Shown piece by piece: positions 1 to 64,000 of a stretch of 64,000 nucleotides of DNA. Numbering within the stretch: the stretch's first letter is position 1; every line of letters begins with the position of its first letter. The translations under genes and the position numbers were made by a program. The DNA is from Tubulanus polymorphus. Lineage: Eukaryota > Animalia > Nemertea. The DNA lies in assembly GCF_964204645.1 (NCBI RefSeq), contig NC_134027.1, forward strand, positions 16,888,560 through 16,952,559. Direction: 5' to 3'. The notes under the pieces are model-generated. The model ran no database searches, was not told the origin of the DNA, and worked only from the letters and a program-made list of their open reading frames with translations.

Positions 1-355
1 TTATTTATTTAAGCATATTGATAAAAATGGATCATTAACAGAACAAAAAAGACATAACTTAGCATTAGAGAAATACAATAAAGCAGCGGAAGAATATAGA
101 GAAAAGAGGCAAAACTATATGGATTATATTAACAAGGAATTATATGATCAGAAGATTTCACATAGAGATTTTCAATCAGTTGATGATGCAATGAGTTTAT
201 ATAACGCAGTAACAAATAAAGAAAAATTACATCTATACAAACCTAAATTATCAGATTATTATACCCCAAGTAATGAACAGAAGAAATATGAAATAATTTG
301 GATTTTAGGCGGAACTGTTATTGTTATATTCGTTGCTCATAAGTTTACTAATTAG
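1..355 (+). CDS. Conserved ~140-aa Polinton protein with C-terminal TM helix (5' end outside window)
   Basis: Nearly identical to 24103..24525 (EQKRHNLALEKY...YEIIWILGGTVIVIFV). Confidence 0.8.
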   Translation, partial: YLFKHIDKNGSLTEQKRHNLALEKYNKAAEEYREKRQNYMDYINKELYDQKISHRDFQSVDDAMSLYNAVTNKEKLHLYKPKLSDYYTPSNEQKKYEIIWILGGTVIVIFVAHKFTN

Positions 356-377
356 TAATTTTTTTTTTGCTAAATAA

Positions 378-812
378 ATGGAAGATAAAGTTGATAATAT
401 TGATATTATTCCTCATGATATAAATAAAACTAAATTAAAAATATATTTAGAAAAACAAATATTAGAATTTGAAAGTGACTTAAAGATAAAAAAGAAAAAA
501 TAACTAAAAAGTAAAATTATATATTATTTGATTATAAGTGGTTCGGTTACAATTAGTTCTGTAATAACATTTTTAGCAATATTCAGTCCATTAACACCTT
601 TAGCTATATCAATTGGTGTGTTAGGATTAAGTTCAAGTGTTTTAACCGGTATAATTTCAAAATTAAAGATAAAAAGTAATAAAGAAAAAATTAAAACTAA
701 TATAAAAGAAATTAATAAATTAAAGAATACACTAGATTATATAATAAGTTTAAATGGCCATATAACAGTTGAAGAACAAGATAAATTATTAAAAGAATTA
801 GTTAATTATTAA
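378..812 (+). pseudogene. Two-TM membrane protein, internal stop at ~501
   Basis: Ortholog of 50329..50761; hydrophobic SGSVTISSVITFLAIFSPLTPLAISIGVLGLSSSV. Confidence 0.75.
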
Positions 813-828
813 TTTTTTAATTATATAA

Positions 829-2130
829 ATGGGGTTTCCAAAAGCTTTCCAATATAATAAATCAATTAAATATAATATTCCTGCAATAGATTTTAAGAAA
901 AATATTACATATAGAAATGTAGTTTTAAATTCATTAACTAATTTAGAAATTTATGTTACTGAATCACAGTTTTTTATTTCTAAAATGGAAAATATATTTA
1001 ATACATATGAAGTTACTTTTACTCGAGATAAATACCATATATATAAAGTAAAATCTAATATGAAATATTGGCAGAACCAATTAGATTTTGCTGTTTATTG
1101 TGCAACAACAGGATGTGGAATAAGTTGGAATGATCATTTAAATAACTTAGATAAAAATTTGAAGTATTCTGATTTAAAATTAATTCACACAATATTTAGA
1201 TTTCACACATATTTTCAAATCAGAATAATATTAAATGAATTATAATGTCCTTTACCCGGGTCTAAATATTTTAAAGAATTGGATAATAATATTAATATAT
1301 CTAAGTTTCATAAAATATGTAATGAATTTAATATAAATATTAATTCCGATTTCAGAGCGCATGGTAAATTGCAAGGTGTTGGTGAAGATTTTGAAATAAA
1401 AAGAATTGATTATATGCATAGAATTTCAGCTTATCATAATTATAAAATTGATAATAATAATGGTTGGGTTAATTTCATTTTAGAAAATAGTGAAGGTTTT
1501 ACTAAAGCTGGTATACAAAGAATAAATCAATCTATTAGAACTTATTTGATATGCATTTTAGGTGCGCAAGTTGAAACAAGATCCCCAATAATTGGAAATG
1601 ATAACACTTCATTCGATGCGCAGAAACAGTTTAAAGTATTATTTGAAGATTCAATTCATAATGATAAAAATAGATCGATTCCAGAAAACATTGTAAGATA
1701 TCAAAATTATTTAGATAAATCACATATTAGATTAAATTATTGTTTAGGCCCTAATCTATTAATTATTTCTAATGATTTAGTATTAAAGATGGGAAATATA
1801 ATTGGTTATAATAATCTAATTAAAACTGCAACAGTAAATAATTCATTTGGATTGAATGATATAAATAAAAAGATTATTACTGCTCCAAAATTAATGGAAG
1901 GTGAAAAAAATAAAAAACACATTCAATCAACAGAAACTAAAACTAATAATATCAAATTAAATAATGATTCTAAAATAAAAGATTACAATACATCAGAAAA
2001 TATTAGAACTGATAATATTCAACATGATATAATTAAACTAAATGATGATAATAAATCCCATGAAAATGCTAAATTAGCTTTAACTTGTATAGGAATTGTA
2101 ATCGGAGGAATATTATATTTTAGATTTTAA
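829..2130 (+). pseudogene. Conserved ~433-aa Polinton protein (WQNQLDFAVYCATTGCG) with C-terminal TM; internal stop 1243-1245
   Basis: Two in-frame ORFs matching 22335..23636 and 49376..50312. Confidence 0.8.
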
Positions 2131-2146
2131 TTTTTTTATTATATAA

Positions 2147-3829
2147 ATGGATGAAGAAATTCCATTGGATCCTTTAGATGAACCTGGTATAAGTGATGAA
2201 CAACAACCTGATTTTAGTGAAACAAGTTTTAATGACGGTAATGAGCCAGAATATAATACTAATTTAGGTGAAGATGATGATTATGATGATGATTATGATG
2301 GAATTAATTCCGAATTACGTGAAAAATTAATTAAATATTTACAAGCTCCTGAAAGTGGTAGAATTTCAACTAGAACAGAAAGAAAAGAATTTATGAAACT
2401 ATTAGAAAAAGAACAAGAAGAATATCCTGATAAACCCATGGAATTATATAGAATGAAATCTAGAGTAACAGATACAATTGTTAACGAATTATTGCCAAAA
2501 GTTGTAATACATGAAATTGATACTGAAGATGTTGTAGAACAAATTTTTAAAGATGACCCATATTTCACGAATAATTTAGAATTTAAAAATGATTCGTGGT
2601 ATTATAATCTTGAATTAAATAGGAATACTGTATCAATTCAATTATCTAGAATGGGTCAAGAAAATATTTTTGAACCTGGAATGCGAGCATTATCTACAAT
2701 TGAAGGTTCAAAAGGCGGTAGAGAATTTCTCAGAATTATATGGAATGCAATCGATAGAATAAATGAAGAAGAACCAATTCCTAATATTGATATAAACAAA
2801 TATTCACCATTTAAAAATCCAAATCCAAATCCTACTGATGTTGATCCAGAAATGGAAGATCATAGAGATCGATAAGATAAATTAAGATCTTCAACGCCCG
2901 AAACATCGAGAAGAGACACTCAACAAATTGATAATGATTCAAGTCAATTACAATTAACATTTGAAAAACAAATTGATAGATTAAGAGATTCAGAAGAAGA
3001 GATGAATAGTACTGGAATAAATCGAATGCAATATTTACTAGAAAAAGGATTACTTGATTTAACTGATGAAGAATTAAAACAATTTCCTGAAAAAGCACGT
3101 AGAGAAATTAAAGGTGTACAAATATCAGCTGGTGAAATTGCTAATATTAAGATGAGATTTTCTAAAATAACCATGTTAGAAAAAGAATTAGCTAATGAAA
3201 ATGAAGAATTAAAACAATTAGAATTAAATAAAAATCTTCAAGTAATAGAGGAAGCTGATTATGAAAGCAGAAAGTTAGCTTTAGTAAAAAAAATGGATGA
3301 TTTAGAATATAACATAGAATTACAAAAAGAAGAAAGGGATACATTATTAAAATCATATGATCTTAATCATATTAAAAAATTAAAAGTTATTTTTAAAGAT
3401 TTGTTGATAAAACCAGATTCTAAAATATCATTGAAAGATAGAATCAAATTATTATTTAAATTAGAAGGAATAACAATTCTTTCAATTCTAACAGCTGTAA
3501 CTATGTTATTTACAACAATTGGTTTAGCAATATCAAATGCTTTAAAATCTACTCCTACTCCAAATAAACCGGATAAACCCCCAGGCAATAATTCTATACA
3601 AGATAAAGTTAAAGATGGTTAAAAGAAATTAGCAAAATATTTATGGGAACTATCTAAAAAATCTGCTGGAGCATTGCCCGGAGTTATTGCATCAATTGTT
3701 GGTTTTATATTGAAATATGCAGGAAACATTATTAACTTTGCTGCTGAACATATTATTTTATTTTTAATTACAGTTGTAAGTGCTATTATTTTTGGGTTAG
3801 TGAATATGATATCAAAAAATATCAAGTAA
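2147..3829 (+). pseudogene. Acidic/coiled-coil protein with C-terminal hydrophobic helices, disrupted
   Basis: ORFs 2147..2875 and 3002..3622 plus frameshifted tail; C-terminus matches 47780..48202 and 20895..21245. Confidence 0.75.
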
Positions 3830-3869
3830 CCATGATAAAAAAGAAATAATTAATTTTTTTGTTAAATAA

Positions 3870-5117
3870 ATGAGTGGGAGTTATATCAATCCTTCTAAGA
3901 ATCATAGAATATCTAATGCTATTAAAGCAGACAGATCACATCATATAATTACTCATAACCCTTCTAATATCAATCCCGATGAAACTTTATATGTTAGAAT
4001 TCATAGATTAACTCAAAATACTTTTTATGTTCCAAATAGTATTTATTTATCAGCTGATATAAAAGTAATCGGTAATAATAATAATTATGTTGTTGATAAT
4101 GTTGGAAGATATTTGATTAAAAAATTAACTATAAAGATTGGTCCAGAAACAGTTTTCTCATTAGATGATTATAATTTATTTATGCATTATAAAGATTTAT
4201 GGTTAACTAAAGAAAATAGAAATAATATGATATTTCAGGGTATTCAATCGGAAAACCATAATAAATTAAGATCGGGAGCTAATGACGCAATAGTAACTCG
4301 TGCCACAGATAATTTGATTAAAAAGATTTATGGAAGCAAATATAAAATTCCATTAGACTTTGAATTGATAAATAATAATGCACCTTTATATAAATATGTA
4401 ATTCAAGAAGATATTATATTTGAGATAACATTTGCTCCTGTAAATGAAATTGTATTATCTGGCGTTGTTAAAGATATGGGTTATAAATTATCGAATATAT
4501 GTTTAGAATATGATACAGTAACTGATGAAAATATTGCAAGTATAATTCAAACTCAAAACAATCAAGGATTTTCATTATTATATGATTATATTGATAAATT
4601 TAAAACTGTAACTATTAATGCAAGTGATGAAATAATTAATGAGAATATTAACTTCCCAAGAAGATCTATTAAAGGTATATTAATATTTTTTACCATTGCA
4701 ACATATACTAATGGCGCAATAAATGTTGATAATTATTATAATCCTGAAATAACAAAAGTAGAAATAACTATCGAAGGAATAGCAAATAAAATATTTTGTC
4801 AAGGAATGAGAATGATTGATCAGTGGCCAGAAATTAGAAAACATTTTATGAATGAAAAAGTAAAATCATCTGAAAATTGTAATATTAATCAAATTGATTA
4901 TTATACCGGTAATAAATACGCATTATGGTTAGATTTTAAAACAACAGAGGATAATTCATTACATGGTTCTGGAAAAAAATTACATAACACTAAAGATGGA
5001 ATACAATTATTCTTGGCAAAGAATAAAGGAATCAAAAATTTTGAAATGCACATTTATATTATATCTGACGCGCAATTAAATATTGTAAATTCACAATTAG
5101 ATAGTGTTATGTATTAA
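3870..5117 (+). CDS. Major capsid protein (double jelly-roll, Polinton type), intact 415 aa
   Basis: Size, beta-rich pattern, motifs HNPSNINPDETLYVRI and ALWLDFKTTEDNSLHGSG; conserved position in three copies. Confidence 0.82.
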   Translation: MSGSYINPSKNHRISNAIKADRSHHIITHNPSNINPDETLYVRIHRLTQNTFYVPNSIYLSADIKVIGNNNNYVVDNVGRYLIKKLTIKIGPETVFSLDDYNLFMHYKDLWLTKENRNNMIFQGIQSENHNKLRSGANDAIVTRATDNLIKKIYGSKYKIPLDFELINNNAPLYKYVIQEDIIFEITFAPVNEIVLSGVVKDMGYKLSNICLEYDTVTDENIASIIQTQNNQGFSLLYDYIDKFKTVTINASDEIINENINFPRRSIKGILIFFTIATYTNGAINVDNYYNPEITKVEITIEGIANKIFCQGMRMIDQWPEIRKHFMNEKVKSSENCNINQIDYYTGNKYALWLDFKTTEDNSLHGSGKKLHNTKDGIQLFLAKNKGIKNFEMHIYIISDAQLNIVNSQLDSVMY

Positions 5118-5149
5118 AATTTTAACTTTAATAAATATTTATTATATAA

Positions 5150-6255
5150 ATGGAAGGTAGAATATATGAAATACAAACTCCAAGTGAAATGACAACAGAT
5201 ATATATTATATATTACCTTATGATGAATACATTAAGCATTTTGGAGATTACTTTAATCAATTCAAATATAGAATAAGTAAAATAAAAGATAATATTGAAA
5301 CTAAAATAGAAGATAAGAATGATATTGAATATAAAATAGAAGATGATATTGAAACTAAAATAGAAGATAGTAATAATATTGAAACTAAAATAGAAGATGT
5401 AACAGCATCTACATCTTATAATATACCCTCTACATATGATATTGAATCAAAAAAGATTATTATAATCCAAAATATTGTGATGTATGTAAGAACTATATAT
5501 CATATAAAAATTGGGCATCACATAAGAAATCAAAGAAACATATAGAAAAAGAAAAGAATAATAATGATTATAATATATCAGTTAGTAATATAAAAGATAA
5601 TGTTAACCCAATTGAAACTAATGATACCATAGATAATATAACAGATAATGTAATAAATAATGTTAACCCAATCGAAACTAATGATAATGATATAACAGAT
5701 AATGAAATAATTGATGATTCTAAAAAACATTGTAACATTTGTAATTTAGATATTTCTAAAAGTAATTTTTCTAAACATAAAAAATCTAAGGGGCACATAG
5801 AAAATGAAAAAGAATTAATATGTGATTATTGTAATAAAGAAATTGAACCTGTTGATAAAATTACTCATTATAAATCAAAATTACATCTAATTAATGTTTA
5901 TAAAAAAGTGGGTATGTTACCATTGTTAGATGAACCAAAGAAATATATCAAATATTTTAATCCTGAAACTAAACAATACCATATATTCTTTAAGTTGTTA
6001 TTTGATAAATTATTAGCTTATGCAGAAGATAATCCTGACCAAATATATAAATTAGCGTATAATGGACACCTAGATTTATTTAATTTATTAAATGATTTTG
6101 AATTTGATTTTGATGGTGATAATTGTAATGATTACTTTGAAAAATTAAGAATAAAAGCTGGATTAAGCGATGATGAACGTAGAATGAAGGATGAAATAGA
6201 ATTAATAAATAGGCCAAAGACTTCTGATGAATTTGATATAAACAAAGATGATTAA
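5150..6255 (+). pseudogene. Variable zinc-finger protein (CxxC..HxxxxxH units, ETKIED repeats), frameshifted
   Basis: ORFs 5150..5545 and 5908..6255 with intervening CNIC..KHKKSKGH and CDYC..H frames; positional counterpart of 43422..44135. Confidence 0.6.
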
Positions 6256-6336
6256 AAATGTTATGTTAGATTACAAATGTATTAGAAACAAAATTAGAAT
6301 AATTATTATAAAACTATTTATATATCTATAAAAATA

Positions 6337-6622
6337 TTTATATATCTATGCACTAGACGTATGAGTAAGAAAGTAAGAACCCAAGAATCCTTACCAAGAA
6401 ATATAAATTATAAACATAAATTATAAACATAAATTATAAACATAAATTATAAACATAAATTATAAACATAGTTTTAATATATAATTTATTCATTATATAT
6501 ATTTCATTTGATAATTCATATTTCTATGGACTAGACGTACGTAAGAATCCAAGATTCTTGCCAAGAAAGTAAAAAGGTAAGAATCTTACTTTCTTACGTA
6601 CGTCTAGTACATAGATATATAA
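6337..6622. repeat. Inverted repeat enclosing a short (ATAAATTATAAAC)n tandem tract between convergent genes
   Basis: tttatatatctatgcactagacgta...agtaagaaagtaag vs cttactttcttacgtacgtctagtacatagatatataaa; tandem tract ~6402-6470. Confidence 0.75.
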
Positions 6623-6655
6623 ATTAGTTTCTATAATATTCCAAATTATAAAAAT

Positions 6656-7267
6656 TTATTTTATAAATTTATATTCATAGGGAAATTGTAATCTCAGTAA
6701 TGATTTTGAACCTTTATGATTCTTTAATTTATTCATATATTCATCATGTAATTCAGTAGGTATAATTTGATTTTCTTCCAATGATTGTTGCATAGATTTT
6801 CTATCTTTGTTATAAAATAAAACTAGAAATCTTATATTCTCCCTAAAGTCCTTAACAATTGAATTATATTTTTGATTTAAAACCCATGTTGTTATCCCAA
6901 AATGTCTCCCAGAGAAAGCTAAATAACATAACTCACTTTCTCTCACTTTTGAATCATGTAAATTAGCGCAATCATCTATAATGAATAATGTATTTGATCC
7001 TTTATAAGTATCAATTGCTATTTTCATACAATTATCTAAATTTTCTTTTACTGTTTTAGGATCTAATATAATAAACTTTTTCATCTTAACTATATCTCTA
7101 TTATATGTTTTATTCATTTCATAAGTAGGAGAGAATAATATTATATTATCAAAATGATTCTTATAAATAGTTTCTAACAAATCTAATATGAAATGTGTTT
7201 TACCACAGTTTGTTACACCAGTAACTAACATATTATGCGGTTCAAATATAAATAAATCTTTATTCAT
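6656..7267 (-). CDS. A32/FtsK-like genome packaging ATPase
   Basis: Walker A GVTNCGKT, Walker B LFIIDD, GRH and downstream Q. Confidence 0.92.
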   Translation of the reverse strand: MNKDLFIFEPHNMLVTGVTNCGKTHFILDLLETIYKNHFDNIILFSPTYEMNKTYNRDIVKMKKFIILDPKTVKENLDNCMKIAIDTYKGSNTLFIIDDCANLHDSKVRESELCYLAFSGRHFGITTWVLNQKYNSIVKDFRENIRFLVLFYNKDRKSMQQSLEENQIIPTELHDEYMNKLKNHKGSKSLLRLQFPYEYKFIK

Positions 7268-8390
7268 TTATTCTCTTAATTTTACTAGATAAAATCCATT
7301 CATTAAATTTATCATCGTATCCTTTATATTTCACCAAAGAATACTTTTTTCCTTTAAGAGTTTTTGTTTTCAATACTTTTTCTATTTTGTATTCTATTTC
7401 ATCTGGATTTGGTACAAGTGATAATTCTTGTTCATAGAAATAACCTAATATTTTATCATCTTTTAGATCTTCTAATTTATAAACAAATGGTTTAGTTAAT
7501 ATTATCTTTTTAATCTTAAATATTTCTTCTGTAAAATTAGGGGTATAACCTTTATAAAAGGTTTTTCTATATTTAGATATTCTTACGTGTTGTCCTATTT
7601 TAAATTTAGGTTCTCCGAAATCATGTGTAACAAATGCTCCATATAAATTGTTCCAAACTATTTCTGAATTATCTTCTTTTCTAGCTTGTATAGGTTTCAT
7701 ATTTATAGAATTATGTTTAGAATTATTATAACCTTTCACTAAATCATCTAATATATTTATAGACTCATCGATATATTTATATGTTTCATTAGCAGTAAAA
7801 TATTTCCATATTCTAGTTTTCAATGTTTTATTAAATCTTTCTATAATAGATGCTTTTTTATCTGAGTGTGTTGAAAAATAGTCTACATCGTTATCAGATA
7901 ATAGTTTTTCGAAATGTTTGTTATAAAATTCCTTACCTTCATCAAATTGTATCTTATCTGGAATAGCTTCTTTAAATATTGATTTAAAAGCATTTGTTAC
8001 TTCTATTCCAGTTTTATTTTTGATTGGAATTGACCATGCGTATCTACTGAATATATCTATAACATTTAATATCCAGAAATATCCTTTGTTGTATTCTTCT
8101 AAGTTCTTCATGTCAATTAAATCTGCTTGCCACTGTTGATCGATATATGAAACCATAACTTTCCTTGTTAAATAAGTTTTATCCATTTTCTTGTGGATTT
8201 GATATGTTGGTTGATTTTGTAACCATGATTTTAATTCACTATATTTTATACCACCGTGTGGGTGCCGTACGGCACCATTACCATTTTCATTATCAGATTT
8301 AATTTTATTCCATAATTCTGAAACGTTAGAATATGATACTTCACTTTCTGGGTTATAATATAAATCTCTTAAATATTGTTCTTTTTTCAT
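7260..8390 (-). CDS. Retroviral-like (rve) DDE integrase with C-terminal chromodomain
   Basis: WQADLIDM, IQFDEGKEF, ASIIERFNKTLK; YKIEKVL...LVKYKGYDDKFNEWI. Confidence 0.95.
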   Translation of the reverse strand: MKKEQYLRDLYYNPESEVSYSNVSELWNKIKSDNENGNGAVRHPHGGIKYSELKSWLQNQPTYQIHKKMDKTYLTRKVMVSYIDQQWQADLIDMKNLEEYNKGYFWILNVIDIFSRYAWSIPIKNKTGIEVTNAFKSIFKEAIPDKIQFDEGKEFYNKHFEKLLSDNDVDYFSTHSDKKASIIERFNKTLKTRIWKYFTANETYKYIDESINILDDLVKGYNNSKHNSINMKPIQARKEDNSEIVWNNLYGAFVTHDFGEPKFKIGQHVRISKYRKTFYKGYTPNFTEEIFKIKKIILTKPFVYKLEDLKDDKILGYFYEQELSLVPNPDEIEYKIEKVLKTKTLKGKKYSLVKYKGYDDKFNEWILSSKIKRINE

Positions 8391-8396
8391 TCTATT

Positions 8397-9064
8397 TTAA
8401 TCCATTAATAATAATTTAGATTTAGTTTCAATGACTTTATGATTTGACTTATTTTCTGGTATGATAGGTTTATTATCATTGGAATCATCTTTATCATCGG
8501 ATTTGAATTTTGATTTATATATTACACCAGAGAATATAATAACTGTTACTAATCCAATTGTAATATATAATTTATAATTACTTCCAGCATTAGAAGGATT
8601 AGATGGATTATTATTTGAATCAATATCAGATAATTTCTGTGATTCATTTATATCAGTTAATTTCTTTTTCTTAGCTTTTTTTAATTCTGAAGATTTTTTA
8701 CCTAATTCTCTTGCCCATTTAATTTGTTACTCGGATCTAACCTTTTTCTTAACATCGTCACTCATTTATTTTAGTTAATTTTTGTTCTGGTTCATTTTCT
8801 GTTTCACCGTTTGGTTGTAGTACAGCGTCATCTGTTTCGTTCTTACCTGATTTATATTCCATAGGCTTGATATTCGAAAATGTTATGACACCAGTAGAAA
8901 TTAATGTCATAACCGATCCTAATTGAAATGAAGCATAACCAACCCATTTTTGTAATTCAGTCATAACTAAGTAGTCATTTTTCAAATCACTATATAATTT
9001 ATTTTCATCATCAATTGGCATTAACTGGTTACATAACTTAGAATAACATTTGACTATACCATCA
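8397..9064 (-). pseudogene. Remnants of the 196-aa and 119-aa (single-TM) accessory genes
   Basis: Match 40319..40909 (5' part deleted) and 40920..41279 (internal stop). Confidence 0.75.
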
Positions 9065-9247
9065 AGTTAAAGAACTCTAGTATTGACTACTGATACTAGC
9101 TATTTGAATTTAAAGATTTTCTATTTGAATCTATTCAAAATATAAAGTATTCTCTTTTTGAAAAGAAAGTATTAAAAATATAATAGAATTCACTAGCTAG
9201 TTGAAGTTATTGTTTTTTTATTATATTTTATTTAAATTAGGATTTAG

Positions 9248-9326
9248 ATTATCTCACTACTATTGTCTATCTATTAGGAGCAGTAACTATAACTGTCCTG
9301 ATAAGTCATTTCGGATTCTTGATAAT
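9248..9326 (-). ncRNA. Conserved structured motif, copy in A
   Basis: attatc-aagaatccgaaatgac-ttatc-aggacagt..actgctcc..gatag..agtagtga-gataat; stems covary with copies in B and C. Confidence 0.55.
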
Positions 9327-10159
9327 AAATCCTAAAACTGAAAATAAATTCAAAGAAACGACTGGTGGAAATACTATTTCATAAACACACATATATTTTA
9401 TTCTACAATCATTATCGATTTCCACATTCCAAGCCGCTCCAGAGAGGAGCGGTAAGGTATGCGTGGAATGCAGGAATCAATAAAGTATAATACAACATCT
9501 GTCACTGTGTGTCATTAACAACAGCTTAATGACGCAATTGACATTCCGACAAACGTAATGCATTGGAAGCCTATACAGTATGGCTAAACTGCTACAGTCT
9601 CATGAGTTGAAATATCCATTATTTCTGATTCCACGTCCATCTATCTTCACTTTCTTGATTCAATAGTCTTCATTTAGTTATCTAAAAGATAAATATCTAG
9701 CTTAGAATAAAACTAACTTGAAGTTGTAGTTGTAAAATATTAATTACAACACTTAAACATGACCATTTTGTGGCGCATCTTACCAGGATAAGTTTTACAT
9801 GTTTAGCGTTTTCCAACGCCTTAATAACAACAAAAACAGTACTTACATTTATAACTGTAAACTCCTAAAATTGTGTTTATAGAGAGAATATCCTATACGT
9901 TCCTATGCTTATGTGCTGCGCGTTTATAACTGCCAGTTATTCACTAGCTAAACACCGTCTGGTGCAACAGATGTTCCTTCTTTTGTAATATAATTGATTA
10001 ATCCTTTTCAACTGAAATAGCACGTTCGATCAATATTCAAATGAGGTGCGCCCTATTCAACTGAATATGAAATGCGGCACAGATGTTTTTGTAAACAACC
10101 TAATACAATTACATACAGGCGGTTTGACATAGATCGAGAGAAACCGGTTTTCTAAGCGT

Positions 10160-10812
10160 TTAACATTCAACGTATTTTTCATTATGTGTTGAGTTCCATA
10201 ATTCAACAAATGTCTTTGCTTTATCCAGTTGATGTAAATATAACTGTATATCTAGTTTATTAGATTTAATTATGTTTTCCTTCTTTTCTAAAGGTCTTAA
10301 ATTTCTCCAACCCCAAATAAGTTTTTTATTGTATTCATCATTCATGTTAAATTTAGAAATCGGCAACACGTGATCAATATGAAAGTATTCACCATAATTA
10401 TCTATATTCATTTTATCATCGAATTGAAATATAATCCATGATTTGAGAAATTCATCTGAACAACCCAATAGATTAGATAGTGTTTCTGAATGCGTTTCTT
10501 TGTTGAATAATTGTGTTAATCTAGACCTTAAGCATTGTTTTAATCTAAAATTAAGATCTGTTGATATCCTTCTCTCATATATTCTGCCATATAATAATTA
10601 TAATGTTCTATATTATCTTCTCGATATTGTTTGGTATATAGTTTAGTGCAAGTTTTACAACAATATTGAAAACCATCTTTGCTAATCTTACGCTTACTAA
10701 ATTCTGTTAATGATTTATCTAATTCACATTTAGAACACTTCTTGTAATATATATTTATAACACCAGCAGTGTTATTTGTAATATTGATAATTTGTGGTTG
10801 TTCTGGTTCCAT
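10160..10812 (-). pseudogene. HNH endonuclease with N-terminal CxxC zinc ribbon, frameshifted
   Basis: KKCSKC..DGFQYCCKTC; HIDHVLP..NLRPLEKKENIIKSNK; ortholog of 39348..40016. Confidence 0.85.
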
Positions 10813-10889
10813 TTATTATATGTATTTTTTACTAAATTGGTTAATATTTTAGAATCCTTTTCCATTTCTTCGACCAACGTCATCCTTTT

Positions 10890-11141
10890 TCATTCCTCGC
10901 TGCTTTTGATAAATTGTTTCGATTCCTTGATATCAAATTCCTCAACGTATTGTTCATTATTTGGATCATTATTCCATAATTCAATAAATTTCTTTGCCTT
11001 TGTTAACTGTTCTGAATATAACTGTAAATATTCTAGTTTCAATTTATTCTCTAAATGTGTTTTAGTTTTATTGTGTCTTGCTTTTTGGGAGTTATTTACA
11101 TTGATATTACATGTTGGACAGTAGTACTTATTTGCTTCCAT
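10890..11141 (-). CDS. Small zinc-finger ORF starting inside the TIR
   Basis: YYCPTCN...HNKTKTH; first ~38 aa equal the pPolB N-terminus of copy C. Confidence 0.6.
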   Translation of the reverse strand: MEANKYYCPTCNINVNNSQKARHNKTKTHLENKLKLEYLQLYSEQLTKAKKFIELWNNDPNNEQYVEEFDIKESKQFIKSSEE

Positions 11142-11672
11142 TTTAATACTAAATTTTTTATTAAAATTGATTTTAGAAGTTCAATGATTTATATCATGCA
11201 TTATTTCAATCACACTTTACTAACACTTTTTATGTTTAAACATCTAACTCACACAAATATAAATATTGAAATAATGTTGTAAATATATACTTTTATATTG
11301 AATAATCTGTCAATTTAAATGTTATTCATTTATATGAATATTTTAAGAGTAATAGGGATAATAGGCTTTCAGGTTAAAGGTTGAATGGTCGAGTTCATTA
11401 ATAACAAAACATTAAAAGTAATTTAAAACTATAATATATTTTCATAACCGTGTGTATTTCAGTTGAATAATAGAATAATTATTATTATTAAAATATATTT
11501 GATTATATGCTTTTTAAATTATTGATATCTTAGAATAAATATTTAGTTATAATATAAAATACACACGGTTATGAAAATATATTATAGTTTTAAATTACTT
11601 TTAATGTTACTTTTGTTTTTAATGAACTCGACCGTTCGACCTTTGATTTGAAAGCCTATTATCCCTATTACT
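11028..11672. repeat. Terminal inverted repeat of A, with fold-back 11348-11672
   Basis: Homologous to 56887-57611; AGTAATAGGGATAATAGGCTTTCA ... TGAAAGCCTATTATCCCTATTACT. Confidence 0.88.
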
Positions 11673-12419
11673 GACGCGGAATGATTTACTCACTCCTTGC
11701 TTATCATCGTTGAGAAAACAGCTACTCTCAGCGAGTTACCAACAGACGTATACAACAAGAGAAACTTTAGAGAGCTAGTATTATCATTTGACACAAATTA
11801 ATTTTCTTAAAACTTTAGCGATTATAGAGACTTTGTACTCATTTAACATCTAGGATATTCAAATTAAATATATTTTTGAAACTATAGTATTTGTCTCAGA
11901 TTATGGTACCACTGATTATTTCTTTTTGAATTATTATAAATACTTTTGATTCGGAACTTCATTATGATCCCCCATCTCTCTTAAGATCATTCTAAAGCTG
12001 TTATACTAAATAAATTTGATTACAATGCGGGATAAAGCAAAACAACAATATCTCCCCATACTTCCGTTTTTCTTTTTATAGAAAGTAGTCTGGAGTATCA
12101 TGAAGTAACAGCGTGATTCTTTCACCAGCCGCATAATAAATGCAACCCATTGTTCCGACCAAATACGGTTCCGTCTATTCTTAAGTTTATAAAAAGATTT
12201 CTGAATGTTTGCCAGATAACGCAGCAGAAGAACCGAGAAAGAATTATTTTTACACCAGGCTGATTTATGGTCAGCGCTGATAGATCAAAGCATCAAACAA
12301 CAACCTGCCTACTACATCTTACTACGTTTGTTGTCTGAAACCATTAATAACCACCAACGCATTCAGGAAATCAACATTACAAACATTTTTTAGCTACTAC
12401 GAAATCTTGCTGCGGATCA
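11673..12419 (-). repeat. 3' LTR (truncated by insertion of Polinton A)
   Basis: Near-identical to 34619-35361; begins TGATCCGC on minus strand, preceded by purine tract GGATGGGGAG (plus 12423-12432). Confidence 0.85.
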
Positions 12420-13791
12420 TCACTCCCCATCCAGCTTAAATTTCGTCCCGAAATTTTGAATTTAGACTAACTCATGTAAATCACGCTGAAACCTCCCTAG
12501 ACAGATCCTGAAAAAGAACCTCAATAAAAAACACAATTCATGCTATACGAGTAAATGTTTAAAGTTCATAACAACAACGCGTATTAAAATTCACGATACC
12601 CAATCGGAAAAAAGTACATTGCGACCGCTGTCTCCGCACACTAAACAATGAAAAAGTCAAGCACAAAACAGTACACAGTTTGAGTTTGAAATTCACCGCG
12701 AAGTGACGCAATAGCTACCAGCCACAACAAGGTACATCATGGACGGACGAATGACGTCATCCACCGCAGTTCCTCGCAGCGCGAACTGCTACGTCGATAG
12801 TACGGCAAAACGCATTCATGTTCCGCTGACATTTGCTCGCTATTCATAGACGCTATAGTACTACGGTTACTATATCGGAGTCATTTCTCCACAGTTAATA
12901 TAGAAAGGGAACAGTAATGTAACTGCATCATATACTGCTTGCGCGAACAACATTCCATTTAACGTAAATGAGAATACACGGGAGCCATCTTGAACACACC
13001 CGACTTCGTCCCGCTAAAATGTCTACGGAATTTCTCTTTTTTCTGCTTCTTTCGTATCGCGTTGGCCAGGTGTCTTTGTCCACCCTTCATCACTTAAGTT
13101 TGTTAGTATATAGCAAGTCTTCGAGAGTGACAAGCATCGCTAACCATGGCCATAATCGCATGACTAACATCGAGCATGAATCTATCCCGTTAAAACCAAC
13201 GCCCAAAGTTCGCTGTTGTATGTCGTATATTCGCTCCGTTTCTTCGTTATTTGACGAATCGGCAAATTAATATCACTCATCTCGACCAGAGCATACCAGT
13301 TGCTGGTTTATCATACTATCAGTTGCGTCGAATAGAGTTTCAGGATACCTCCCAACAAGTCCCCATCTCCATATGGTCACTACCAGGGGGTACCCGTCAA
13401 CATCTATTGCGGTTGACAGAAGAAGACATTCTTCCATCGTAGTGCTGTCATATCCCGACAGTCTCATCTTCACCCATCCGATAAGGGTACCTTACAATCA
13501 AATAAAACACAGAGATTATATAAAAATTCCATAACTCTTTCTTTTCTAACTGACAATTAATGACATCCATTCAGACTACAGATAATAAACCCTAGAGACT
13601 AGTGATATTTCAGCAAAAAAACAAATATCACGACAATCAAGCTATTATTCACTTTTATTTATGGTTGTCTTTATCTCCTGTATTAGATTAAACCCAGATC
13701 AGGAGTTAACTCATTGGCAACAATGCGTTATATATACTTCAGTTTCACAACACTTATGTAATTATATTTCGATAACTTACTGAAGAGGCGC

Positions 13792-15889
<2,098 letters not shown>

Positions 15890-16274
15890 GACCATAGTAA
15901 TTGGGAAAGTAGGCTTTCAGATCAGAGGGCGAGAGGGCGAGACACCACTCATCACCACAAGTAATAATTCAATTGAGTATGAGACACCACTCATCACAGC
16001 TAGGCTCTAGTGAGAACGGACGATTGCTCTGTGATACACATATACAGTGAGTGCGCGTAACAACAGCTGCGCGTGGATAGATCGATACAGTGAGTCTCTA
16101 CTGAGAACGGTTATAAACGCGTGTGCTATTACTGTAGTGCAGTGATTGCGTGTCAACTGTACCCGGATGAATAGATGCTGTGAGGCTTGGGTGAGAACGG
16201 TTAATAGCGTGTTTGTTATATACAGGGGGAAGTAATCCCCACTCAGCACCACAAATAATTTGTTTTCCTTATAA

Positions 16275-16600
16275 ATGGGAGATAGAAAAGCATTCTTAGC
16301 AACAATAAATAACAGAATAAAACCAGCAAAAAACAATTTGAAATAAAAAAGTTAGTTGATGTTAAAAAAGAAATTGAACATAAAATATTGAAATTAGAAA
16401 AGATAAAACCTAAATATGGAGAGAAAGTATCAGCTAATTTAAGCTACTGTAATGTTAGTACATCGCGAGAATTTAAAGTATTTTTACCTGATAAATGGGC
16501 TTCATTGAGTACAGAGGAATTAAAAGCTTTAGAAGGATTTAAAATAATCTATCATGGAAAAAATGAAGATGGCATTCATGATTTAGAAATTGTTGATTAA
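16275..16600 (+). pseudogene. Small beta-rich protein (possible ssDNA-binding), frameshifted
   Basis: KYGEKV..VFLPDKW..IIYHGKNEDGIHDLE matches 52594..52947; function is inference. Confidence 0.6.
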
Positions 16601-16629
16601 ATTTTTAAAAAATAAATTAATAAAAATAA

Positions 16630-16707
16630 TGAATATCTAGAATCCGAAATGACTTATCTGGACAATTTATTTGCTCCGCATAGATAGGTAAAGTAGTGAG
16701 ATATTCA
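16630..16707 (+). ncRNA. Conserved structured motif, copy in B
   Basis: tgaatatc/gatattca outer stem, acttatct/agataggt, ggacaa/ttgctcc; conserved ATCCGAAATGAC and AGTAGTGA. Confidence 0.55.
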
Positions 16708-17022
16708 ATTATTTTCATTTTTGATAGCAGTTGTTTCAGAATTATGAATATCATGAATTTTATTTGATTTCTTATACCAATTACACCCAATCAAAATGAA
16801 TACAATTACAAATCCAACTGTAAAATATAGACATTTATCAAATATTATATCATTAGAAGGATTAGAAATAACAATATTTTCACCATTTTTATTAACATTT
16901 TTATTACTTATTTTTTCTTTTACAGCTTTTTTATATTCTTGTGATTTAATTCCTAATTGCCGAGACCATTCAATTTTTTTCTGTGATCTCGGTTTTTTCT
17001 TCACTTCTTCCACCTTGTTCAT
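16705..17022 (-). CDS. Small basic single-TM protein
   Basis: RSQKKIEWSRQLG + hydrophobic helix; homolog of 40920..41279. Confidence 0.7.
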   Translation of the reverse strand: MNKVEEVKKKPRSQKKIEWSRQLGIKSQEYKKAVKEKISNKNVNKNGENIVISNPSNDIIFDKCLYFTVGFVIVFILIGCNWYKKSNKIHDIHNSETTAIKNENN

Positions 17023-17560
17023 TTATTATAGAAATATTTTTACTTTCAATATTTGAAAATGTTATAACCCCAGTTGATAATAATGTCATAAATCCACCTA
17101 ATTGAAATGATAAATATCCAATCCATTTATTTAATTCAGTCATAACTAAATAATCATTTTTTAAATCGGAATATAATCTATTTTCATCTTCAATTGGTAG
17201 TATATAATTACATAATTTACTATAACCTTTTACTACATTTTCTGATATCGCGTCATTAATTCTAGCTGTTCTCGCGGCTTCATAAATCTTAAATAATCTA
17301 ATAATTTCATCTGATTTCATTGTATCTAATTCATTATAAGTTAATTTTTTACCGATAAAATTTTTACATTTTCCAGATGCTATTAATATTTCTAATTGAT
17401 GTTTACAATAAAGATAATATTCATAATTATTATTTGTTGTAACATTATTTAAAGCACCATCATCTAGAGTTAATTTTGTTTCTGTTATTCCTAAATCATC
17501 TAAAGTTTTTTCAATTGGAACATCACCATTTTTAGATTTTATTTTCTTTTCACCTCCCAT
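16970..17560 (-). CDS. Conserved 196-aa accessory protein
   Basis: YEYYLYCKH..LYSDLKNDYLVMTEL shared with 40319..40909. Confidence 0.8.
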   Translation of the reverse strand: MGGEKKIKSKNGDVPIEKTLDDLGITETKLTLDDGALNNVTTNNNYEYYLYCKHQLEILIASGKCKNFIGKKLTYNELDTMKSDEIIRLFKIYEAARTARINDAISENVVKGYSKLCNYILPIEDENRLYSDLKNDYLVMTELNKWIGYLSFQLGGFMTLLSTGVITFSNIESKNISIINEQGGRSEEKTEITEKN

Positions 17561-17577
17561 TTATATAACAAATAAAT

Positions 17578-17864
17578 TAGTTGTGATGTTGTAACTAGAA
17601 TTCAACTAGAATGTAACTAGAATTCAACTAGATTAACAAGCTAGTTGAAATATTGTTGTTTTTGTTTATTTCTTGTTAAATCTAGTTGATTTTTGTTTCA
17701 ACTACTAACAACTAGAATTCAACTAGAATGTAACTAGAATTAAACTAGATTAACAAGCTAGTTAAAATATTGTTAAATCTAGTTGATTTTTGATACAACT
17801 ACCAATAACTAGAATTCAACTAGAATGTAACTAGAATTCAACTAGATTAACAAGCTAGTTGAAT
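17578..17864. repeat. Tandem CTAG-rich repeat tract (ACTAGAATTCAACTAGAATGTA...), about three higher-order units
   Basis: Visible repetition immediately downstream of the ATPase stop. Confidence 0.85.
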
Positions 17865-18473
17865 TTAAATAAATTCATATTTAAATGGGTGTTGTAATCT
17901 AAATGGTAATTTTGATCTTTTAATATTTTTCAACTTATCCATATATTCATTATGTAAATCATGTGGAATAATATCATTTTCCTCAAGTGCATTTTTCATC
18001 GATTTTCTATCTTTATTGTAGAATAAAACTAGAAATCTTATATTCTCCCTAAAGTCTTTAACAATTGAATTATATTTTTGATTTAAAACCCATGTTGTTA
18101 TCCCGAAATGTCTCCCAGAGAAAGCTAAATAACGTAACTCACTTTCTCTAACTTTTGAATCATGTAGATTAGCACAATCATCTATAATGAATAATGTATT
18201 TGATCCTTTATAAATATCAATTGCTATTTTAATACAATTATCTAAATTTTCTTTTACTGTTTTAGGATCTAATATAATGAATTTATTATTTCTAGTAATA
18301 TTTCTATCATAAGTTTGATTAAATTCATATGTTGGGCAAAATAATACTATATTATCAAAATAGTTTTCATAAACAGTTTCTAATAAATTTAATATAAAAT
18401 AAGTTTTTCCACAATTTGTTAAGCCAGATATTAACATATTATGAGGCTCAAATATAAATAATTCTTTATTCAT
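17865..18473 (-). CDS. A32/FtsK-like packaging ATPase
   Basis: GLTNCGKT, LFIIDD, GRH. Confidence 0.92.
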   Translation of the reverse strand: MNKELFIFEPHNMLISGLTNCGKTYFILNLLETVYENYFDNIVLFCPTYEFNQTYDRNITRNNKFIILDPKTVKENLDNCIKIAIDIYKGSNTLFIIDDCANLHDSKVRESELRYLAFSGRHFGITTWVLNQKYNSIVKDFRENIRFLVLFYNKDRKSMKNALEENDIIPHDLHNEYMDKLKNIKRSKLPFRLQHPFKYEFI

Positions 18474-19599
18474 TTATATATTTTTAATTTTACTTGATAA
18501 TATCCATTCATTGAATTTATCTGGCCATCCAACCCATTTTACTAAAGAATATTTTTTTCTTTTAATAGTTTTTGTTTTTAATACTTTTTCAATTTTATAT
18601 TCTTGTTCTAGATTTTCAGTAGTTAAACTTAATTCTTCTTCGTAAAAGTAGCCATCAACTTCTTCACCATCTAAATCTTCTTATTTATAGACATATGGTT
18701 TTGTTGTTATTACCTTTTTATTTTATATATTTCTCTAGTAAAATTTCGATCGTATCCTTTATCAAATATCTTTTTATACTTAGAAATTCTAACATTTTGA
18801 CCAACTTTAAATTTAGGTTCACCAAAATCATCTACAAGAAATGCTCCATATAAATTATTCCAAACAATTTCAGCATTTTCAGGTTTTCTAGCATCAATAG
18901 GTTTCATTCCAATAGAAGAATGATAAGAATTATTATATCCTTCTATCAATTTTGGTAAAACATCAATCCATTTAAAATTATTATTTGCTGTAAAATATTT
19001 CCACATTCTTGTTCTTAATGTTCTATCAAATCGTTCAACAACTGCTGCTTTTTTATCCGATTTTGTTGAAAAATATTTAATATTATGATTGTCTAAGAGT
19101 TCATGAACAAGTGAATTATCAAATTCTTTTCCATCATCAAATTGTATTTTTTCTGGTTTTAGTTTATCATCCGAAAGAAATTTTCTTAAAACATTTGATG
19201 TTTGTACAGCATCTTTTCTATAAAGTGGGAAGCTCCATACATAACGACTAAAAATATCAATTATATTCAATAACCAACAATAATCATCATTATCTTTCTT
19301 AACATTTTTCATATCAATTAAATCTCCTTGCCATTGTTGATCTACATAACTTACCATAGTTATACGAGTTTTATATTTTCTAACAATTTTTTATGTGTTG
19401 TGTATGTTGGTTGTTCTAACATAAATTCATTTATATCTTTATATTTAACTAAATTTTGTGGGATTATCTTATCTAATTTATCTTGTTTTACTTGACGCCA
19501 TATATTTTTGGTAGAAGAATAAGCAACCGAACTCTCAGGGTTGTAATATAAATTTCTTAAATATTGTTCTTTAGTATTAGGAGTTTTTTTACCACCCAT
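18466..19599 (-). pseudogene. rve integrase with chromodomain, frameshifted
   Basis: WQGDLIDM, IQFDDGKEF, AVVERF; chromodomain-like tail LVKWVGWPDKFNEWI. Confidence 0.9.
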
Positions 19600-19628
19600 T
19601 TATATATCGTTAATTTTAACTTTATATT

Positions 19629-20874
19629 TTAATATTGAATACTATCCAATTGTGAATTTACAATACTTAATTGTGCATCAGATATAATATAAATGTGCAT
19701 TTTGAAATGTTTGTCTCCTCTTTTCTTTGTCATGAATAATTGTATTCCATCTTTAGTGTTCTGTAGTTTTTTCCCAGAACCATGTAATGAATTATCCTCT
19801 GTTGTTCTAAAATCTAACCATAATGCATATTTATTGCCGGTATAATAATCAATTTGATTAATATTACAATTTTCAAATGATTTTACTTTTTCATTCATAA
19901 AATGTTTTCTAATTTCTGCCCATTGATCAATCATTCTCATTCCTTGACAAAATATTTTATTTGCTATTCCTTCAATAGTTATTTCTACTTTTGTTATTTC
20001 AGGATTATAATAATTATCAACCTTTATTGCGCCATTAGAATATGTTGCAATGGTAAAAATATTAATATACCTTTAATAGATCTTCTTGGGAAGTTAATAT
20101 TCTCATTAATTATTTCATTATTTGCATTAATAGTTACAGTTTTAAATTTATCAATATAATCATATAATAATGAAAATCCTTGATTGTATCGAGTTTGAAT
20201 TGTGCTAGCAATATTTTCATTAGTTACTGTGTCATATTCTAAACATATATTCGATAATTTATAACCCATATCTTTAACAACGCTAGATAATACAATTTCA
20301 TTTACAGGAGCAAATGTTATCTCAAATATAATATCTTCTTGAATTGCGTATTTATATAAAGGTGCATTATTATTTATCAATTCAAAGTCTAATGGAATTT
20401 TATATTTGCTTCCATAAATCGTTTTTATCAAATTATCTGTGGCACGAGTTACTATTGCGTCATTAGCTCCTGATCTTAATTTATTATGGTTTTCCGATTG
20501 AATACCCTGAAATATCATATTATTTCTATTTTCTTTAGTTAACCATAAATCTTTATAATGCATAAATAAATTATAATCATCTAAGAGAAAACTGTTTCTG
20601 GACCAATCGTTATAGTTAATTTTTTAATCAAATATCTCCCAACATTATCAACAACATAATTATTATCATGACCAATTACTTTTATATCAGCTGATAAATA
20701 AATACTATTTGGAACATAAAAAGTATTTTGTGTTAATCGAGGAATTCTAACGTATAAAGTTTCATCGGGATTAATATTAGAAGGGTTATGAGTAATTATA
20801 TGATGTGATCTTTCTGCTTTAATAGCATTAGATATTCTAGAAATCTTAGAAGGACTTATATAACTCCCACTCAT
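19629..20874 (-). pseudogene. Major capsid protein, two frameshifts
   Basis: Three ORF pieces nearly identical to 3870..5117. Confidence 0.82.
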
Positions 20875-20894
20875 TTATTTAACAAAAAAATTAA

Positions 20895-22318
20895 TTATCT
20901 ATTTTCTATTATTTTTTCTTGATATCTTTTTGATATCATATTCACTAACCCAAAAATAATAGCACTTACAACTGTAATTAAAAATAAAATAATATGTTCG
21001 GCAGCAAAGTTAATAATGTTTCCTGCAGATTTCAATATAAAACAAACAATTGATGCAATAATTCCTGGCAATGCTGCAGCAGATTTCTTTGATAGTTCCC
21101 ATAAATATTTTGCTAATTTCTTTAAACCATCTTTAACTTTATCTCGTATAGAATTATTATCATTCGGGGGTTTATCCGGTTTATTGGGAGTAGGAGTAGA
21201 TTTTAAAGCATTTGATATTGTTAGACCAATTGTTGTAAATAACATAGTTACAGCTGTTAGAATTGAAAGAATTGTTATTCCTAATTTAAATAATAATTTT
21301 ATTCTATCTTTTAATGATATCTTTAAAAATAACTTTTAATCTATTAATATTATAATCATATGATTTTAATAATAATTTAATTTCTTCTTTCTGTACTTCT
21401 AAATTATCTTTTAAATTACTAATTTCTTTTTCTAAACGTAATTCTTTTTGCCTATATTCTATTTTATCAATTAATTGATGATCTAAATCAGACTTTATTT
21501 GTTCTATTTCTTTATTTGCATTAGTTAATTCTTTTTCCAAATACATAATTTTTTGATCTCTTATACTTTTATTATGTGCAATTTTATCAGCTTCATTTCT
21601 TATACTAATAATTTCTCTAATTGCTTCATCAGAAAATATATTTAAATCTTCTAATTGTTGATCTGTTGCATCAATTAATCCATTCGGTAAAAGTTTTTCA
21701 ATTGAAACTTTATTTGATTTAAGTTTACTAGTTTTGGAAGTTATATTCTGTTCAGATGTTGTTTCTGTTTCTGATTTCTTTTTGATTATTTCAAATAATT
21801 CCTTAATTCTTTGTTTAAATACGTCTATATCATTATCAGTTAATTCTTGTTTTATAACATCAGTTATTACATTACTATTACTAATTCTTTTAATTCTATC
21901 TGGATCTAATTTTCTCAAAGTTAATTTTGTTATTATTTTTTTTATAAGTGATATCAATATAATAATCATCTTTCAAACGATAATAACATTTACCATTATC
22001 TAAAAATTTTAATTGATCTGCTAAAAGTCCAACGTCTTCATCATTTATGTTAAGTTTAGATTTTTCAATTAAATCTTCTAATTTAGGTATTTTGTTTAAA
22101 TTATCTAAATCTTGTTTTACTAAACCTGGGTCTAAATTTTCAGGATTTAATTGTGATTCTGCATTTTTAATATAATCAGGCATATTTAAATTATTATTAT
22201 ATCCTGGCTCATTACCGTCATTAAAACTTGTTTCACTAAAATCAGGTTGTTGTTCATCAGTTATGCCAGGTTTATCAAAAGGATCCATTCCAATATCTTC
22301 TCCACCTTCTACATCCAT
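20895..22318 (-). pseudogene. Acidic/coiled-coil/TM protein, frameshifted
   Basis: ORFs 21896..22318, 21304..21969, 20895..21245. Confidence 0.75.
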
Positions 22319-22334
22319 TTATATAATAAAAAAA

Positions 22335-23636
22335 TTAAAATTTAAAATATAATATTCCTCCTATAACAATTCCTATACAAGTTAAAGCTAATTTAGTATT
22401 TTCATGTAATTTATTATCATTATCAGTTTTAATTATATCATGTTGAATATTATCAGTTTTAATATTTTCTGTAGTATTGTAATCTTTTATTTTGGAATCA
22501 TTATCCAATTTAATATTCTTAGTTTTAGTTTCTGTTGATTGAATATGTTTTTTATTTTTTTCACCTTCCATTAATTTTGGAGCAGTAATTATCTTTGTAT
22601 TTATATCATTCAATCCAAATGAATTATTTATTGTTGCAGTTTTAATTAGATTATTATAACCAATTATATTTCCCATCTTTAATACTAAATCATTAGAAAT
22701 AATTAATAGATTAGGGCCTATACAATAATTTAGTCTTACATGAGATTTATCTAAATAATTTTGATATCTTACAATGTTTTCTGGAATCGATCTATTTTTA
22801 TCATTATGAATGGAATCTTCAAATAATACTTTGAATTGTTTCTGCGCATCGAATGAAGTGTTATCATTTCCAATTATTGGGGATCTTGTTTCAACTTGTG
22901 CGCCTAAAAAACATATCAAATAAGTTCTAATAGATTGATTTATTCTTTGTATACCTGATTTTGTAAAACCTTCACCATTTTCTAAAATGAAATTAACCCA
23001 ACCATTATTATTATCAATTTTATAATTATGATAAGCTGAAATCCTATGCATATAATCAATTCTTTTTATTTCAAACTCTTCACCAACACCTTGCAATTTA
23101 CCATGCGCTCTAAAATCGGAATTAATATTTATATTAAATTCATTACATATTTTATAAAACTTAGATAGGTTAATATTATTATCCAATTCTTTACAATATT
23201 TAGACCCGGGTAAAGGACATTCTAATTCATTTAATATTATTCTGATTTGAAAATATGTGTGAAATCTAAATATTGTGTGAATTAATTTTAAATCAGAATA
23301 CTTCAAATTTTTATCTAAGTTATTTAAATGATCATTCCAACTAATTCCGCATCCTGTTGTTGCACAATAAACAGCAAAATCTAATTGGTTCTGCCAATAT
23401 TTCATATTAGATTTTACTTTATATATATGATATTCATCTCGAGTAAAAGTAACTTCATATGTATTAAATATATTTTCCATTTTAGAAATAAAAAACTGTG
23501 ATTCAGTAACATAAATTTCTAAATTAGTTAATGAATTTAAAACTACATTTTTATATGTAATATTTTTTTCTAAATCTATTGCAGTAATATTATATTTAAT
23601 TTATTTATTATATAGGAAAGCTTTTGGAAACCCCAT
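22335..23636 (-). CDS. Conserved ~433-aa protein (early stop near 23600)
   Basis: WQNQLDFAVYCATTGCGISW; C-terminal TM. Confidence 0.78.
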
Positions 23637-23652
23637 TTATATAATTAAAAAA

Positions 23653-24083
23653 TCAATAATTAACTAATTCTTTTAATAATTTATCTTGTTCTTCAACTGT
23701 TATATGGCCATTTCAACTTATTATATAATGTAGTGTATTCTTTAATTTATTGATTTCTTTTATATTAGTTTTAATTTTTTTTTAAATTACTTTTTATATT
23801 TAATTTTGAACTTATACCGGTTAAAACACTTGAACTTAATCCTAACACGCCAATTGATATAGCTAAAGGTGTTAATGGACTGAATATTGCTAGAAATGTT
23901 ATAACAGAACTAATTGTAACCACTTATAATCAAATAATATATAATTTTACTTTTTAAATATTTTTTCTCCTTTATCTTTAAGTCAATTTCAAATTCTAAT
24001 ATTTGTTTTTCTAAATATGTTTTTAATTTAGTTTTATTTATATCATGAGGAATAATATCAATACTATCAACTTTATCTTCCAT
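23653..24083 (-). pseudogene. Two-TM membrane protein, disrupted
   Basis: DNA homology to 378..812 and 50329..50761. Confidence 0.7.
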
Positions 24084-24102
24084 TTATTTAGAAAGAAAAT
24101 TA

Positions 24103-24525
24103 CTAATTAGTAAATTTATATGCTACAAATATAACAATAACTGTTCCACCTAAAATCCAAATTATTTCATATTTCTGTTGTTCTTTACTTGGGGTATAAT
24201 AATCTGATAATTTAGGTTTGTATAGATGTAATTTTTCTTTATTGGTTACTGCGTTATATAAACTCATTGCATCATCAACTGATTGAAAATCTCTATGTGA
24301 AATCTTCTGATCATATAATTCTTTATTGATGTAATCCATATAGTTTTGTCTCTTTTCTCTATATTCTTCAGCTGCTTTATTGTATTTCTCTAATGCTAAG
24401 TTATGTCTTTTTTGTTCTGTTAATGAACCATTTTTATCAATATGCTTAAATAAATAACCACCACCAGTAAATGCTAAAGCGTTAACAATTGCCGATCCTA
24501 TAATAGTTATAATTGCAGAAGCCAT
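24103..24525 (-). CDS. 140-aa protein with N- and C-terminal hydrophobic segments
   Basis: MASAIITIIGSAIVNALAFTGGGYLF...; three copies. Confidence 0.82.
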   Translation of the reverse strand: MASAIITIIGSAIVNALAFTGGGYLFKHIDKNGSLTEQKRHNLALEKYNKAAEEYREKRQNYMDYINKELYDQKISHRDFQSVDDAMSLYNAVTNKEKLHLYKPKLSDYYTPSKEQQKYEIIWILGGTVIVIFVAYKFTN

Positions 24526-24549
24526 TTATTTAACAAAAAAATTATGCAT

Positions 24550-24771
24550 TTATATGGGAGGAATATATTTTTGTTTTTCTAAATAATCAATAGTTAAATT
24601 AGATAAAGTAACTGCTAATGTTAATTTTAAAATATCATTTATATCAAATCTATCAACATTAACACTTCCCATTTTGAATACTTTTTTTAATACCATTGAA
24701 TAACCAACAGTTCCAACTGATAGTAATGCGCCATTATATATTCCAGTTATTATCCACTTATTATCACTCAT
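24550..24771 (-). CDS. 73-aa hydrophobic protein
   Basis: Nearly identical to 51229..51450; T-run+TAAATG start. Confidence 0.78.
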   Translation of the reverse strand: MSDNKWIITGIYNGALLSVGTVGYSMVLKKVFKMGSVNVDRFDINDILKLTLAVTLSNLTIDYLEKQKYIPPI

Positions 24772-24813
24772 TTATTAATCAAAAAAATTACTATCTTCAA
24801 AATATTTAGTTAT

Positions 24814-25131
24814 CTAAGTGATGATTAATTTAACATTTATTTCATTACTACTTTTATGATTATCATATATTTCGGTTAATATGTTTTTAATATCATCTAT
24901 GATAAAATCTTCATCTAATTCATAAAATCTTAAAGATTCTCTAATTAAATTAGTAATCTTTTCTACATTTAAAGTTTCTTTATCTATTGTTGTTTCATAC
25001 TCAAATGTTGTTTCATTAGAAAATGCAATATTTTTGATATGTGTAATTACTTCATTAATGTTAAATTTCATTTCTTTCTCCCGTTTAAAATCAAATCCAA
25101 AACATATACTCGGTCCAACAGTTATATTCAT
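24814..25131 (-). CDS. Hypothetical protein
   Basis: Ortholog of 51451..51807. Confidence 0.75.
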   Translation of the reverse strand: MNITVGPSICFGFDFKREKEMKFNINEVITHIKNIAFSNETTFEYETTIDKETLNVEKITNLIRESLRFYELDEDFIIDDIKNILTEIYDNHKSSNEINVKLIIT

Positions 25132-25147
25132 TTATATAGTGAAAAAA

Positions 25148-25904
25148 TTACTCTTTACATCTTATAACTAATTCATAAATTACAGAAAAGTTATTCAAAT
25201 CAATTAAATAACCATTATGATTTCTTATTTCTAATTTAAAATTATTGAAATGTGGAATACAAGGTTTAAAATCACATTCAGTTAAATTATAATATATTTG
25301 CGTTCCAAATTGTTTAACATTTTTTAATGGTAAAATATTTAATATACTACAATTACAAATTGTATCTTTAGTTGCTTCAAATGTTTTTGGTGGGTCAATT
25401 AAATTGCAATAAATATAAAAATGTGTAAAAGGTATTAAGTTTGATCTACCTTCTGCGTATGCTGTAACAATATCTGGGTTAATTCCTAACAGTTTACCTA
25501 AAGGTTTTCTTACTGTAAATTTAAATTGTTCGTCATTAGCTAACCTAATCTTTATTTTATTAGAACTATCACTTTTTAAAATTCTAATACTAAATCCGGA
25601 ATCACTTCCTAATTTAGCTCGAGCTTTTCTATTAATTTCTTGTGCTGATGTATCTAAATTATATAATCCTGGTTTTAGATATAAAAAACCATTTATTCCT
25701 TTTTTTGTAAAAGATTGAAAAAATTAAATGTTCTAGACTTTTATCCGATATATTGTAAAATGAGTTACATAAACTTATATTTACTAATTTCAAATCAACA
25801 CAATTCTTAAATTCTCTATCTAATTGAACTATTAAATTATGTGATTTATAATTTTTAAGTTTTCTAGAATCAACAAATATTCTGTATTCTTTTAATTCTA
25901 CCAT
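25148..25904 (-). pseudogene. Minor capsid protein (penton), frameshifted
   Basis: Ortholog of 51824..52576. Confidence 0.72.
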
Positions 25905-25972
25905 TATTTATAACATAAAAAAATTACCGCTCATCACTAAAAATTAATTTTAATAAAAATTTTCCTAAATAA

Positions 25973-26971
25973 ATGGATGAGAAGATAGCATGCAAAATTT
26001 GTGGTGAACTTCTAAGAAAAAGTAATATGGCTCGACATATGAAAAAACATGAAGAAAATTATAAACCCCCTAAACTAAACTGTCCAAAATGTAATAAATT
26101 ATTCTCAAGAAATTATGTTAAAAAACATTCAGAGAAGTGTAAAATTAATGGTGCAACGGCTAATGTTGATAGTAATGAAAGTAATAGTAATTCTGTTGAA
26201 GTTGAACCTGAAATTATTTGGAAAAGACCTTTCTTATTCTATGACAAGGATAATATAAAAGATCATATCTGTGAGCCTTGTCAAGTAAAATATAGCCCTG
26301 AAAATATAGAAGATTGGGAGAATCATCAATTTCGTAAAGCACATATAGATAAAATTTCTAATAAATTTGAAACTGAATTCAATGAAAGAAAAGATAAATT
26401 ATTAGAAAAAATAAAATATGAGAAAACGTTACCAGATAATAAAGAAACAGTTGAAAAGTTAGAAAAACAATATAATGAATTAACAAGAAAAACATATTAT
26501 TGTATATATTGTAAATTGATTATTACAACAAGTAATTCAAATCTACATAATAGAACAATAAAACATAAAGAAAACGTAAGAAAATACCAAGAGCTTAATG
26601 AAGATCTATTACCAATAAATTATAAACAAAAATGCCCACAATGTAATTACGCGACCTTAAGACAAGAAGGTACTGTGTTATTTTGTAATGAATGTGGATG
26701 GCAAGAGAATTTATGGAGTGAAGAAAAAACTAGAAATTTTCTCATAGATCCAAAATTAAATTATCTAGATGAAATTTTTAAAATATTTTCTATAGAAGAT
26801 CATACACCAGAATATATGCAATGGCTTGAAAAAATTAAAATGATAGAAAATAAAAATGGTGAAATAACTAAAAAAGATATTATAAAAACAATTATTCCGT
26901 CAACATTTAACACAAAAGAAAAGAAAATGTATTTATATTTATTATTTAACGATTATTATGAAAAACCTTAA
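25973..26971 (+). CDS. Multi-zinc-finger protein
   Basis: CKIC..HMKKH, CPKC..HSEKC, CEPC..HQFRKAH, CIYC..HNRTIKH, CPQC..CNEC. Confidence 0.8.
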   Translation: MDEKIACKICGELLRKSNMARHMKKHEENYKPPKLNCPKCNKLFSRNYVKKHSEKCKINGATANVDSNESNSNSVEVEPEIIWKRPFLFYDKDNIKDHICEPCQVKYSPENIEDWENHQFRKAHIDKISNKFETEFNERKDKLLEKIKYEKTLPDNKETVEKLEKQYNELTRKTYYCIYCKLIITTSNSNLHNRTIKHKENVRKYQELNEDLLPINYKQKCPQCNYATLRQEGTVLFCNECGWQENLWSEEKTRNFLIDPKLNYLDEIFKIFSIEDHTPEYMQWLEKIKMIENKNGEITKKDIIKTIIPSTFNTKEKKMYLYLLFNDYYEKP

Positions 26972-27290
26972 ATTAACAGAAGAAGATATGAAAAATATTA
27001 AAAAAATATTCAAACAAATATTAATGTATCATTTGGAAAATAGAATAACAGATTCAATAAATTATGAATTCTTTTTAAATAAGATTGTAAATTATTTAAA
27101 CATAGATATTATAATTCCATTTGACGAATTAACAAACAAAAAGATACAAAGAGAGCGAGATAAAATGTGGAACAAGATAGAACTTTATTTAAATGAGAAA
27201 AAAGAAATGGAAGAAGAAACTAAACAATTAAATGAAAATGAAGAAGCCAATAGTGATTTCGAGTATGATGATATTGATTTTATGTTTTAA
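26958..27290 (+). CDS. Hypothetical protein with acidic tail
   Basis: 110-aa ORF overlapping upstream stop and convergent with pPolB. Confidence 0.6.
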   Translation: MKNLKLTEEDMKNIKKIFKQILMYHLENRITDSINYEFFLNKIVNYLNIDIIIPFDELTNKKIQRERDKMWNKIELYLNEKKEMEEETKQLNENEEANSDFEYDDIDFMF

Positions 27291-30200
27291 TGACCATAAG
27301 GTAATGTTTTTATACCATCATCTAAAATATGCCTTTTATCATCAAATTCAAACTAGTTTTTTCAACTTCATTAATGTACATCTCGTGATCTTCTGATCTT
27401 AAACAATTCATTTTGTGTTTCATTACAATTGAGTTATATAAACACTTTATATAATCTTGAAATTCTATATGTTTATCAACCACATGTTTTGTTATTCCTT
27501 TTAACTTTTTAGCTTCATGATCTTTTGTTCTATAACTATACATTTTACTTCTTATCCCAAGAAATTCAATCATTTCATCACCCCCTAATTCATCTTTAAA
27601 CTTACCAGGAATCTTTTTATTATCATTGCTAAATAGTTCATGATCTTTGGGATAATTGCTAAAATCAAAATGATGTTTTAATGTTTTTAAGTCTTTTGTT
27701 ATGTCATTTGTTTTGATTTTTAGTATGTACGCATCCGTATTTTTTGGATTAATGGGAACCAAGAATTGAATGTTCCATCATCTGTTGATAAATCATAAAC
27801 ATAGTCAGTTGGGTTAGATATTTCAAATAAATCTTTAACTTCTTCAGTTAAATCTTTTTCTACATGCCTTAAATTAAAACAATTTGGTTTAGATTTAATC
27901 AACCCAATATTCATATTGAAGCCTAATGAATTGCATAATATATTCAATCCTGATATAGCAGCTTTTCCTTTTTGAGCTAAAGATATTGTTTTGCGGTTTT
28001 TGAAACTTTTAGTACCATCTGCTGCGTAGAATCCAACGAAGAACCATTTTCTTAAATTATTATTTGCATTTAATACATAATCTGGAACTATCTTTTCTTT
28101 AGTTGAAGTATTACTTTTCACTATTGCATGAATATAGAATTCATCATTATATTCTATAGCAAAATCTTTAGGATTATTTACAAGTATTCTATAAACTGCT
28201 GATGATTTCATAACATCCATGATTCTAAATGTTTTATGTGAATAAACTTCTTCACAGAATTTCTTAATTCTTTCTAATAATTTCAAGTCTTGATTGCATA
28301 AATACCAACAATATTTATTACCCCAAACATAATTATACACACCTGCTGAACCATCTCCCATGAAAAATCCTTTGATAAAATATTCTTTTTCTTCTAATGT
28401 TTCGGGTTCTATATTATAAATATTATCAATAATTTCATCAAATGACATATGATTCATTCTTTGGAAAAATCTTTTATGTAATAATTCATCTCCAATTTTT
28501 ATATCAGTTGGTTTTATTTCATCGCCATTTCGTTTAATTAAACTATGATCTTCTGTAACATCTACAAACCCTAATTTAGTTCTAACTCTATAGATTTTCT
28601 TTGTTTTATGCCTAATAATATTCTTTAATTTTTTCCATCCATTTCTTGTCCAAACATCCATTAAACCATTTATTTGTATTAATTCTTTTTCACCATATGA
28701 AATATAACATTCATTTTGTTTTGGAATTATTTCTGAAATTCTTCTTATCAATATTTTTATCATTAAATTTTAATAATATTGGGGTGTCAGCTGTTACAGA
28801 ATCAAAATATAATATTTCAATATGCTTTCCCCCAAAAAGTGGTTGTAAAACATTATAATAAAAATCATACATTAATAATTTTGATACTTCTAAAACAGTT
28901 GAACCAATGAATATAGGTTCATTAAATTTCATTGACGTTCTTTTTAATTCAACTGCTGTTAAATAATCTTCAAATCTTTTATTTCCTAAATGTCTAGGAC
29001 TTGATTGTAAATGTCTTAATCTTTCAGAATTATTTACTAATTCAATATCATTTCTATTTCTAATATTTTCACATGTTTTACCATAAAAACTATTATTCAT
29101 TAATTTGAAGAAATCTTTTTCAAAATCTGTTTTTGATATGGTTCTCTGTTGAGTATTAAAATCTATATATTTTTCTAACCACTTCGATTGATTAAATTCA
29201 ATGTATCTATGTACTTTCTTTAATTTCATTCCTTGTTTTAGATAAAATTTTAACATTCTATAATGAACAATATAATTGTATTTATTATTTTGAGTAAGTA
29301 TTAATTTTTCTGTAAAAACATGATCTTTCGGTTTTATTTTCTTCTGGTATTCACTTAAATAACTATCATCTACGGTTAAATGTTCTGGGCAATAAGGTAA
29401 GTTTCTTGTTTTAAACTTTATATTTTCAGGATATTCTAAATCAACTACAAAAAAATAACCAATTGGTGCTTCATCTTCTAAACTCATAATTGCGCTTTCC
29501 CAATTAGTTTTATCATCATTTTCAACTTCTGTTAATATAAAATTTTTATATGGTTGAGGTTGCATCATTGCCCAACCATATAAATTATTGGCGTCAATAT
29601 ATAATAATTTATATTCATCATTTGCTCTAAAATACCTATCTCCCATAACACCACTAATTCCACCTCTAATTGATTTTTCAAATAATAAAACCATATCTGG
29701 TTCTTTTAATAAATCTAATTCTACATTTGTATATTTTAAACCACATTGCCAGGTTAAACCAGGACTAGAGTAGCAATAACAAGGATCAACATTAAAATGA
29801 TTCAAATTAACTTCTCTAAATTTTTCAAATATGTCGGCCAATATCATTACATCTGATTTTAAATATAAATCAACTAATTCACCATGATTTTTCATCTTAA
29901 AATGGTTCCAAATATTTAATGTTCTATTAAACACTTCGTCTTTCACATACTCCTCTTTTAATTGATCATAAAATTGATCTTTTAATAATTCTGTTACATT
30001 AAAATCATTGTGTGTTTTATAAAATGAATAAGGAATTGCGCCTTTATATCTCAATAATTTAAAATCTTGGTCATTTGGATAATAATATCGAGTTATTATA
30101 AAATCATTATCAACTAAACTTTTTGATAAATTATCTAATGAACTTGCTAGAAATCTATAAGAATCTAAAAATCTAATGCAACCAAATTGAAATGAAATAT

Positions 30201-32343
30201 AATTTTCAGATGTTTTAGCTAATAGTTTAAAATCATATTTTCTTACATTTACACCATTCATAGCATTATATTCTTCTATTTCTTGATTAATTGCGCCCAA
30301 TTTTCCCGATAATTGTTTTATAATTAGATGGGTATCATAGCCTGATAAATTATGAAATAATATTGGTACGAAATTTACTTTTTTAGCTTGTAAATTGCAA
30401 TCTTCATGAGCAGCTCCACGATATTTTGAATTTAAATGATCATGATCTCTAACTTTTTTATCAAATGAATAAAAACGTTTTTCACAATAACAACAATGAG
30501 TTGCATAATTAAAATCAATTTCATCTTCTTTTGTCATAACTATTCTTTTATTTTTGTTTAATAAATTTGCAAAATCACTTTCTAATTCAATCATTTTATC
30601 ACAAAAATCATTAACTAGATTTTCACCTCTAAAAGAAATATATTGACTTTCATATAATTCAGGATAATTTGATTTTATATAAATTCCACAAGCAGCAGCT
30701 CTTTGATGAACTTTTTTAATTGTGTTTATAATTGGCGGGTCTTGTATTGTGTCTTCATTTAATTCATTTCCTTTATCCATTGATTTTAATAATTGCTTTT
30801 TGTTATATATTTCTTTTCTATCTTGATCAGTTAATTCTTTATTCAACGATTCAAAATCCCCATAAATTACAAATGGAACAATATTCTTAAATTTATGATT
30901 AGTAAATTTCAATTTATAATCTTGTTCTGTTGGCATTATTAATTTACAAAAATCTTTATTATCACATAATTCTTTATGTTTTAATAATGTATTCTCAGTC
31001 ATAAATTTAGATAAACATTTTCTACATAGATAAATTTTATTATGGTGATCACTTTCTGTTCTAAAGAATAAATCAATTTGTTTTAACCACATATAATGTT
31101 CATTTTCATCTTTTTTGTAATATAACAAATCTATAGCATTTTCATCATCATAATATTCTGTTAAATATAAAGCTTCCAATGTATAATCTTTAATATTTTC
31201 ACCTTTTGTCTTTTGTAATTGCATTAATTCAAATACATTTATTTTTAAATTATTAACTTTTTCTATTTTAGGAATCATTTTTATAGTTACTGGATATTGA
31301 TCAATTTTATATAATGTTTCATATTTCCAGTAATTTGTTATTCTACAAACATTTTCCTGTGTTGGATGTAAGCAACTAATAATTGACCATAGAAAACATT
31401 TATTATCTTCATTTTGAATATTTATTACTGCTTTTGTTGTAAATGGTAATTTAATATAAGATGATGCTTTAATATCCTTTTCTGTTGTAAAGTTTGAATC
31501 ATTTTTAAACATTTTATTACTTTTTGATGTTTTATTCCTTTTTGTATTGTAAACATTTAAATCTAAATATATAATTTCATTCAATGTTAAGCCAGAACCC
31601 TCAAAATATCTTTCTTCAATATGACGTTTAAATTCATTAAATATTTTTTCTAACTTCTCTTTTATTTGCGTTTTTGAAATCATTTCTTCATAGAGTGTTT
31701 GAATATTATAATCCATTTTTTCTTCTGACTTTATAAAACATACTTTCCCAGAGATACTAATTTTTGGATATTCAACATCTGTTATCAAATCTAGTATTTT
31801 TTCTATTATTTCAATAAATTTACTATAATCTTCTATTGTTGTACCTTCAAAAAATCTAAATATAATAGCTGCAGGACCAATTTTACTATGTAATGTTTCT
31901 AAAATTTCAATTGTATCTTTTATTTCTAGTGAATCAATGTAATTTCTAACATTTTCCATGTAAGGTTTATTTGAAATGCATTTAGTTTTTGAATTTGGTT
32001 TTTTTACTTTTTGAGGTTTATCGTTAAAATAATCTTTTCCTAAAACATTATTACTCAAATTTTGATGGTGTTTTTGTGATTCGAGATGTCTATTATAATT
32101 CCTTTTTACTATAAATTCATTACAAACTTCACATTTTATTTCATCCACATTCATATTTTCTAATCTTTCTTTTCTTTCATTGGAATTTTCTGGAGTTTCA
32201 AAATCTATTACATTTTTTATATGATTTGCAGTTTTTTCATGTCGTGTTTTATGAGATGTATCGATGTATTTTTTACAATATTGGCAATAATATTGATTTT
32301 TATTAACATTATTGTTTCCTGGCTGGTGTTCATTCTCCCCCAT
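27287..32343 (-). CDS. polB: Protein-primed family B DNA polymerase with N-terminal zinc fingers, containing an intein (frameshifts in and after the intein)
   Basis: FVIYGDFES, FHNLSGYD, YIDANNLYGWAM, KLMNNSFYGKT, YFD|TD; DHDH..CNL zinc motif. Confidence 0.95.
27739..28800 (-). mobile_element. Intein with LAGLIDADG homing endonuclease in pPolB motif C
   Basis: Block A SVTADTPILL, block B VTEDHSL, GFFMGDG and GFYAADG, block F YVYDLSTDDGTF, terminal KN followed by Thr. Confidence 0.92.
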
Positions 32344-32428
32344 TTATTAGGAAAAAAAAATACTTGTGGTGATGAGTGGTGTCTCGCCCTCTCGCCCTCT
32401 GATCTGAAAGCCTACTTTCCCAATTACT

Positions 32429-32490
32429 GACCATTCATTGCGCGACCCCACCCTTATCGGTCCATAGGATGAGGTCTCCGGTCGTTTCCC
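32429..32490 (-). promoter_or_regulatory. -1 ribosomal frameshift signal (G GGA AAC + stem/pseudoknot)
   Basis: Slippery heptamer in gag frame at 32484-32490; stem GACCTCATCCT/AGGGTGGGGTC; loop GACC can pair with downstream GGTC. Confidence 0.7.
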
Positions 32491-33520
32491 TGACCAAATG
32501 TTCGATTAACCCGTTGGGAATCACGCCCAAGATTCTGTGACCGAAACTGACCCCTACCAGAATTTTGGGGACGGCGATTATCACGCTGAAATGCGTCCAG
32601 GTTTGGCGAGACCCGTGACCTTTGTTGGTCGTAACGCCAAGACGGACAATTCTTGGCGTAATGGACAGGGGCGTGACATTGATAGCACACCACCTGTCCA
32701 TCTTGCGACCTTTGTGATGGACGGTTCTCACTATAGTAGGTACCTCTATCATTTTGCTGAGTACGGGTAGATTTTTGAGTGTCCATGATCTGGCGAAACA
32801 TGTCCCGTAGCTCAGTCATGACATCTCCTATCGCCTTATTTGGTTCGGTCCCAATTTCCGATACCTTGGGAGACGACAGAGCCTTACGTTGTTCGATATG
32901 TTCAGCCATTCTGGCTGCTTCCTTTGCATCCCTAAACGTCGTAGACGCTGTGACAACAAAAAGACAGAAATATCAGGGCGGGAGTTATTGATTAATAACA
33001 TCTTCTTTTGATGGTCAGAAAATTTCAAACTTGAGGCCACACGATCAATCTCCTCTGCAAACCTATCGACCGATTGCGTTTCCCCCTGTCCCATTGTCGT
33101 CAAGGCTGACTCCTTGACCACGGCCCACGAGGTGGGGCTAAATTGTGAGTAAAATGCATGGACAATATGCTCCCAGGGAGTGGCAATATTTCTACCGGTC
33201 GCATCGATACCCTGATCAATTCGAAGATCATTAAATAAGATTAGAGCCGGGCCAGCCAAAAACCAATACAACTGTTTCTTTTTAGCTTCATCGTCCCAAC
33301 CCCTTAGATCGGCCAAACGGTCAAATCCTTTGAACCAATCAGAGACACACTGGTCGTCTCGTCCCGTAAATTTAGGGAGCATAGAGAAATTCATGAACGC
33401 CGCGGCTTTTTCCACCTGTTCGCGAAGGCCAGAGAGGGCCTGCAGAACAGTGTCGTTGCTAACAGCGGATCGTTCCCGTGAGCCACCCGCGCCGTACCTC
33501 GTCTCCCCTCCTGTCGACAT
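32454..33520 (-). pseudogene. gag: Gypsy gag (capsid + CCHC zinc knuckle), frameshifted
   Basis: LPKFTG..WF..F..W..L.GPA; Q..SVDRF; CYQCHAPVHYAKNC. Confidence 0.88.
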
Positions 33521-33585
33521 TGTATATCTTTAAACGAATACTAATCTAAAATAACATTTTAAAAATTTCCAACCCAAAAAAACAG

Positions 33586-33950
33586 ATGTAGGTTCGATTC
33601 CCCATCCTGGCCGGACGGTTTTGGCAATTCACAAGGTAGAGGGTTCGAACCCCTCAATGGCTGTAGTGCAGCCCCATCGGTGTCGACCTGCATGGCGAGT
33701 GGGTTAGAATCCCACAGAGGTCCCCGACACTCCTCCGGTATTACACATGAGCGTGCAGTGGTGGGTTCGAATCCCACGACGGCTCTCGGTGTCCGGAATC
33801 TCAAATGGTCGTGCACTTCGCGGGTTCGAATCCCGCAATGTCTCAACAGGGACGACCGGAGTTGGCAATGGGTTCGAATCCCACAATGGTTCCCGAAACT
33901 CCACCGGAATTTCAAATGGTTTCGTTTGAGGTGGGTTCAACTCCCACAAT
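33586..33950 (+). repeat. Array of seven tRNA T-arm/B-box-like hairpins (GGTTCGAATCC)
   Basis: Cores at 33591, 33642, 33702, 33764, 33823, 33871, 33934. Confidence 0.85.
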
Positions 33951-34100
33951 AGCTTTCCGAATGTTGGGCTGGTTGTAGCGCGGTGCTTCTTAGAAAATGC
34001 GTTCTTCGCACCACGATGTGAGCATATAAAAATGTGTACCATTTGAACAACAATTAATTACTTATGCAAAAGTTTCCGGCACAACTGAACTAAACAGTAT

Positions 34101-34114
34101 GGGTTTCGGCACCA
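34101..34114 (-). promoter_or_regulatory. Primer binding site TGGTGCCGAAACCC (tRNA-Phe-like 3' end)
   Basis: 1 nt inside the 5' LTR end; complementary to ...GGGTTTCGGCACCA. Confidence 0.85.
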
Positions 34115-34115
34115 G

Positions 34116-35361
34116 TGATACGCCGGTCACAATCCTCTCCTTAGTCGTTAATTAATAAAAGCAATAATCGGTCCCTGGTGAGAGAACGTGTCCGCGCACA
34201 AACCCAAGTAAAACTAGAATACCGGAAACTTTGAATGGATATAACAATACAAGATGAATTTATTTACCTTGATATTCAACACAGGTCTCCAGTTCTACAC
34301 AATCCAAATCCTAGCTCTAAATTCCTATTGCACTCTCCTGTTGGTAACCCGTCCTGAATCAAGTCCCAGACCAGCTTTTAACAAGTATCTACGAGTGTCT
34401 CCCGAGTGACTGCTCTCACAAGATGCGGATCCCTTTTATAGAAAGAATCGGCATTCTTAAAATACCGACTCTCCCACTCGACTTTTGGCAAGGAGCAGCA
34501 ACCTTACTGTCATGACTGTTTTGGTCATATAGAATTTGGCCTTAATGATTCGCTGATCTAAAATTATTTGAGAAACTGATTTGCTAAACTAACTTTTTCC
34601 TTCCAACCCTCTTGTCATGACGCGGAATGATTTACTCACTCCTTGCTTATCATCGTTGAGAAAACAGCTACTCTCAGCGAGTTACCAACAGACGTATAAA
34701 GAGAAACTTTAGAGAGCTAGTATTATCATTTAACACAAATTAATTTTCTTAAAACTTTGGCGATTATAGAGACTTTGTTCTCATTTAACATCTAGGATAT
34801 TCAAATTAAATATATTTTTGAAACTATAGTATTTGTCTCAGATTACGGTACCACTGATTATTTCTTTTTGAATTATTATAAATACTTTTGATTCGGAACT
34901 TCATTATGATCCCCTATCTCTCTTAAGATCATTCTAAAGCTGTTATACTAAATAAATTTGATTACAATGCGGGATAAAGCAAAACAACAATATCTCCCCA
35001 TACTTCCGTTTTTCTTTTTATAGAAAGTAGTCGGGAGTATCATGAAGTAACAGCGTGATTCTTTCACCAGCCGCATAATAAATGCAACCCATTGTTCCGA
35101 CCAAATACGGTTCCGTCTATTCTTAAGTTTATAAAAAGATTTCTGAATGTTTGCCAGATAACGCAGCAGAAGAACCGAGAAAGAATTATTTTTACACCAG
35201 GATGATTTATGGTCAGCGCTGATAGATCAAAGCATCAAACAACAACCTGCTTACTACATCTTACTACGTTTGTTGTCTGAAACCATTAATAACCACCAAC
35301 GCATTCAGGAAATCAACATTACAAACATTTTTTAGCTACTACGAAATCTTGCTGCGGATCA
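34116..35361 (-). repeat. 5' LTR (~1.25 kb)
   Basis: TGATCCGC...GCGTATCA inverted ends (7/8), TATA-like CTATAAAA and AATAAA on minus strand. Confidence 0.82.
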
Positions 35362-35958
35362 GTATGAATTGGATAGTTCTATTTTAATGGCACACGCTAA
35401 TACTTTGGGCAAGAAAATGGCGAAATATTTCTTTACGAGGTCTGAAATGCATACGGTTAATATCCCTAAAGGGCATAGAACTATTACTAAAGATTCGTTG
35501 TTTTTGGGTGAAATTCCGCTAGCTATAATAGCTTGCTTTGTCGAAGACGAAGCAATGTATGGTAATTATAGAAAATGTCCTTACAATTTTTTAGATTACA
35601 ATTGAGCGGAAATGTCTGTTACCGTAAATAATGTTCACATCCAAAATAGCACGTTGATTTTAGATTCCGAAGGGGACGGTGTTGAAGCATATTTCAACGC
35701 CTTATTATCGAGGGGTATGCTATACAAAAACGAGAATTTCGGTATTAAAAGAGACGAATTTAAAGCGGGAAATTTCATGTGTATTTTCAATATATCTCCT
35801 GTATTGGGCGATCACTATCGCTTATTTAACATGGATCGTTAAAAATTCAGTTACGATTTGATAAAGATTTGCCGACCAATGTAAACTTAGTTTTACTCGC
35901 CGTGTTTGACGAAGTTTTGCAAGTCGCTGAAAACAGAGACATTACCATCGATTTTTAA
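35362..35958 (+). pseudogene. Maverick major capsid protein, C-terminal part
   Basis: AKYFFTR..DSLFLGEIP.AIIACFV..AMYGNYRKCPYNF pattern typical of Maverick capsids. Confidence 0.8.
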
Positions 35959-35991
35959 AAGCGTTCGATTTTCTAAAGTTCAATTTTAATC

Positions 35992-36464
35992 ATGTTATAC
36001 ACTAATCAGATTTTAGAATTAATGAAAAATGTCGAATGTATAAAACCTCGATTCAAAGGTGTTTTTCCATGCGATATGATGCCTGCGGTAAATGCTTTGA
36101 AACCCTATGGTTTCATTGTGAATAACGATAATTCGTACCGGGTACTTATTGGTTAAGCATATTTATAAACGGATCTAAAATCGGATTTTTCTTTGACTCT
36201 TTTGGCAAAACACCAAATTTTTATAATGAAATCTTAACGAATTATATGCACGAAAATTGTAAAGTATCGTATTATAACTCTATCCAATATCAAAATGTTA
36301 TGTCTGATACTTGTGGTTATTACGCGATGTTTGTACAACTATTATTATGTCACGGAATGGATATGAATGAAATTGAAAAGTACTTTTCGAAAAATACCAA
36401 GCAAAATGACGAGATTGTTACAGACTATATTGTAAATTATTTCAATCTGATGAATAAAACATAA
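35992..36464 (+). pseudogene. Adenain-like (C5) cysteine protease, frameshifted
   Basis: GVFPCD, FIVNND, GTYW (His replaced), FFDSFG, QNVMSDTCGYY. Confidence 0.85.
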
Positions 36465-36878
36465 AGTTTTTTACACTTACCTAAGACTTGATTGTAGACT
36501 TAGTTGAAGATGATCTAAATGACGCGTCTCGGTTGTACCTGTCCGTATTTTGCTCTCGAAAATATCAACGATACGAAAACAGTCTCGAGGATTGAAATTG
36601 AAGTGAAAATGACGGGTATTCATAACCCTTATATACTTACGTATGATAGTTTCAAACTCTGCGGGGTGCGGCGGGGGTTTACTAATGAATGAAGTAAGCG
36701 TGTCCCATATCAGGTGACACGTTTTTATTACGTAATATTGCAAAAATATGGATGTCATTTGACCCCCCCCCCCATACAGAACTACTGCAAAAGCGAGGCT
36801 AGGCAACCGTCTGACTCTTTCTTGGAATTTTACGTTGGTCTTGAAAAAGACCGTTTTTTTTCTTCAGATACACGTATA

Positions 36879-37369
36879 TTAAAATATATACGCGTTCTGG
36901 ACCGTATATGTCGGGATAGATCGACAATGTTCCGATGGCAGTGGATCGCTGTCATCTCTTCGGCAGTATGGACATTCGTAATGTCGTATGTTCTTTAAGT
37001 GTTTAATACACTTAACATGTATCTGCTTTCCGCAGCATGATGTCGGTGTGTCCACGCACACCTCCAAACACACGCAGCACGTAAGGTCGAGAAAAGATCC
37101 ACAAAATGTACACTGGTGGTGCTGCGAATGGTCGATTCCGCTGTAACAGTCATGACATATCGGCGCACGACAACACGGCATCTGATTTTGTGAAATGTGC
37201 AACGCACACCCTCTGCATACATCCGTCTCCCGGTTAAGCGCAGGAACCGAGCCGGTACATCCATCGCGGAAAACTGGATCAATGTGCCCTTCGAGCCCAA
37301 TGATTCTCATCATTGGGCACATGATTTCCGCCTGCTCGCTTTGGTCTTCCGCCGCGTTGTCGAAGCAGG
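36879..37369 (-). pseudogene. Multi-RING-finger protein, 3' part (split by copy C)
   Basis: CRGC..CCRAPICHDC..CTFC; CCVC..CCGKQIHVKC..CPYC. Confidence 0.75.
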
Positions 37370-38093
37370 AGTAATAGGGGTAATGGGCTTTCATACCAAA
37401 GGTCGAACGGTCGAGCTCATTAAAAAACAAAACATTAAAAGTAATTTAAACCAATAATATATTTTCATAATCGTGTGTATTTTATATTATAACTAAATAT
37501 TTATTCTAAGATATCAATAATTTAAAAAGCATATTGTATTAAATCAATTGGTCGCTCCACTTCGCTACCGCTCCGCTCCGCGACCAATTGATTTATTTAC
37601 AATACACAAATTCATATAATCAAATATATTCAAATAATAATAATAATTCTATTATTCAACTGAAATACACACGGTTATGAAAATATATTATAGTTTTAAA
37701 TTACTTTTAATATTTGTTTTTAATGAACTCGACCATTCAACCTTTGATATGAAAGCCCATTACCCCTATTACTCTTAAAATATTCATATAAATGAATAAC
37801 ATTTAAATTGACAGATTATTCAATATAAAAGTATATATTTACAACATTATTTCAATATTTATATTTGTGTGAGTTAGATGTTTAAACATTAAAAGTGTTA
37901 GTAAAGTGTGATTGAAATAATACATGATATAAATCATTGAACTTCTAAAATCAATTTAAAAAAAAAATTTAGTATTAAAATGGAAGCAAATAAGTACTAC
38001 TGTCCAACATGTAATATCAATGTAGATAAATCCCAAAAAGCAAGACACAATAAAACTAAAACACATTTAGAGAATGAATTGAAACTAGAATAT
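37370..38093. repeat. Left TIR of C with fold-back 37370-37773
   Basis: Reverse complement of 56887-57611; internal arms ~110 bp. Confidence 0.93.
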
Positions 38094-38183
38094 TTACAGT
38101 TATATTCAGAACAGTTAACAAAGGCAAAGAAATTTATTGAATTATGGAATAATGATCCAAATAATGAACAATACGTTGAGTAA
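37980..38183 (+). CDS. Small zinc-finger ORF (pPolB N-terminus + HNH C-terminus chimera)
   Basis: First 38 aa as in 56773..57000; tail LQLYSEQLTKAKKFI..NNEQYVE as in 39348..40016. Confidence 0.6.
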   Translation: MEANKYYCPTCNINVDKSQKARHNKTKTHLENELKLEYLQLYSEQLTKAKKFIELWNNDPNNEQYVE

Positions 38184-38317
38184 TTTGATATCAAGGATCC
38201 GATGTTTATACTAGAACATGATTCTATTTGAACCTATATACATTCTATGTAAAGAGCTATGTAATAAATCTATAAATTCACAGCTGTTACAGCCGTTACT
38301 ATGACGCCGAGACATTA

Positions 38318-38582
38318 TGACTCATAATATTACAAACGTGTATAGAAAATTCTAGAAAGGTGTGCTGGAACTCTGAATAGAGATGACACGTCATAATCAG
38401 AAACGTGTAGAATATTCTAGAAAAGGCGCGCCGGAACCAGATGACGTGGCATAATCAACGACGTGTCATTATAGAAATCGCCCCGAAAATGAACAGACGC
38501 TGTATTATTGTGCTCAGGATATTCTATATATCGAAACGAAATTAGGAGTTTATAGTTTACAATTATAAATCTAAATGTAAGT
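38318..38582 (+). promoter_or_regulatory. Pol II-type promoter: AP-1, two heat-shock elements, CRE/UPRE-like sites, TATA, splice donor
   Basis: TGACTCA 38318; GAAAATTCTAGAA 38345; GAATATTCTAGAA 38410; TGACGTGG 38442; TATATA ~38525; GTAAGT 38577. Confidence 0.6.
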
Positions 38583-39347
38583 ACTGTTTTTTGTAGTTAT
38601 TGGGGCTATTAAATATGAAACCTTTAGATATATTTAAGTGTATTTAGTATATCTTTTAGATGGCTAGAGTTGCCGCTAATATCTTTTAGATTAATGAAAC
38701 GCCATACGCATCAAGAAGTGATAGAGAAACTCAAGATACTCTTTCTGTACTCTTTCTGACTGAGGAATCAACAGCAATGGATATCAAACCAATAGAATCA
38801 CCAAAAGATCGAAGAAGAAATATAAGAATTTCAAAAACATTAAGACTCCAATGATTAAGTTTAACATTTGTTGATGTAGTTAAATATTTACCAGCAATTG
38901 AAAAAATGCTGGTAATTATAAATTGTATCTATAGAAATCAAATGATGTATTGGAAGAAATGACTGAACAACTTGTATAATGTATTGTGTAAATCTGTTTG
39001 GTGAATTTTTATGTTCAGTCGTTTCAATAATGATTCGTTTCAATTATGATTAGCGCATGCGCATTAAGCAAAAGCGCGCATGAATGCGCGGTTTACCTAA
39101 TGCGAACACGTTTAGATATTTCATGTCGGTTGTTTCTATTTACATAATGAATATATAATTATGATTAGCGCATTAAGCAAAAGCGCGCACGAATGCGCGG
39201 TTTTGCCCAGTTGTATGATTTAGATATAAAGGAATCGAAACTGACTTATCAAAAGCAGCGAGGAATGAAAAAGGATGACGTTGGTCGAAGAAATGGAAGA
39301 GGATTCTAAAATATTAACCAATTTAGTAAAAAAAATACGTATAATAA

Positions 39348-40016
39348 ATGGAACCAGAACAACCACAAACTATCAATATTACAAATAACACTGGTGGTGT
39401 TATAAATATATATTACAAGAAGTGTTCTAAGTGTGAATTAGATAAATTAGCTTTAACAGAATTTAGTAAGCGTAAGATTAGCAAAGATGGTTTTCAATAT
39501 TGCTGTAAAACTTGCACTAAACTATACACCAAACAATACCGAGAAGCTTATAATGATTATATGACAGAATATATGAGAGAAAGATATCAAATAGATCTTA
39601 ATTATAGATTGAAACAATGCTCAAGATCTAGATTAACACAATTATTCAACAAAGAAACACATTCAGAAACACTATCTAATCTATTGGGTTGTTCAGATGA
39701 ATTTCTCAAATCATGGATTATATTTCAATTCGATGATAAAATGAACATAGATAATTATGGGGATTATTACCATATTGATCATACGTTACCGATTTCTAAA
39801 TTTAACATGAATGATGAATACAATAAAAAACTTATTTGGAATTGGAAGAATTTAAGACCTTTAGAAAAGAAGGAAAACATAATTAAATCTAATAAACTAG
39901 ATTTACAGTTATATTTAGAACAGTTAACAAAGGCAAAGAAATTTATTGATCAATGGAACAATGATCCAAATAATGAACAATACGTTGAGGAATTTGATAT
40001 CAAGGATCCGAAATGA
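39348..40016 (+). CDS. HNH endonuclease with N-terminal zinc ribbon
   Basis: KKCSKC..CCKTC; HIDHTLPISKF..NLRPLEKKENIIKSNK. Confidence 0.88.
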   Translation: MEPEQPQTINITNNTGGVINIYYKKCSKCELDKLALTEFSKRKISKDGFQYCCKTCTKLYTKQYREAYNDYMTEYMRERYQIDLNYRLKQCSRSRLTQLFNKETHSETLSNLLGCSDEFLKSWIIFQFDDKMNIDNYGDYYHIDHTLPISKFNMNDEYNKKLIWNWKNLRPLEKKENIIKSNKLDLQLYLEQLTKAKKFIDQWNNDPNNEQYVEEFDIKDPK

Positions 40017-40078
40017 CTTATCTGGACAGTTATAATTACTGCTCCTAATAGATAAACAAAAGTAGTGAGATATCAAAT
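39992..40078 (+). ncRNA. Conserved structured motif, copy in C (overlaps HNH stop)
   Basis: atttgatatc/gatatcaaat, ttatct/agataa, ggacagt/actgctcc. Confidence 0.55.
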
Positions 40079-40318
40079 AGATTTTAAATAAAAAGTATTT
40101 AAAAAACAATAACTTCAACTAGCTTGTGAATTCTATTATATTTTTAATATTTTCTTTTCAAAAAAGAATACTTTATATCACAAATAAAAAATACTAAAAA
40201 AACAATAACTAATACTAAAATTCTTTACCTTTAACTAAGCTAGTATTAATCTGAAGAGATACTGGTATCATTTGAAGAATACATATAATATTTTTTTTGC
40301 TTTTTTTCTCTAATATAA

Positions 40319-40909
40319 ATGTCAAAGAAATCTAATAAGAATAGTATTGATATTGAAAAAACATTAGATGATTTAGGTATTAGTGATAATAAAGATACAG
40401 TTGTTTCTAATTCTATTCAAGTTAATAACAATATAGATTATGAATACTATTTATATTGTAAGCATCATCTAGAACTATTGATTGCCGGTGGAAAAACTAA
40501 TGAGTTTTTAAATAGAATCATTACTTTTCAAGAACTAGACTCTATGAAACCAGATAAAGTAATAAAATATTTTAAGATTTATGAAGAAGCAAGATTAGCT
40601 AGAATAAATGATTCTATTTCAGATGGTATTGTCAAATGTTATTCTAAGTTATGTAACCAGTTAATACCAATTGATGATGAAAATAAATTATATAGTGATT
40701 TGAAAAATGACTACTTAGTTATGACTGAATTACAAAAATGGATTGGATATGCTTCATTTCAATTAGGATCGGTTATGACATTAATTTCTACTGGCGTCAT
40801 AACATTTTCGAACATCAAGCCTATGGAATATAAATCAGGTAAGAATGAAACGGATGACGCTGTACTACAACCAAACGTCGAAACAGAAAAGGAATCGGAA
40901 CAAAAATGA
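40319..40909 (+). CDS. Conserved 196-aa accessory protein
   Basis: Homolog of 16970..17560. Confidence 0.8.
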   Translation: MSKKSNKNSIDIEKTLDDLGISDNKDTVVSNSIQVNNNIDYEYYLYCKHHLELLIAGGKTNEFLNRIITFQELDSMKPDKVIKYFKIYEEARLARINDSISDGIVKCYSKLCNQLIPIDDENKLYSDLKNDYLVMTELQKWIGYASFQLGSVMTLISTGVITFSNIKPMEYKSGKNETDDAVLQPNVETEKESEQK

Positions 40910-40919
40910 ACTAAAATAA

Positions 40920-41279
40920 ATGAGTGATGGAGTTAAGAAAAAGGCTAGATCCGAGAAACAAATTAAATGGGCAAGAGAATTAGGTAAAATATCTTCAGAA
41001 TTAAAAAAAGCTAAGAAAAAGAAATTAACTGACATAAATGAATTATCTGATATTGATTCAAATAATAATCCATCTGATTCTTCTAATGCTAAAAGTAATT
41101 ATAAATTATATATTACAATTGGATTAGTAACAGTTATTATATTCTCTGGTGTAATATATAAATATAAGTATAAATCTGATTATAACAATAATGATTCCAA
41201 TGACAATAAACCTATCATACCAAATAAGTCAAATGATAAAGTCATTGAAAATAAACCAAGATTAATATTAATGGATTAA
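40920..41279 (+). CDS. Small basic single-TM protein
   Basis: LYITIGLVTVIIFSGVIY helix; homologs in A and B. Confidence 0.75.
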   Translation: MSDGVKKKARSEKQIKWARELGKISSELKKAKKKKLTDINELSDIDSNNNPSDSSNAKSNYKLYITIGLVTVIIFSGVIYKYKYKSDYNNNDSNDNKPIIPNKSNDKVIENKPRLILMD

Positions 41280-41285
41280 AATAGA

Positions 41286-42371
41286 ATGAAAAAAGAACAA
41301 TATTTAAGAGATTTATGTTATAACCCAGAGAGTGAAGTATCATATTCTAACGTTTCAGAATTATAGAATAAAATTGAATCTCATAATGGTGGTATAAAAT
41401 ATACTGAATTGAAATCATGGTTACAAAATCAACCAACATATCAAATCCACAAGAAAATGGATAAAACTTATTTAACAAGGAAAGTTATGGTTTCATATAT
41501 CGATCAACAATGGCAAGCAGATTTAATTGACATGAAGAACTTAGAGGAATACAACAAAGGATATTTCTGGATATTAAATGTTATAGATATATTCAGTAGA
41601 TACGCATGGTCAATTCCAATCAAAAATAAAACTGGTATAGAAGTTACAAATGCTTTTAAATCTATATTTAAAGAAGCTATTCCAGATAAGATACAATTTG
41701 ATGAAGGTAAGGAATTTTATAACAAACATTTTAAAAAACTATTATCTGATAACGATGTAAAATATTTTTCAACACACTCAGATAAAAAAGCATCTATTAT
41801 AGTAAGATTTAATAAAACATTGAAAACTAGAATGTGGAAATATTTTACTGCTAATGAAACATATAAATATATCGATGTATTAGATGATTTAGTGAAAGGT
41901 TATAATAATTCTAAACATAGTTCTATAAATATGAAACCTATGCAAGCTAGAAAAGAAGATAATTCAGAAATAGTTTGGAATAATTTATATGGAGCATTTG
42001 TTACACATGATTTCGGTGAACCTAAATTTAAAATAGGACAACACGTAAGAATATCTAAATATAGAAAAACATTTTATAAAGGTTATACCCCTAATTCTAC
42101 AGAAGAAATATTTAAGATTAAAAAGATAATATTAACTAAACCTTTTGTTTATAAACTAGAATATCTAAAAGATGAAGCAATATTAGGTTATTTCTATGAA
42201 CAAGAATTATCATTTGTACCAAATCCAGATGAAATAGAATACAAAATAGAAAAAGTATTGAAAACAAAAACTCTTAAAGGAAAAAAGTATTCTTTGGTGA
42301 AATATAAAGGATACGATGATAAATTTAATGAATGGATTTTATCTAGTAAAATTAAAAGAATAAATGAATAA
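41286..42371 (+). pseudogene. rve integrase with chromodomain; early stop at 41364 and catalytic Glu to Val
   Basis: Nearly identical to 7260..8390; IIVRFN instead of IIERFN. Confidence 0.92.
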
Positions 42372-42975
42372 AGATTTATTTATATTTGAACCGCATAATA
42401 TGTTAGTTACTGGAGTAACAAACTGTGGTAAAACACATTTCATATTAGACTTGTAAGAAACTATCTATAAGAATCATTTTGATAATATAATATTATTTTG
42501 TCCTACTTATAAAATGAATAAAACATATAATAGAGATATAGTTAAAATAAAAAAGTTTATTATATTAGATCCTAAAACAGTAAAAGAAAATTTAGATAAT
42601 TGTATAAAAATAGCAATTGATGCTTTTAAAGGATCAAATACATTATTCATTGTAGATGATTGCGCAAATTTACATGATTCAAAAGTGAGAGAAAGTGAGT
42701 TATGTTATCTAGCTTTCTCTGGAAGACATTTTGGGATAACAACATGGGTTTTAAATCAAAAATATAATTCAATTGTTAAAGACTTTAGGGAGAATATAAG
42801 ATTTCTAGTTTTATTTTATAACAAAGATAAAAAATCTATGCAACAATCATTGGAAGAAAATCAAATTATACCTACTGAATTATATGATGAATATATGAAT
42901 AAATTAAAGAATAATAAAGGTTCAAAATTATTACTGAGACTACAATTTCCATATGAATATAAATTTATAAAATAA
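42364..42975 (+). pseudogene. Packaging ATPase, internal stop at 42454
   Basis: GVTNCGKT, LFIVDD, GRH. Confidence 0.9.
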
Positions 42976-42982
42976 CTATTTG

Positions 42983-43280
42983 TATACCTATGTATTAGAT
43001 ACCCTATTAGATACCCTAATACCTGATACCCTATTAGATACCTTAAATACTTAAAACCCCCTTTTTTTAAATAAATATTATTTATACAATTTTCAACCAA
43101 TTTATTTTTATTTTTTCAACTAATATATGAATAAGTTTGAAAATAATGAAGGTTATTTATTATTACTGAGGTTTCAACATAAATTTAAAAAAGAAATATA
43201 ATTTAAGGTATTTTCAAATAATATGTATTAGATATGTATAAGATACCTTAAATACCTTAAATACCTAAAACCCCCTTTTT
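42983..43280. repeat. ATACC-rich short repeats and duplicated block ending AAAACCCCCTTTTTT
   Basis: Two similar blocks at ~42985-43130 and ~43220-43315. Confidence 0.7.
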
Positions 43281-43421
43281 TATTTGCTATTATTTTATAC
43301 AATTTTCAACTAATATCATTATTCGAGTTAAATATAATTAATATCTTAATCACTTTCACTATCACTCTCCAATTCACTATCAGGCCCTAACAATTTATTC
43401 AAATGCTCTACCGAATCTACA

Positions 43422-44135
43422 TCAATAGTTATTCTTCACCCTTTTTACCGCATCATCAATAGTTGTTTCATTGTTATGCTTATTCATCCAATCAAATTTA
43501 TCATTATTTTCTACTTTATGTTTCATAGAATCTTTATTAGTGTTTGCTCCTAATATTTCATTTACAGTGTTTGATCCTAATATTTCATTAGCATCAGTTA
43601 AATCTAATTCATCTTTATTAGGTGTTGCTAATAAAAAATCTTCATATAATTCTTTACCATTTACTTTTTTATTTGAAACAAACTTTGTAACATATCTAAA
43701 TGGGTGTTCTATAAATTCTCTTAAACCAACACGTTCTATAACATTAGTAATATGTACCTTTGTATTCATATGTTTATTCCAATTTGATGGAGCGTTTGAA
43801 AATTCACCTTTACAATAATCACAATAATTTCTATTTTCACTAACATTTAATATTATTTCATTATTAGATGTAGTAGGTATTACATTATTAGATGTAGTAG
43901 GTATTACTGTAGTAGGTATTACTGTAGTAGGTATTACATTATTATCAATTACATTACTTAAATTATCAACAACTTCACTTTTATTATTATCGATTTCTAT
44001 TAGTTTAGTTTTATAAATTTTGAAAATAGGATCAAATATCAAAGCTATATTACAAGGTATTACATAATATAAACCATCATTATTTTCATGTGTATCGATG
44101 TATGGAATATGTTTATATACTTTACCACCTTCCAT
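43422..44135 (-). CDS. Variable protein with VIPTT repeats and one zinc finger
   Basis: YCDYC..WNKHMNTKVH; T/A-rich + TAAATG start. Confidence 0.72.
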   Translation of the reverse strand: MEGGKVYKHIPYIDTHENNDGLYYVIPCNIALIFDPIFKIYKTKLIEIDNNKSEVVDNLSNVIDNNVIPTTVIPTTVIPTTSNNVIPTTSNNEIILNVSENRNYCDYCKGEFSNAPSNWNKHMNTKVHITNVIERVGLREFIEHPFRYVTKFVSNKKVNGKELYEDFLLATPNKDELDLTDANEILGSNTVNEILGANTNKDSMKHKVENNDKFDWMNKHNNETTIDDAVKRVKNNY

Positions 44136-44769
44136 TTATATAATAAATATTTATTAAAGTTAAAATTTTAATACATAACACTATCTAATTGTGAATTTAC
44201 AATATTTAATTGCGCGTCAGATATAATATAAATGTGCATTTTGAAATTTTTGATTCCTTTATTCTTTGTCATGAATAATTGTATTCCATCTTTAGTGTTT
44301 TGTAATTTTTTTCCAGAACCATGTAATGAATTATCCTCTGTTGTTCTAAAATCTAACCATAATGCATATTTATTACCGGTATAATAATCAATTTGATTAA
44401 TGTGACAATTTTCAGATGATTTTACTTTTTCATTCATAAAATGTTTTCTAATTTCTGGCCATTGATCAATCATTCTCATTCCTTGACAAAATATTTTATT
44501 TGCTATTCCTTCGATAGTTATTTCTACTTTTCTTAGGGAGAGAGTTCAAATATCCGAATAACCATAGAAGCGATAACATTAAAAACCTCATTTTCTAATG
44601 AGTAAATACAGTTTATTAACACGAACGTTTTCGGGATCATATCCCCTCATCAGGTGAAATACAAGTGAATCAAATGATTAAACTACAGGTTTATATACAA
44701 CATAAGTTACAAAATTACAAGTGCTAAATTCTAAGCTAATTGCAAACCAAGTATTTAATTACAAACTAA

Positions 44770-46469
44770 TTATTTGAATACATTTAGGATAAAGGATGAG
44801 CCGTTTTGAAATAATGGTTGATTTAAAGAGGGTCGTTGCGCTTTAATAAACAGGGCCTCCCTTATTTTACAGTCGAGATCAGATGAACCTTTGTCTAGAA
44901 TTTTGAATTTGTTGTTACTGAATTCCTGATCACAAGTGTGACAAATTGCGAGATGTTGTCCAATCGCAGAAGTCTTTGATCTGTGTTCCTTAATCCTGAT
45001 GGCCAAATGTCGTTTAGTTTTCCCAATATAGGAAGTGTTTATATCACATAAACAATTAAATTTATATATGACTTTAGCCTTCAGCGATTTAGGGGTAGCA
45101 CATTTCAAAGAGAAAAAATTCTTAATTTTGGTCGTAGTGAATGCACATTTCAAGTTGATTTCAAAATTCCTTTTAAAAAGATATTTTAATTTTCGGGCAA
45201 ATAGGATTGACGGGTTACCAATATACGGTAATGAAATGAATAGATCAATTCCATCTTCAACAGGTTTCGGTTGAGGTTCTGAGTTCTGTTTTGATTTCAA
45301 AAATCTATTAATACATTGATCGATGACATGAATAGGAAACGCATTAGATTTAAACAGATTTTTCAAGAAATTGATTTCTTCTGAAAAGATGGTCCAATCA
45401 CTGCAAATATTGTAGGCACGAAAAAGCATGGTATTGATGAGTCCTATTTTCCATTTATACGAACACATGGCGTTGAAGTTCAAAAGTAGGCCTGTGTTGG
45501 AAGCTTTCCTGTACACTCGAGATATAAAGTCACTACCGGTTTCTAACGGAATTTGTATTTCGGTATCGAGAAAAGGTAATAGATTAGGACCTAGTTCAAA
45601 AGTGAATTTAAGGTTAGAATGGAGGCGATTCAATTCTTCAAAAAAATAGTCTATAACTGGATACATTTCGAAATATGCCGAAAATATCGTCCACGTATCT
45701 CAGGTATAATGTCGGTTTGTAATTAGTTTTGGAGAGGAGCAAGTTTTCAAAATGGGCAAGACAAAAGTTCGCTAAGGTTGGGCCTAAGGGGCTGCCCATG
45801 GTGACCCCATCAACTTGCTTGAAAAATACGATCATTGTACATAAACAAACCCGAAGTTGCGATTTTAAGTAATTCTTTGAATGTAGCCTGATCATATGTA
45901 GGTTTAGAGTCGGAAGCATATATATAATCGGAAACTATATCAATGGTTTCTTTCAATGGAACATTAGTGAAAAGTGACTCTACATCAAAACTTATTAGAA
46001 TATCAGAAGGTTTAAAAACGAATTGTTTCAGTTTTTTAAGGAACTCCCAAGTGCTATTTAACATGAATTTAGACGGTATATGTGGTTTCATGATTTTATC
46101 GAGATATTTGGCCAGGTTATATTCAGCAGTGTCGATCATTGATACAACGGGTCGAAATGGAAAGTTATCTTTATGCACTTTGCACAAACCATATAATTTA
46201 CCAGGTTGGCTACCGCTTGGGTAGATAGAATCAAATATTTCTGAACTTACATACTGTTTCACATGTTTTCTCAGAAATCCGCAGATTTTGGTTTCATTAG
46301 ATATGACAGGGTGATTCTTTCTCACATTTTTGATTTCAGTAAATTTACTTTTATCAAATACAATTTTATCTAATTTATCGAAATATTCGTTAGAGTCCAA
46401 AATAACAATGCCGTTGCCTTTGTCAAATGAGCAGATCTTAATGTCCTTGTTTTTCCTCAAGTGTGACAA
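44770..46469 (-). pseudogene. Penelope reverse transcriptase and GIY-YIG endonuclease, frameshifted
   Basis: YGLCKVHK..RPVVS, SFDVESLFTNVP, MGSPLGP, RYVDD, VIY..YIGKT.R...R.KEH, REALFI..PSLN. Confidence 0.93.
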
Positions 46470-46757
46470 ACTGTCACACTTGTGATCAGGAATTCAGTAA
46501 CAACAAATTCAAAATTCTAGACAAAGGTTCATCTGATCTCGACTGTAAAATTAGGGAGGCCCTGTTTATTAAAGCGCAACGACCCTCTTTAAATCAACAA
46601 TTATTTCAAAACGGCTCATCCTTTATCCTAAATGTATTCAAATAATTAGTTTGTAATTAAATACTTGGTTTGCAATTAGCTTAGAATTTAGCACTTGTAA
46701 TTTTGTAACTTATGTTGTATATAAACCTGTAGTTTAATCATTTGATTCACTTGTATT

Positions 46758-46796
46758 TCACCTGATGAGGGGATATGATCCCGAAAACGTTCGTGT
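46758..46796 (+). ncRNA. Minimal hammerhead ribozyme in Penelope pLTR (second copy at ~44620-44657, minus strand)
   Basis: cac-CTGATGA-ggggatatgatccc-GAAA-acgt-TC-gtg. Confidence 0.75.
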
Positions 46797-47779
46797 TAAT
46801 AAACTGTATTTACTCATTAGAAAATGAGGTTTTTAATGTTATCGCTTCTATGGTTATTCGGATATTTCTACTTTTGTTATTTCAGGATTATAATAATTAT
46901 CAACATTTATTGCGCCATTAGTATATGTTGCAATGGTAAAAAATATTAATATACCTTTAATAGATCTTCTTGGGAAGTTAATATTCTCATTAATAATTTC
47001 ATCATTTGCATTAATAGTTACAGTTTTGAATTTATCAATATAATCATATAATAATGAAAATCCTTGATTGTATTGAGTTTGAATTATACTTGAAATATTT
47101 TCATCAGTTACTGTATCATATTCTAAACATATATTCGATAATTTATAACTCATATCTTTAACAACGCTAGATAATACAATTTCATTTACAGGAGCAAATG
47201 TTATCTCGAATATAACGTCTTCTTGAATTACATATTTATATAAAGGTGCATTATTATTTATCAATTCAAAGTCTAATGGAATTTTATATTTGCTTCCATA
47301 AATCTTTTTTATCAAATTATCTGCGGTACGAGTTACTATTGCGTCATTAGCTCCTGATATTAACTTATTATGGTTTTCCGATTGAATGCCCTGAAATATC
47401 ATATTATTTCTATTTTCTTTAGTTAACCATAAATCTTTATAATGCATGAATAAATTATAATCATCTAATGAGAAAACTGTTTCTGGACCAATCTTTATTG
47501 TTAACTTTTTAATCAAATATCTTCCAACATTATCAACAACATAATTATTATTATTACCGATTACTTTTATATCAGCTGATAAGTAAATACTATTTGGAAC
47601 ATAAAAAGTATTTTGTGTTAATCGAGATATTCTAACATATAAAGTTTCATCAGCATTAATATTAGAAGGGTTATTAGTAATTATATGAGGTGATCTTTCT
47701 GCTTTAATAGCATTAGATATTCTATGATTCTTAGAAGGATTGATATAACTCCCACTCATTTATTTAACAAAAAAATTAA

Positions 47780-49359
47780 TTATTTATTTTTTATCATGTT
47801 TACTAATCCAAAAATAATAGCACTTACAACTGTAATTAAAAATAAAATAATATGTTCAGCAGCAAAGTTAATAATGTTTCCTGCAGATTTCAATATAAAA
47901 CCAACAATTGATGCAATAATTCCTGGTAAAGCTGCAGCAGATTTTTTAGATAGTTCCCATAAATATTTAGCTAATTTCTTTAAACCATCCTTAACTTTAT
48001 CTTGTATAGAATTATTATCATTTGGGGGTTTATCTGGTTTATTGGGAGTAGGAGTAGATTTCAGTGAATTTGATATTGCTAAACCAATTGTTGTAAATAA
48101 CATAGTTACAGCTGTTAGAATTGAAAGAATTGTTATTCCTTCTAATTTAAATAATAATTTGATTCTATCTTTCAATGATATTTTAGAATCTGGTTTTATC
48201 AAATCTTTAAAAATAACTTTTAATTTATAATATGATTAAGATCATATGATTTTAATAATGTATCTCTTTCTTTTTCCTGTAATTCTTTGTTATATTTTAA
48301 ATCATCTATTTCTTTTTCTAAAGCTAACGTTCTGCTTTCATAATCAGCTTCCTCGATTAATTGAAGATCCTTATTTAATTCTAATTGTTTTAATTCTTCA
48401 TTTGCATCAGTTAATTCTTTTTCTAACATGGCTATTTTAGAATATCTCATCTTAATATTAGCAATTTCACCAGCTGATTCTTGCATACCTTTAATTTCTC
48501 TACGTGCTTGTTCAGGAAATTCTTTTAATTCTTCATCAGTTAAATCAAGTAATCCTTTTTCTATTAAAGATTGCATTCGATTTATTCCAGTACTATTCAT
48601 CTCTTCTTCTGAATCTCTTAATCTATCAATTTGTTTTTCTAATACTAATTGTAATTGACTTGAATCATTATCAATTTGTTGAATATCTCTTCTTGATGTT
48701 ACGGGTGTTGAAGATCTTAATTTATCTAATCGATCTCTATTCTCTTCCATTTCTGTTTCTGAATTATTTTTGATTGTTTCAAATAAGTCATCAATTCTTT
48801 GACTAAATTCTTTTATATTATCATTTCTTTCTTCTTGTGTAACATCAGTTATTTCATTGCTATTACTTATTCTCTTAATTCTATCTGGTTCTAACTTAAG
48901 CAAAGTTGATTCCGCTAATATTTTATTTAGTCTTGTCTTTTGATTAGTGATATCAATATAATAATCACCATCCAAACTATAATAATATTTACCTTTTAAA
49001 AGTTTTAAATCTTTTACTAAAAGTCTGGCGCCTCTGGCATTTATATTATATCCAGATCTTTCAAATACAGGAAGTTGGAATTTATGTATAAAGAATTTAT
49101 ATTCTAAATCTTCCTTTAATAAACCTGGATTTTCATTTTCAGTAGTTATTCTCGATCTAGTTCTTCTATCATGTTCATCTGTTGATGGGGCTTTAGAACC
49201 ACTATCTGCTAAATTAGAATTATATGCTGATTCATTACCATCATCAATATTAGTTTCATTAAGATTAGCACCTGCATCATTATAATCATCATCAATATAT
49301 CCTTCATTATTATTTCCCATTTCTCCCATTTCATAATCTTCTCCACCTTCTACATCCAT
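47780..49359 (-). pseudogene. Acidic/coiled-coil/TM protein, one frameshift
   Basis: ORFs 48220..49359 and 47780..48202. Confidence 0.78.
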
Positions 49360-49375
49360 TTACATAATAAAAAAA

Positions 49376-50312
49376 TTAAAATTTAAAATAAAATATTCCT
49401 CCGATTACAATTCCTATACAAGTTATAGCTAATTTAGCATTTTCATGGGATTTATTATCATCATTTAGTTTAATTATATCATGTTGAATCTTCAAACAAT
49501 ACTTTAAACTGTTTCTGCGCATCGAATGAAGTGTTAGAAGTGTTTCCAATTATTGGGGATCTTGTTTCAACTTGTGCGCCTAAAATACATATCAAATAAG
49601 TTCTAATAGATTGATTTATTCTTTGTATACCTGATTTTGTAAAACCTTCACCATTTTCTAAAATGAAATTAACCCAACCATTATTATTATCAATTTTATA
49701 ATTATGATAAGCTGAAATTCTATGCATATAATCAATTATTTTTATTTCAAACTCTTCACCAACACCTTGCAATTTATCATGCGCTCTGAAATCGGAATTA
49801 ATATTTATATTAAATTCATTACATATTTTATAGAACTTAGATAGATTAATATTATTATCCAATTCTTTAAAATATTTAGACCCGGGTAAAGGACATTCTA
49901 ATTCATTTAATATTATTCTGATTTGAAAATATGTGTGAAATCTAAATATTGTGTGAATTAATTTTAAATCAGAATACTTCAAATTTTTATCTAAGTTATT
50001 TAAATGATCATTCCAACTTATTCCACATCCTGTTGTTGCACAATAAACAGCAAAATCTAATTGGTTCTGCCAATATTTCATATTAGATTTTACTTTATAT
50101 ATATGGTATTCATCTCGAGTAAAAGTAACTTCACATGTATTAAATATATTTTCCATTTTAGAAATAAAAAACTGTGATTCAGTAACATAAATTTCTAAAT
50201 TAGTTAATGAATTTAAAACTACATTTTTATATGTAATATTTTTCTTAAAATCTATTGCCGGAATATTATATTTAATTGATTTATTATATTGGAAAGCTTT
50301 TGGAAACCCCAT
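49376..50312 (-). pseudogene. Conserved ~433-aa protein with internal deletion near 49485
   Basis: Joins FEDS directly to QHDIIK region relative to A/B. Confidence 0.78.
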
Positions 50313-50328
50313 TTATATAACTAAAAAA

Positions 50329-50761
50329 TTAATAATTAACTAATTCTTTTAATAATTTATCTTGTTCTTCAACTGTTATATGACCATTTAAACTTATTAT
50401 ATAATCTAGTGTGTTCTTCAATTTATTAATTTCTTTTATATTAGTTTTAATTTTTTCTTTATTACTTTTTATATTTAATTTTGAACTTATACCGGTTAAA
50501 ACACTTGAACTTAATCCTAACACACCAATTGATATAGCTAAAGGTGTTAATGGACTGAATATTGCTAGAAATGTTATTACAGAACTAATTGTAACCGAAC
50601 CACTTATAATCAAATAATATATAATTTTAGATTTTAAATATTTTTTCTTTTTTATCTTTAAGTCACTTTCAAATTCTAATATTTGTTTTTCTAAATATAT
50701 TTTTAATTTAGTTTTATTTATATCATGAGGAATAAACAATATTATCAACTTTATCTTCCAT
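50329..50761 (-). CDS. Two-TM membrane protein (likely true start 50761, small indel)
   Basis: Hydrophobic hairpin; orthologs in A and B. Confidence 0.72.
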
Positions 50762-50782
50762 TTATTTAGCAAAAAAATATTA

Positions 50783-51204
50783 CTAATTAGTAAACTTATA
50801 AGCAACAAATATAACAATAACAGTTCCGCCTAAAATCCAAATTATTTCATATTTCTTCTGTTCATTACTTGGGGTATAATAATCTGATAATCTAGGTTTG
50901 TATAGATGTAATTTTTCTTTATTTGTTACTGCGTTATATAAACTCATTGCATCATCAACTGATTGAAAATCTCTATGTGAAATCTTCTGATCATATAATT
51001 CTTTATTGATGTAATCCATATAGTTTTGTCTCTTTTCTCTATATTCTTCTGCAGCTTTATTATATTTATCTAATGCTAAGTTATGTCTTCTTTGTTCTCC
51101 TAATGAACTATTTTTATCAATATGTTTAAATAAATAACCGCCACCAGTAAATGCTAAATTTTAACAATTGCTGATCCTATAATAGTTATAATTGCAGAAG
51201 CCAT
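50783..51204 (-). pseudogene. 140-aa membrane protein, frameshift near 51160
   Basis: Ortholog of 24103..24525. Confidence 0.78.
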
Positions 51205-51228
51205 TTATTTAGCAAAAAAATTATGCAT

Positions 51229-51450
51229 TCATATGGGAGGAATATATTTTTTTTTTTCTAAATAATCAATTGTTAAATTAGATAAAGTAACTGCTAATGT
51301 TAATTTTAAAATATCATTTATATCAAATCTATCAACATTAACACTTCCCATTTTAAATACTTTTTTTAATACCATTGAATAACCAACAGTTCCAACTGAT
51401 AGTAATGCGCCTTTATATAATCCAGTTATTATCCACTTATTATCACTCAT
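51229..51450 (-). CDS. 73-aa hydrophobic protein
   Basis: Ortholog of 24550..24771. Confidence 0.78.
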   Translation of the reverse strand: MSDNKWIITGLYKGALLSVGTVGYSMVLKKVFKMGSVNVDRFDINDILKLTLAVTLSNLTIDYLEKKKYIPPI

Positions 51451-51807
51451 TTATTTATCAAAGAAATTACTATCATCAAAATATTTAGTTATCTTATTCA
51501 TGATTAATTCAACATTTATTTCATTACTAGTTTCATTTGTATATATTTCAATTATTATTTTTTTAATATCATCGATGATAAAATCTTCATCTAATTCATA
51601 AAATCTTAAAGATTCTCTAATTAAATTAGTAATCTTTTCTACATTTAAAGTTTCTTTATCTATTGTTGTTTCATACTCAAATGTTGTTTCATTAGAAAAT
51701 GCAATATTTTTGATATGTGTAATTACATCATTAATGTTAAATTTCATTTCTTTCTCACGTTTAAAATCAAACCCAAAACATATACTCGGTCCAACAGTTA
51801 TATTCAT
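51451..51807 (-). CDS. Hypothetical protein
   Basis: Ortholog of 24814..25131. Confidence 0.75.
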   Translation of the reverse strand: MNITVGPSICFGFDFKREKEMKFNINDVITHIKNIAFSNETTFEYETTIDKETLNVEKITNLIRESLRFYELDEDFIIDDIKKIIIEIYTNETSNEINVELIMNKITKYFDDSNFFDK

Positions 51808-51823
51808 TTATATAGGTGAAAAA

Positions 51824-52576
51824 TTACTCTTTACATCTTATAACTAATTCATAAATTACAGGAAAGTTATTCAAATCAATTAAGTATCCATTATGATTTC
51901 TAATTTCTAATCTAAAATTATTAAAATGTGGAATACAAGGTTTGAAATCACATTCAGCTAAATTATAATTTATTTGCGTTCCAAATTGTTTAACATTTTT
52001 TATTGGTAAAATATTTAATATACTAGAATTACAAATTGTATCTTTAGTTGCTTCGAAAGTTTTTGTAGGCTCGATTAAATTGCAATAAATATAAAAGTGT
52101 GTAAAAGGTATTATATTTGTATAAGTATCAATATTTGAATAATGTCTATCCGGAAGAATTCCAAACAGTTTAGCTAAAGATTTTCTTACTAGAAATCTAT
52201 GTTGTTCATTAGTTAACTTTATTCTTATTTTATTCGAACTATCACTTTTGATGAATTTAATTTCAAATCGAGCAGCTGAGCCCATTTTTAAACGAGCTCT
52301 TTTATTAATTTCTTGCACTAATGTTTCTAAATTATATAATCCTGGTTTTAGATAAAGATGAAACCATTTATTCAAATTTCTATCATAAATTTTAAAAGCT
52401 AAATCAAGACTTTTATTCGATATATTATGAAAAGAATTACATGAACTTATATTAACTAATTTTAAATCAACACAATTCTTAAATTCTCTTTCTAATTGTA
52501 CTAATAAATTATGTGATTTATAATTTGTAAGTTTTCTAGAATCTACAAATATTCTGTATTCTTTTAATTCTACCAT
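51824..52576 (-). CDS. Minor capsid protein (penton, single jelly-roll)
   Basis: IFVDSR N-terminus, PGLYN, YIYCNLI, ILNILP, FRLEIRNHNGYLIDLNNFPVIYELVI C-terminus typical of Polinton/PLV pentons. Confidence 0.75.
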   Translation of the reverse strand: MVELKEYRIFVDSRKLTNYKSHNLLVQLEREFKNCVDLKLVNISSCNSFHNISNKSLDLAFKIYDRNLNKWFHLYLKPGLYNLETLVQEINKRARLKMGSAARFEIKFIKSDSSNKIRIKLTNEQHRFLVRKSLAKLFGILPDRHYSNIDTYTNIIPFTHFYIYCNLIEPTKTFEATKDTICNSSILNILPIKNVKQFGTQINYNLAECDFKPCIPHFNNFRLEIRNHNGYLIDLNNFPVIYELVIRCKE

Positions 52577-52593
52577 TTATTTTACATATTTTC

Positions 52594-52947
52594 TCATTCA
52601 AAATCTATTTCATGGTGCCCTTTTTCATTCTTACCTTTGTATACGAAATAGAAATCTCCAGAACATAATTCTTCTAAATCTTCACTTGATAATCTATGAA
52701 ATCTATCAGGTAAATATGTTCTGAATTTATATGTATTTCCTTTTAATCCTTCATATTCTAAGTGTATAACTAATTTATCTCCATAGTTATTAGTAACTGT
52801 ATCAATATTTGTAATTAGATATTTCTTATGGATTGTTAATTCTGTTAACTTTTTGAATTTATAATCTACAGATTTTACATTTGTAGTATCTTTTATTCTA
52901 TCTAGAAATGATTTGTTTTTCTCACTGTGTGCTTGTTTACTCTCCAT
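52594..52947 (-). CDS. Small beta-rich protein next to pPolB (possible ssDNA-binding)
   Basis: YGDKLVIHL..TYLPDRF; homolog at 16275-16600. Confidence 0.65.
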   Translation of the reverse strand: MESKQAHSEKNKSFLDRIKDTTNVKSVDYKFKKLTELTIHKKYLITNIDTVTNNYGDKLVIHLEYEGLKGNTYKFRTYLPDRFHRLSSEDLEELCSGDFYFVYKGKNEKGHHEIDFE

Positions 52948-52976
52948 TTTAATAACATATTTTTATTAAAATTTGA

Positions 52977-55900
52977 TTAACACGTTAGAATTCTTTTCAT
53001 TATCTCGTCCTCTTTTGTTTCTTCTCTTTTAAATTTTAAGTATTCATCTAAATTGCAACCATAAGCAAATGTATGAATTCCATCATCTAAAATATATCTT
53101 TTATCATCAAATGGGTTTAGACTTATCTTTTCAATTTCTTCAATAAACATTTCATGATCTTCAGATCTTAAACATCTCATCTTATGTTTTCTAACTTCTT
53201 TTTTGAATATACAATTGATGTAATCTTTGAAATGAATATTCTTTTCTACTACACTTTTGGTTATTCCTTTTAACTTTGTAGCTTCATGTTCTTTAGTTTT
53301 ATATGAATACATTTTAGATCTAATACCAATGAATTCAATCATTTCTTCACCAACTAATTCATCTTTGAATTTACCGGGAACTTTTTTATTATCATTGCTA
53401 AACAATTCATGATTTTTAGGATAATTACTGAAATCAAAATGATGTTTTAATGTTTTTAAATCATCATTTATGTTATCAGTTTTTATCTTTAATATGTAAG
53501 AATCGGTATCAAAATATAGGATTTCTATATGTTTTTCTCCAAAAAGTGGTTGTAATATATTATAATAGAATTCATACATTAGTAATTTTGATAATTCTAA
53601 AACTGAAGCGCCAACATAGATTGGTTTATTAAATTTCATTGATGTTCTTCTCATCTTAACTGCGGCTAAATTTTCATCAAATATTCTGTTACCAATGAAC
53701 TTAGGATATGTTTGTAAATGTCTAATTCTTTTACCATTACTGACTAACTCAATATCATTTCTATTTCTAATATTTTCACAAGTCTTACCATAGAATGCAT
53801 TATTCATTAACTTGAAGAAATCTTTCTCGAAATCAGTTTTAGCTTTAGTTCTCTGTTTGGTGTTAAAATCTATATATTTTTCTAACCACTTAGATTGGCT
53901 GAATGAAATATATCTATGTACTTTTTTTAGAACCATTCCTTGTTTTAGATAAAACTTCAACATTCTATAATGTACTACATAATTATATTTATCTTCTTGA
54001 GTTACCATTAACTTTTCTGTATGAATATGATTTTCGGGTTTAATTCTTTTTTGGTAATTTGATAATTCTTCATGAGTTACAGTTTTATGTTCTGGACAGT
54101 ATGCTAGATTTCTAGATTTAAATTTTTTATCTTCAGGATATTCTAAATCTACAACAAAGAAGTAACCAGTATCTGAATCATCTGCAATATCTAGGATTCT
54201 TTTCTTCCAATCAAATTTATCATTATTTTCATTCTGTAAAACTTCAGTTAATTCAAATACTCCATAAGGTTGTGGTTCCATCATTGCCCAACCATACAAA
54301 TTATTTGCATCTATATATAATAACTTATATCCGGGGTTATCATTTACATTGAAATATCTATCACCTAATACACCTGAAACTCCTGCTCTTATAGATTTTT
54401 CAAATAATAGTAATTGATCTATATTTGTTAACAAATCCATTTTTATATCTGTAAATTTTAATCCACAATCCCATGTTAATCCTGGTGATGAATAACAATG
54501 ACAAGGATCAATATTGAAATATTTTAGGTTTACATCTCTAAACCTTTCGAATATATCGGTTAATGATAATACATCTGATTTTAAATATAAATCTACTAAT
54601 TGCCCATGATTTTCTATTTTGAAATGATTCCAAATATTCAATGTTCTATTATATACTTCATCTTTAACATATTCATTTTTTAATTCATCATAGAATTGTT
54701 CTTTCAATAATTCAGTTATGTTAAAATCATTATGATTTTTATAGAAAGAATATGGAATTGCTCCTTTATATCTCATTAATTGAAAATCATCATTATTTGG
54801 GTAGTGCTGCTTTAATATTTTTAATTCATCATCAACTAATGATTTTGATAAGTTATCTAATGAACTGTTTAAAAATCTATATGAATCTATAAATCTTAGA
54901 CACCCAAATTGGAATGATATATAATTCTCAGATGTTTTAGCTAACATTCTAAATTTATAAGTTGGTATTTTATCTTTTGATCTATTTGAATTTAATCTTT
55001 CTATTTCATTATTAATTTCTTCTATTTATGGCATAACTGTTTGATAAATAAATGCGCATCATATCCAGATAGATTATGAAATATAACTGGTACAAAGTTA
55101 ATTTTCTTAGCTTGTAAGTTACAATTCTCATGTGCGGCGCCTCTGAACTTTCCATTCAAATGATCATGGTCTCTTACTTTTTTATCTTTATAATTTAATA
55201 TCTTTTCACAATAATAACATTTACCTGCTAACACAAATTCTTCTTTATCTTTTTCTGTGATTATAATTTCTATATTTGTATTCAATAATTTACTAAATCT
55301 TATTTCATATTCAATTAATAAGTCACAAAAATGATTGATAACATTTTCATTTCTGTAATGATAATATTCACTTTCAATTAGTTCTGGATAATCAGATTTT
55401 ATATATAACCCGAAAGCAGCAGCTGATTGATGAATCTTTTTAATTGTATTTGTTTTTGGTGGTTCATCTGAAAAATTATTTTCATTAGAATTTAATTTCT
55501 TTCTTTTATAATATATTTCTTTTCTATCTTGATCAGTTAATTCTTTATTTAATGATTCAAAATCTCCATATATTACAAATGGTACTTTATTTTTGTAATC
55601 ATATTTTTTTAATTCTAATATTTTATCCTTTTCATTTGGTAAAACTAATTTACAATAATCATGATCTTCACATAATTGTTTATGATTTAATAATGTACTT
55701 TCATTACTGAATCTATGTAAACATTTTCTACAAAGATATATTTTATGGTGATCATTTTCTGATTTAAAAAATAAATCTATTTGTTTAATCCACATATAAT
55801 GATTCTCATAATATAATATATCTATAACATCGTTTGAATCATAATCTTTTGATAGGTATAAAGGATCTAATGTATAATGTTTTATATTGTTACCTTTTGT

Positions 55901-57000
55901 ATTTGGTAATTTGATTAAATCAAATACATTTATTCTTAAATTATTATCTCTTTCTATCTTTGGGACGTTTTTAATTCTAACAGGATACTTATCTATCTTA
56001 TAATTATTTTCAAATGGTTTATAATGAGTTAATCTAAAACTATGTGTAATATCTTCTGTTGGGTGTAAACAACTTATTATAGCCCATAGAAAACATTTAT
56101 CATCTTCATTTTGTATATTTATAACAGCATTAGTTTTAAATGGTAGTTTAATATAACTCGATGCTTCAATATCTGGTTCTTTATAATATAATACATTATT
56201 TTCATCTATTGGTTTTGATTTAGTTAACTTATTATATTTTGTGTTATAAACATGTAAAGTCATAAATATTATCTCATCAAATATTAAACTAGATCCTTCA
56301 AAATATTTCTCTTCTATTTTAGTTTTTACTTCATTATAACATTTATCTAATTTATGATCTATATGTTGTTTAGATATAATATGTTGTGAATGAGAATTTA
56401 TATTATATATTGGTTTATCTTCAGATTTTATGAATTTAACTTTAGAAGATATACTTATTTTAGGATATTCAACATCAGTTATTATTTTTATTATTTCTTT
56501 CATATTTTCTAAATGTTTTTTATTTTCTTCTAATGTTTTTCCTTTATGAAATTTAAACTCAATAGCTGCTGGACCAATATCACTTTTAAATGCTTCGGTT
56601 ATCTCTATATCTTTTTTATTATCTAATGAATTACATTCTTACATCTTCCATGTATGGTCTTTTATTGTTTAATTTATGCTTTTAATTGTCTTATGTTTCT
56701 TATCGTTATCATTATCAAAATAATCTTCACCTAAAATATCATTATTCTTATTTCTAATATGACTTTTAGATTTTAAATGTTCTTTATAATATCTTTATCA
56801 CTGAATGATTGATTACATGTATCACATTTGTATGTTTCTTTTTCATTCTTTAATTCATCTAATTTAGTTTCTAATATATCATCTTTATATTCTAGTTTCA
56901 ATTTATTCTCTAAATGTGTTTTAGTTTTATTGTGTCTTGCTTTTTGGGATTTATCTACAATGATATTACATGTTGGACAGTAGTACTTATTTCCTTCCAT
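52977..57000 (-). pseudogene. polB: Protein-primed PolB, intein-free, broken by stops/frameshifts
   Basis: FVIYGDFES, FHNLSGYD, YIDANNLYGWAM, KLMNNAFYGKT, YFDTDSY. Confidence 0.95.
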
Positions 57001-57611
57001 TTTAATACTAATTTTTCTTTTTTTAATTGATTTTAGAAGTTCAATGATTTATATCATGTATTATTTCAATCACACTTTACCAACACTTTTAATGTTTAAA
57101 CATCTAACTCACACAAATATAAATATTGAAATAATGTTGTAAATATATACTTTTATATTGAATAATCTGTCAATTTAAATGTTATTCATTTATATGAATA
57201 TTTTAAGAGTAATAGGGGTAATGGGCTTTCATATCAAATGTTGAATGGTCGAGTTCATTAAAAACAAATATTAAAAGTAATTTAAAACTATAATATATTT
57301 TCATAACCGTGTGTATTTCAGTTGAATAATAGAATTATTATTATTATTTGAATATATTTGATTATATGAATTTGTGTATTGTAAATAAATCAATTGGTCG
57401 CGGAGCGGAGCGGTAGCGAAGTGGAGCGACCAATTGATTTAATACAATATGCTTTTTAAATTATTGATATCTTAGAATAAATATTCAGTTATAATATAAA
57501 ATACACACGGTTATGAAAATATATTATAGTTTTAAATTACTTTTAATGTTTTGTTTTTTAATGAGCTCGACCTTTCGACCTTTGGTATGAAAGCCCATTA
57601 CCCCTATTACT
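56887..57611. repeat. Right TIR of C with fold-back 57208-57611
   Basis: Reverse complement of 37370-38093. Confidence 0.93.
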
Positions 57612-57890
57612 AGCTGGTATCGCAAATTATCTTATTGCAACATCTAGTCACAAACTCGTATGGGTTTACGCCATAGCGTAAAATCTCCATACAGGAGTGA
57701 CATTTTATGTCGCCCCGCTCTGAACAAAATAGCGGAACGGTATGAATTTCCACTTCTTCAAAATACTGGAGAGTAAGCCATTTTTCGTAGAGAGTGTCGA
57801 GTAAGAATTTCGTAGAGAGTGTCGAATAAGAATGAATAATATCGTCAGGATGTATAAAGTATCTATATAATGCAAGTCGAAAATATATGA
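57612..57890 (-). pseudogene. Multi-RING-finger protein, 5' part
   Basis: KCHSCMEIL..TRCCNKIICDT joins in frame to CFDNAAED across the TSD. Confidence 0.72.
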
Positions 57891-58126
57891 CTGAACATGA
57901 ATATTATCATAGTAGAAAGCATCTATACAATACAAGTCGATAATTCAATACGATGTAAATAAACAATGGCCTGTCAACGATGACACGTCGATTGTAAATA
58001 TATCATTCTCTTTGAATCGGACACTAATGAATATCACAACGGGGAGTACTTCTAAACCCCTCATATTTTGGTTACCATATGTCATCATAAACTAACTCGT
58101 AACTAACAACAATCAAATATCCTGAC

Positions 58127-58783
58127 GTGAATGTGCTTGATTTGTTTCATAACATCATTTTGATATTTGCAAGGAAGACGGATTCCTTGATCACCGTAGA
58201 AAAATCATTTTTTGATTGCAGCGAAATAGAATTAAACGAAATGATGATTATTAGTTTCAACTGTGAACCAGGATATGGAGTTTGTCACGGTTATTGTAGA
58301 CTGTTCTTACATATTTTGGACTTAAAACTGACGAAATGCTGTAAGAAATGTATTTGTTCGGTATGTTGGCAGATAACGGTTAAAAGGTGTGAACCTAACT
58401 CAAAGAATTTCAACTGCCCGATGGAAGATTGTTCAGCTATTCATAACTTGACGCGTAGGATCCGAACAACAATGTGTCGCCGCTGTAAAGATTGGAAGTC
58501 ACCTGACGTTTATCAGTCCTGTATTGCCGGAACATTTTGTAGAAAATGCAAAGATGACCTCGAAACATCATCTGATTTACAGATGTGTTTTAAGTGTTTA
58601 TCGCGTGTTTGCAGCGTTAAATTGTGCGTGATATGGATGGAACATTGCAAAACTGAGAGATATTTTGGATGCGTTATTCACGATGTGTGTGTCAAGGCGT
58701 TCAGCAATAATCGTAACCAATGCATAAAATGTAAAAATTTAAACGCTATCCATATATTACATATATATCTTGGTTTGAAATAA
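58127..58783 (+). CDS. Cys-rich (RING-like) protein of element E
   Basis: CHGYC, CCKKCICSVC, CPMEDC, further CxxC pairs. Confidence 0.6.
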   Translation: MNVLDLFHNIILIFARKTDSLITVEKSFFDCSEIELNEMMIISFNCEPGYGVCHGYCRLFLHILDLKLTKCCKKCICSVCWQITVKRCEPNSKNFNCPMEDCSAIHNLTRRIRTTMCRRCKDWKSPDVYQSCIAGTFCRKCKDDLETSSDLQMCFKCLSRVCSVKLCVIWMEHCKTERYFGCVIHDVCVKAFSNNRNQCIKCKNLNAIHILHIYLGLK

Positions 58784-58904
58784 ATAACATTGTTTGAAAT
58801 ATATAACGGTCGTTAATTGGTATTGTTTAATCTATTCGAACGCGGATTATCGCATAAGTAATCGGGTAACAGCTGTTGGGAGCATCCACCGCAATTTTTG
58901 AATC

Positions 58905-59028
58905 ATAGGGCTCACGTGACCGCCGCCATTTTGGACGGACGCCATCTTGGATCACATAACCACCGCCATCTTGGATTAACCACAACCACAATTTAACCAC
59001 GGGCCTATAGTACCCCACCATCACTACT
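58905..59028. repeat. Right terminus of Maverick E
   Basis: Three GCCATYTTGG (YY1-like) motifs, ends TCACTACT (AGTAGT on opposite strand), sharp junction to BEL pol. Confidence 0.65.
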
Positions 59029-60213
59029 TGTAACAATACAAGAGAGGTGTAGGATTCAGTTAGGGTGGGATTACATAATTCCCGCCTGGTGCGATGAGTT
59101 TTTGTTGAAATGGCTAAAAGAATTACCTAGTTTAGAAGGTTTACGCATCGGTAGATGTTTTCAACCATCAGGCTTCGATGATCCAATATCCGCTCAGTTA
59201 CATCATTTTTCTGATGCTGCTGAGATTGGATACGGTGCAGTTAGTTTTCTGAGGTTATTCGATGGCACGACGGTACATTGTAGTTTCGTGCTCGGTAAGT
59301 CTAGAGTGACGCCTCTGAAAACTGTGAGCATTCCACGACTTGAGTTGGCCGCTGCAGTTTTATCAACGCGACTCGACGGCATGAAACTAAAAGAGATCGA
59401 CATACCTATCGAACCCTCATATTTCTGGACGGACAGCACAGAAGTCCTCAAATATATTCGAAACGAGGATAAACGGTTTCAAATTTATGTAGCAAACAGG
59501 GTGTCAGCAATAAGAGAACACTCTAAACCATGTCAATGGCGCTTCATCGATGGCCGCCTCAACCCAGCTGATGAAGCTGATCTCGCGGTTTAAAGCCTAC
59601 TGAACTTATTAACTCGTCGAGATGGTTAATGGGACCAGAGTTTCTTTGGAGAGATGAATCTCAATGGCCCAAACAGCCAGATGACGTGAATTTTGATATA
59701 GAGCCTTCCGATCAAGAGTTAAGAAAGACGGTTAACACGGTTAAGGTGGACGAAGACCATCTACTTAACTCATTTAGTCAATTTTCTTCTTGGTACAAAC
59801 TCAAGAAATGTGTAGCCTGGATCCTGAGGCTCAAATCTCGACTATTGAGTAGAGTTCGGAAAATCGACTCTGTGGTGAAATCCAATCGTCTAACAGTTTC
59901 CGAGTTGAGACGTGCAGAGAATGCAATATTAGGTTACGTACAAAAACGGTACTACCCTGACGAATACAGTCACTCTCTTAAAAGGACAAGTTCCCTTATC
60001 CCGTTAGATCCTGTCTTGGTTGACGGACTCCTTTGTGTAGGTGGCCGTCTAAGGCACTCGATATTACCGGATAAACGTAAACACCCAATCATAGTTCCAA
60101 AAAATAGCCACCTATGTACATAAATTATTGATTATTATCACAGAGTGTATGCGCATAGGGGGTGTGAGTACGTCTTATCAAACATTAGAAAGAAATGTTC
60201 GCTAATTAACGCT
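59029..60213 (+). pseudogene. pol: BEL/Pao retrotransposon pol fragment (RNase H to integrase zinc finger)
   Basis: LGWD, LHHFSDAAEIGYGAV, KSRVTP..SIPRLEL.AA, FWTDS, NPAD, W..GPEFL, GLLCVGGRL, KHPIIVPK. Confidence 0.92.
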
Positions 60214-60328
60214 AGTAATAGGGAATATGTTGTTTCAAGTCAGAGGTCGAGAGGTCGAGCTCACTCAACCTCTCTATCTCTGACTTGAAACAACATATTC
60301 CCTATTACTCCTAATAATTTCATATAAA

Positions 60329-60964
60329 TGTTGCCCACTGGCAACAGTTTGTCTTTCAGGTCTGTTAAGTTTCAGTGAATTTAGTTTATTATCTTTTTTG
60401 GTCTTTATTTTGCGTGCTTTATGTTAGTATGTTGTTGTTAGGTAGTATTGGTAAGCTGTTGGTAAGCTGTTGGTAAGCTGTTTTGTGTGGTTTGAATTCA
60501 TATTAATCTGGTATTATGTAGTGTTGGTGAGCTGTTTTGTGTGGTTTGAATTCATATAAACTGATATTGTGTAGTGTAGGTAAGCTGTTTCATGGGTGGT
60601 TTAATTTTCCTTTACGTTTGCTCTGTACAACAGTACTTCTGGGCATTCGTCACGGTATTCTGATAAAGGAAAGACATAGGCTCTCTACAACTAAAAAGAG
60701 TTGTAAGTTAAAATTATATATTTCTAAATGTCAACTATTTATTGCATTTATCGAGGCCTTTTTTTCTCCGTAATTTGAATTATTATTTATCAAATTTTTA
60801 GGGTTTAATTGTGTATTTTTCAGTTAACCACTCGCTCGTATTCACTGTGTATCTGTAACCTGTACGTTTCACACATTCGAAAATAAAGTGCGTTAGACAT
60901 TTTATGATTGTAGCCGTCTTGTCCTCGATTTGATAAGTTCTATGTCCAACTCTGGTTTGGGACA
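60329..60964 (+). mobile_element. Probable solo LTR inserted in D
   Basis: TGTTGCCC...GGGACA ends, flanking TAAA duplication, AATAAA near 3' end; removal restores catataaatgaa as in C. Confidence 0.6.
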
Positions 60965-61187
60965 TAAATGAACATTATTTACATGAATTTCATATATTTT
61001 AAAATGAATTATATGTTAATCATAAAAGTGTGAGTAAAGTGTGAGTAAATAATTCATATTTTAACAGATTTCGAATAAAAATATAAGTAAAATAAATGGA
61101 TAATTAAAAGAATATAAAATTGTGAGCAAAGTGTGATTGAAATAATTCATATTTTAACATTGAATATTTATATTTGAATGAGTTTTA

Positions 61188-61841
61188 ATGGAAGTTTTGT
61201 TATAAAAATGAAGAAAGAAGAAGAAAAACCTAAATTCAAAAATCGAAATAAATGAAACCAATAAATTATTTTCACGGTTTAACATTAGAAATTATATTTC
61301 AGCAACAAATTTAGTGTCCGCAAGACATTATAAAATCGATAACATTACTATGATTAATCAAATATCATCAAATGAAACATATTTAATTACTGAACTAATT
61401 GATACTTTTGATAATGGCGTTAAAAATCCTAAAGTATTCAATACAGTTTTAAATTTTAAAGAACTTTAGATGAAAACATAATTAATATTCTTAAAACTCC
61501 TTTCAATGAAAGAAAAAGTGATATAATACTTGCTAAAGATTACAATGATTTGATTAACTTATGAATTGAAAAAAGACAATTATATTATTTCAATTTTGAT
61601 AATAAACGAATTATCTATAATGAAAATTCATCGAATATTGGAATTCAATGTGAATTAGATAATGAAAAATCAAAGATGTTGCAGTTCAATGTAATTTAGA
61701 TGATTAATTTAGAAAATTCAATCCTAAAGAAAAAGTGTATTGTTATTGCGGAGGCAAATATTTAAAATCACATAAATCAAAGCATTATCAGACAATCAAA
61801 CATATCGAATATGAAAAGAGTAATAATTCTATATTGAAATA
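61188..61841 (+). pseudogene. Degraded inverted copy of 63248..63847
   Basis: Same DNA in opposite orientation with frameshifts; tail CYCGGKY..HYQTIKH. Confidence 0.75.
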
Positions 61842-61928
61842 AGATTAAGCTGTATGAGTAATTGGAAAATTTCAAATATCATTACTCAAAAATAATAATT
61901 TAACTCTAAATATAAAAAAAAAGATATT

Positions 61929-62049
61929 ATAGCGTGAATAGAAATCAAGAAGATTTAAATTAAAAAAAACATAAGTTAAATAAGTTAGTATTAGATAAAG
62001 CAACTTATTGTTTTTTCATTTAAATCTTTTTGATTTCTATTCACGCTAT
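61929..62049. repeat. AT-rich hairpin
   Basis: atagcgtgaatagaaatcaa.aagatttaaat / atttaaatctt.ttgatttctattcacgctat. Confidence 0.8.
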
Positions 62050-62504
62050 TGGTTAACAAGAATTGACTAGAATTCAAATAGATTTAATAAGAAATTAAAT
62101 AACTTTAACTGTTAGTACCACTCTTGTATTATTTCATTGTTTCTCTAATTGAATAAGCCAACCAACTAATATCACTCTTGTATTATTCTAGTCAAATGTA
62201 AAGAATTACAATATCTTGAATGAATTAAAACATAAATTACTTCTGTGACTTCATTTTCAGAAATAAAGCATAATATATATTTAATACATTAATACGTATT
62301 TAATACATTAATACGTATTTGATACGTATTGAATACGTATTTAATACATTGATACCACAAACCCCCTTTTTTAACATAAGTATAATTTACTCATTTTCAT
62401 ACATTTCAACTAAAATATTTTATATTTTCAGCTAATTTAACAGTCGATTTCTTATTTTGATTCATATAATTTTTCATCAAGTTCATGAATATACATGTGA
62501 TTCC

Positions 62505-62756
62505 TTAATGATCTTTTATTTTATATCTTTTATTACATATTTCACAGCATATAATATTATTCAATCTATCTGAAATATAATTCATATTTTCTATTAATTC
62601 AGCGTATCTTATTTTACAAGAATCATAAAATTCTAACAACTGTTTTATACTATAAATTGAAAAAGAAAGTAAACCTGAAATCATAATAATTGATTTAATA
62701 TTGTGTTGATTTTTATATATTAGATGTAATATTTCAAATACCTTATTTTCACTCAT
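62505..62756 (-). CDS. Small hydrophobic protein with CxxC
   Basis: 83-aa ORF in unique core of D. Confidence 0.45.
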   Translation of the reverse strand: MSENKVFEILHLIYKNQHNIKSIIMISGLLSFSIYSIKQLLEFYDSCKIRYAELIENMNYISDRLNNIICCEICNKRYKIKDH

Positions 62757-62803
62757 TTTTGTAGTTAAAATATATAGAATAAATTAAATTAAAAGGTGCT
62801 GGT

Positions 62804-63025
62804 CTAATCCTCTAATTCTTTTAAATCATTAACTTTTTTATTGTTATTCTTTCTGTGATTGTTTCCATTTAACTTCTTTATCTTTTTACTCGATTTATTA
62901 TTTTCAGTCATCAAATCTTTTGAAATATTCTTATAGTAAAAATATAATGCAGCCAATATTAATCCTCCAGCAACTAAATAATGTTTCAAATCACTTTTCC
63001 GAGTTGGAATGCTGGAATCATCCAT
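62804..63025 (-). CDS. Small single-TM basic protein
   Basis: YLVAGGLILAALYFYY; starts TTTTTTT-CTTAAA-TAAATG like family genes. Confidence 0.6.
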   Translation of the reverse strand: MDDSSIPTRKSDLKHYLVAGGLILAALYFYYKNISKDLMTENNKSSKKIKKLNGNNHRKNNNKKVNDLKELED

Positions 63026-63247
63026 TTATTTAAGAAAAAAATTAATGAATTGATAAATATTTAATATTTTAGAAATATTTAACTTTCATAAGTTTCAAAT
63101 CAGATAACAATTAAACTTACTACCTAACAGTTATTCATTAACTAATTTCTCAATGCTATAACTACTATATATTTGAAACATACAGCTTAATCTTATTTCA
63201 ATATAGAATTATTATTCTTTTCATATTCGATATGTTTGATAATGTTT

Positions 63248-63847
63248 TTATTTATGTGATTTTAAATATTTGCCACCACAATAACCATACACTTTTTCTT
63301 TAGGATTGAATTTTCTAAATTCATCATCTAAATTCCATTGAACTGCAACATCTTTGAATGATTTTTCTAATTCATATTGAATTCCAATATTTGATGAATT
63401 TTCATTATAGATAATTCGTTCATTATCAAAATTGAAATAATATAATTGTCTTTTTTCAATTCTTAAGTTAATCAAATCATTGTAATCTTTAGCAAGTATT
63501 ATATCACTTTTTCTTTCATTGAAAGGAGTTTTAAGAATATTTATTACTTTTTCATCTAAAGTTCCTTTAAAATTTAAAACTGTATTAAATATTTTAGGAT
63601 TTTTAACACCATTATCAAAAGTATCAATTAGTTCAGTAATTAAATATGTTTCATTTGATGATATTTGATTAATCAGAGTAATGTTATCGATTTTATAATG
63701 TCTTGCGGACACTAAATTTGTTGCTGAAATATAATTTCTAATGTTAAACCGTGAAAATAATTTATTGGTTTCTTTTATTTCGATTTTGAATTTAGGTTTT
63801 TCTTTTTCTTTCTTCATTTTTATAACAAAACTTCCATTAAAACTCAT
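63248..63847 (-). CDS. Hypothetical protein with C-terminal zinc-finger remnant, inside the inverted repeat of D
   Basis: 199-aa ORF; duplicate at 61188-61841. Confidence 0.6.
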   Translation of the reverse strand: MSFNGSFVIKMKKEKEKPKFKIEIKETNKLFSRFNIRNYISATNLVSARHYKIDNITLINQISSNETYLITELIDTFDNGVKNPKIFNTVLNFKGTLDEKVINILKTPFNERKSDIILAKDYNDLINLRIEKRQLYYFNFDNERIIYNENSSNIGIQYELEKSFKDVAVQWNLDDEFRKFNPKEKVYGYCGGKYLKSHK

Positions 63848-64000
63848 TCAAATATAAGTATTCAATGTTAAAATATGAATTATTTCAATCACACTTTGCT
63901 CACACTTTTATATTCTTTTAATTATCCATTTATTTTACTTATATTTTTATTCGAAATCTGTTAAAATATGAATTATTACTCACACTTTACTCACACTTTT

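Follow-up and report, generated by a model that had tools for sequence, protein, structure and literature searches.

Polinton copies in the window

The window, that is, the whole stretch of DNA analysed, comprises 64,000 nt of Tubulanus polymorphus (GCF_964204645.1, NC_134027.1, positions 16,888,560 to 16,952,559, forward strand) and carries copies of an AT-rich Polinton family whose genes mostly start in TAAATG. Element A (1..11672) extends beyond the left edge and ends in an imperfect terminal palindrome of 325 bp (11348..11672). Its double jelly-roll major capsid protein of 415 aa is intact (3870..5117, plus strand), and the candidate promoter (3849..3872, plus strand) consists of a T-run, a spacer and a TAAATG overlapping the capsid start codon. 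The A32-type packaging ATPase (PF04665; 6656..7267, minus strand) also starts in TAAATG; the rve integrase with a chromodomain (7260..8390, minus strand) does not in the subtype of element A. Among copies, the motif opens the capsid gene in 20/20, the ATPase gene in 15/16, the penton gene in 10/17 and the integrase gene in 6/17.

Element B (16231..32428, ends approximate) belongs to a related subfamily and many of its genes are broken. A gene with a zinc finger and a VLTF3-like part (25973..27290, plus strand) starts in TAAATG; its frame is broken here and open at 429-441 aa in other copies. The VLTF3-like assignment has an Atlas support of 0.91-0.93, and a sequence search with the VLTF3 domain gave no match. 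The pPolB gene (27322..32343, minus strand), also frame-broken and starting in TAAATG, holds an intein (Hint and LAGLIDADG) in motif C. This intein had been called giant-virus-type. RNA-primed family-B polymerases hold most of its relatives, PF00136 being present in 105 of the best 120 matches.

Element D (37370..57611), labelled C in the first-pass annotation, is full-length, with terminal inverted repeats (725 bp, 98%) and the flanks AGCAGG/AGCTGG. Its left terminal palindrome of 404 bp (37370..37773, plus strand) folds as a single long hairpin (z -17.9) and has a counterpart at the right end (57208..57611, minus strand). The penton, or minor capsid, gene (51824..52576, minus strand) starts in TAAATG, while the adjoining gene of 117 aa (52594..52947, minus strand) starts in TAAAATG, as does the frame-broken pPolB (52977..57000, minus strand), whose 5' end lies within the terminal repeat. 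An insertion with a GIY-YIG domain (44548..46867, minus strand) is presumably Penelope-like. Element F (60214..64000) is a short derivative with 96-bp terminal palindromes and a TAAATG gene at 63025; it extends about 344 bp past the right edge. Fragment E (35336..36464, plus strand) holds broken pieces of another Maverick without TAAATG starts, which from their motifs are presumably capsid-like and cysteine-protease-like; Pfam gave no match.

The elements are young Polintons with capsid, penton, A32 ATPase, integrase and pPolB. The protein-primed polymerase matches PF03175 (E 1.9e-19) and the integrase PF00665, a 6-bp target site duplication flanks 4/4 full elements examined, and the terminal inverted repeats have AG..CT ends. 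The capsid fold matches that of PBCV-1 (E 3e-17), and the modelled penton fold appears closest to the mavirus penton (E 4e-8; model pLDDT 69). The capsid does not place the family in the Virophaviricetes, since in the fold comparison PBCV-1 and iridovirus come ahead of mavirus (rank 43), nor does a protease: among the family ORFs, several of which are unnamed, no protease-family match was obtained, including the adenovirus-type cysteine protease that marks group 1 Mavericks. The family likely falls in the same broad group as those animal Polintons that belong to neither Maverick group 1 nor group 2, which are related to Aquintoviricetes (passages of bioRxiv 10.64898/2026.06.19.733378) and include Polinton-3_NV/N1A_NV. 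The capsid closest to PBCV-1, the lack of a detected protease and a named capsid homologue from a bivalve (37%) are points of likeness to that group.

In the host genome, a first look gave more than 1000 candidates, with copies at 95-100% identity; the VLTF3-like gene has 228 candidates against 1146 for the capsid and thus occurs in a minority of copies. The terminal palindrome was in one orientation at 25/30 loci, flipped at 0 and unresolved at 5, and a hairpin-ended replicon with flip/flop isomers was rejected on this result. One RNA run gave two tiny matches, which speak neither for nor against expression.

Start context of the genes and its conservation

The first-pass annotation had listed 30 starts in TAAATG and proposed a poxvirus-late-type promoter on nearly every gene. 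Each of the 30 is within TAAATG and on the same strand as an ORF. Since one family is present in the window in 3-4 copies, they amount to 18 non-homologous gene groups. The upstream T-run noted for many of them is present at 18/30 sites (at least 5 T in -20..-6) and T occupies -12 in 26/30; the 12/30 sites without a 5-T run count against the poxvirus reading. The TAAAATG variant ascribed to pPolB and the adjacent small gene holds for element D (57000 and 52947), but pPolB of the other subfamily (32343) starts in TAAATG. Similarly, the fragment E protease, offered as a control, does lack a TAAATG start, but it belongs to a broken fragment and makes a weak control.

In all, the window has 156 occurrences of TAAATG. 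Internal ATGs were rejected as a null because TAA is an in-frame stop and cannot precede them in frame; 103/1259 other first ATGs after a stop are in TAAATG (8.2%). Twenty gene families were picked by rule, without regard to start context, across 41 genome pieces, and 16/20 start in TAAATG (binomial p 1.4e-14), or 15/18 once two antisense artefacts are dropped. None of 20,000 shuffles gave more than 8 families. T peaks at -12 in 14/15 host families (p(max) 0.0008); this position precedes the T of TAAAT by nine bases and its first A by ten. Upstream stop codons confound the AA seen at -18/-17.

Relatives from metagenomes with at least 50% capsid identity retain TAAATG, even at 40-44% GC. It starts 27/30, 22/27 and 14/16 ORFs in three groups of relatives, against 1/29 and 0/8 in AT-rich outgroups, the groups having been defined after the motif had been seen and the capsid clade resting on a quick tree. 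The peak of T at -12 recurs in 25/27 close relatives (p(max) <0.0002) and 18/22 mid relatives (0.006), but the far group peaks at -14 (p 0.03), which counts against the poxvirus reading. Capsid relatives were found in neither viral_contigs nor phages, and in a single contig of the prokaryote bins. The extreme AT content, once cited as fitting the poxvirus reading, lends it no support because the 40-44% GC relatives keep the motif.

These data bear on a translational or compositional origin of TAAATG, by stop-start coupling, an overlapped upstream AATAAA poly(A) signal or AT bias. In two families (9/15 and 3/16 copies) the gene upstream ends on this TAA, and AATAAA lies within AAATAAATG. Against this, most tandem genes are 16-32 nt apart, divergent and terminal genes also use TAAATG (divergent pairs face each other as CATTTA..TAAATG only 24-30 nt apart), and the motif persists at 40-44% GC and is absent from outgroups at 26-30% GC, so this origin is largely refuted and very improbable. 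A splice acceptor is ruled out because the motif has no AG. The groups could not be told apart by depletion of AATAAA, splice donors or TTTTTNT; the family shows no depletion of internal AATAAA, and this does not discriminate because the clade-I AT-rich outgroup shows none either.

The GC-rich sister family and the endogenous virus

The motif and its spacing are conserved within one capsid clade, and a sister family in the host genome has TATAG in place of TAAATG. This family (49% GC, capsid 42% identical) has 0/15 TAAATG starts, one retrotransposon start being left out, and TATAG shortly upstream of ATG in 11/15 (0.74 expected). TATAG resembles the asfarvirus late initiator, which in ASFV is TA(+1)TA with a median leader of 9 nt (PMC7163114). 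The genome also carries a 114-kb endogenous asfarvirus-like virus (51% GC) with WATAG in 27/80 upstream regions (8.2 expected), against 0/17 in other host ORFs, sister-family ORFs left out. The sister-family matrix matches 5/80 promoters of this virus (shuffle mean 0.76, max 4) and the sister-family T-run sits further upstream, so the pairing of the two is modest. The virus has no relatives in viral_contigs, and its two candidate capsid ORFs gave no structure match.

TAAATG in 15/18 families, together with the asfarvirus-like signal in the sister family, points to parasites likely switched on by large DNA viruses and not by the host. Host RNA polymerase II could instead read the motif, perhaps with the VLTF3-like factor of the element, or TAAATG could be a relic in what is now a plain transposon. 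The more than 1000 first-look candidates, and the copies at 95-100% identity, suggest that germline integration is frequent; the genome yielded no matching helper, and TATATAAA looks like a TATA box. A TATA box touching ATG would, at the established spacing of ~24-30 nt, yield transcripts starting inside the gene, and T at -3 is unfavourable for host-type leaders: a purine occupies -3 in 3/18 family starts, which breaks the Kozak rule, compared with 5/5 host histone starts, 15/15 sister-family starts and 53/80 endogenous-virus ORFs. Given also the minority of copies with the VLTF3-like gene and the different motif of the same-host sister family, host reading or a relic is improbable.

The helper could also be something other than a poxvirus, either a giant virus, asfarvirus-like or not, or a linear plasmid that encodes a polymerase, if that polymerase accepts TAAAT; this reading is slightly less improbable but still unlikely. 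The endogenous virus also has a T-run plus TA architecture (10/80 against 2.6, max 6), the ASFV early initiator TANA fits TAAA (PMC7163114), and L262, a non-pox giant-virus fragment chosen by one match, has 6/12 TAAATG starts. Yeast linear plasmids, in the available passages of PMC6211774, combine a TAAAN initiator with poly(A) leaders. Nevertheless, the endogenous virus has 0/80 TAAATG starts and TAAAT[GA] at the expected level (7 against 6.4), and it is in poxvirus late genes that TAAAT is described as strictly overlapping ATG, in the accessible part of PMC11980589.

Probable helper transcription and known systems

According to the passages available, the conserved T of vaccinia late promoters precedes TAAAT by ten bases (PMC11980589), and the vaccinia polymerase directly reads TAAA (PMC12917281). 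The elements share with vaccinia the TAAAT overlapping ATG, the T-rich element about ten bases upstream and the TAAAA variant on some genes (passages of PMC11980589, PMC12917281 and PMC5294985). The peak of T at -12 (-14 in the far group) agrees with the vaccinia T within a base, the vaccinia position coming from one review sentence and being uncertain by one base. Unlike in vaccinia, the motif sits on an 18-kb integrated element in which no RNA polymerase gene was found.

We therefore consider that the T-run plus TAAATG is probably a late promoter for the poxvirus-type polymerase of a co-infecting cytoplasmic helper, which would make these Polintons virophage-like parasites. On strong comparative support, we infer from the sequences both the pox-late architecture and the helper transcription. 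The earlier proposal to this effect gains from the spacing, the anti-Kozak T, the clade conservation, the sister-family motif and the intein, and loses from the genome itself, where a single viral-type RNA polymerase pair was found, asfarvirus-like and none pox-type, and where the sole endogenous large virus does not use TAAATG. Searches of the genome for helper remnants with PF04451 and PF03295 gave no match, with controls silent as well.

Copies would integrate by their own integrase, leaving the 6-bp duplication, and remain silent up to infection by a helper, whose polymerase would then initiate within TAAAT, slip and add a poly(A) leader, which is proposed to restore A at -3, so that the genomic T is tolerated. 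The TAAAATG genes (pPolB and the 117-aa gene) may form an intermediate-like class, the VLTF3-like protein may help nuclear copies first meet the cytoplasmic polymerase, and the sister family may likewise be tuned to an asfarvirus-like helper. More tentatively, and at somewhat less than an even chance, this animal Polinton lineage as a whole may be endogenous and virophage-like, its members changing helper by promoter swap. In this host, ~1000 copies would then be tuned to a poxvirus-type virus yet to be discovered and a few GC-rich ones to the asfarvirus-like virus, itself present in the genome as a young and almost complete integrant.

The expression and spread of animal Polintons are a long-standing question and no virions have been seen, according to passages of bioRxiv 10.64898/2026.06.19.733378, in which "promoter" has 0 occurrences. 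A helper-type promoter on most genes would be a simple answer and would bring animals, along with pox- and asfar-type helpers, into the promoter matching known from protist virophages. It also predicts that this host group has a poxvirus-type virus yet to be discovered. If helpers are indeed changed by promoter swap, the large DNA viruses of each invertebrate host could be predicted from promoter type, and Polinton arrays could serve as inherited antiviral defence. In the literature searched, which lay outside subscription papers and bioRxiv supplements, no report of TAAATG promoters in Polintons was found.

Among known systems, mavirus and the EMALEs of Cafeteria are likewise integrated pPolB/rve elements, and both GC content and promoter motif vary among the types, which has been read as a sign of different giant-virus partners (passages of PMC8547959). 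They use TCTA, whereas the motifs here are the poxvirus-type TAAATG and the asfarvirus-type TATAG; the host here is an animal, the capsid is of another lineage and the helper is as yet only postulated. The entomopoxvirus-associated PLVs are Polinton-like and have been proposed to parasitise poxviruses in animals (Barth et al., PMC11296320). In the accessible text of that paper, with 0 occurrences of "promoter" or "TAAAT", they are ~12 kb, protease-encoding and without rve, while the elements here are 18 kb, carry rve and gave no protease match. The yeast pGKL1/2 are also AT-rich pPolB elements, whose TAAAN initiator is read by a pox-like polymerase and of which one is helped by the other; unlike the elements here, they are capsidless and non-integrated, with an early-type upstream element and a helper-encoded polymerase (passages of PMC6211774).

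TAAATG starts in the window and the family

The 30 ATGs that the first-pass annotation had placed in TAAATG all lie there, and the T-runs it described near many starts were recovered as at least five T at 18 of the 30 sites, with T at -12 in 26/30. Because the window carries several copies of one family (element A, 1-11672; element B, about 16231-32428; element D, 37370-57611; and the short derivative F), the sites collapse to 18 unrelated gene groups. To avoid circular choice by start motif, all 781 ORFs of at least 50 aa in the window plus 40 further 10-kb genome pieces were clustered by N-terminal homology, and families with at least 7 copies, a median of at least 70 aa and no longer ORF shadowing them were retained. 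The motif starts 16/20 of these families, against at most 8/20 in 20,000 shuffles, and the null frequency of TAAATG at the first ATG after a stop is 103/1259. Two of the 20, one with the motif and one without, resemble antisense artefacts, which leaves 15/18; the exceptions are two TAAAATG genes and the integrase, whose start is mixed (TAAATG in 6/17 copies). The motif is real and specific.

Conservation of T peaks at -12, where T occurs in 14/15 host families, 25/27 close and 18/22 mid-distance relatives; in far relatives the peak lies at -14 instead. In vaccinia, late promoters place TAAAT(G) across the start codon and keep the tenth base upstream conserved as T, intermediate promoters combine TAAA with an A-rich upstream portion (PMC11980589; PMC5294985), TAAA is recognised by the polymerase itself (PMC12917281), and poly(A) leaders arise there through polymerase slippage (PMC6211774). 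A purine at -3 is found in just 3/18 window-family starts and in 5/5 host histone starts, and by this contrast the T at -3 is telling. The upstream stop codon is the TAA of the motif in two families only, tandem gene gaps are mostly 16-32 nt, and divergent and terminal genes also have TAAATG. The apparent AA signal at -18/-17 is partly a product of upstream stops, and AATAAA did not discriminate between groups.

No report of the motif in Polintons was found, and unseen supplements or subscription papers could contain one. Entomopoxvirus occlusion bodies are a known source of poxvirus-associated PLVs, and the examined text of that paper yielded no promoter analysis (PMC11296320); the word "promoter" is absent from the available text of the adintovirus paper (PMC8502044), the coral preprint (10.1101/2023.10.06.561300) and the PLV framework preprint (10.64898/2026.06.19.733378). 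Parts of 10.1101/2025.10.09.676808, 10.64898/2026.07.28.741278 and PMC13348850 were also consulted.

Gene content, termini and copies

Wnt genes identify the host (268 Mb) as an animal. Window-family elements encode pPolB, an rve integrase with a chromodomain, an A32 ATPase, a double jelly-roll capsid (model pLDDT 82; top fold match PBCV-1, E 3e-17) and a penton (top match mavirus penton, E 4e-8); no protease match was obtained among family ORFs. One subfamily carries both a VLTF3-like gene, for which 63 of the 150 scored candidates matched, and an intein with a LAGLIDADG endonuclease in pPolB motif C (window 27720-28769; L081:6955-8775), present in some copies and missing from others. The intein's nearest three matches are pPolB inteins, and 105 of the best 120 bear PF00136; these, mostly unnamed, would be giant-virus polymerases.

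A 6-bp target duplication flanks each of the four full-length copies that were checked. Element ends are imperfect palindromes of 96-410 bp with a GC-rich loop (window 11348-11672, 37370-37773, 57208-57611 and 60214-60309), with no flip isomers in 25/30 loci. These palindromes accompany pPolB, whereas the Halocafeteria elements reported to have terminal palindromes mostly lack it (10.64898/2026.07.28.741278). The capsid gene gave 1146 first-look candidates, which are not copy numbers, and the 40 scored were 95-100% identical; about 1000 copies would amount to several percent of the genome. Listed copies are concentrated towards the centre of the long contigs (C1 12.6-19.3 Mb, C3 12.7-20.1 Mb, C4 10.1-18.3 Mb), perhaps pericentromerically. 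A triplet-type long tandem repeat (window 15517-15846) adjoins a retrotransposon protease fragment (13792-15369).

Start contexts in relatives and in a sister family

Across the 62 metagenome loci fetched with a capsid alignment, motif use is bimodal; the grouped ORF counts come from 26 of them, picked by length, one per lineage, and grouped after the motif had been seen. Relatives with at least 50% capsid identity have TAAATG on most ORFs (27/30 and 22/27), those at 40-44% GC likewise, the exception being the short contig L157 (0/2), and a more distant group has it at 14/16. The outgroup clade I has 1/29 (AT-rich) and 0/45 (GC-rich). Clade II includes two lineages without it, L155 and L154/L156, with TATAG at 5/13 and 4/8; since our quick tree does not resolve the base of this clade, the order of motif gain and loss cannot be set. 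In clade I (L158, L159, L160, L163; L164, L167, L183), AT-rich starts read AAAATG in 19/29, and 14/45 GC-rich upstream regions contain TTGAA, possibly stop codons. L142, one of the close relatives using TAAATG, has a gene for a deoxynucleoside kinase at 10340-10981 (PF01712, E 1.7e-31). A Polinton fragment of the window-family capsid group inside an archaeal genome bin (L139) is likely contamination.

Searching the host genome with the L155 capsid returned four copies of a low-copy, GC-rich sister family (C7:11.50 Mb, C1:20.16 Mb, C1:16.68 Mb and C8:3.99 Mb; L282-L288, L018), with 49% GC, the same gene set, capsids 59-60% identical to L155 and 42% to the window family, and termini of tandem repeats ending in ACTACT. 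Fifteen starts were hand-picked, 14 by homology or position and one uncertain, with a retrotransposon start excluded: none is TAAATG, TATAG is found at 11 and the combination of T-run and WATA at 13 (0.74 expected for each), and all 15 have a -3 purine. Because this same-host family starts otherwise, element lineage, not host, sets the start context, which mirrors the EMALE types of Cafeteria (PMC8547959). The sister-family motif begins 6-15 nt upstream of ATG. A TATA box for polymerase II would not lie so near, and the motif agrees with the ASFV late initiator, TA(+1)TA with a median leader of 9 nt (PMC7163114).

Candidate helpers

The motif and the same-host contrast support the first-pass proposal of transcription by a pox-like or NCLDV helper; against it, subunit scans of the host genome found no pox-type polymerase, and an endogenous virus lacks the motif. 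What the scans did find were the three intron-split host RNA polymerase genes and one intronless viral pair, located in that endogenous virus. The helper need not be integrated in the host genome. The window family is probably a virophage-like Polinton lineage with promoters tuned to a poxvirus-type helper. Among 21 viral contigs chosen by the motif, L262, a fragment from a non-pox giant-virus bin, has 6/12 TAAATG starts and the others 0-3; the helper therefore need not be a poxvirus, and another kind of virus in this role is the less likely alternative. Helper dependence must still be squared with the high copy number, and activation of animal Polintons becomes a directly testable question.

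The endogenous virus (C8, about 4,523,700-4,638,000; L220-L231) spans 114 kb, gene-dense at 51% GC, with 12.7-kb inverted repeats >99% identical. It encodes PolB, A32, a poly(A) polymerase, a YqaJ nuclease and helicases, with a weak cap methyltransferase match; most ORFs have no Pfam match, and no capsid gene was identified in the 114 kb. Its polymerase subunits best match 8q3b/8xx4, the ASFV enzyme (profile 154 bits vs 49 for 6rfl, the vaccinia enzyme). It is a young, large DNA virus with an asfarvirus-like, very divergent RNA polymerase; only five proteins reach E <1e-30, so the lineage is very divergent. A literature search found no report of it. With TAAATG at 0/80 starts, it does not match the window family. 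For the sister family it is a modest match: WATAG occurs in 27/80 of its upstream regions (vs 8.2; other host ORFs 0/17), the sister-family matrix matches 5/80 of its promoters (vs 0.76), and its codon use correlates at 0.21 with the sister family and at -0.39 with the AT-rich family, values that mostly reflect GC content.

Follow-up and report, generated by a model that had tools for sequence, protein, structure and literature searches.

What is an intein doing between the catalytic aspartates of a DNA polymerase carried on an animal chromosome, and does it still spread from copy to copy? This question is raised by a locus of the nemertean Tubulanus polymorphus. The window, meaning the whole stretch of DNA analyzed here, comprises 64,000 nucleotides (assembly GCF_964204645.1, contig NC_134027.1, positions 16,888,560 to 16,952,559 of the forward strand) and contains the Polinton elements B and C, which belong to families designated I and E. 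Their features are as follows, in window coordinates.

15896..32428, minus strand: Polinton element B, family I, 16.5 kb, with identical 6-bp flanks GACCAT
15896..15963, plus strand: left terminal inverted repeat of B, 68 bp, starting AGT (sequence)
32361..32428, minus strand: right terminal inverted repeat of B (sequence)
17865..18473, minus strand: packaging ATPase of B, A32 type (PF04665, E 5.4e-13)
18710..19390, minus strand: retroviral-type integrase of B, longest open piece (PF00665, E 1.9e-11)
19629..20623, minus strand: putative major capsid gene of B, fragmented (94% identity with the region 3870-5117)
28801..32343, minus strand: N-extein, protein-primed PolB of B, ending YFD (PF03175, E 1.9e-19)
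27739..28800, minus strand: intein (Hint-N, LAGLIDADG endonuclease, Hint-C; profile matches), broken by two frame changes
28608..28613, minus strand: Arg-His of motif NX, the Ser1-intein signature (R in 69 and H in 67 of 69 copies)
28545..28559, minus strand: block B / N3 motif VTEDH (TxxH; sequence and copy alignment)
28350..28370, minus strand: first LAGLIDADG motif GFFMGDG (Asp in 68 of 69 copies)
28014..28034, minus strand: second LAGLIDADG motif GFYAADG (Asp in 69 of 69 copies)
27792..27803, minus strand: block F / C2 motif YVYD (Asp kept by all 69 copies)
27322..27738, minus strand: C-extein of the B PolB, starting TDAY (79% identical to the copy C counterpart)
37370..57611, minus strand: element C, a Polinton of family E (terminal repeats of 744 bp that are 97% identical; flanks AGCAGG / AGCTGG)
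52977..56638, minus strand: PolB of C in two open frames, without intein (PF03175, E 3.1e-14)
53499..53516, minus strand: empty insertion site in C, YFD/TDS (junction between 53508 and 53507)

The initial annotation had described a homing-endonuclease intein in a protein-primed PolB (pPolB). Its boundaries, 28800 to 27739 on the minus strand (1062 nt), are exact, and the motifs quoted for it are all present on this strand: YFD/SVTADTPILL, VTEDHSL, GFFMGDG, GFYAADG, YVYDLSTDDGTF, and KN/TDAY (slashes mark the junctions). The insert parts YFD from TD in a PF03175 polymerase, in agreement with the proposed insertion at PolB motif C, and the YFD/TDS and YFD/TDA junctions identify the pol-c site (compare YGD/TDS of Mimivirus). 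Since the insert divides the D-T-D of motif C, a working polymerase would require splicing. In the profile check on the window insert, LAGLIDADG_3 scored 30.4 bits against a cut-off of 22.5, and Intein_splicing matched at E 1.3e-7 with 32 bits, below its cut-off of 35.8. Copy C carries the uninterrupted YFDTDSY at the junction given above. Its description as the empty allele 25 kb away holds only for the empty site, which lies 24.7 kb off: copy C belongs to a sister family, and the 75–79% identity over the polymerase rules it out as the direct empty allele of B. The GC content is 25.8% in the intein and 24–26% in the flanks, and the comparison of their base composition gives no sign of a recent foreign origin.

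Two frame changes near the insert ends, also reported previously, are located at ~28755–28770 and in an A-run at ~27740–27745 of the window copy. Raw reads of another sample, taken from ~12% of the run, cover all 30 bins of the stretch at ~65–270-fold. At the first break, 109 of 193 of these reads disagree with the window sequence, and at the second, 24 of 75 do so; mutation and assembly error in the window copy are distinguishable only with same-individual reads. Two reads of the other sample connect the two insert flanks directly. Many genome copies are uninterrupted in frame across both junctions, yielding a 355-aa insert, and the two breaks are therefore attributed to decay or error in the window copy; the A-run break also occurs in 4 copies among the 100 family-I copies listed. 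The window copy is a dead member of the lineage, unable to donate protein.

Polintons, or Mavericks, are recognized by a pPolB, a retroviral-type integrase, a packaging ATPase, terminal inverted repeats, and a 6-bp target duplication, with a double jelly-roll major capsid protein and an adenovirus-type cysteine protease as further features. Element B is assigned to this group on the basis of its terminal repeats, 6-bp flanks, integrase, A32 ATPase, broken capsid-like gene, and pPolB. No adenovirus-type cysteine protease was recognized among the B frames of at least 100 aa. PolB, ATPase, and protease are among the Polinton features given in the available part of PMC3671162. Outside B, a frame at 36132–36464 appears protease-like by eye and has no Pfam match. 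The product of 3870–5117 resembles double jelly-roll capsid clusters, with PF16903 only at E 0.0035; its capsid feature scores are 0.97–0.98 to clusters with PF21738 / PF16903 on 10–24% of their members, at a recognition value below threshold. The capsid module is 88–97% alike among elements B, A, and C. Element B, with its terminal repeats and target duplication, is inserted into a retrotransposon. The assembly contains 39 Wnt exon matches above cut-off, several on the contig of the window, and these Wnt genes identify the host as an animal; a COX1 search of the assembly gave no match. What carries the intein is an integrated viral element rather than a host gene.

The AlphaFold2 model of one open copy of the intein reached a pLDDT of 92 and a pTM of 0.92. 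Its best matches among solved structures are the endonuclease-bearing inteins TliVMA (E 5e-17), 2cw7, PI-PfuI, and PI-SceI, followed by I-DmoI (TM 0.7 of target). The model, these intein structures, and TIGR01445 (31.1 against a cut-off of 24.5) support a Hint fold to which both the N-terminal and the C-terminal part contribute; PF14528 lies above its cut-off, and PF14890 matches at E 4e-6 to 1e-7, below its cut-off. In the model, GFFMGDG and GFYAADG close the predicted helices 136–150 and 248–262, giving a LAGLIDADG architecture of two motif helices with acidic catalytic ends, each followed by a beta sheet. Across the 69 copies with both junctions, Ser1 and the +1 Thr are present in 69 and the last Asn in 66, the Arg and His of motif NX (as defined in the relevant section of PMC10189870) in 69 and 67, the Thr and His of TxxH in 68 each, the block F Asp in 69, and the two nuclease Asp residues in 68 and 69. 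By its predicted Hint fold, Ser1, Asn, +1 Thr, TxxH, block F, and NX, the insert is a class 1 intein of the Ser1 subgroup; the Ser1, terminal Asn, and +1 hydroxyl-or-Cys features were checked against the passages of PMC549080 that concern them. It includes a monomeric two-motif LAGLIDADG homing endonuclease domain with predicted activity. Splicing through Ser1 and Thr+1 oxyesters is highly probable from these residues, and nuclease activity and homing are likely. The canonical penultimate His, usual in inteins and not universal, is absent from the 69 copies, in which the position is occupied by Lys (46), Phe (13), or Val (10); many viral relatives likewise end in KN or SN.

Exact junction patterns matched 206 filled and 282 empty sites in the genome and none with reversed controls; together with the profile scores, these counts indicate that the insert is no chance pattern. 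A protein search returned 604 candidates, and the 116 scored on large contigs are all at least 89% identical; in 11 of these 116, the intein is held in open frames of 1686–1690 aa. The flanks fall into two families, mostly 96–99% alike within and 77–82% between. Family I has at least 227 filled and at least 4 verified empty sites, and family E, that of copy C, has at least 13 filled among at least 456 sites. These genome counts are lower bounds from exact patterns, with up to one mismatch allowed for E sites, and the 13 remained after one of 14 rows listed as filled E proved to be family I. Two further candidates were left uncounted: a possible fifth empty I site (L196), for which the parser had taken an E-type site, and a filled junction with a short E-like flank (L091), whose upstream side was unparsed. 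Among 122 distinct parsed loci, 48 were filled sites typed as family I by both flanks, 39 were empty family-E sites, 4 were empty family-I sites, and 1 was a filled family-E site, the remaining 30 being typed on one side or none. Inteins are open in 26 of 69 copies overall, a sample biased toward good copies, and in 4 of 21 in the least biased, positional sample. The genome thus holds precise empty sites alongside an in-frame 355-aa insert at a conserved site. That the insert is an assembly artefact, contaminant giant-virus DNA, or one dead relic has a practically negligible probability: the two frame breaks of the window copy and its AT-rich, repeat-dense surroundings would suit such an origin, but at least 116 scored copies lie on large contigs, the element has terminal repeats and a target duplication and is inserted into a retrotransposon, Wnt genes occur on the same contig, and reads from another sample cover the region deeply.

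Selection on the intein was assessed by crude counts of variants shared by at least 3 of 47 family-I copies versus singletons, a contrast that parts filtering during replication from later decay. For shared variants and singletons, respectively, pN/pS is 0.18 and 1.31 in the nuclease, 0.24 and 0.13 versus 0.76 and 1.13 in the Hint halves, and 0.03–0.08 versus 0.2–1.0 in the polymerase flanks. By this measure, the variants common to the copies show purifying selection in the nuclease. The strong purification of the flanks in filled copies argues against a Hint domain that cleaves without ligation, leaving a two-piece or dead polymerase for which empty elements would substitute. Such a defect would fit the missing penultimate His and the free variation of the residue in its place, and the abundant empty E copies could provide polymerase; however, the insert separates both catalytic aspartates, and Lys before the last Asn is common in related viral inteins. 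We consider this explanation very unlikely. It is instead probable that a full-length intein between the catalytic aspartates of a Polinton pPolB splices out and spreads by homing into empty copies.

Footprints of such movement were sought in the divergence of the two families. The whole E inteins (n = 8) form one clade (SH-aLRT 100) and are 88–91% identical to I inteins, while their flanks are 78–82% identical. Over the initial 750 nt of the intein, the synonymous difference between I and E amounts to 0.18, versus 0.56 and 0.63 in the flanks, and pS is 0.35–0.45 in the intein's last 315 nt. The last ~300 nt are 72–88% identical between I and E and so almost match the flanks in divergence, as would be expected if the intein predated the split and recombined afterwards. 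As judged from these alignments, the intein is a mosaic, exchanged after the I/E split at least in its 5' part. On the upstream E polymerase tree, 6 changes are required to place the 6 filled copies among the 38 empties, with at least 4 forced by well-supported branches, and on the downstream tree, 8 filled E copies need 7 changes, with at least 2 forced; the filled/empty scatter is no better than that of shuffled labels, and the bootstraps of the E host tree are rough. Five of the 13 filled E junctions were excluded from the trees, 4 having no intein start at the expected distance and 1 a changed junction codon. The 4 empty I copies group together on the upstream tree (1 change). The scatter of one E intein clade over E backgrounds and the low synonymous difference in the 5' part lend support to the earlier proposal that homing between copies may be possible. 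Scatter of states could also arise without a nuclease, because the families swap other genes as well, namely the capsid module.

Additional footprints are centered on the insertion site. The shared variants of filled I copies are densest next to it, with 11, 13, 7, and 6 per 60 nt versus 0–5 in most bins farther up, and shared synonymous variants number 31 in the last 60 codons versus 47 in the 340 farther up; empty E copies have no peak of shared variants beside the site. A 136-member cluster from another host includes 7 filled and 6 empty proteins among the 15 listed, which differ at 4–5 residues in the 25 before the site and 9–15 in the 50 after it. Nearly all filled/empty differences fall in an interval that starts ~7 residues ahead of the site and extends 50 beyond it, a pattern that resembles a co-conversion tract. 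In a 121-member cluster, filled and empty forms have identical flanks (15 members listed), and the empties of another cluster comprise three motif variants, including D-C-D. Precise intein loss was considered as the source of the empty I copies and set aside, as their flanks are 7–11% off the filled copies within 360 nt and 1–2% off in most bins farther up; this comparison is not decisive, because filled copies also differ by 4–8% among themselves there. E-like patches beside the site in four I copies were also dropped as candidates for conversion, the informative bases being too few.

These data bear on a passive history in which the intein still splices and no longer homes, having predated the I/E split and been lost from most E copies, with ordinary recombination shuffling the states. 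The flank-like divergence of the intein's 3' part, the parallel intein and polymerase identities over lineages described below, the modular swaps elsewhere in the elements, and the mostly empty E family are all consistent with it. We nevertheless regard it as improbable: loss of the nuclease would be expected once homing had ceased, yet the catalytic Asp residues are kept and the nuclease is purified as reported above, synonymous variants peak by the site in filled I copies, and the differences in the other host's cluster are limited to the site.

The commonest empty site sequence is also the commonest flank sequence of filled I copies. Since ~97% of family-E sites are still empty despite this match, homing into E appears to be inefficient, recent, or opposed. 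Shared amino-acid variants are enriched on the predicted DNA-facing strands of the nuclease (23 of 78 codons versus 36 of 272 elsewhere, p 0.0017); as the choice of these regions was made with knowledge of the variation and the counts are inflated by linked haplotypes, the enrichment hints at an arms race but does not prove one. Two main types exist of the hairpin that follows the second LAGLIDADG motif, and the target site has several codon variants, with no clear pairing between nuclease hairpin types and flank types. The nuclease may serve mainly as a weapon of family I against E, with homing as a by-product, an explanation compatible with the preferred one and analogous to the intein-nuclease interference between giant viruses proposed in the available text of PMC5871332. 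Nearly all I copies are filled and nearly all E copies empty, which agrees with this idea, as do the strand enrichment, the target codon variants, and the D-C-D motif among the empties of another cluster. On the other hand, 456 E sites against ~230 I sites show no sign of exclusion, and the caveats on the strand counts and the lack of clear pairing also weigh against it. A primary weapon role is rather unlikely.

Under the preferred homing reading, precursor splicing would rejoin the two catalytic aspartates, as suggested by the insertion site. The freed intein may then cut empty polymerase genes of co-resident Polintons, and repair would copy the intein into the cut site together with short flanks. 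Because selection has acted on the shared variants, most homing events probably took place in replicating elements, and because the host would pay a high price for cuts at more than 400 chromosomal targets, the intein is presumably silenced most of the time. We lean toward homing that occurs mostly when both families replicate in one nucleus, not between silent chromosomal copies. A stronger version, an active homing drive among hundreds of Polinton germ-line copies that is near-fixed in one family, is invading a second, and has strands and target codons co-diversifying, is a tentative proposal with somewhat less than an even chance of being correct.

The relatives of the intein provide clues to its origin. 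The best database matches are pPolB inteins at 41–63% identity (P0002–P0006, P0009, and P0011), followed by RNA-primed PolB inteins at 42% or less; a Chloropicon protein is among the matches (P0097, 32%), and a few lie in topoisomerase II. The search yielded 2115 representatives at E 0.001 or better, and the 190 parsed homologues with the same junction form comprise 13 in pPolB, 163 in RNA-primed PolB, and 14 unclassed, in line with closest similarity to other pol-c inteins; the label Polinton-type for the other Polinton inteins is based solely on the polymerases that carry them. The intein block B motif occurs in 0 of 119 other pPolB matches from a search that favors empty forms. The closest viral matches, from giant-virus metagenome bins, are 40–42% identical, scans of viral and metagenome contigs gave only relatives of ~42% or less over the full length, and structural matches include phycodnavirus, pandoravirus, and marseillevirus polymerases. 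In an unrooted 65-row tree, the 8 Polinton rows group as a single clade (100/100), surrounded by giant-virus-type inteins in an unresolved fan; the rows were picked from ~200, with near-duplicates dropped, and include no archaeal pol-c inteins. The clade was recovered again with a mixture model on 24 rows. The homologue matches, the structural matches, and the tree bear out the suspected kinship with giant-virus PolB inteins. The further idea that the intein was acquired from or shared with a large DNA virus gains from this kinship, but the most closely related inteins reside in other Polinton polymerases, which indicates an old date for any link to large DNA viruses. Intein identities track polymerase identities across six related Polinton lineages (for example 63/62, 66/67, 77/80), a sign of long co-inheritance by which the intein is also old in Polintons. 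The P0005 polymerase is barely alignable (21–38%, in short stretches), while its intein is 42–50% identical at the same site; this comparison shows one apparent jump into a barely alignable pPolB. An AU test did not reject a position of P0005 outside the other seven (p 0.106). The match numbers and structural matches are most simply read as pointing to a giant-virus source, tentatively so because the tree is unrooted.

These findings describe a parasite-within-a-parasite arrangement, an intein in a virus-like Polinton, in over 200 animal-chromosome copies and inside a protein-primed polymerase. Since hundreds of filled and empty targets coexist, a homing cycle of invasion, near-fixation, resistance, and decay may be readable from one genome. 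The intein connects Polintons with giant viruses physically, at the genetic level, and it implies encounters and recombination within one nucleus between Polinton genomes that belong to different families. If the drive proposal is true, Polintons would be the route by which inteins of giant-virus type enter animal chromosomes and persist there, across several hosts. The insertion site offers a simple marker for screening other animal genomes.

In the parts of the literature available here, no true intein is reported in a Polinton or in animal chromosomes, and supplements, subscription journals, or repeat databases could hold one. According to the passages of PMC5784728 and PMC10710043 on intein holders, eukaryotic inteins occur in fungi, algae, and protists and in giant viruses, mainly with unicellular hosts; PMC5784728 lists fungi, algae, and four giant-virus families, and a protein-primed polymerase is not among the hosts in these passages. 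The text consulted from the coral polintovirus paper PMC11131425 includes no inteins, and PMC12220804, PMC3671162, and PMC13768754 mention them, in the portions at hand, in general terms only. Some Polinton pPolBs contain HNH or other nuclease inserts (excerpts of PMC10748475 and PMC11071308) and thus also a nuclease within the polymerase. The excerpt of PMC11071308 suggests that such inserts 'result from intein invasions', and the words 'intein' and 'LAGLIDADG' are absent from the available text of PMC10748475, the source cited there. The inserts of PMC10748475 are described in that text as nuclease domains, whereas a whole splicing domain interrupts the catalytic motif here.

Among established inteins, the Mimivirus PolB intein shares the pol-c (position III) site YGD/TDS, Ser1, Asn, and Thr+1, TxxH, and LAGLIDADG motifs, and its length of 351 aa compares with 355 aa here (PMC549080, in part). 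The pol-c inteins of Nucleocytoviricota and archaea reside in RNA-primed PolB, in contrast to the protein-primed PF03175 host described here. Unlike the viral pol-c inteins, this intein has a host element that is integrated in animal chromosomes in hundreds of copies, and it belongs to a clade of its own (100/100). The split mini-inteins PolB16 and Aes123, which are Ser1 and cysteine-less, have the same Ser1, hydroxyl +1 residue, and Arg-His NX motif in the section of PMC10189870 on these inteins; the present intein is contiguous and carries a nuclease. The inteins of Chilo iridescent virus, cited in the same portion of PMC549080, likewise belong to an animal virus but occupy another gene of a large free virus and are of the Gln-ended type. 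The closest parallels in setting are the inteins of endogenous giant-virus polymerases in algae and a labyrinthulid, of Chloropicon Pol delta, and of Anaeramoeba, for which inter-paralog homing is described (PMC10710043, available part). These cases are also nuclear, have a viral link, and involve movement between homologous sites within one genome. Their hosts are protists and algae with few copies per site, whereas the present host is an animal with more than 200 filled and more than 400 empty sites. The insert is a known class of intein, the pol-c homing intein, in a new kind of host: Polintons, amplified in an animal genome.

Central genes of the intein-filled Polinton B (capsid and unknown) share 88–97% identity with those of Polintons A and C, whereas the polymerase, integrase, and ATPase of B share 75–80% identity with their counterparts in the same comparison. 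By these sequence identities, the Polinton families swap modules. The central regions compared in the window are as follows:

19587–25917: central region of B
1–5162 and 46863–52588: central regions of A and C

The capsid gene of C is interrupted by an element encoding a reverse transcriptase and a GIY-YIG-like domain (44548–46867), Penelope-like by eye and bordered by 396-bp inverted repeats that are 99.5% identical. Element B itself is inserted in an LTR retrotransposon, parts of which flank it at 32454–33529 and 13792–15369 (a gag-like frame, recognized by eye, and an aspartyl-protease frame). Further features of the window are listed below:

15517–15846: long triplet repeat
36132–36464: frame that belongs to neither B nor C and, judged by eye, looks like an adenovirus-type protease
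58997–60123: BEL/Pao-like fragments, by eye
61024–64000: 834-bp inverted repeat, 95% identity

Throughout the assembly holding the window, every large contig carries one broad block of clustered Polinton copies, and these copies probably account for several percent of its 268 Mb.

Among the intein copies of this assembly, the residue pair preceding the final Asn varies as multi-base haplotypes, with QK, AV, CF, AK, AF, IK, and other variants, and two copies have Asp as the last intein residue. In some empty polymerases, D-C-D replaces D-T-D at motif C (the database proteins P0128 and P0130, and 13 of the 119 protein-primed DNA polymerase hits), and these include members of a cluster that also holds filled forms. 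The D-C-D motif may represent a resistant target.

Free-standing frames with an HNH-like motif lie near the ends of A (10160–10597) and C (39348–40016). No counterpart was seen in B, and a Pfam search of the frames of A and C returned no match. They possibly represent a second nuclease, borne by mostly intein-free elements. An Endonuclease_7 (PF02945) match is located within the polymerase of C (55022–56638), as it is in many related protein-primed DNA polymerases.

Related inteins also occur in other database proteins, including those of the topoisomerase II type (P0007, P0093, P0099, and P0120). Four further proteins with a related intein, P0012, P0014, P0017, and P0171, form a separate PolB group unlike the giant-virus PolBs, and their inteins have the same shortened block F.

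Follow-up and report, generated by a model that had tools for sequence, protein, structure and literature searches.

The locus described here, in which the ends of several elements can pair with themselves, bears on how an integrated Polinton exits the chromosome and takes up protein-primed replication again. The window, the whole stretch of 64,000 nucleotides from the nemertean Tubulanus polymorphus that was analysed, contains four Polintons (A, B, C and D), and imperfect fold-back ends are found in A, C and D. According to the original prediction the two arms of such an end are actively homogenised, implying either a hairpin or panhandle replication intermediate or excisable mini-elements.

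The hallmarks of Polinton/Maverick elements were found in the window: pPolB, a retroviral-type integrase, an A32-type ATPase, TIRs, a size in the 15-20-kb class and a 6-bp target-site duplication (TSD). Element C (37370-57611, 20.2 kb) has 725-bp TIRs, the left one (37370..38093, forward strand) being 98% identical to 56887-57611, and a TSD whose left copy (37364..37369, forward strand) matches 57612-57617 at 5 of 6 positions. A profile scan of the ORFs gave an rve integrase above cut-off and a Pox_A32 match (A32-type packaging ATPase) in A, B and C, a DNA_pol_B_2 match in B (E 1.9e-19) and C (E 2.8e-14), and a weak chromodomain match on the integrase of A and C. In C the integrase with its weak chromodomain match lies at 41457..42371 and a piece of the packaging ATPase at 42514..42975, both on the forward strand. 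The pPolB gene of C is interrupted and lies on the reverse strand, with the polymerase piece carrying the DNA_pol_B_2 match at 52977..54947 and a 5′ piece at 55022..56503 that comprises a putative terminal-protein region, a vOTU-like Cys motif and an endonuclease VII-like domain. A major-capsid-like ORF (46854..47759, reverse strand) has a weak Capsid_N match (E 0.004), under the curated cut-off. No Pfam match to an adenoviral-type maturation protease was obtained among the ORFs scanned, and the element copies are degraded. The closest integrase relative named from a eukaryote is nemertean (55%). An insert within C (44548-46867) has inverted repeats of about 400 bp (99%) and a GIY-YIG-like ORF.

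Element B (15896..32428, 16.5 kb) is a Polinton with a simple 68-bp TIR, a perfect TSD (6/6) and no inner copy of the terminus, and it serves as an internal control. It also has an intein/LAGLIDADG-like ORF beside pPolB and a VLTF3-like ORF (27720-28763 and 26958-27290), and a long run of the CAT trinucleotide is found just outside its left end (15568-15778). No core genes were detected in element D (about 4.1 kb), the right end of which lies just past the window edge and consists of two tandem units (locus L061, 4635-4904). The 11 nucleotides between these units are the reverse complement of the left host flank of D, which points to copying between ends at this locus.

The left end of C is a fold-back unit of 404 bp (37370..37773) made up of an outer arm, a loop with a GC-rich central hairpin (37540..37595) and an inner arm, directly inside which lies a spacer (37774..37799, forward strand) that is conserved judging from per-position frequencies. 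A second 404-bp unit forms the right end of C (57208..57611), the right unit of A (11348..11672) has 325 bp with the central hairpin deleted, and the left unit of D (60214..60309) has 96 bp. All four are present where they had been predicted. The arms, which had been claimed to match over about 25-33 bp within an element and to differ between elements, match perfectly over 26 bp at both ends of C, 24 bp in A and 32 bp in D, and they differ among C, A and D at positions 11-20. The claim that B is without a fold-back also stands, and it extends to its relatives, with a partner arm in 0 of 30 B-type ends. The statement that the inner arm consistently has GGTTGA where the outer arm has GGTCGA is correct as a rule (position 35 is C/T in 166 of 183 units) but not without exception (C/C in 6 of 183), and in D the change is present but in the second repeat. 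Self-alignment of the units gives 76-90% identity, and a single long, imperfect stem is the predicted fold of every unit tested (z -15.7 to -27.4), with no shuffle as good.

A 14-letter arm pattern has 2500 matches in the genome, a count that includes some simple B-type ends, and 10 control matches. The C unit is also covered in raw Illumina reads from a separate 2026 run with the same species label, including outer arm, loop, inner arm and body junction, the 150-nt reads being shorter than the 404-bp unit. The fold-back is therefore not an assembly artefact. One sub-pattern gave 583 spacer-linked inner arms and the B-type motif gave 438 matches (about 400 B-type ends). The 2500 arm matches and the 438 B-type matches mark a very large Polinton expansion, which on the large contigs listed is concentrated in clusters near the middle. 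When outer ends from contig C1 were sampled in order of position, 43 of 49 had fold-back and spacer; the other six are one vestigial unit, one solo-like unit, both ends of a simple-ended element of 2.2 kb and two ends with a deletion or truncation.

The termini compared were collected from the top matches to C, D and locus L070, the first 100 pattern matches on contig C1 and 60 sites on contigs C1 and C2, the latter picked partly for rarer variants so that terminus counts are not genome frequencies. This rendered 206 inner-arm calls, 178 of them unique and 157 with a partner arm. Two of the 21 unique inner arms without a partner in the stretch examined were false motif matches and the others were interrupted, truncated or out of range. 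With loci added later, the final set holds 183 units, which are 95-462 bp long, belong to five loop families and all come from one genome; it leaves out locus L127 and rows with out-of-register outer arms.

Homogenisation of the arms, as originally predicted, passed a covariation check in this set. The hypervariable positions 11-20 are identical between the arms in 152 of 183 units, compared with 56 on average and never more than 71 when arms were shuffled 5000 times inside their loop families. There are 20 concordant variants of these positions, nine of which recur in both arms across two or three loop families. In 39 disjoint pairs of close relatives whose outer arms show at least two differences, the inner arm has changed with the outer at 127 of 147 sites; in 26 pairs it has done so at every site. 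Some pairs are 93-98% alike in loop and body yet differ at 6-7 sites in both arms. Neither independent compensatory point mutation nor loop swapping can yield such a pattern, and both were rejected, loop swapping because of the pairs alike in loop and body. Short terminal tracts are thus copied, and arm positions 11-26 are co-converted. Excess concordance starts at about 0.9 for positions 11-14, drops to about 0.45-0.5 for 25-26 and is close to zero for 27-28, in a profile from an earlier set in which five rows were left out and L125 was included twice, once reversed.

Template switching is reported to even out the arms of inverted repeats without selection (PMC8604942). The fold-back could be a functionless quasi-palindrome that arose as a one-off inverted duplication of the end, was kept matched by template switching and was shortened by symmetric loop deletions. 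The converted tracts are indeed anchored at the terminus, and both the B-type ends and the 2.2-kb element (L088) exist without a fold-back. The direction of copying can be judged from discordant ends with known variants on both arms, where the outer arm is the newcomer in 7 of 7 (six elements; four ends are single-site). This weakly supports copying from outer to inner arm, the direction expected if the polymerase switched its template to the nascent 5′ arm (mechanism in PMC8604942). Plain tract copying is insufficient, however, since positions 30 and 38-39 covary while mismatches persist at the interleaved positions 27, 28 and 35; the pair must be under selection as well.

The mismatches themselves are informative about the strand that pairs. 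No unit has arms identical over 45 nt (0/183) and inner-arm mismatches are kept in 183 of 183. Among transition mismatches at positions 25-45, 604 have C in the outer and T in the inner arm or A in the outer and G in the inner arm, and 46 are the reverse, these counts from the 183 units not being independent. Mismatches of the larger class are G·T wobbles on the strand that has its 3′ end at the terminus and A·C on the opposite strand, and in 181 of 183 units the 3′-terminal strand has the more stable fold of the two, with a mean advantage of 8.3 kcal/mol. Counted as common mismatch columns, the five families favour 3′-strand wobble by 13:1, 7:0, 7:0, 4:0 and 3:0, with three columns shared. 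The T's of the inner arm are derived, because B-type ends have C at positions 28, 35 and 43. Among rare alleles in the arms of 57 units of the 404 family, A>G, the change that would break pairing of the 3′ strand, is depleted relative to T>C (5/72 versus 19/64, p=0.0006), with no depletion in loop and body (30/118 versus 23/89, p=1). A general strand-biased mutation was rejected on account of these unbiased loop and body alleles, though they are perhaps partly post-insertion; a strand-biased mutation limited to viral replication is a less probable source of the G·T bias.

Neither the one-strand G·T bias and the arm-specific depletion of A>G, nor the retention of inner-arm mismatches in every unit, nor the presence of the fold-back on 43 of 49 position-ordered outer ends is predicted for a functionless quasi-palindrome, which is already weakened as an explanation and which we consider unlikely. 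Summed over three of the readings discussed here, it is a firm inference, and probable, that it is the 3′-terminal strand which pairs with itself and that this pairing is under selection. The proposed fold-back intermediate in replication is thereby supported indirectly and narrowed to the 3′-terminal strand.

The ITR of AAV has the layout A-loop-A′-D, and the order of arm, loop, arm and spacer resembles it. Rolling-hairpin replication of the AAV type, with hairpin transfer (flip/flop), is nevertheless most improbable here, and hairpin transfer is largely refuted for the integrated copies. Flip/flop of the loop was not found: of the units that could be scored, 59 of 59 (404-type), 21 of 21 and 26 of 28 have one orientation, and a reversed L125 row and one local loop inversion account for the remaining two. 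The spacer is followed by outer-type letters in 6 matches and by inner-type letters in 583, and the six consist of four inner arms converted up to position 28, one chance flank and L127. No Rep/HUH domain was found among the 45 ORFs scanned. A fixed orientation is in itself compatible with hairpin priming, since some parvovirus ends are reported to occur in one orientation only (PMC8242256).

Excision of the unit as an independently mobile mini-element, the other implication of the original prediction, is very hard to reconcile with the data. A stand-alone unit with a perfect 6-bp TSD does exist (L312, G000:C1:29366492-29366758, 267 bp), as does a similar but truncated one (L070), but a multi-copy mobile family does not appear; each is found once among 40 scored matches in a search that covered the 269-type loop best. 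The units with outer and inner arms run into the conserved spacer, whereas both stand-alone units lack the spacer and have outer-type arms at both ends, with an outer-to-inner switch in the left arm (near position 46 in L312). Solo products are possible because the left-outer and right-inner arms are direct repeats, and from their sequences L312 and L070 look like solo-LTR-like deletion products of recombination. Locus L127 (1437-1790) is of another kind, with a spacer on both sides of the unit and, beyond the outer arm, a copy of about 68 nt from the interior. This is the form expected of a dimer, a circle junction or a snap-back extension left unresolved; the junction is a single rearranged copy and is not bridged by the pieces listed.

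The fold-back families probably retain protein priming. The motif EGSG, a putative linking motif of the terminal protein going by our reading of 10.1101/2024.03.18.585575, is kept in 29 of 30 of their pPolB copies and is also present in B; the vOTU-like Cys motif is found in 27 of 30. Loss of protein priming was rejected on these grounds, although a structure model of the terminal-protein region (pLDDT 35) is too low in confidence to confirm the fold. The pPolB gene adjoins the inner arm and spacer at 24 of 30 loci. The endonuclease VII-like domain was rejected as a fold-back-specific resolvase because it is found in B and C alike, and no protein marks the fold-back families.

A retained terminal protein would suit a more local role, in which the 3′ fold-back rebuilds a duplex origin for that protein and mends eroded 3′ ends but primes no synthesis in the body. 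The same 3′-strand bias and fixed orientation are predicted, a single overshoot-like locus was seen, and in Streptomyces Tap is described as repairing truncated ends on the fold-back and halting at its boundary (PMC5449611). Such a role requires a stop signal, however, and repair copies from inner to outer arm whereas the discordant ends weakly suggest the opposite; with the terminal-protein fold unconfirmed by the model, we regard this explanation too as an unlikely one.

Left and right ends can be compared in 32 pairings by TSD, one of which (L125/L126, 1.2 Mb apart) is spurious, and most have matching ends. Two collinear elements (L370-L373) are different, with left and right unit types or variants that differ under one perfect TSD and with arms that are matched within each end in one element and nearly so in the other. 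Pairing of the left with the right end is thus not obligatory, and the ends of one element are semi-independent. The strand transferred by DDE/retroviral enzymes is the 3′ strand, the same strand that folds here, the stem stops exactly at the host junction, and 6-bp TSDs are found in about 30 paired ends. The fold-back might therefore provide a duplex end on single-stranded DNA for excision or insertion of the transferred strand, but simple-ended relatives integrate with perfect TSDs, and we judge this role improbable. The inner arm as a store of nucleotides lost at integration was rejected because the bases beside it vary between families.

The reading we prefer, with a probability of roughly 40%, is that the ends serve as snap-back primers, by which a displaced or excised single strand makes its own second strand. 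Protein-primed strand displacement or excision would yield the single strand, and its 3′ end would find its partner in the inner arm, at a distance of 100-450 nt. The resulting 3′-OH, perfectly paired over 24-27 bp, would face spacer and body. The folded 3′ end would be extended by pPolB, and we infer that the join would then be cut where the 3′ end originally lay, in that same strand, so that the unit would not be inverted. The original 3′ end is the natural cut position of a retroviral-type integrase. The short terminal gap would be patched by terminal-protein priming or at integration. New variants would enter on the outer arm and reach the inner arm through polymerase template switching, while the retained C-to-T changes would stop the inner arm from acting as a true end.

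Self-priming is favoured because folding leaves the 3′-OH recessed and the 5′ strand as a long overhang. Recessed 3′ ends are reported to be good DNA primers in phi29 and ends with 5′ single-stranded overhangs to be poor terminal-protein origins of markedly lower activity (PMC4150772), which also counts against a rebuilt origin. Arm covariation, the wobble bias of the 3′ strand, the depletion of A>G in the arms, the conserved junction spacer, the spacer-unit-spacer order in L127 and the non-obligatory pairing of left and right ends count in the same direction. On the other side, no extrachromosomal or hairpin-joined molecule was seen in the Illumina reads (no pile-up of read ends; outer flanks heterogeneous) and L127 is single and unbridged. 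About 400 B-type ends and the 2.2-kb element with a TSD (L088) manage without a fold-back, which is an add-on and not essential, and there is no fold-back-specific protein. The interleaving of positions 30 and 38-39 with fixed mismatches and the reliance on 7 ends for the copying direction also count against self-priming. A wider proposal, rather unlikely on the present sequences, is that one Polinton lineage replicates in a hybrid mode with 3′ hairpin self-priming, integrase resolution without inversion and end patching by the terminal protein. If true, this mode would bridge protein-primed and hairpin-primed DNA viruses and explain how an integrated, protein-less strand re-enters replication.

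In the standard Polinton model the opposing TIRs anneal (bioRxiv 10.64898/2026.07.28.741278; PMC4046053), and direct evidence for the panhandle intermediate is described as still lacking (PMC11886824). The elements studied here share pPolB, the rve integrase, the A32 ATPase, long TIRs, the 6-bp TSD and a 5′-AG end with Polinton/Maverick elements (alpha-adintovirus-like). In contrast to the simple TIRs of the panhandle or racket model, an extra inverted copy of the terminus makes each end self-pairing, and left and right ends can differ. Terminal hairpins of parvoviruses (AAV ITR; heterotelomeric left ends) likewise have a mismatched 3′ hairpin that could self-prime, but here there is a double-stranded integrated element with pPolB, no flip/flop and no detected Rep/NS1 HUH nuclease. 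The Tpg/Tap telomeres of Streptomyces also belong to a terminal-protein replicon in which the 3′ strand folds on its own palindrome and end repair is possible; they differ in having unrelated proteins, a 13-nt palindrome I instead of a loop of 100-450 nt, a location at chromosome or plasmid ends and no integrase (PMC5449611).

Closest in kind are the terminal palindromes of Halocafeteria seosinensis virophages (subtypes 1, 2, 5 and 6) and PLV subtype 4, for which hairpin priming has been proposed (bioRxiv 10.64898/2026.07.28.741278). Both systems have a palindrome at the TIR tip beside the TSD in an element with an RVE integrase. According to the parts of that preprint available, its palindromes are 52 nt long in subtype 5 and preferentially in non-pPolB elements, and no test of arm covariation is reported, whereas those described here are imperfect fold-backs of 95-462 bp in pPolB Polintons, with a putative terminal-protein motif kept, arms co-converted and wobbles on one strand. 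The link to non-pPolB replication genes does not hold here, pPolB being adjacent at 24 of 30 loci. No such ends are described in the available parts of PMC8502044 and PMC11296320. In the literature searched, which excluded subscription papers, Repbase entries and preprint supplements, terminal palindromes were found only in the Halocafeteria preprint and no report of co-converted fold-back ends in pPolB Polintons was found; the population-level arm covariation and the strand asymmetry appear to be new. Scans of viral contigs for fold-back ends in other hosts gave no matches, and 80 metagenome loci with related integrases had no recognisable terminus and hence are uninformative on spread to other hosts. 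Hundreds of natural variants in this genome single out one strand, a paired length and a junction, with a sister family that lacks the fold-back as control. The proposal made for protist virophages thereby becomes a strand-specific, testable prediction for pPolB Polintons.

Some further features of the termini deserve mention. Locus L082 has a vestigial unit of 45 bp (689-733) in which an inner arm of 13 nt still has the spacer next to it. Hypervariability is likewise seen in the simple B-type ends (L192-L221; 15896-15945 in the window), where it affects positions 7-28, and a 7-nt direct repeat present twice at about 31-45 has copies that vary in concert. In 8 of 8 pattern matches (L302-L309), and also in L073, L074, L105 and L124, the inner arm is followed 49-50 nt further in by a third end, which is B-like and points inward. 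This suggests that a simple terminus is the older structure and that the fold-back unit was placed outside it.

Follow-up and report, generated by a model that had tools for sequence, protein, structure and literature searches.

In plant viruses, 3′ CITEs (BTE, PTE, ISS and TED) are modular 3′-UTR structures of RNAs that lack a cap and a poly(A) tail; they are placed near the 5′ end by long-range pairing and are swapped between viruses. The loop E module is a smaller building block that occurs in 5S rRNA loop E, the 28S SRL and domain II of HCV-type IRESs, and a loop-E-like module is also used by the hairpin ribozyme. The element s2m has been described as highly conserved near viral 3′ ends in unrelated families, as probably acquired horizontally and as having an unknown function (PMC8515862, PMC10308922). 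The same papers mention invertebrate genomic xenologues of s2m, including insect loci with no sign of viral origin (PMC8515862), and report that s2m is dispensable for SARS-CoV-2 (PMC10308922).

Here we describe a structured RNA family of 80–95 nt that has no Rfam match and that links Polintons with aquabirnaviruses. Like s2m, it is a patchy 3′ element found in unrelated viral lineages and near the 3′ end, but s2m is a hairpin of 39–43 nt kept in primary sequence, whereas the motif described here contains a junction and is kept by covariation, and its link is that of dsDNA Polintons with a dsRNA virus. It resembles the plant-virus 3′ CITEs as a modular 3′-UTR structure on an RNA without cap and poly(A), for which an 11-bp terminal duplex just downstream of the motif would supply the long-range pairing that places it close to the 5′ end, and differs from them in that its carriers are animal-associated and include DNA elements. 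As in the hairpin ribozyme, its helices are joined by purine-rich internal loops, one of which would be loop-E-like. We found no description of the motif in the open-access literature, a search that leaves subscription papers and supplementary motif catalogues as places that could hold one; conserved regions near the ends of birnavirus coding regions have been noted (PMC4227794), but these are not the UTR motif described here.

Motif copies in a cluster of Polinton elements

The window, which is the whole stretch of 64,000 nt analysed here, is a cluster of Maverick/Polinton elements in the 268-Mb Tubulanus genome, as judged from TIRs, long shared blocks and a gene set in which we found a protein-primed polB, an rve integrase and an A32-type ATPase. 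Three copies of the motif, first picked out in a sequence-only reading, are present in these elements together with partial and decayed copies:

1–11672: Maverick/Polinton with motif copy 3; right end at 11672, left end beyond the window
9248–9326, minus strand: motif copy 3; the nearest sense ORF upstream ends about 830 nt earlier
10890–10934, minus strand: a further decayed remnant, preceding the paralogous endonuclease gene; 14 bits with the covariance model
15896–32428: Maverick/Polinton with motif copy 2; 68-bp TIRs, pPolB and an intein/LAGLIDADG region
16630–16707, plus strand: motif copy 2; P3b shorter; about 30 nt past the end of a small sense gene
37370–57611: Maverick/Polinton with motif copy 1; TIRs at 37370–38093 and 56887–57611, 98% alike; rve integrase and A32-type ATPase
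38183–38202, plus strand: motif 5′ half only, behind a small zinc-finger-like ORF adjoining the TIR
39229–39262, plus strand: decayed motif remnant with the apical arm missing, upstream of the endonuclease gene
39348–40016, plus strand: Endonuclease VII/HNH-like ORF, 222 aa (PHROGs phrog_1035, E = 2e-14)
39992–40078, plus strand: motif copy 1, with P1 at 39992–40001/40069–40078
40002–40017, plus strand: 5′ loop strand of copy 1
40018–40023/40050–40055, plus strand: P2 of copy 1
40024–40026/40043–40045, plus strand: P3a of copy 1, with the bulged C at 40042
40027–40030/40038–40041, plus strand: P3b of copy 1; P4 absent, with a 4-nt linker instead
40056–40068, plus strand: 3′ loop strand of copy 1

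The compensatory changes in the outer and inner stems and the bulged C that had been described for these copies are borne out, and the two loop strands are identical across all three; the window contains exactly three instances of the 12-nt 5′ loop strand. The identity of the loop strands agrees with the earlier claim that AG(G/A)ATCC is invariant, but the G/A base proved free (A, G, T or C) in a wider set of copies. Each window copy folds as a long interrupted hairpin, with sense-strand z-scores of −2.0, −2.1 and +0.2, and folding energy by itself is weak evidence for the structure of these copies.

The sequence-only reading had also placed every copy at the 3′ end of a gene or cassette, in otherwise different contexts. 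Copies 1 and 2 do lie at gene ends, whereas copy 3 has no gene directly upstream. The stop codon of the Endonuclease VII/HNH-like ORF (40014–40016) is inside copy 1, and the small sense gene before copy 2, broken here, is intact and encodes 109 aa in genome loci L004, L015, L024 and L029. The difference in context was overstated: all three copies reside in related Polintons, and those at 40 kb and 9 kb have a common downstream flank (87% over 100 nt) with a 2.4-kb block beyond it that is 93% alike. The polymerase of the copy-1 element matches the pPolB of the neighbouring element. A coding 3′ end and the motif start are common to the endonuclease gene and the zinc-finger-like ORF (10890–11141 on the minus strand; 37980–38202 and 39894–40022 on the plus strand), which shows that the motif moves between genes together with part of the coding region.

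Several further features of the window accompany these elements. The polymerase region at 27720–32343 (minus strand) contains an intein with a LAGLIDADG domain, which here occupies a separate frame, and is 73% alike to the paralogous polymerase at 52977–56503. The element ends at 11348–11672, 37369–37774 and 57208–57611 are imperfect palindromes of 330–410 bp. A Penelope-like insertion (RT/GIY-YIG), bounded by inverted ends of 400 bp (99%), sits inside a Polinton at 44543–46872, and a long trinucleotide-type repeat tract (15568–15778) lies just left of the element end at 15896. At 61024–64000, an 830-bp inverted repeat pair (95%), which has short segments in common with the Polinton subterminal region, is possibly a small non-autonomous element.

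Fold, covariation and known RNA classes

From the outside in, the motif is composed of P1, a large internal loop, P2 (5–6 bp), P3a, a variable P3b and an optional P4. P3a pairs an invariant GGA with an invariant UCC and has a bulged C, replaced by A in one lineage, and P4, which is missing in half of the aligned copies, creates a three-way junction where present. The internal loop measures 16 × 13 nt: one side consists of four semi-variable nucleotides plus the 12-nt strand, and the opposite side of 13 nt terminates in an 8-nt strand. The structure first proposed had overlooked the middle stem (P2) as well as the optional fourth one. An anchor parse of 40 distinct copies, done with regular expressions and independently of the covariance model, gave the same helices P1, P2, P3 and optional P4. 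RNAalifold run on the raw MAFFT alignment recovered P1 alone, with the middle misaligned, and the anchor parse and a model-fitted alignment were used instead.

A covariance model built from four sequences outside the window (two from birnaviruses and two metagenomic) recovered the three window copies at 53–62 bits (E ≤ 4e-12), with the next-best window match at 14 bits. True copies scored 45–97 bits with this model, compared with at most 25 bits for chance pattern matches; the near-duplicates L033, L040, L070, L072 and L077 were left out of this scoring. In a 16-copy alignment, which was fitted to the proposed structure and includes relatives, so that its figures lean high, 94.5% of 311 cells were paired, compared with 32–46% in slid controls, and 17 of 21 pairs had changed on both sides. 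The covariation score in this alignment was 0.65 against 0.17 in shuffles, and none of the 500 shuffles attained it. With one row per lineage (nine rows), 12 of the 14 double-sided column pairs were pairs of the model; the two extra pairs were weaker (0.89) and clash with better ones. About 25 positions are invariant among these nine lineage representatives, and we found no convincing covarying pseudoknot among them, although a pseudoknot made of invariant bases would stay hidden in such a comparison.

In 3 of the 16 copies, energy minimization returns the model fold itself; in the others, the model fold lies 0.3–7 kcal/mol above the minimum, as would be expected if non-canonical pairs or a protein stabilize it. 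In all 16 copies GAA faces AGUA with a C–G closing pair and strands of fitting length, the signature of a loop-E/sarcin–ricin module in its predicted register; every position is invariant, so that the match is one of signature rather than of covarying pairs. This resemblance is to a building block only, which here would sit inside the longer invariant internal loop. Judged from these substitution patterns, the motif fold is under selection.

An Rfam scan, which had been proposed along with the sequence-only reading, gave no match in the window to any Rfam 15 family at the gathering threshold; at E ≤ 10, the only overlap across five motif loci was a 15-bit antisense chance match. Hammerhead ribozymes are recognized by CUGANGA and GAAA around stems I–III, and these cores occurred in 0/16 copies on either strand. 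The hairpin ribozyme has an N-GUC opposite AGAA plus a loop B strand; on the sense strand, GUC was found in 2/16 copies and the loop B strand in 0/16, with no loop A (AGAA opposite N-GUC between two flanking helices), and on the antisense strand GUC was found in 16/16, but with U-rich loops and no loop B strand. Among the nine lineage representatives we did not find the covarying pseudoknot of HDV-like, twister, pistol or xrRNA folds or a PTE-type pseudoknot. The BTE class is defined by a 17-nt core, which none of the 16 copies contains, and s2m gave no Rfam match and differs in length and topology.

Protein-recruiting and stabilizing elements gave a similar outcome. The eukaryotic SECIS requires GA opposite AUGA in a tandem G–A quartet; AUGA was present in 16/16 copies, but the facing strand was AC in 14, GU in 2 and GA in none. 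Loop strands were A/G-rich, with the U5 run of an ENE in 1/16. TENT4-recruiting elements have a CNGG(N) apical loop; a CNGGN string occurred in 13/16 copies, but it spans P2/P3 rather than a loop, and the apical loops are variable. Box C (RUGAUGA, which pairs with CUGA in box C/D elements) was found in 0/16, and the would-be 1b position, an invariant G behind a 3-nt bulge in a standard K-turn, varies among A, U, C and G, although a non-standard kink may exist next to P1. The earlier proposal of a conserved structured RNA at gene 3′ ends, outside the known ribozyme classes, is borne out and strengthened by these results.

Distribution and placement beyond the window

The motif is far more widespread than the three window copies first noted. 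An exact two-anchor pattern of the two invariant strands matched the genome 566 times and a reversed control 0 times, and a looser pattern gave 591 matches against 0; these counts come from exact patterns, not from the covariance model, and are lower bounds. At 36 of the 47 loci looked at, the flanks matched window elements within 500 nt of the masked motif. The remaining 11 carry a variant with the fourth stem, 10 of them behind a PC4-like gene, and one of the 11 has a weak protease-like match nearby. The decayed remnant without the apical arm had 132 genome matches, two of them in the window, and many genome loci with no nearby sense ORF are either decayed or have a long spacer as in copy 3.

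Wherever a gene adjoins, it is read in the same sense as the motif, and its stop codon lies 14–126 nt before the core or inside the motif. The distance from stop to core is 17 and 20 nt for VP1, 14 nt for both the ATPase and the presumed capsid gene, 46 nt for a 207-aa ORF, 37–41 nt for the small 109-aa ORF, 111–126 nt for the PC4-like gene and 30 nt for the endonuclease where its stop is not inside the motif. The ORF runs into the motif and stops there at 13 genome loci, as the endonuclease does in window copy 1. Carriage by different genes indicates that the motif is modular. The next co-directional gene sometimes begins 20–250 nt past it, and across 18 copies there was no consistent poly(A) signal or T-run downstream, a poly(A) hexamer lying within 45 nt in 6 of them.

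Some genome loci depart from this arrangement. Four of 30 genome copies (L006, L015, L027 and L030) contain a GC-rich insertion of 16–27 nt just 3′ of the motif core. The insertion interrupts P1 and would form an additional hairpin, and in L027 and L030 it is palindromic. At L009/L010 (G000:C1:14107675-14107752), a variant behind an HNH-like gene has the 3′ loop strand tandemly duplicated. A near-perfect palindrome of 5.3 kb (99.6–99.9%; L234:6217-10000 and L235:1-1528, G000:C7 near 11.96 Mb) has a PC4-like gene and the motif in each arm, and the locus also has a second, diverged PC4-like copy with only the motif 3′ half behind it; the palindrome may have arisen by resolution of a hairpin end.

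Of 10 pattern matches in metagenome contigs, four were true copies (L066, L067, L071 and L075). All four contigs are Polinton-like, with matches to an adenovirus-type or Ulp1-type protease and an A32/IVa2-like ATPase, and one of their proteins is 39% identical to a window protein. L066 and L071 encode presumed capsid proteins that are related to each other and have no detectable BLAST similarity to that of the window; none of the candidates matched Pfam or PHROGs, and the capsid label for all of them is putative. The motif occurs across Polinton groups with presumed capsids that lack BLAST similarity to one another. Phage records (n = 50,697) gave no match, and all five pattern matches in GTDB genomes were chance, in or overlapping long ORFs. 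Pattern-only matches were discarded as chance in 12/13, 6/10, 5/5 (the GTDB genomes), 2/4 and 20/21 cases, and in 119/120 among the matches listed from another pattern scan; the chance matches that were inspected lay in or overlapped long ORFs.

Viral contigs gave one exact match, which fell in a birnavirus, in the 3′ UTR of its VP1 segment (segment B of an aquabirnavirus, a genus of dsRNA viruses of fish). A second aquabirnavirus segment B, L063, whose protein is 95% identical, also carries the motif; these are named IPNV relatives. The motif is complete in L062 and L063, and only its start is present in the truncated records L064 and L065. The 59-nt 3′ UTR of segment A of the L063 virus lacks it, and the covariance model found no match in 10 other birna(-like) segment-B records, four of which are partial (L084, with a UTR of 32 nt, and L090–L092, which end in the ORF). 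Anchor-like words in L085 proved to be coding sequence. The segment-B 3′ UTRs of L087 (3099–3243) and L088 (3103–3250), each about 145 nt, are similar to each other and look structured; they are vaguely like the motif by eye, gave no covariance-model match and perhaps hold a different acquired element.

In L063, the motif lies 58 nt from the intact 3′ terminus of the linear dsRNA segment. An 11-bp duplex between the 5′ and 3′ UTRs begins 5–16 nt past the stop in four motif-free segments compared with 98 nt in L063, where the motif occupies the gap between the VP1 stop and the duplex; the truncated L062 and L089 have only 6-bp matches for this duplex. The approximately 85 extra nucleotides point to an insertion in the aquabirnavirus lineage. 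The motif would lie beside the 5′ end when the segment-B RNA circularises. A compensatory base-pair change in P2 distinguishes L062 from L063, and the motif is thus still under selection in the aquabirnavirus. The RNA-virus copy, together with 19 G–U against 9 A–C in the helices, argues for an RNA rather than a DNA element, and a DNA-level structure such as an origin or hairpin end was rejected in view of the RNA-virus copy and the sense bias.

Proposed function and origin

We consider it about an even chance that the motif is a protein-binding 3′-UTR enhancer of translation or stability that has been transferred horizontally. In a 2026 review, IPNV RNAs are described as lacking poly(A), segment A as having an IRES and mRNA-B as VPg-dependent and without an IRES, and the function of the 3′ UTR is called uninvestigated (PMC13120071). 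The motif is on exactly the segment that lacks an IRES. This placement, on an RNA without poly(A), and its retention by both Polintons and an RNA virus favour an enhancer, although the sign of the effect, boost or brake, can only be surmised. Aquabirnaviruses replicate in the cytoplasm, and with an RNA lacking poly(A), nuclear 3′-end processing cannot explain why the virus keeps the motif. That DNA elements of the nucleus and an RNA virus of the cytoplasm have both retained it instead suggests action on the mRNA in the cytoplasm through a shared host factor. Two points weigh against an enhancer: where the ORF stops inside the motif, entering ribosomes would unfold P1 together with one half of the loop, and most birnavirus segments do without the motif.

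As an enhancer, the motif would act in cis, with a conserved host protein bound to the mRNA that carries it. P1 and P2, the variable helices, would clamp a non-canonical helix, with GAA facing AGUA in a loop-E/sarcin–ricin register assigned by eye, and this module together with the invariant GGA/UCC-plus-bulge helix at the junction would form the protein-docking surface. In the birnavirus, the terminal duplex would hold this surface beside the VPg-linked 5′ end, in the manner of a plant-virus 3′ translation enhancer.

It is unlikely, though the best of the alternatives, that the motif is a compact exonuclease-blocking or end-protecting fold (xrRNA-like or a 3′-end shield) that leaves either small non-coding fragments or mRNAs with stable ends. 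A three-way junction, a 3′-UTR or intergenic site and presence on a non-polyadenylated viral RNA would suit such a fold, but xrRNAs need a pseudoknot and no covarying one was found, the U-rich internal loop of an ENE triple helix is missing, and P4, which makes the junction, is absent in half of the aligned copies.

The same protein-binding anatomy could serve a cis-acting repressor or decay element that lowers gene output, a reading that we rate below the protective fold. It would account for a motif that marks VP1, present at about 22 per virion according to the review (PMC13120071), rather than the structural segment, and that stands behind the endonuclease gene in this genome. It sits poorly with the copy behind the presumed major capsid gene of L071 (a putative annotation), where high output is expected.

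Doubtful in turn, and below the repressor in our ranking, is the function originally proposed, a small self-cleaving ribozyme of a new class or a 3′-end processing signal acting in cis. The density of invariant positions, about 25 in nine lineages, is that of catalytic RNAs; the hairpin ribozyme, too, has a loop-E-like module; and the location at gene ends, sometimes shortly ahead of a co-directional gene and with few poly(A) hexamers nearby, would fit cleavage. The viral copy tells against it: in L063 the motif is intact and the full 3′ terminus follows, and cleavage at least 58 nt from the end would strip that terminus and leave the plus strand useless as a template. Since self-cleavage would cut off the end from which the birnavirus replicates, an argument that combines established birnavirus biology with our own reasoning, we disfavour it, as do the missing hammerhead and hairpin cores on the sense strand (0/16), the lack of a covarying pseudoknot and the absence of an Rfam ribozyme match. 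A slow or regulated ribozyme is still conceivable, and if the motif does cleave it represents a new ribozyme class. The least likely reading is that of a selfish or near-neutral hitch-hiking module, an s2m-like passenger whose fold promotes its own capture and spread, which the patchy distribution, the 132 decayed remnants and half-copies in the genome and the reported dispensability of s2m (PMC10308922) would allow, but which is at odds with invariant loop strands, with helices that keep covarying across very distant carriers and within a virus genus, and with a placement tied to stop codons rather than random.

The enhancer reading has a bolder form, to which we lend tentative credence, well short of that given to an enhancer in general: that the motif belongs to a new class of 3′ translation enhancers, or substitutes for poly(A), in animal viruses, that it docks a universal host factor for translation or stability, and that it crossed virus realms in jumping from dsDNA Polintons to dsRNA aquabirnaviruses. 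If true, it would be an animal counterpart of the plant 3′ CITEs, would explain how a VP1 mRNA with neither IRES nor tail competes and would be sequence-level evidence of Polinton transcripts meeting RNA viruses in one cell; an increase in mRNA output without a poly(A) tail would in turn imply an unknown host pathway. The motif gives a concrete, testable structure to the 3′ UTR of IPNV segment B, implies selection on Polinton mRNAs in active lineages and is one of the rare signs that a DNA virus lineage and an RNA virus lineage have exchanged non-coding RNA. The virus would have gained the motif from a Polinton transcript through polymerase template switching inside an aquatic host common to both, and transfer from Polinton to virus is the likely direction, given five metazoan-type Polinton sources against a single virus genus.
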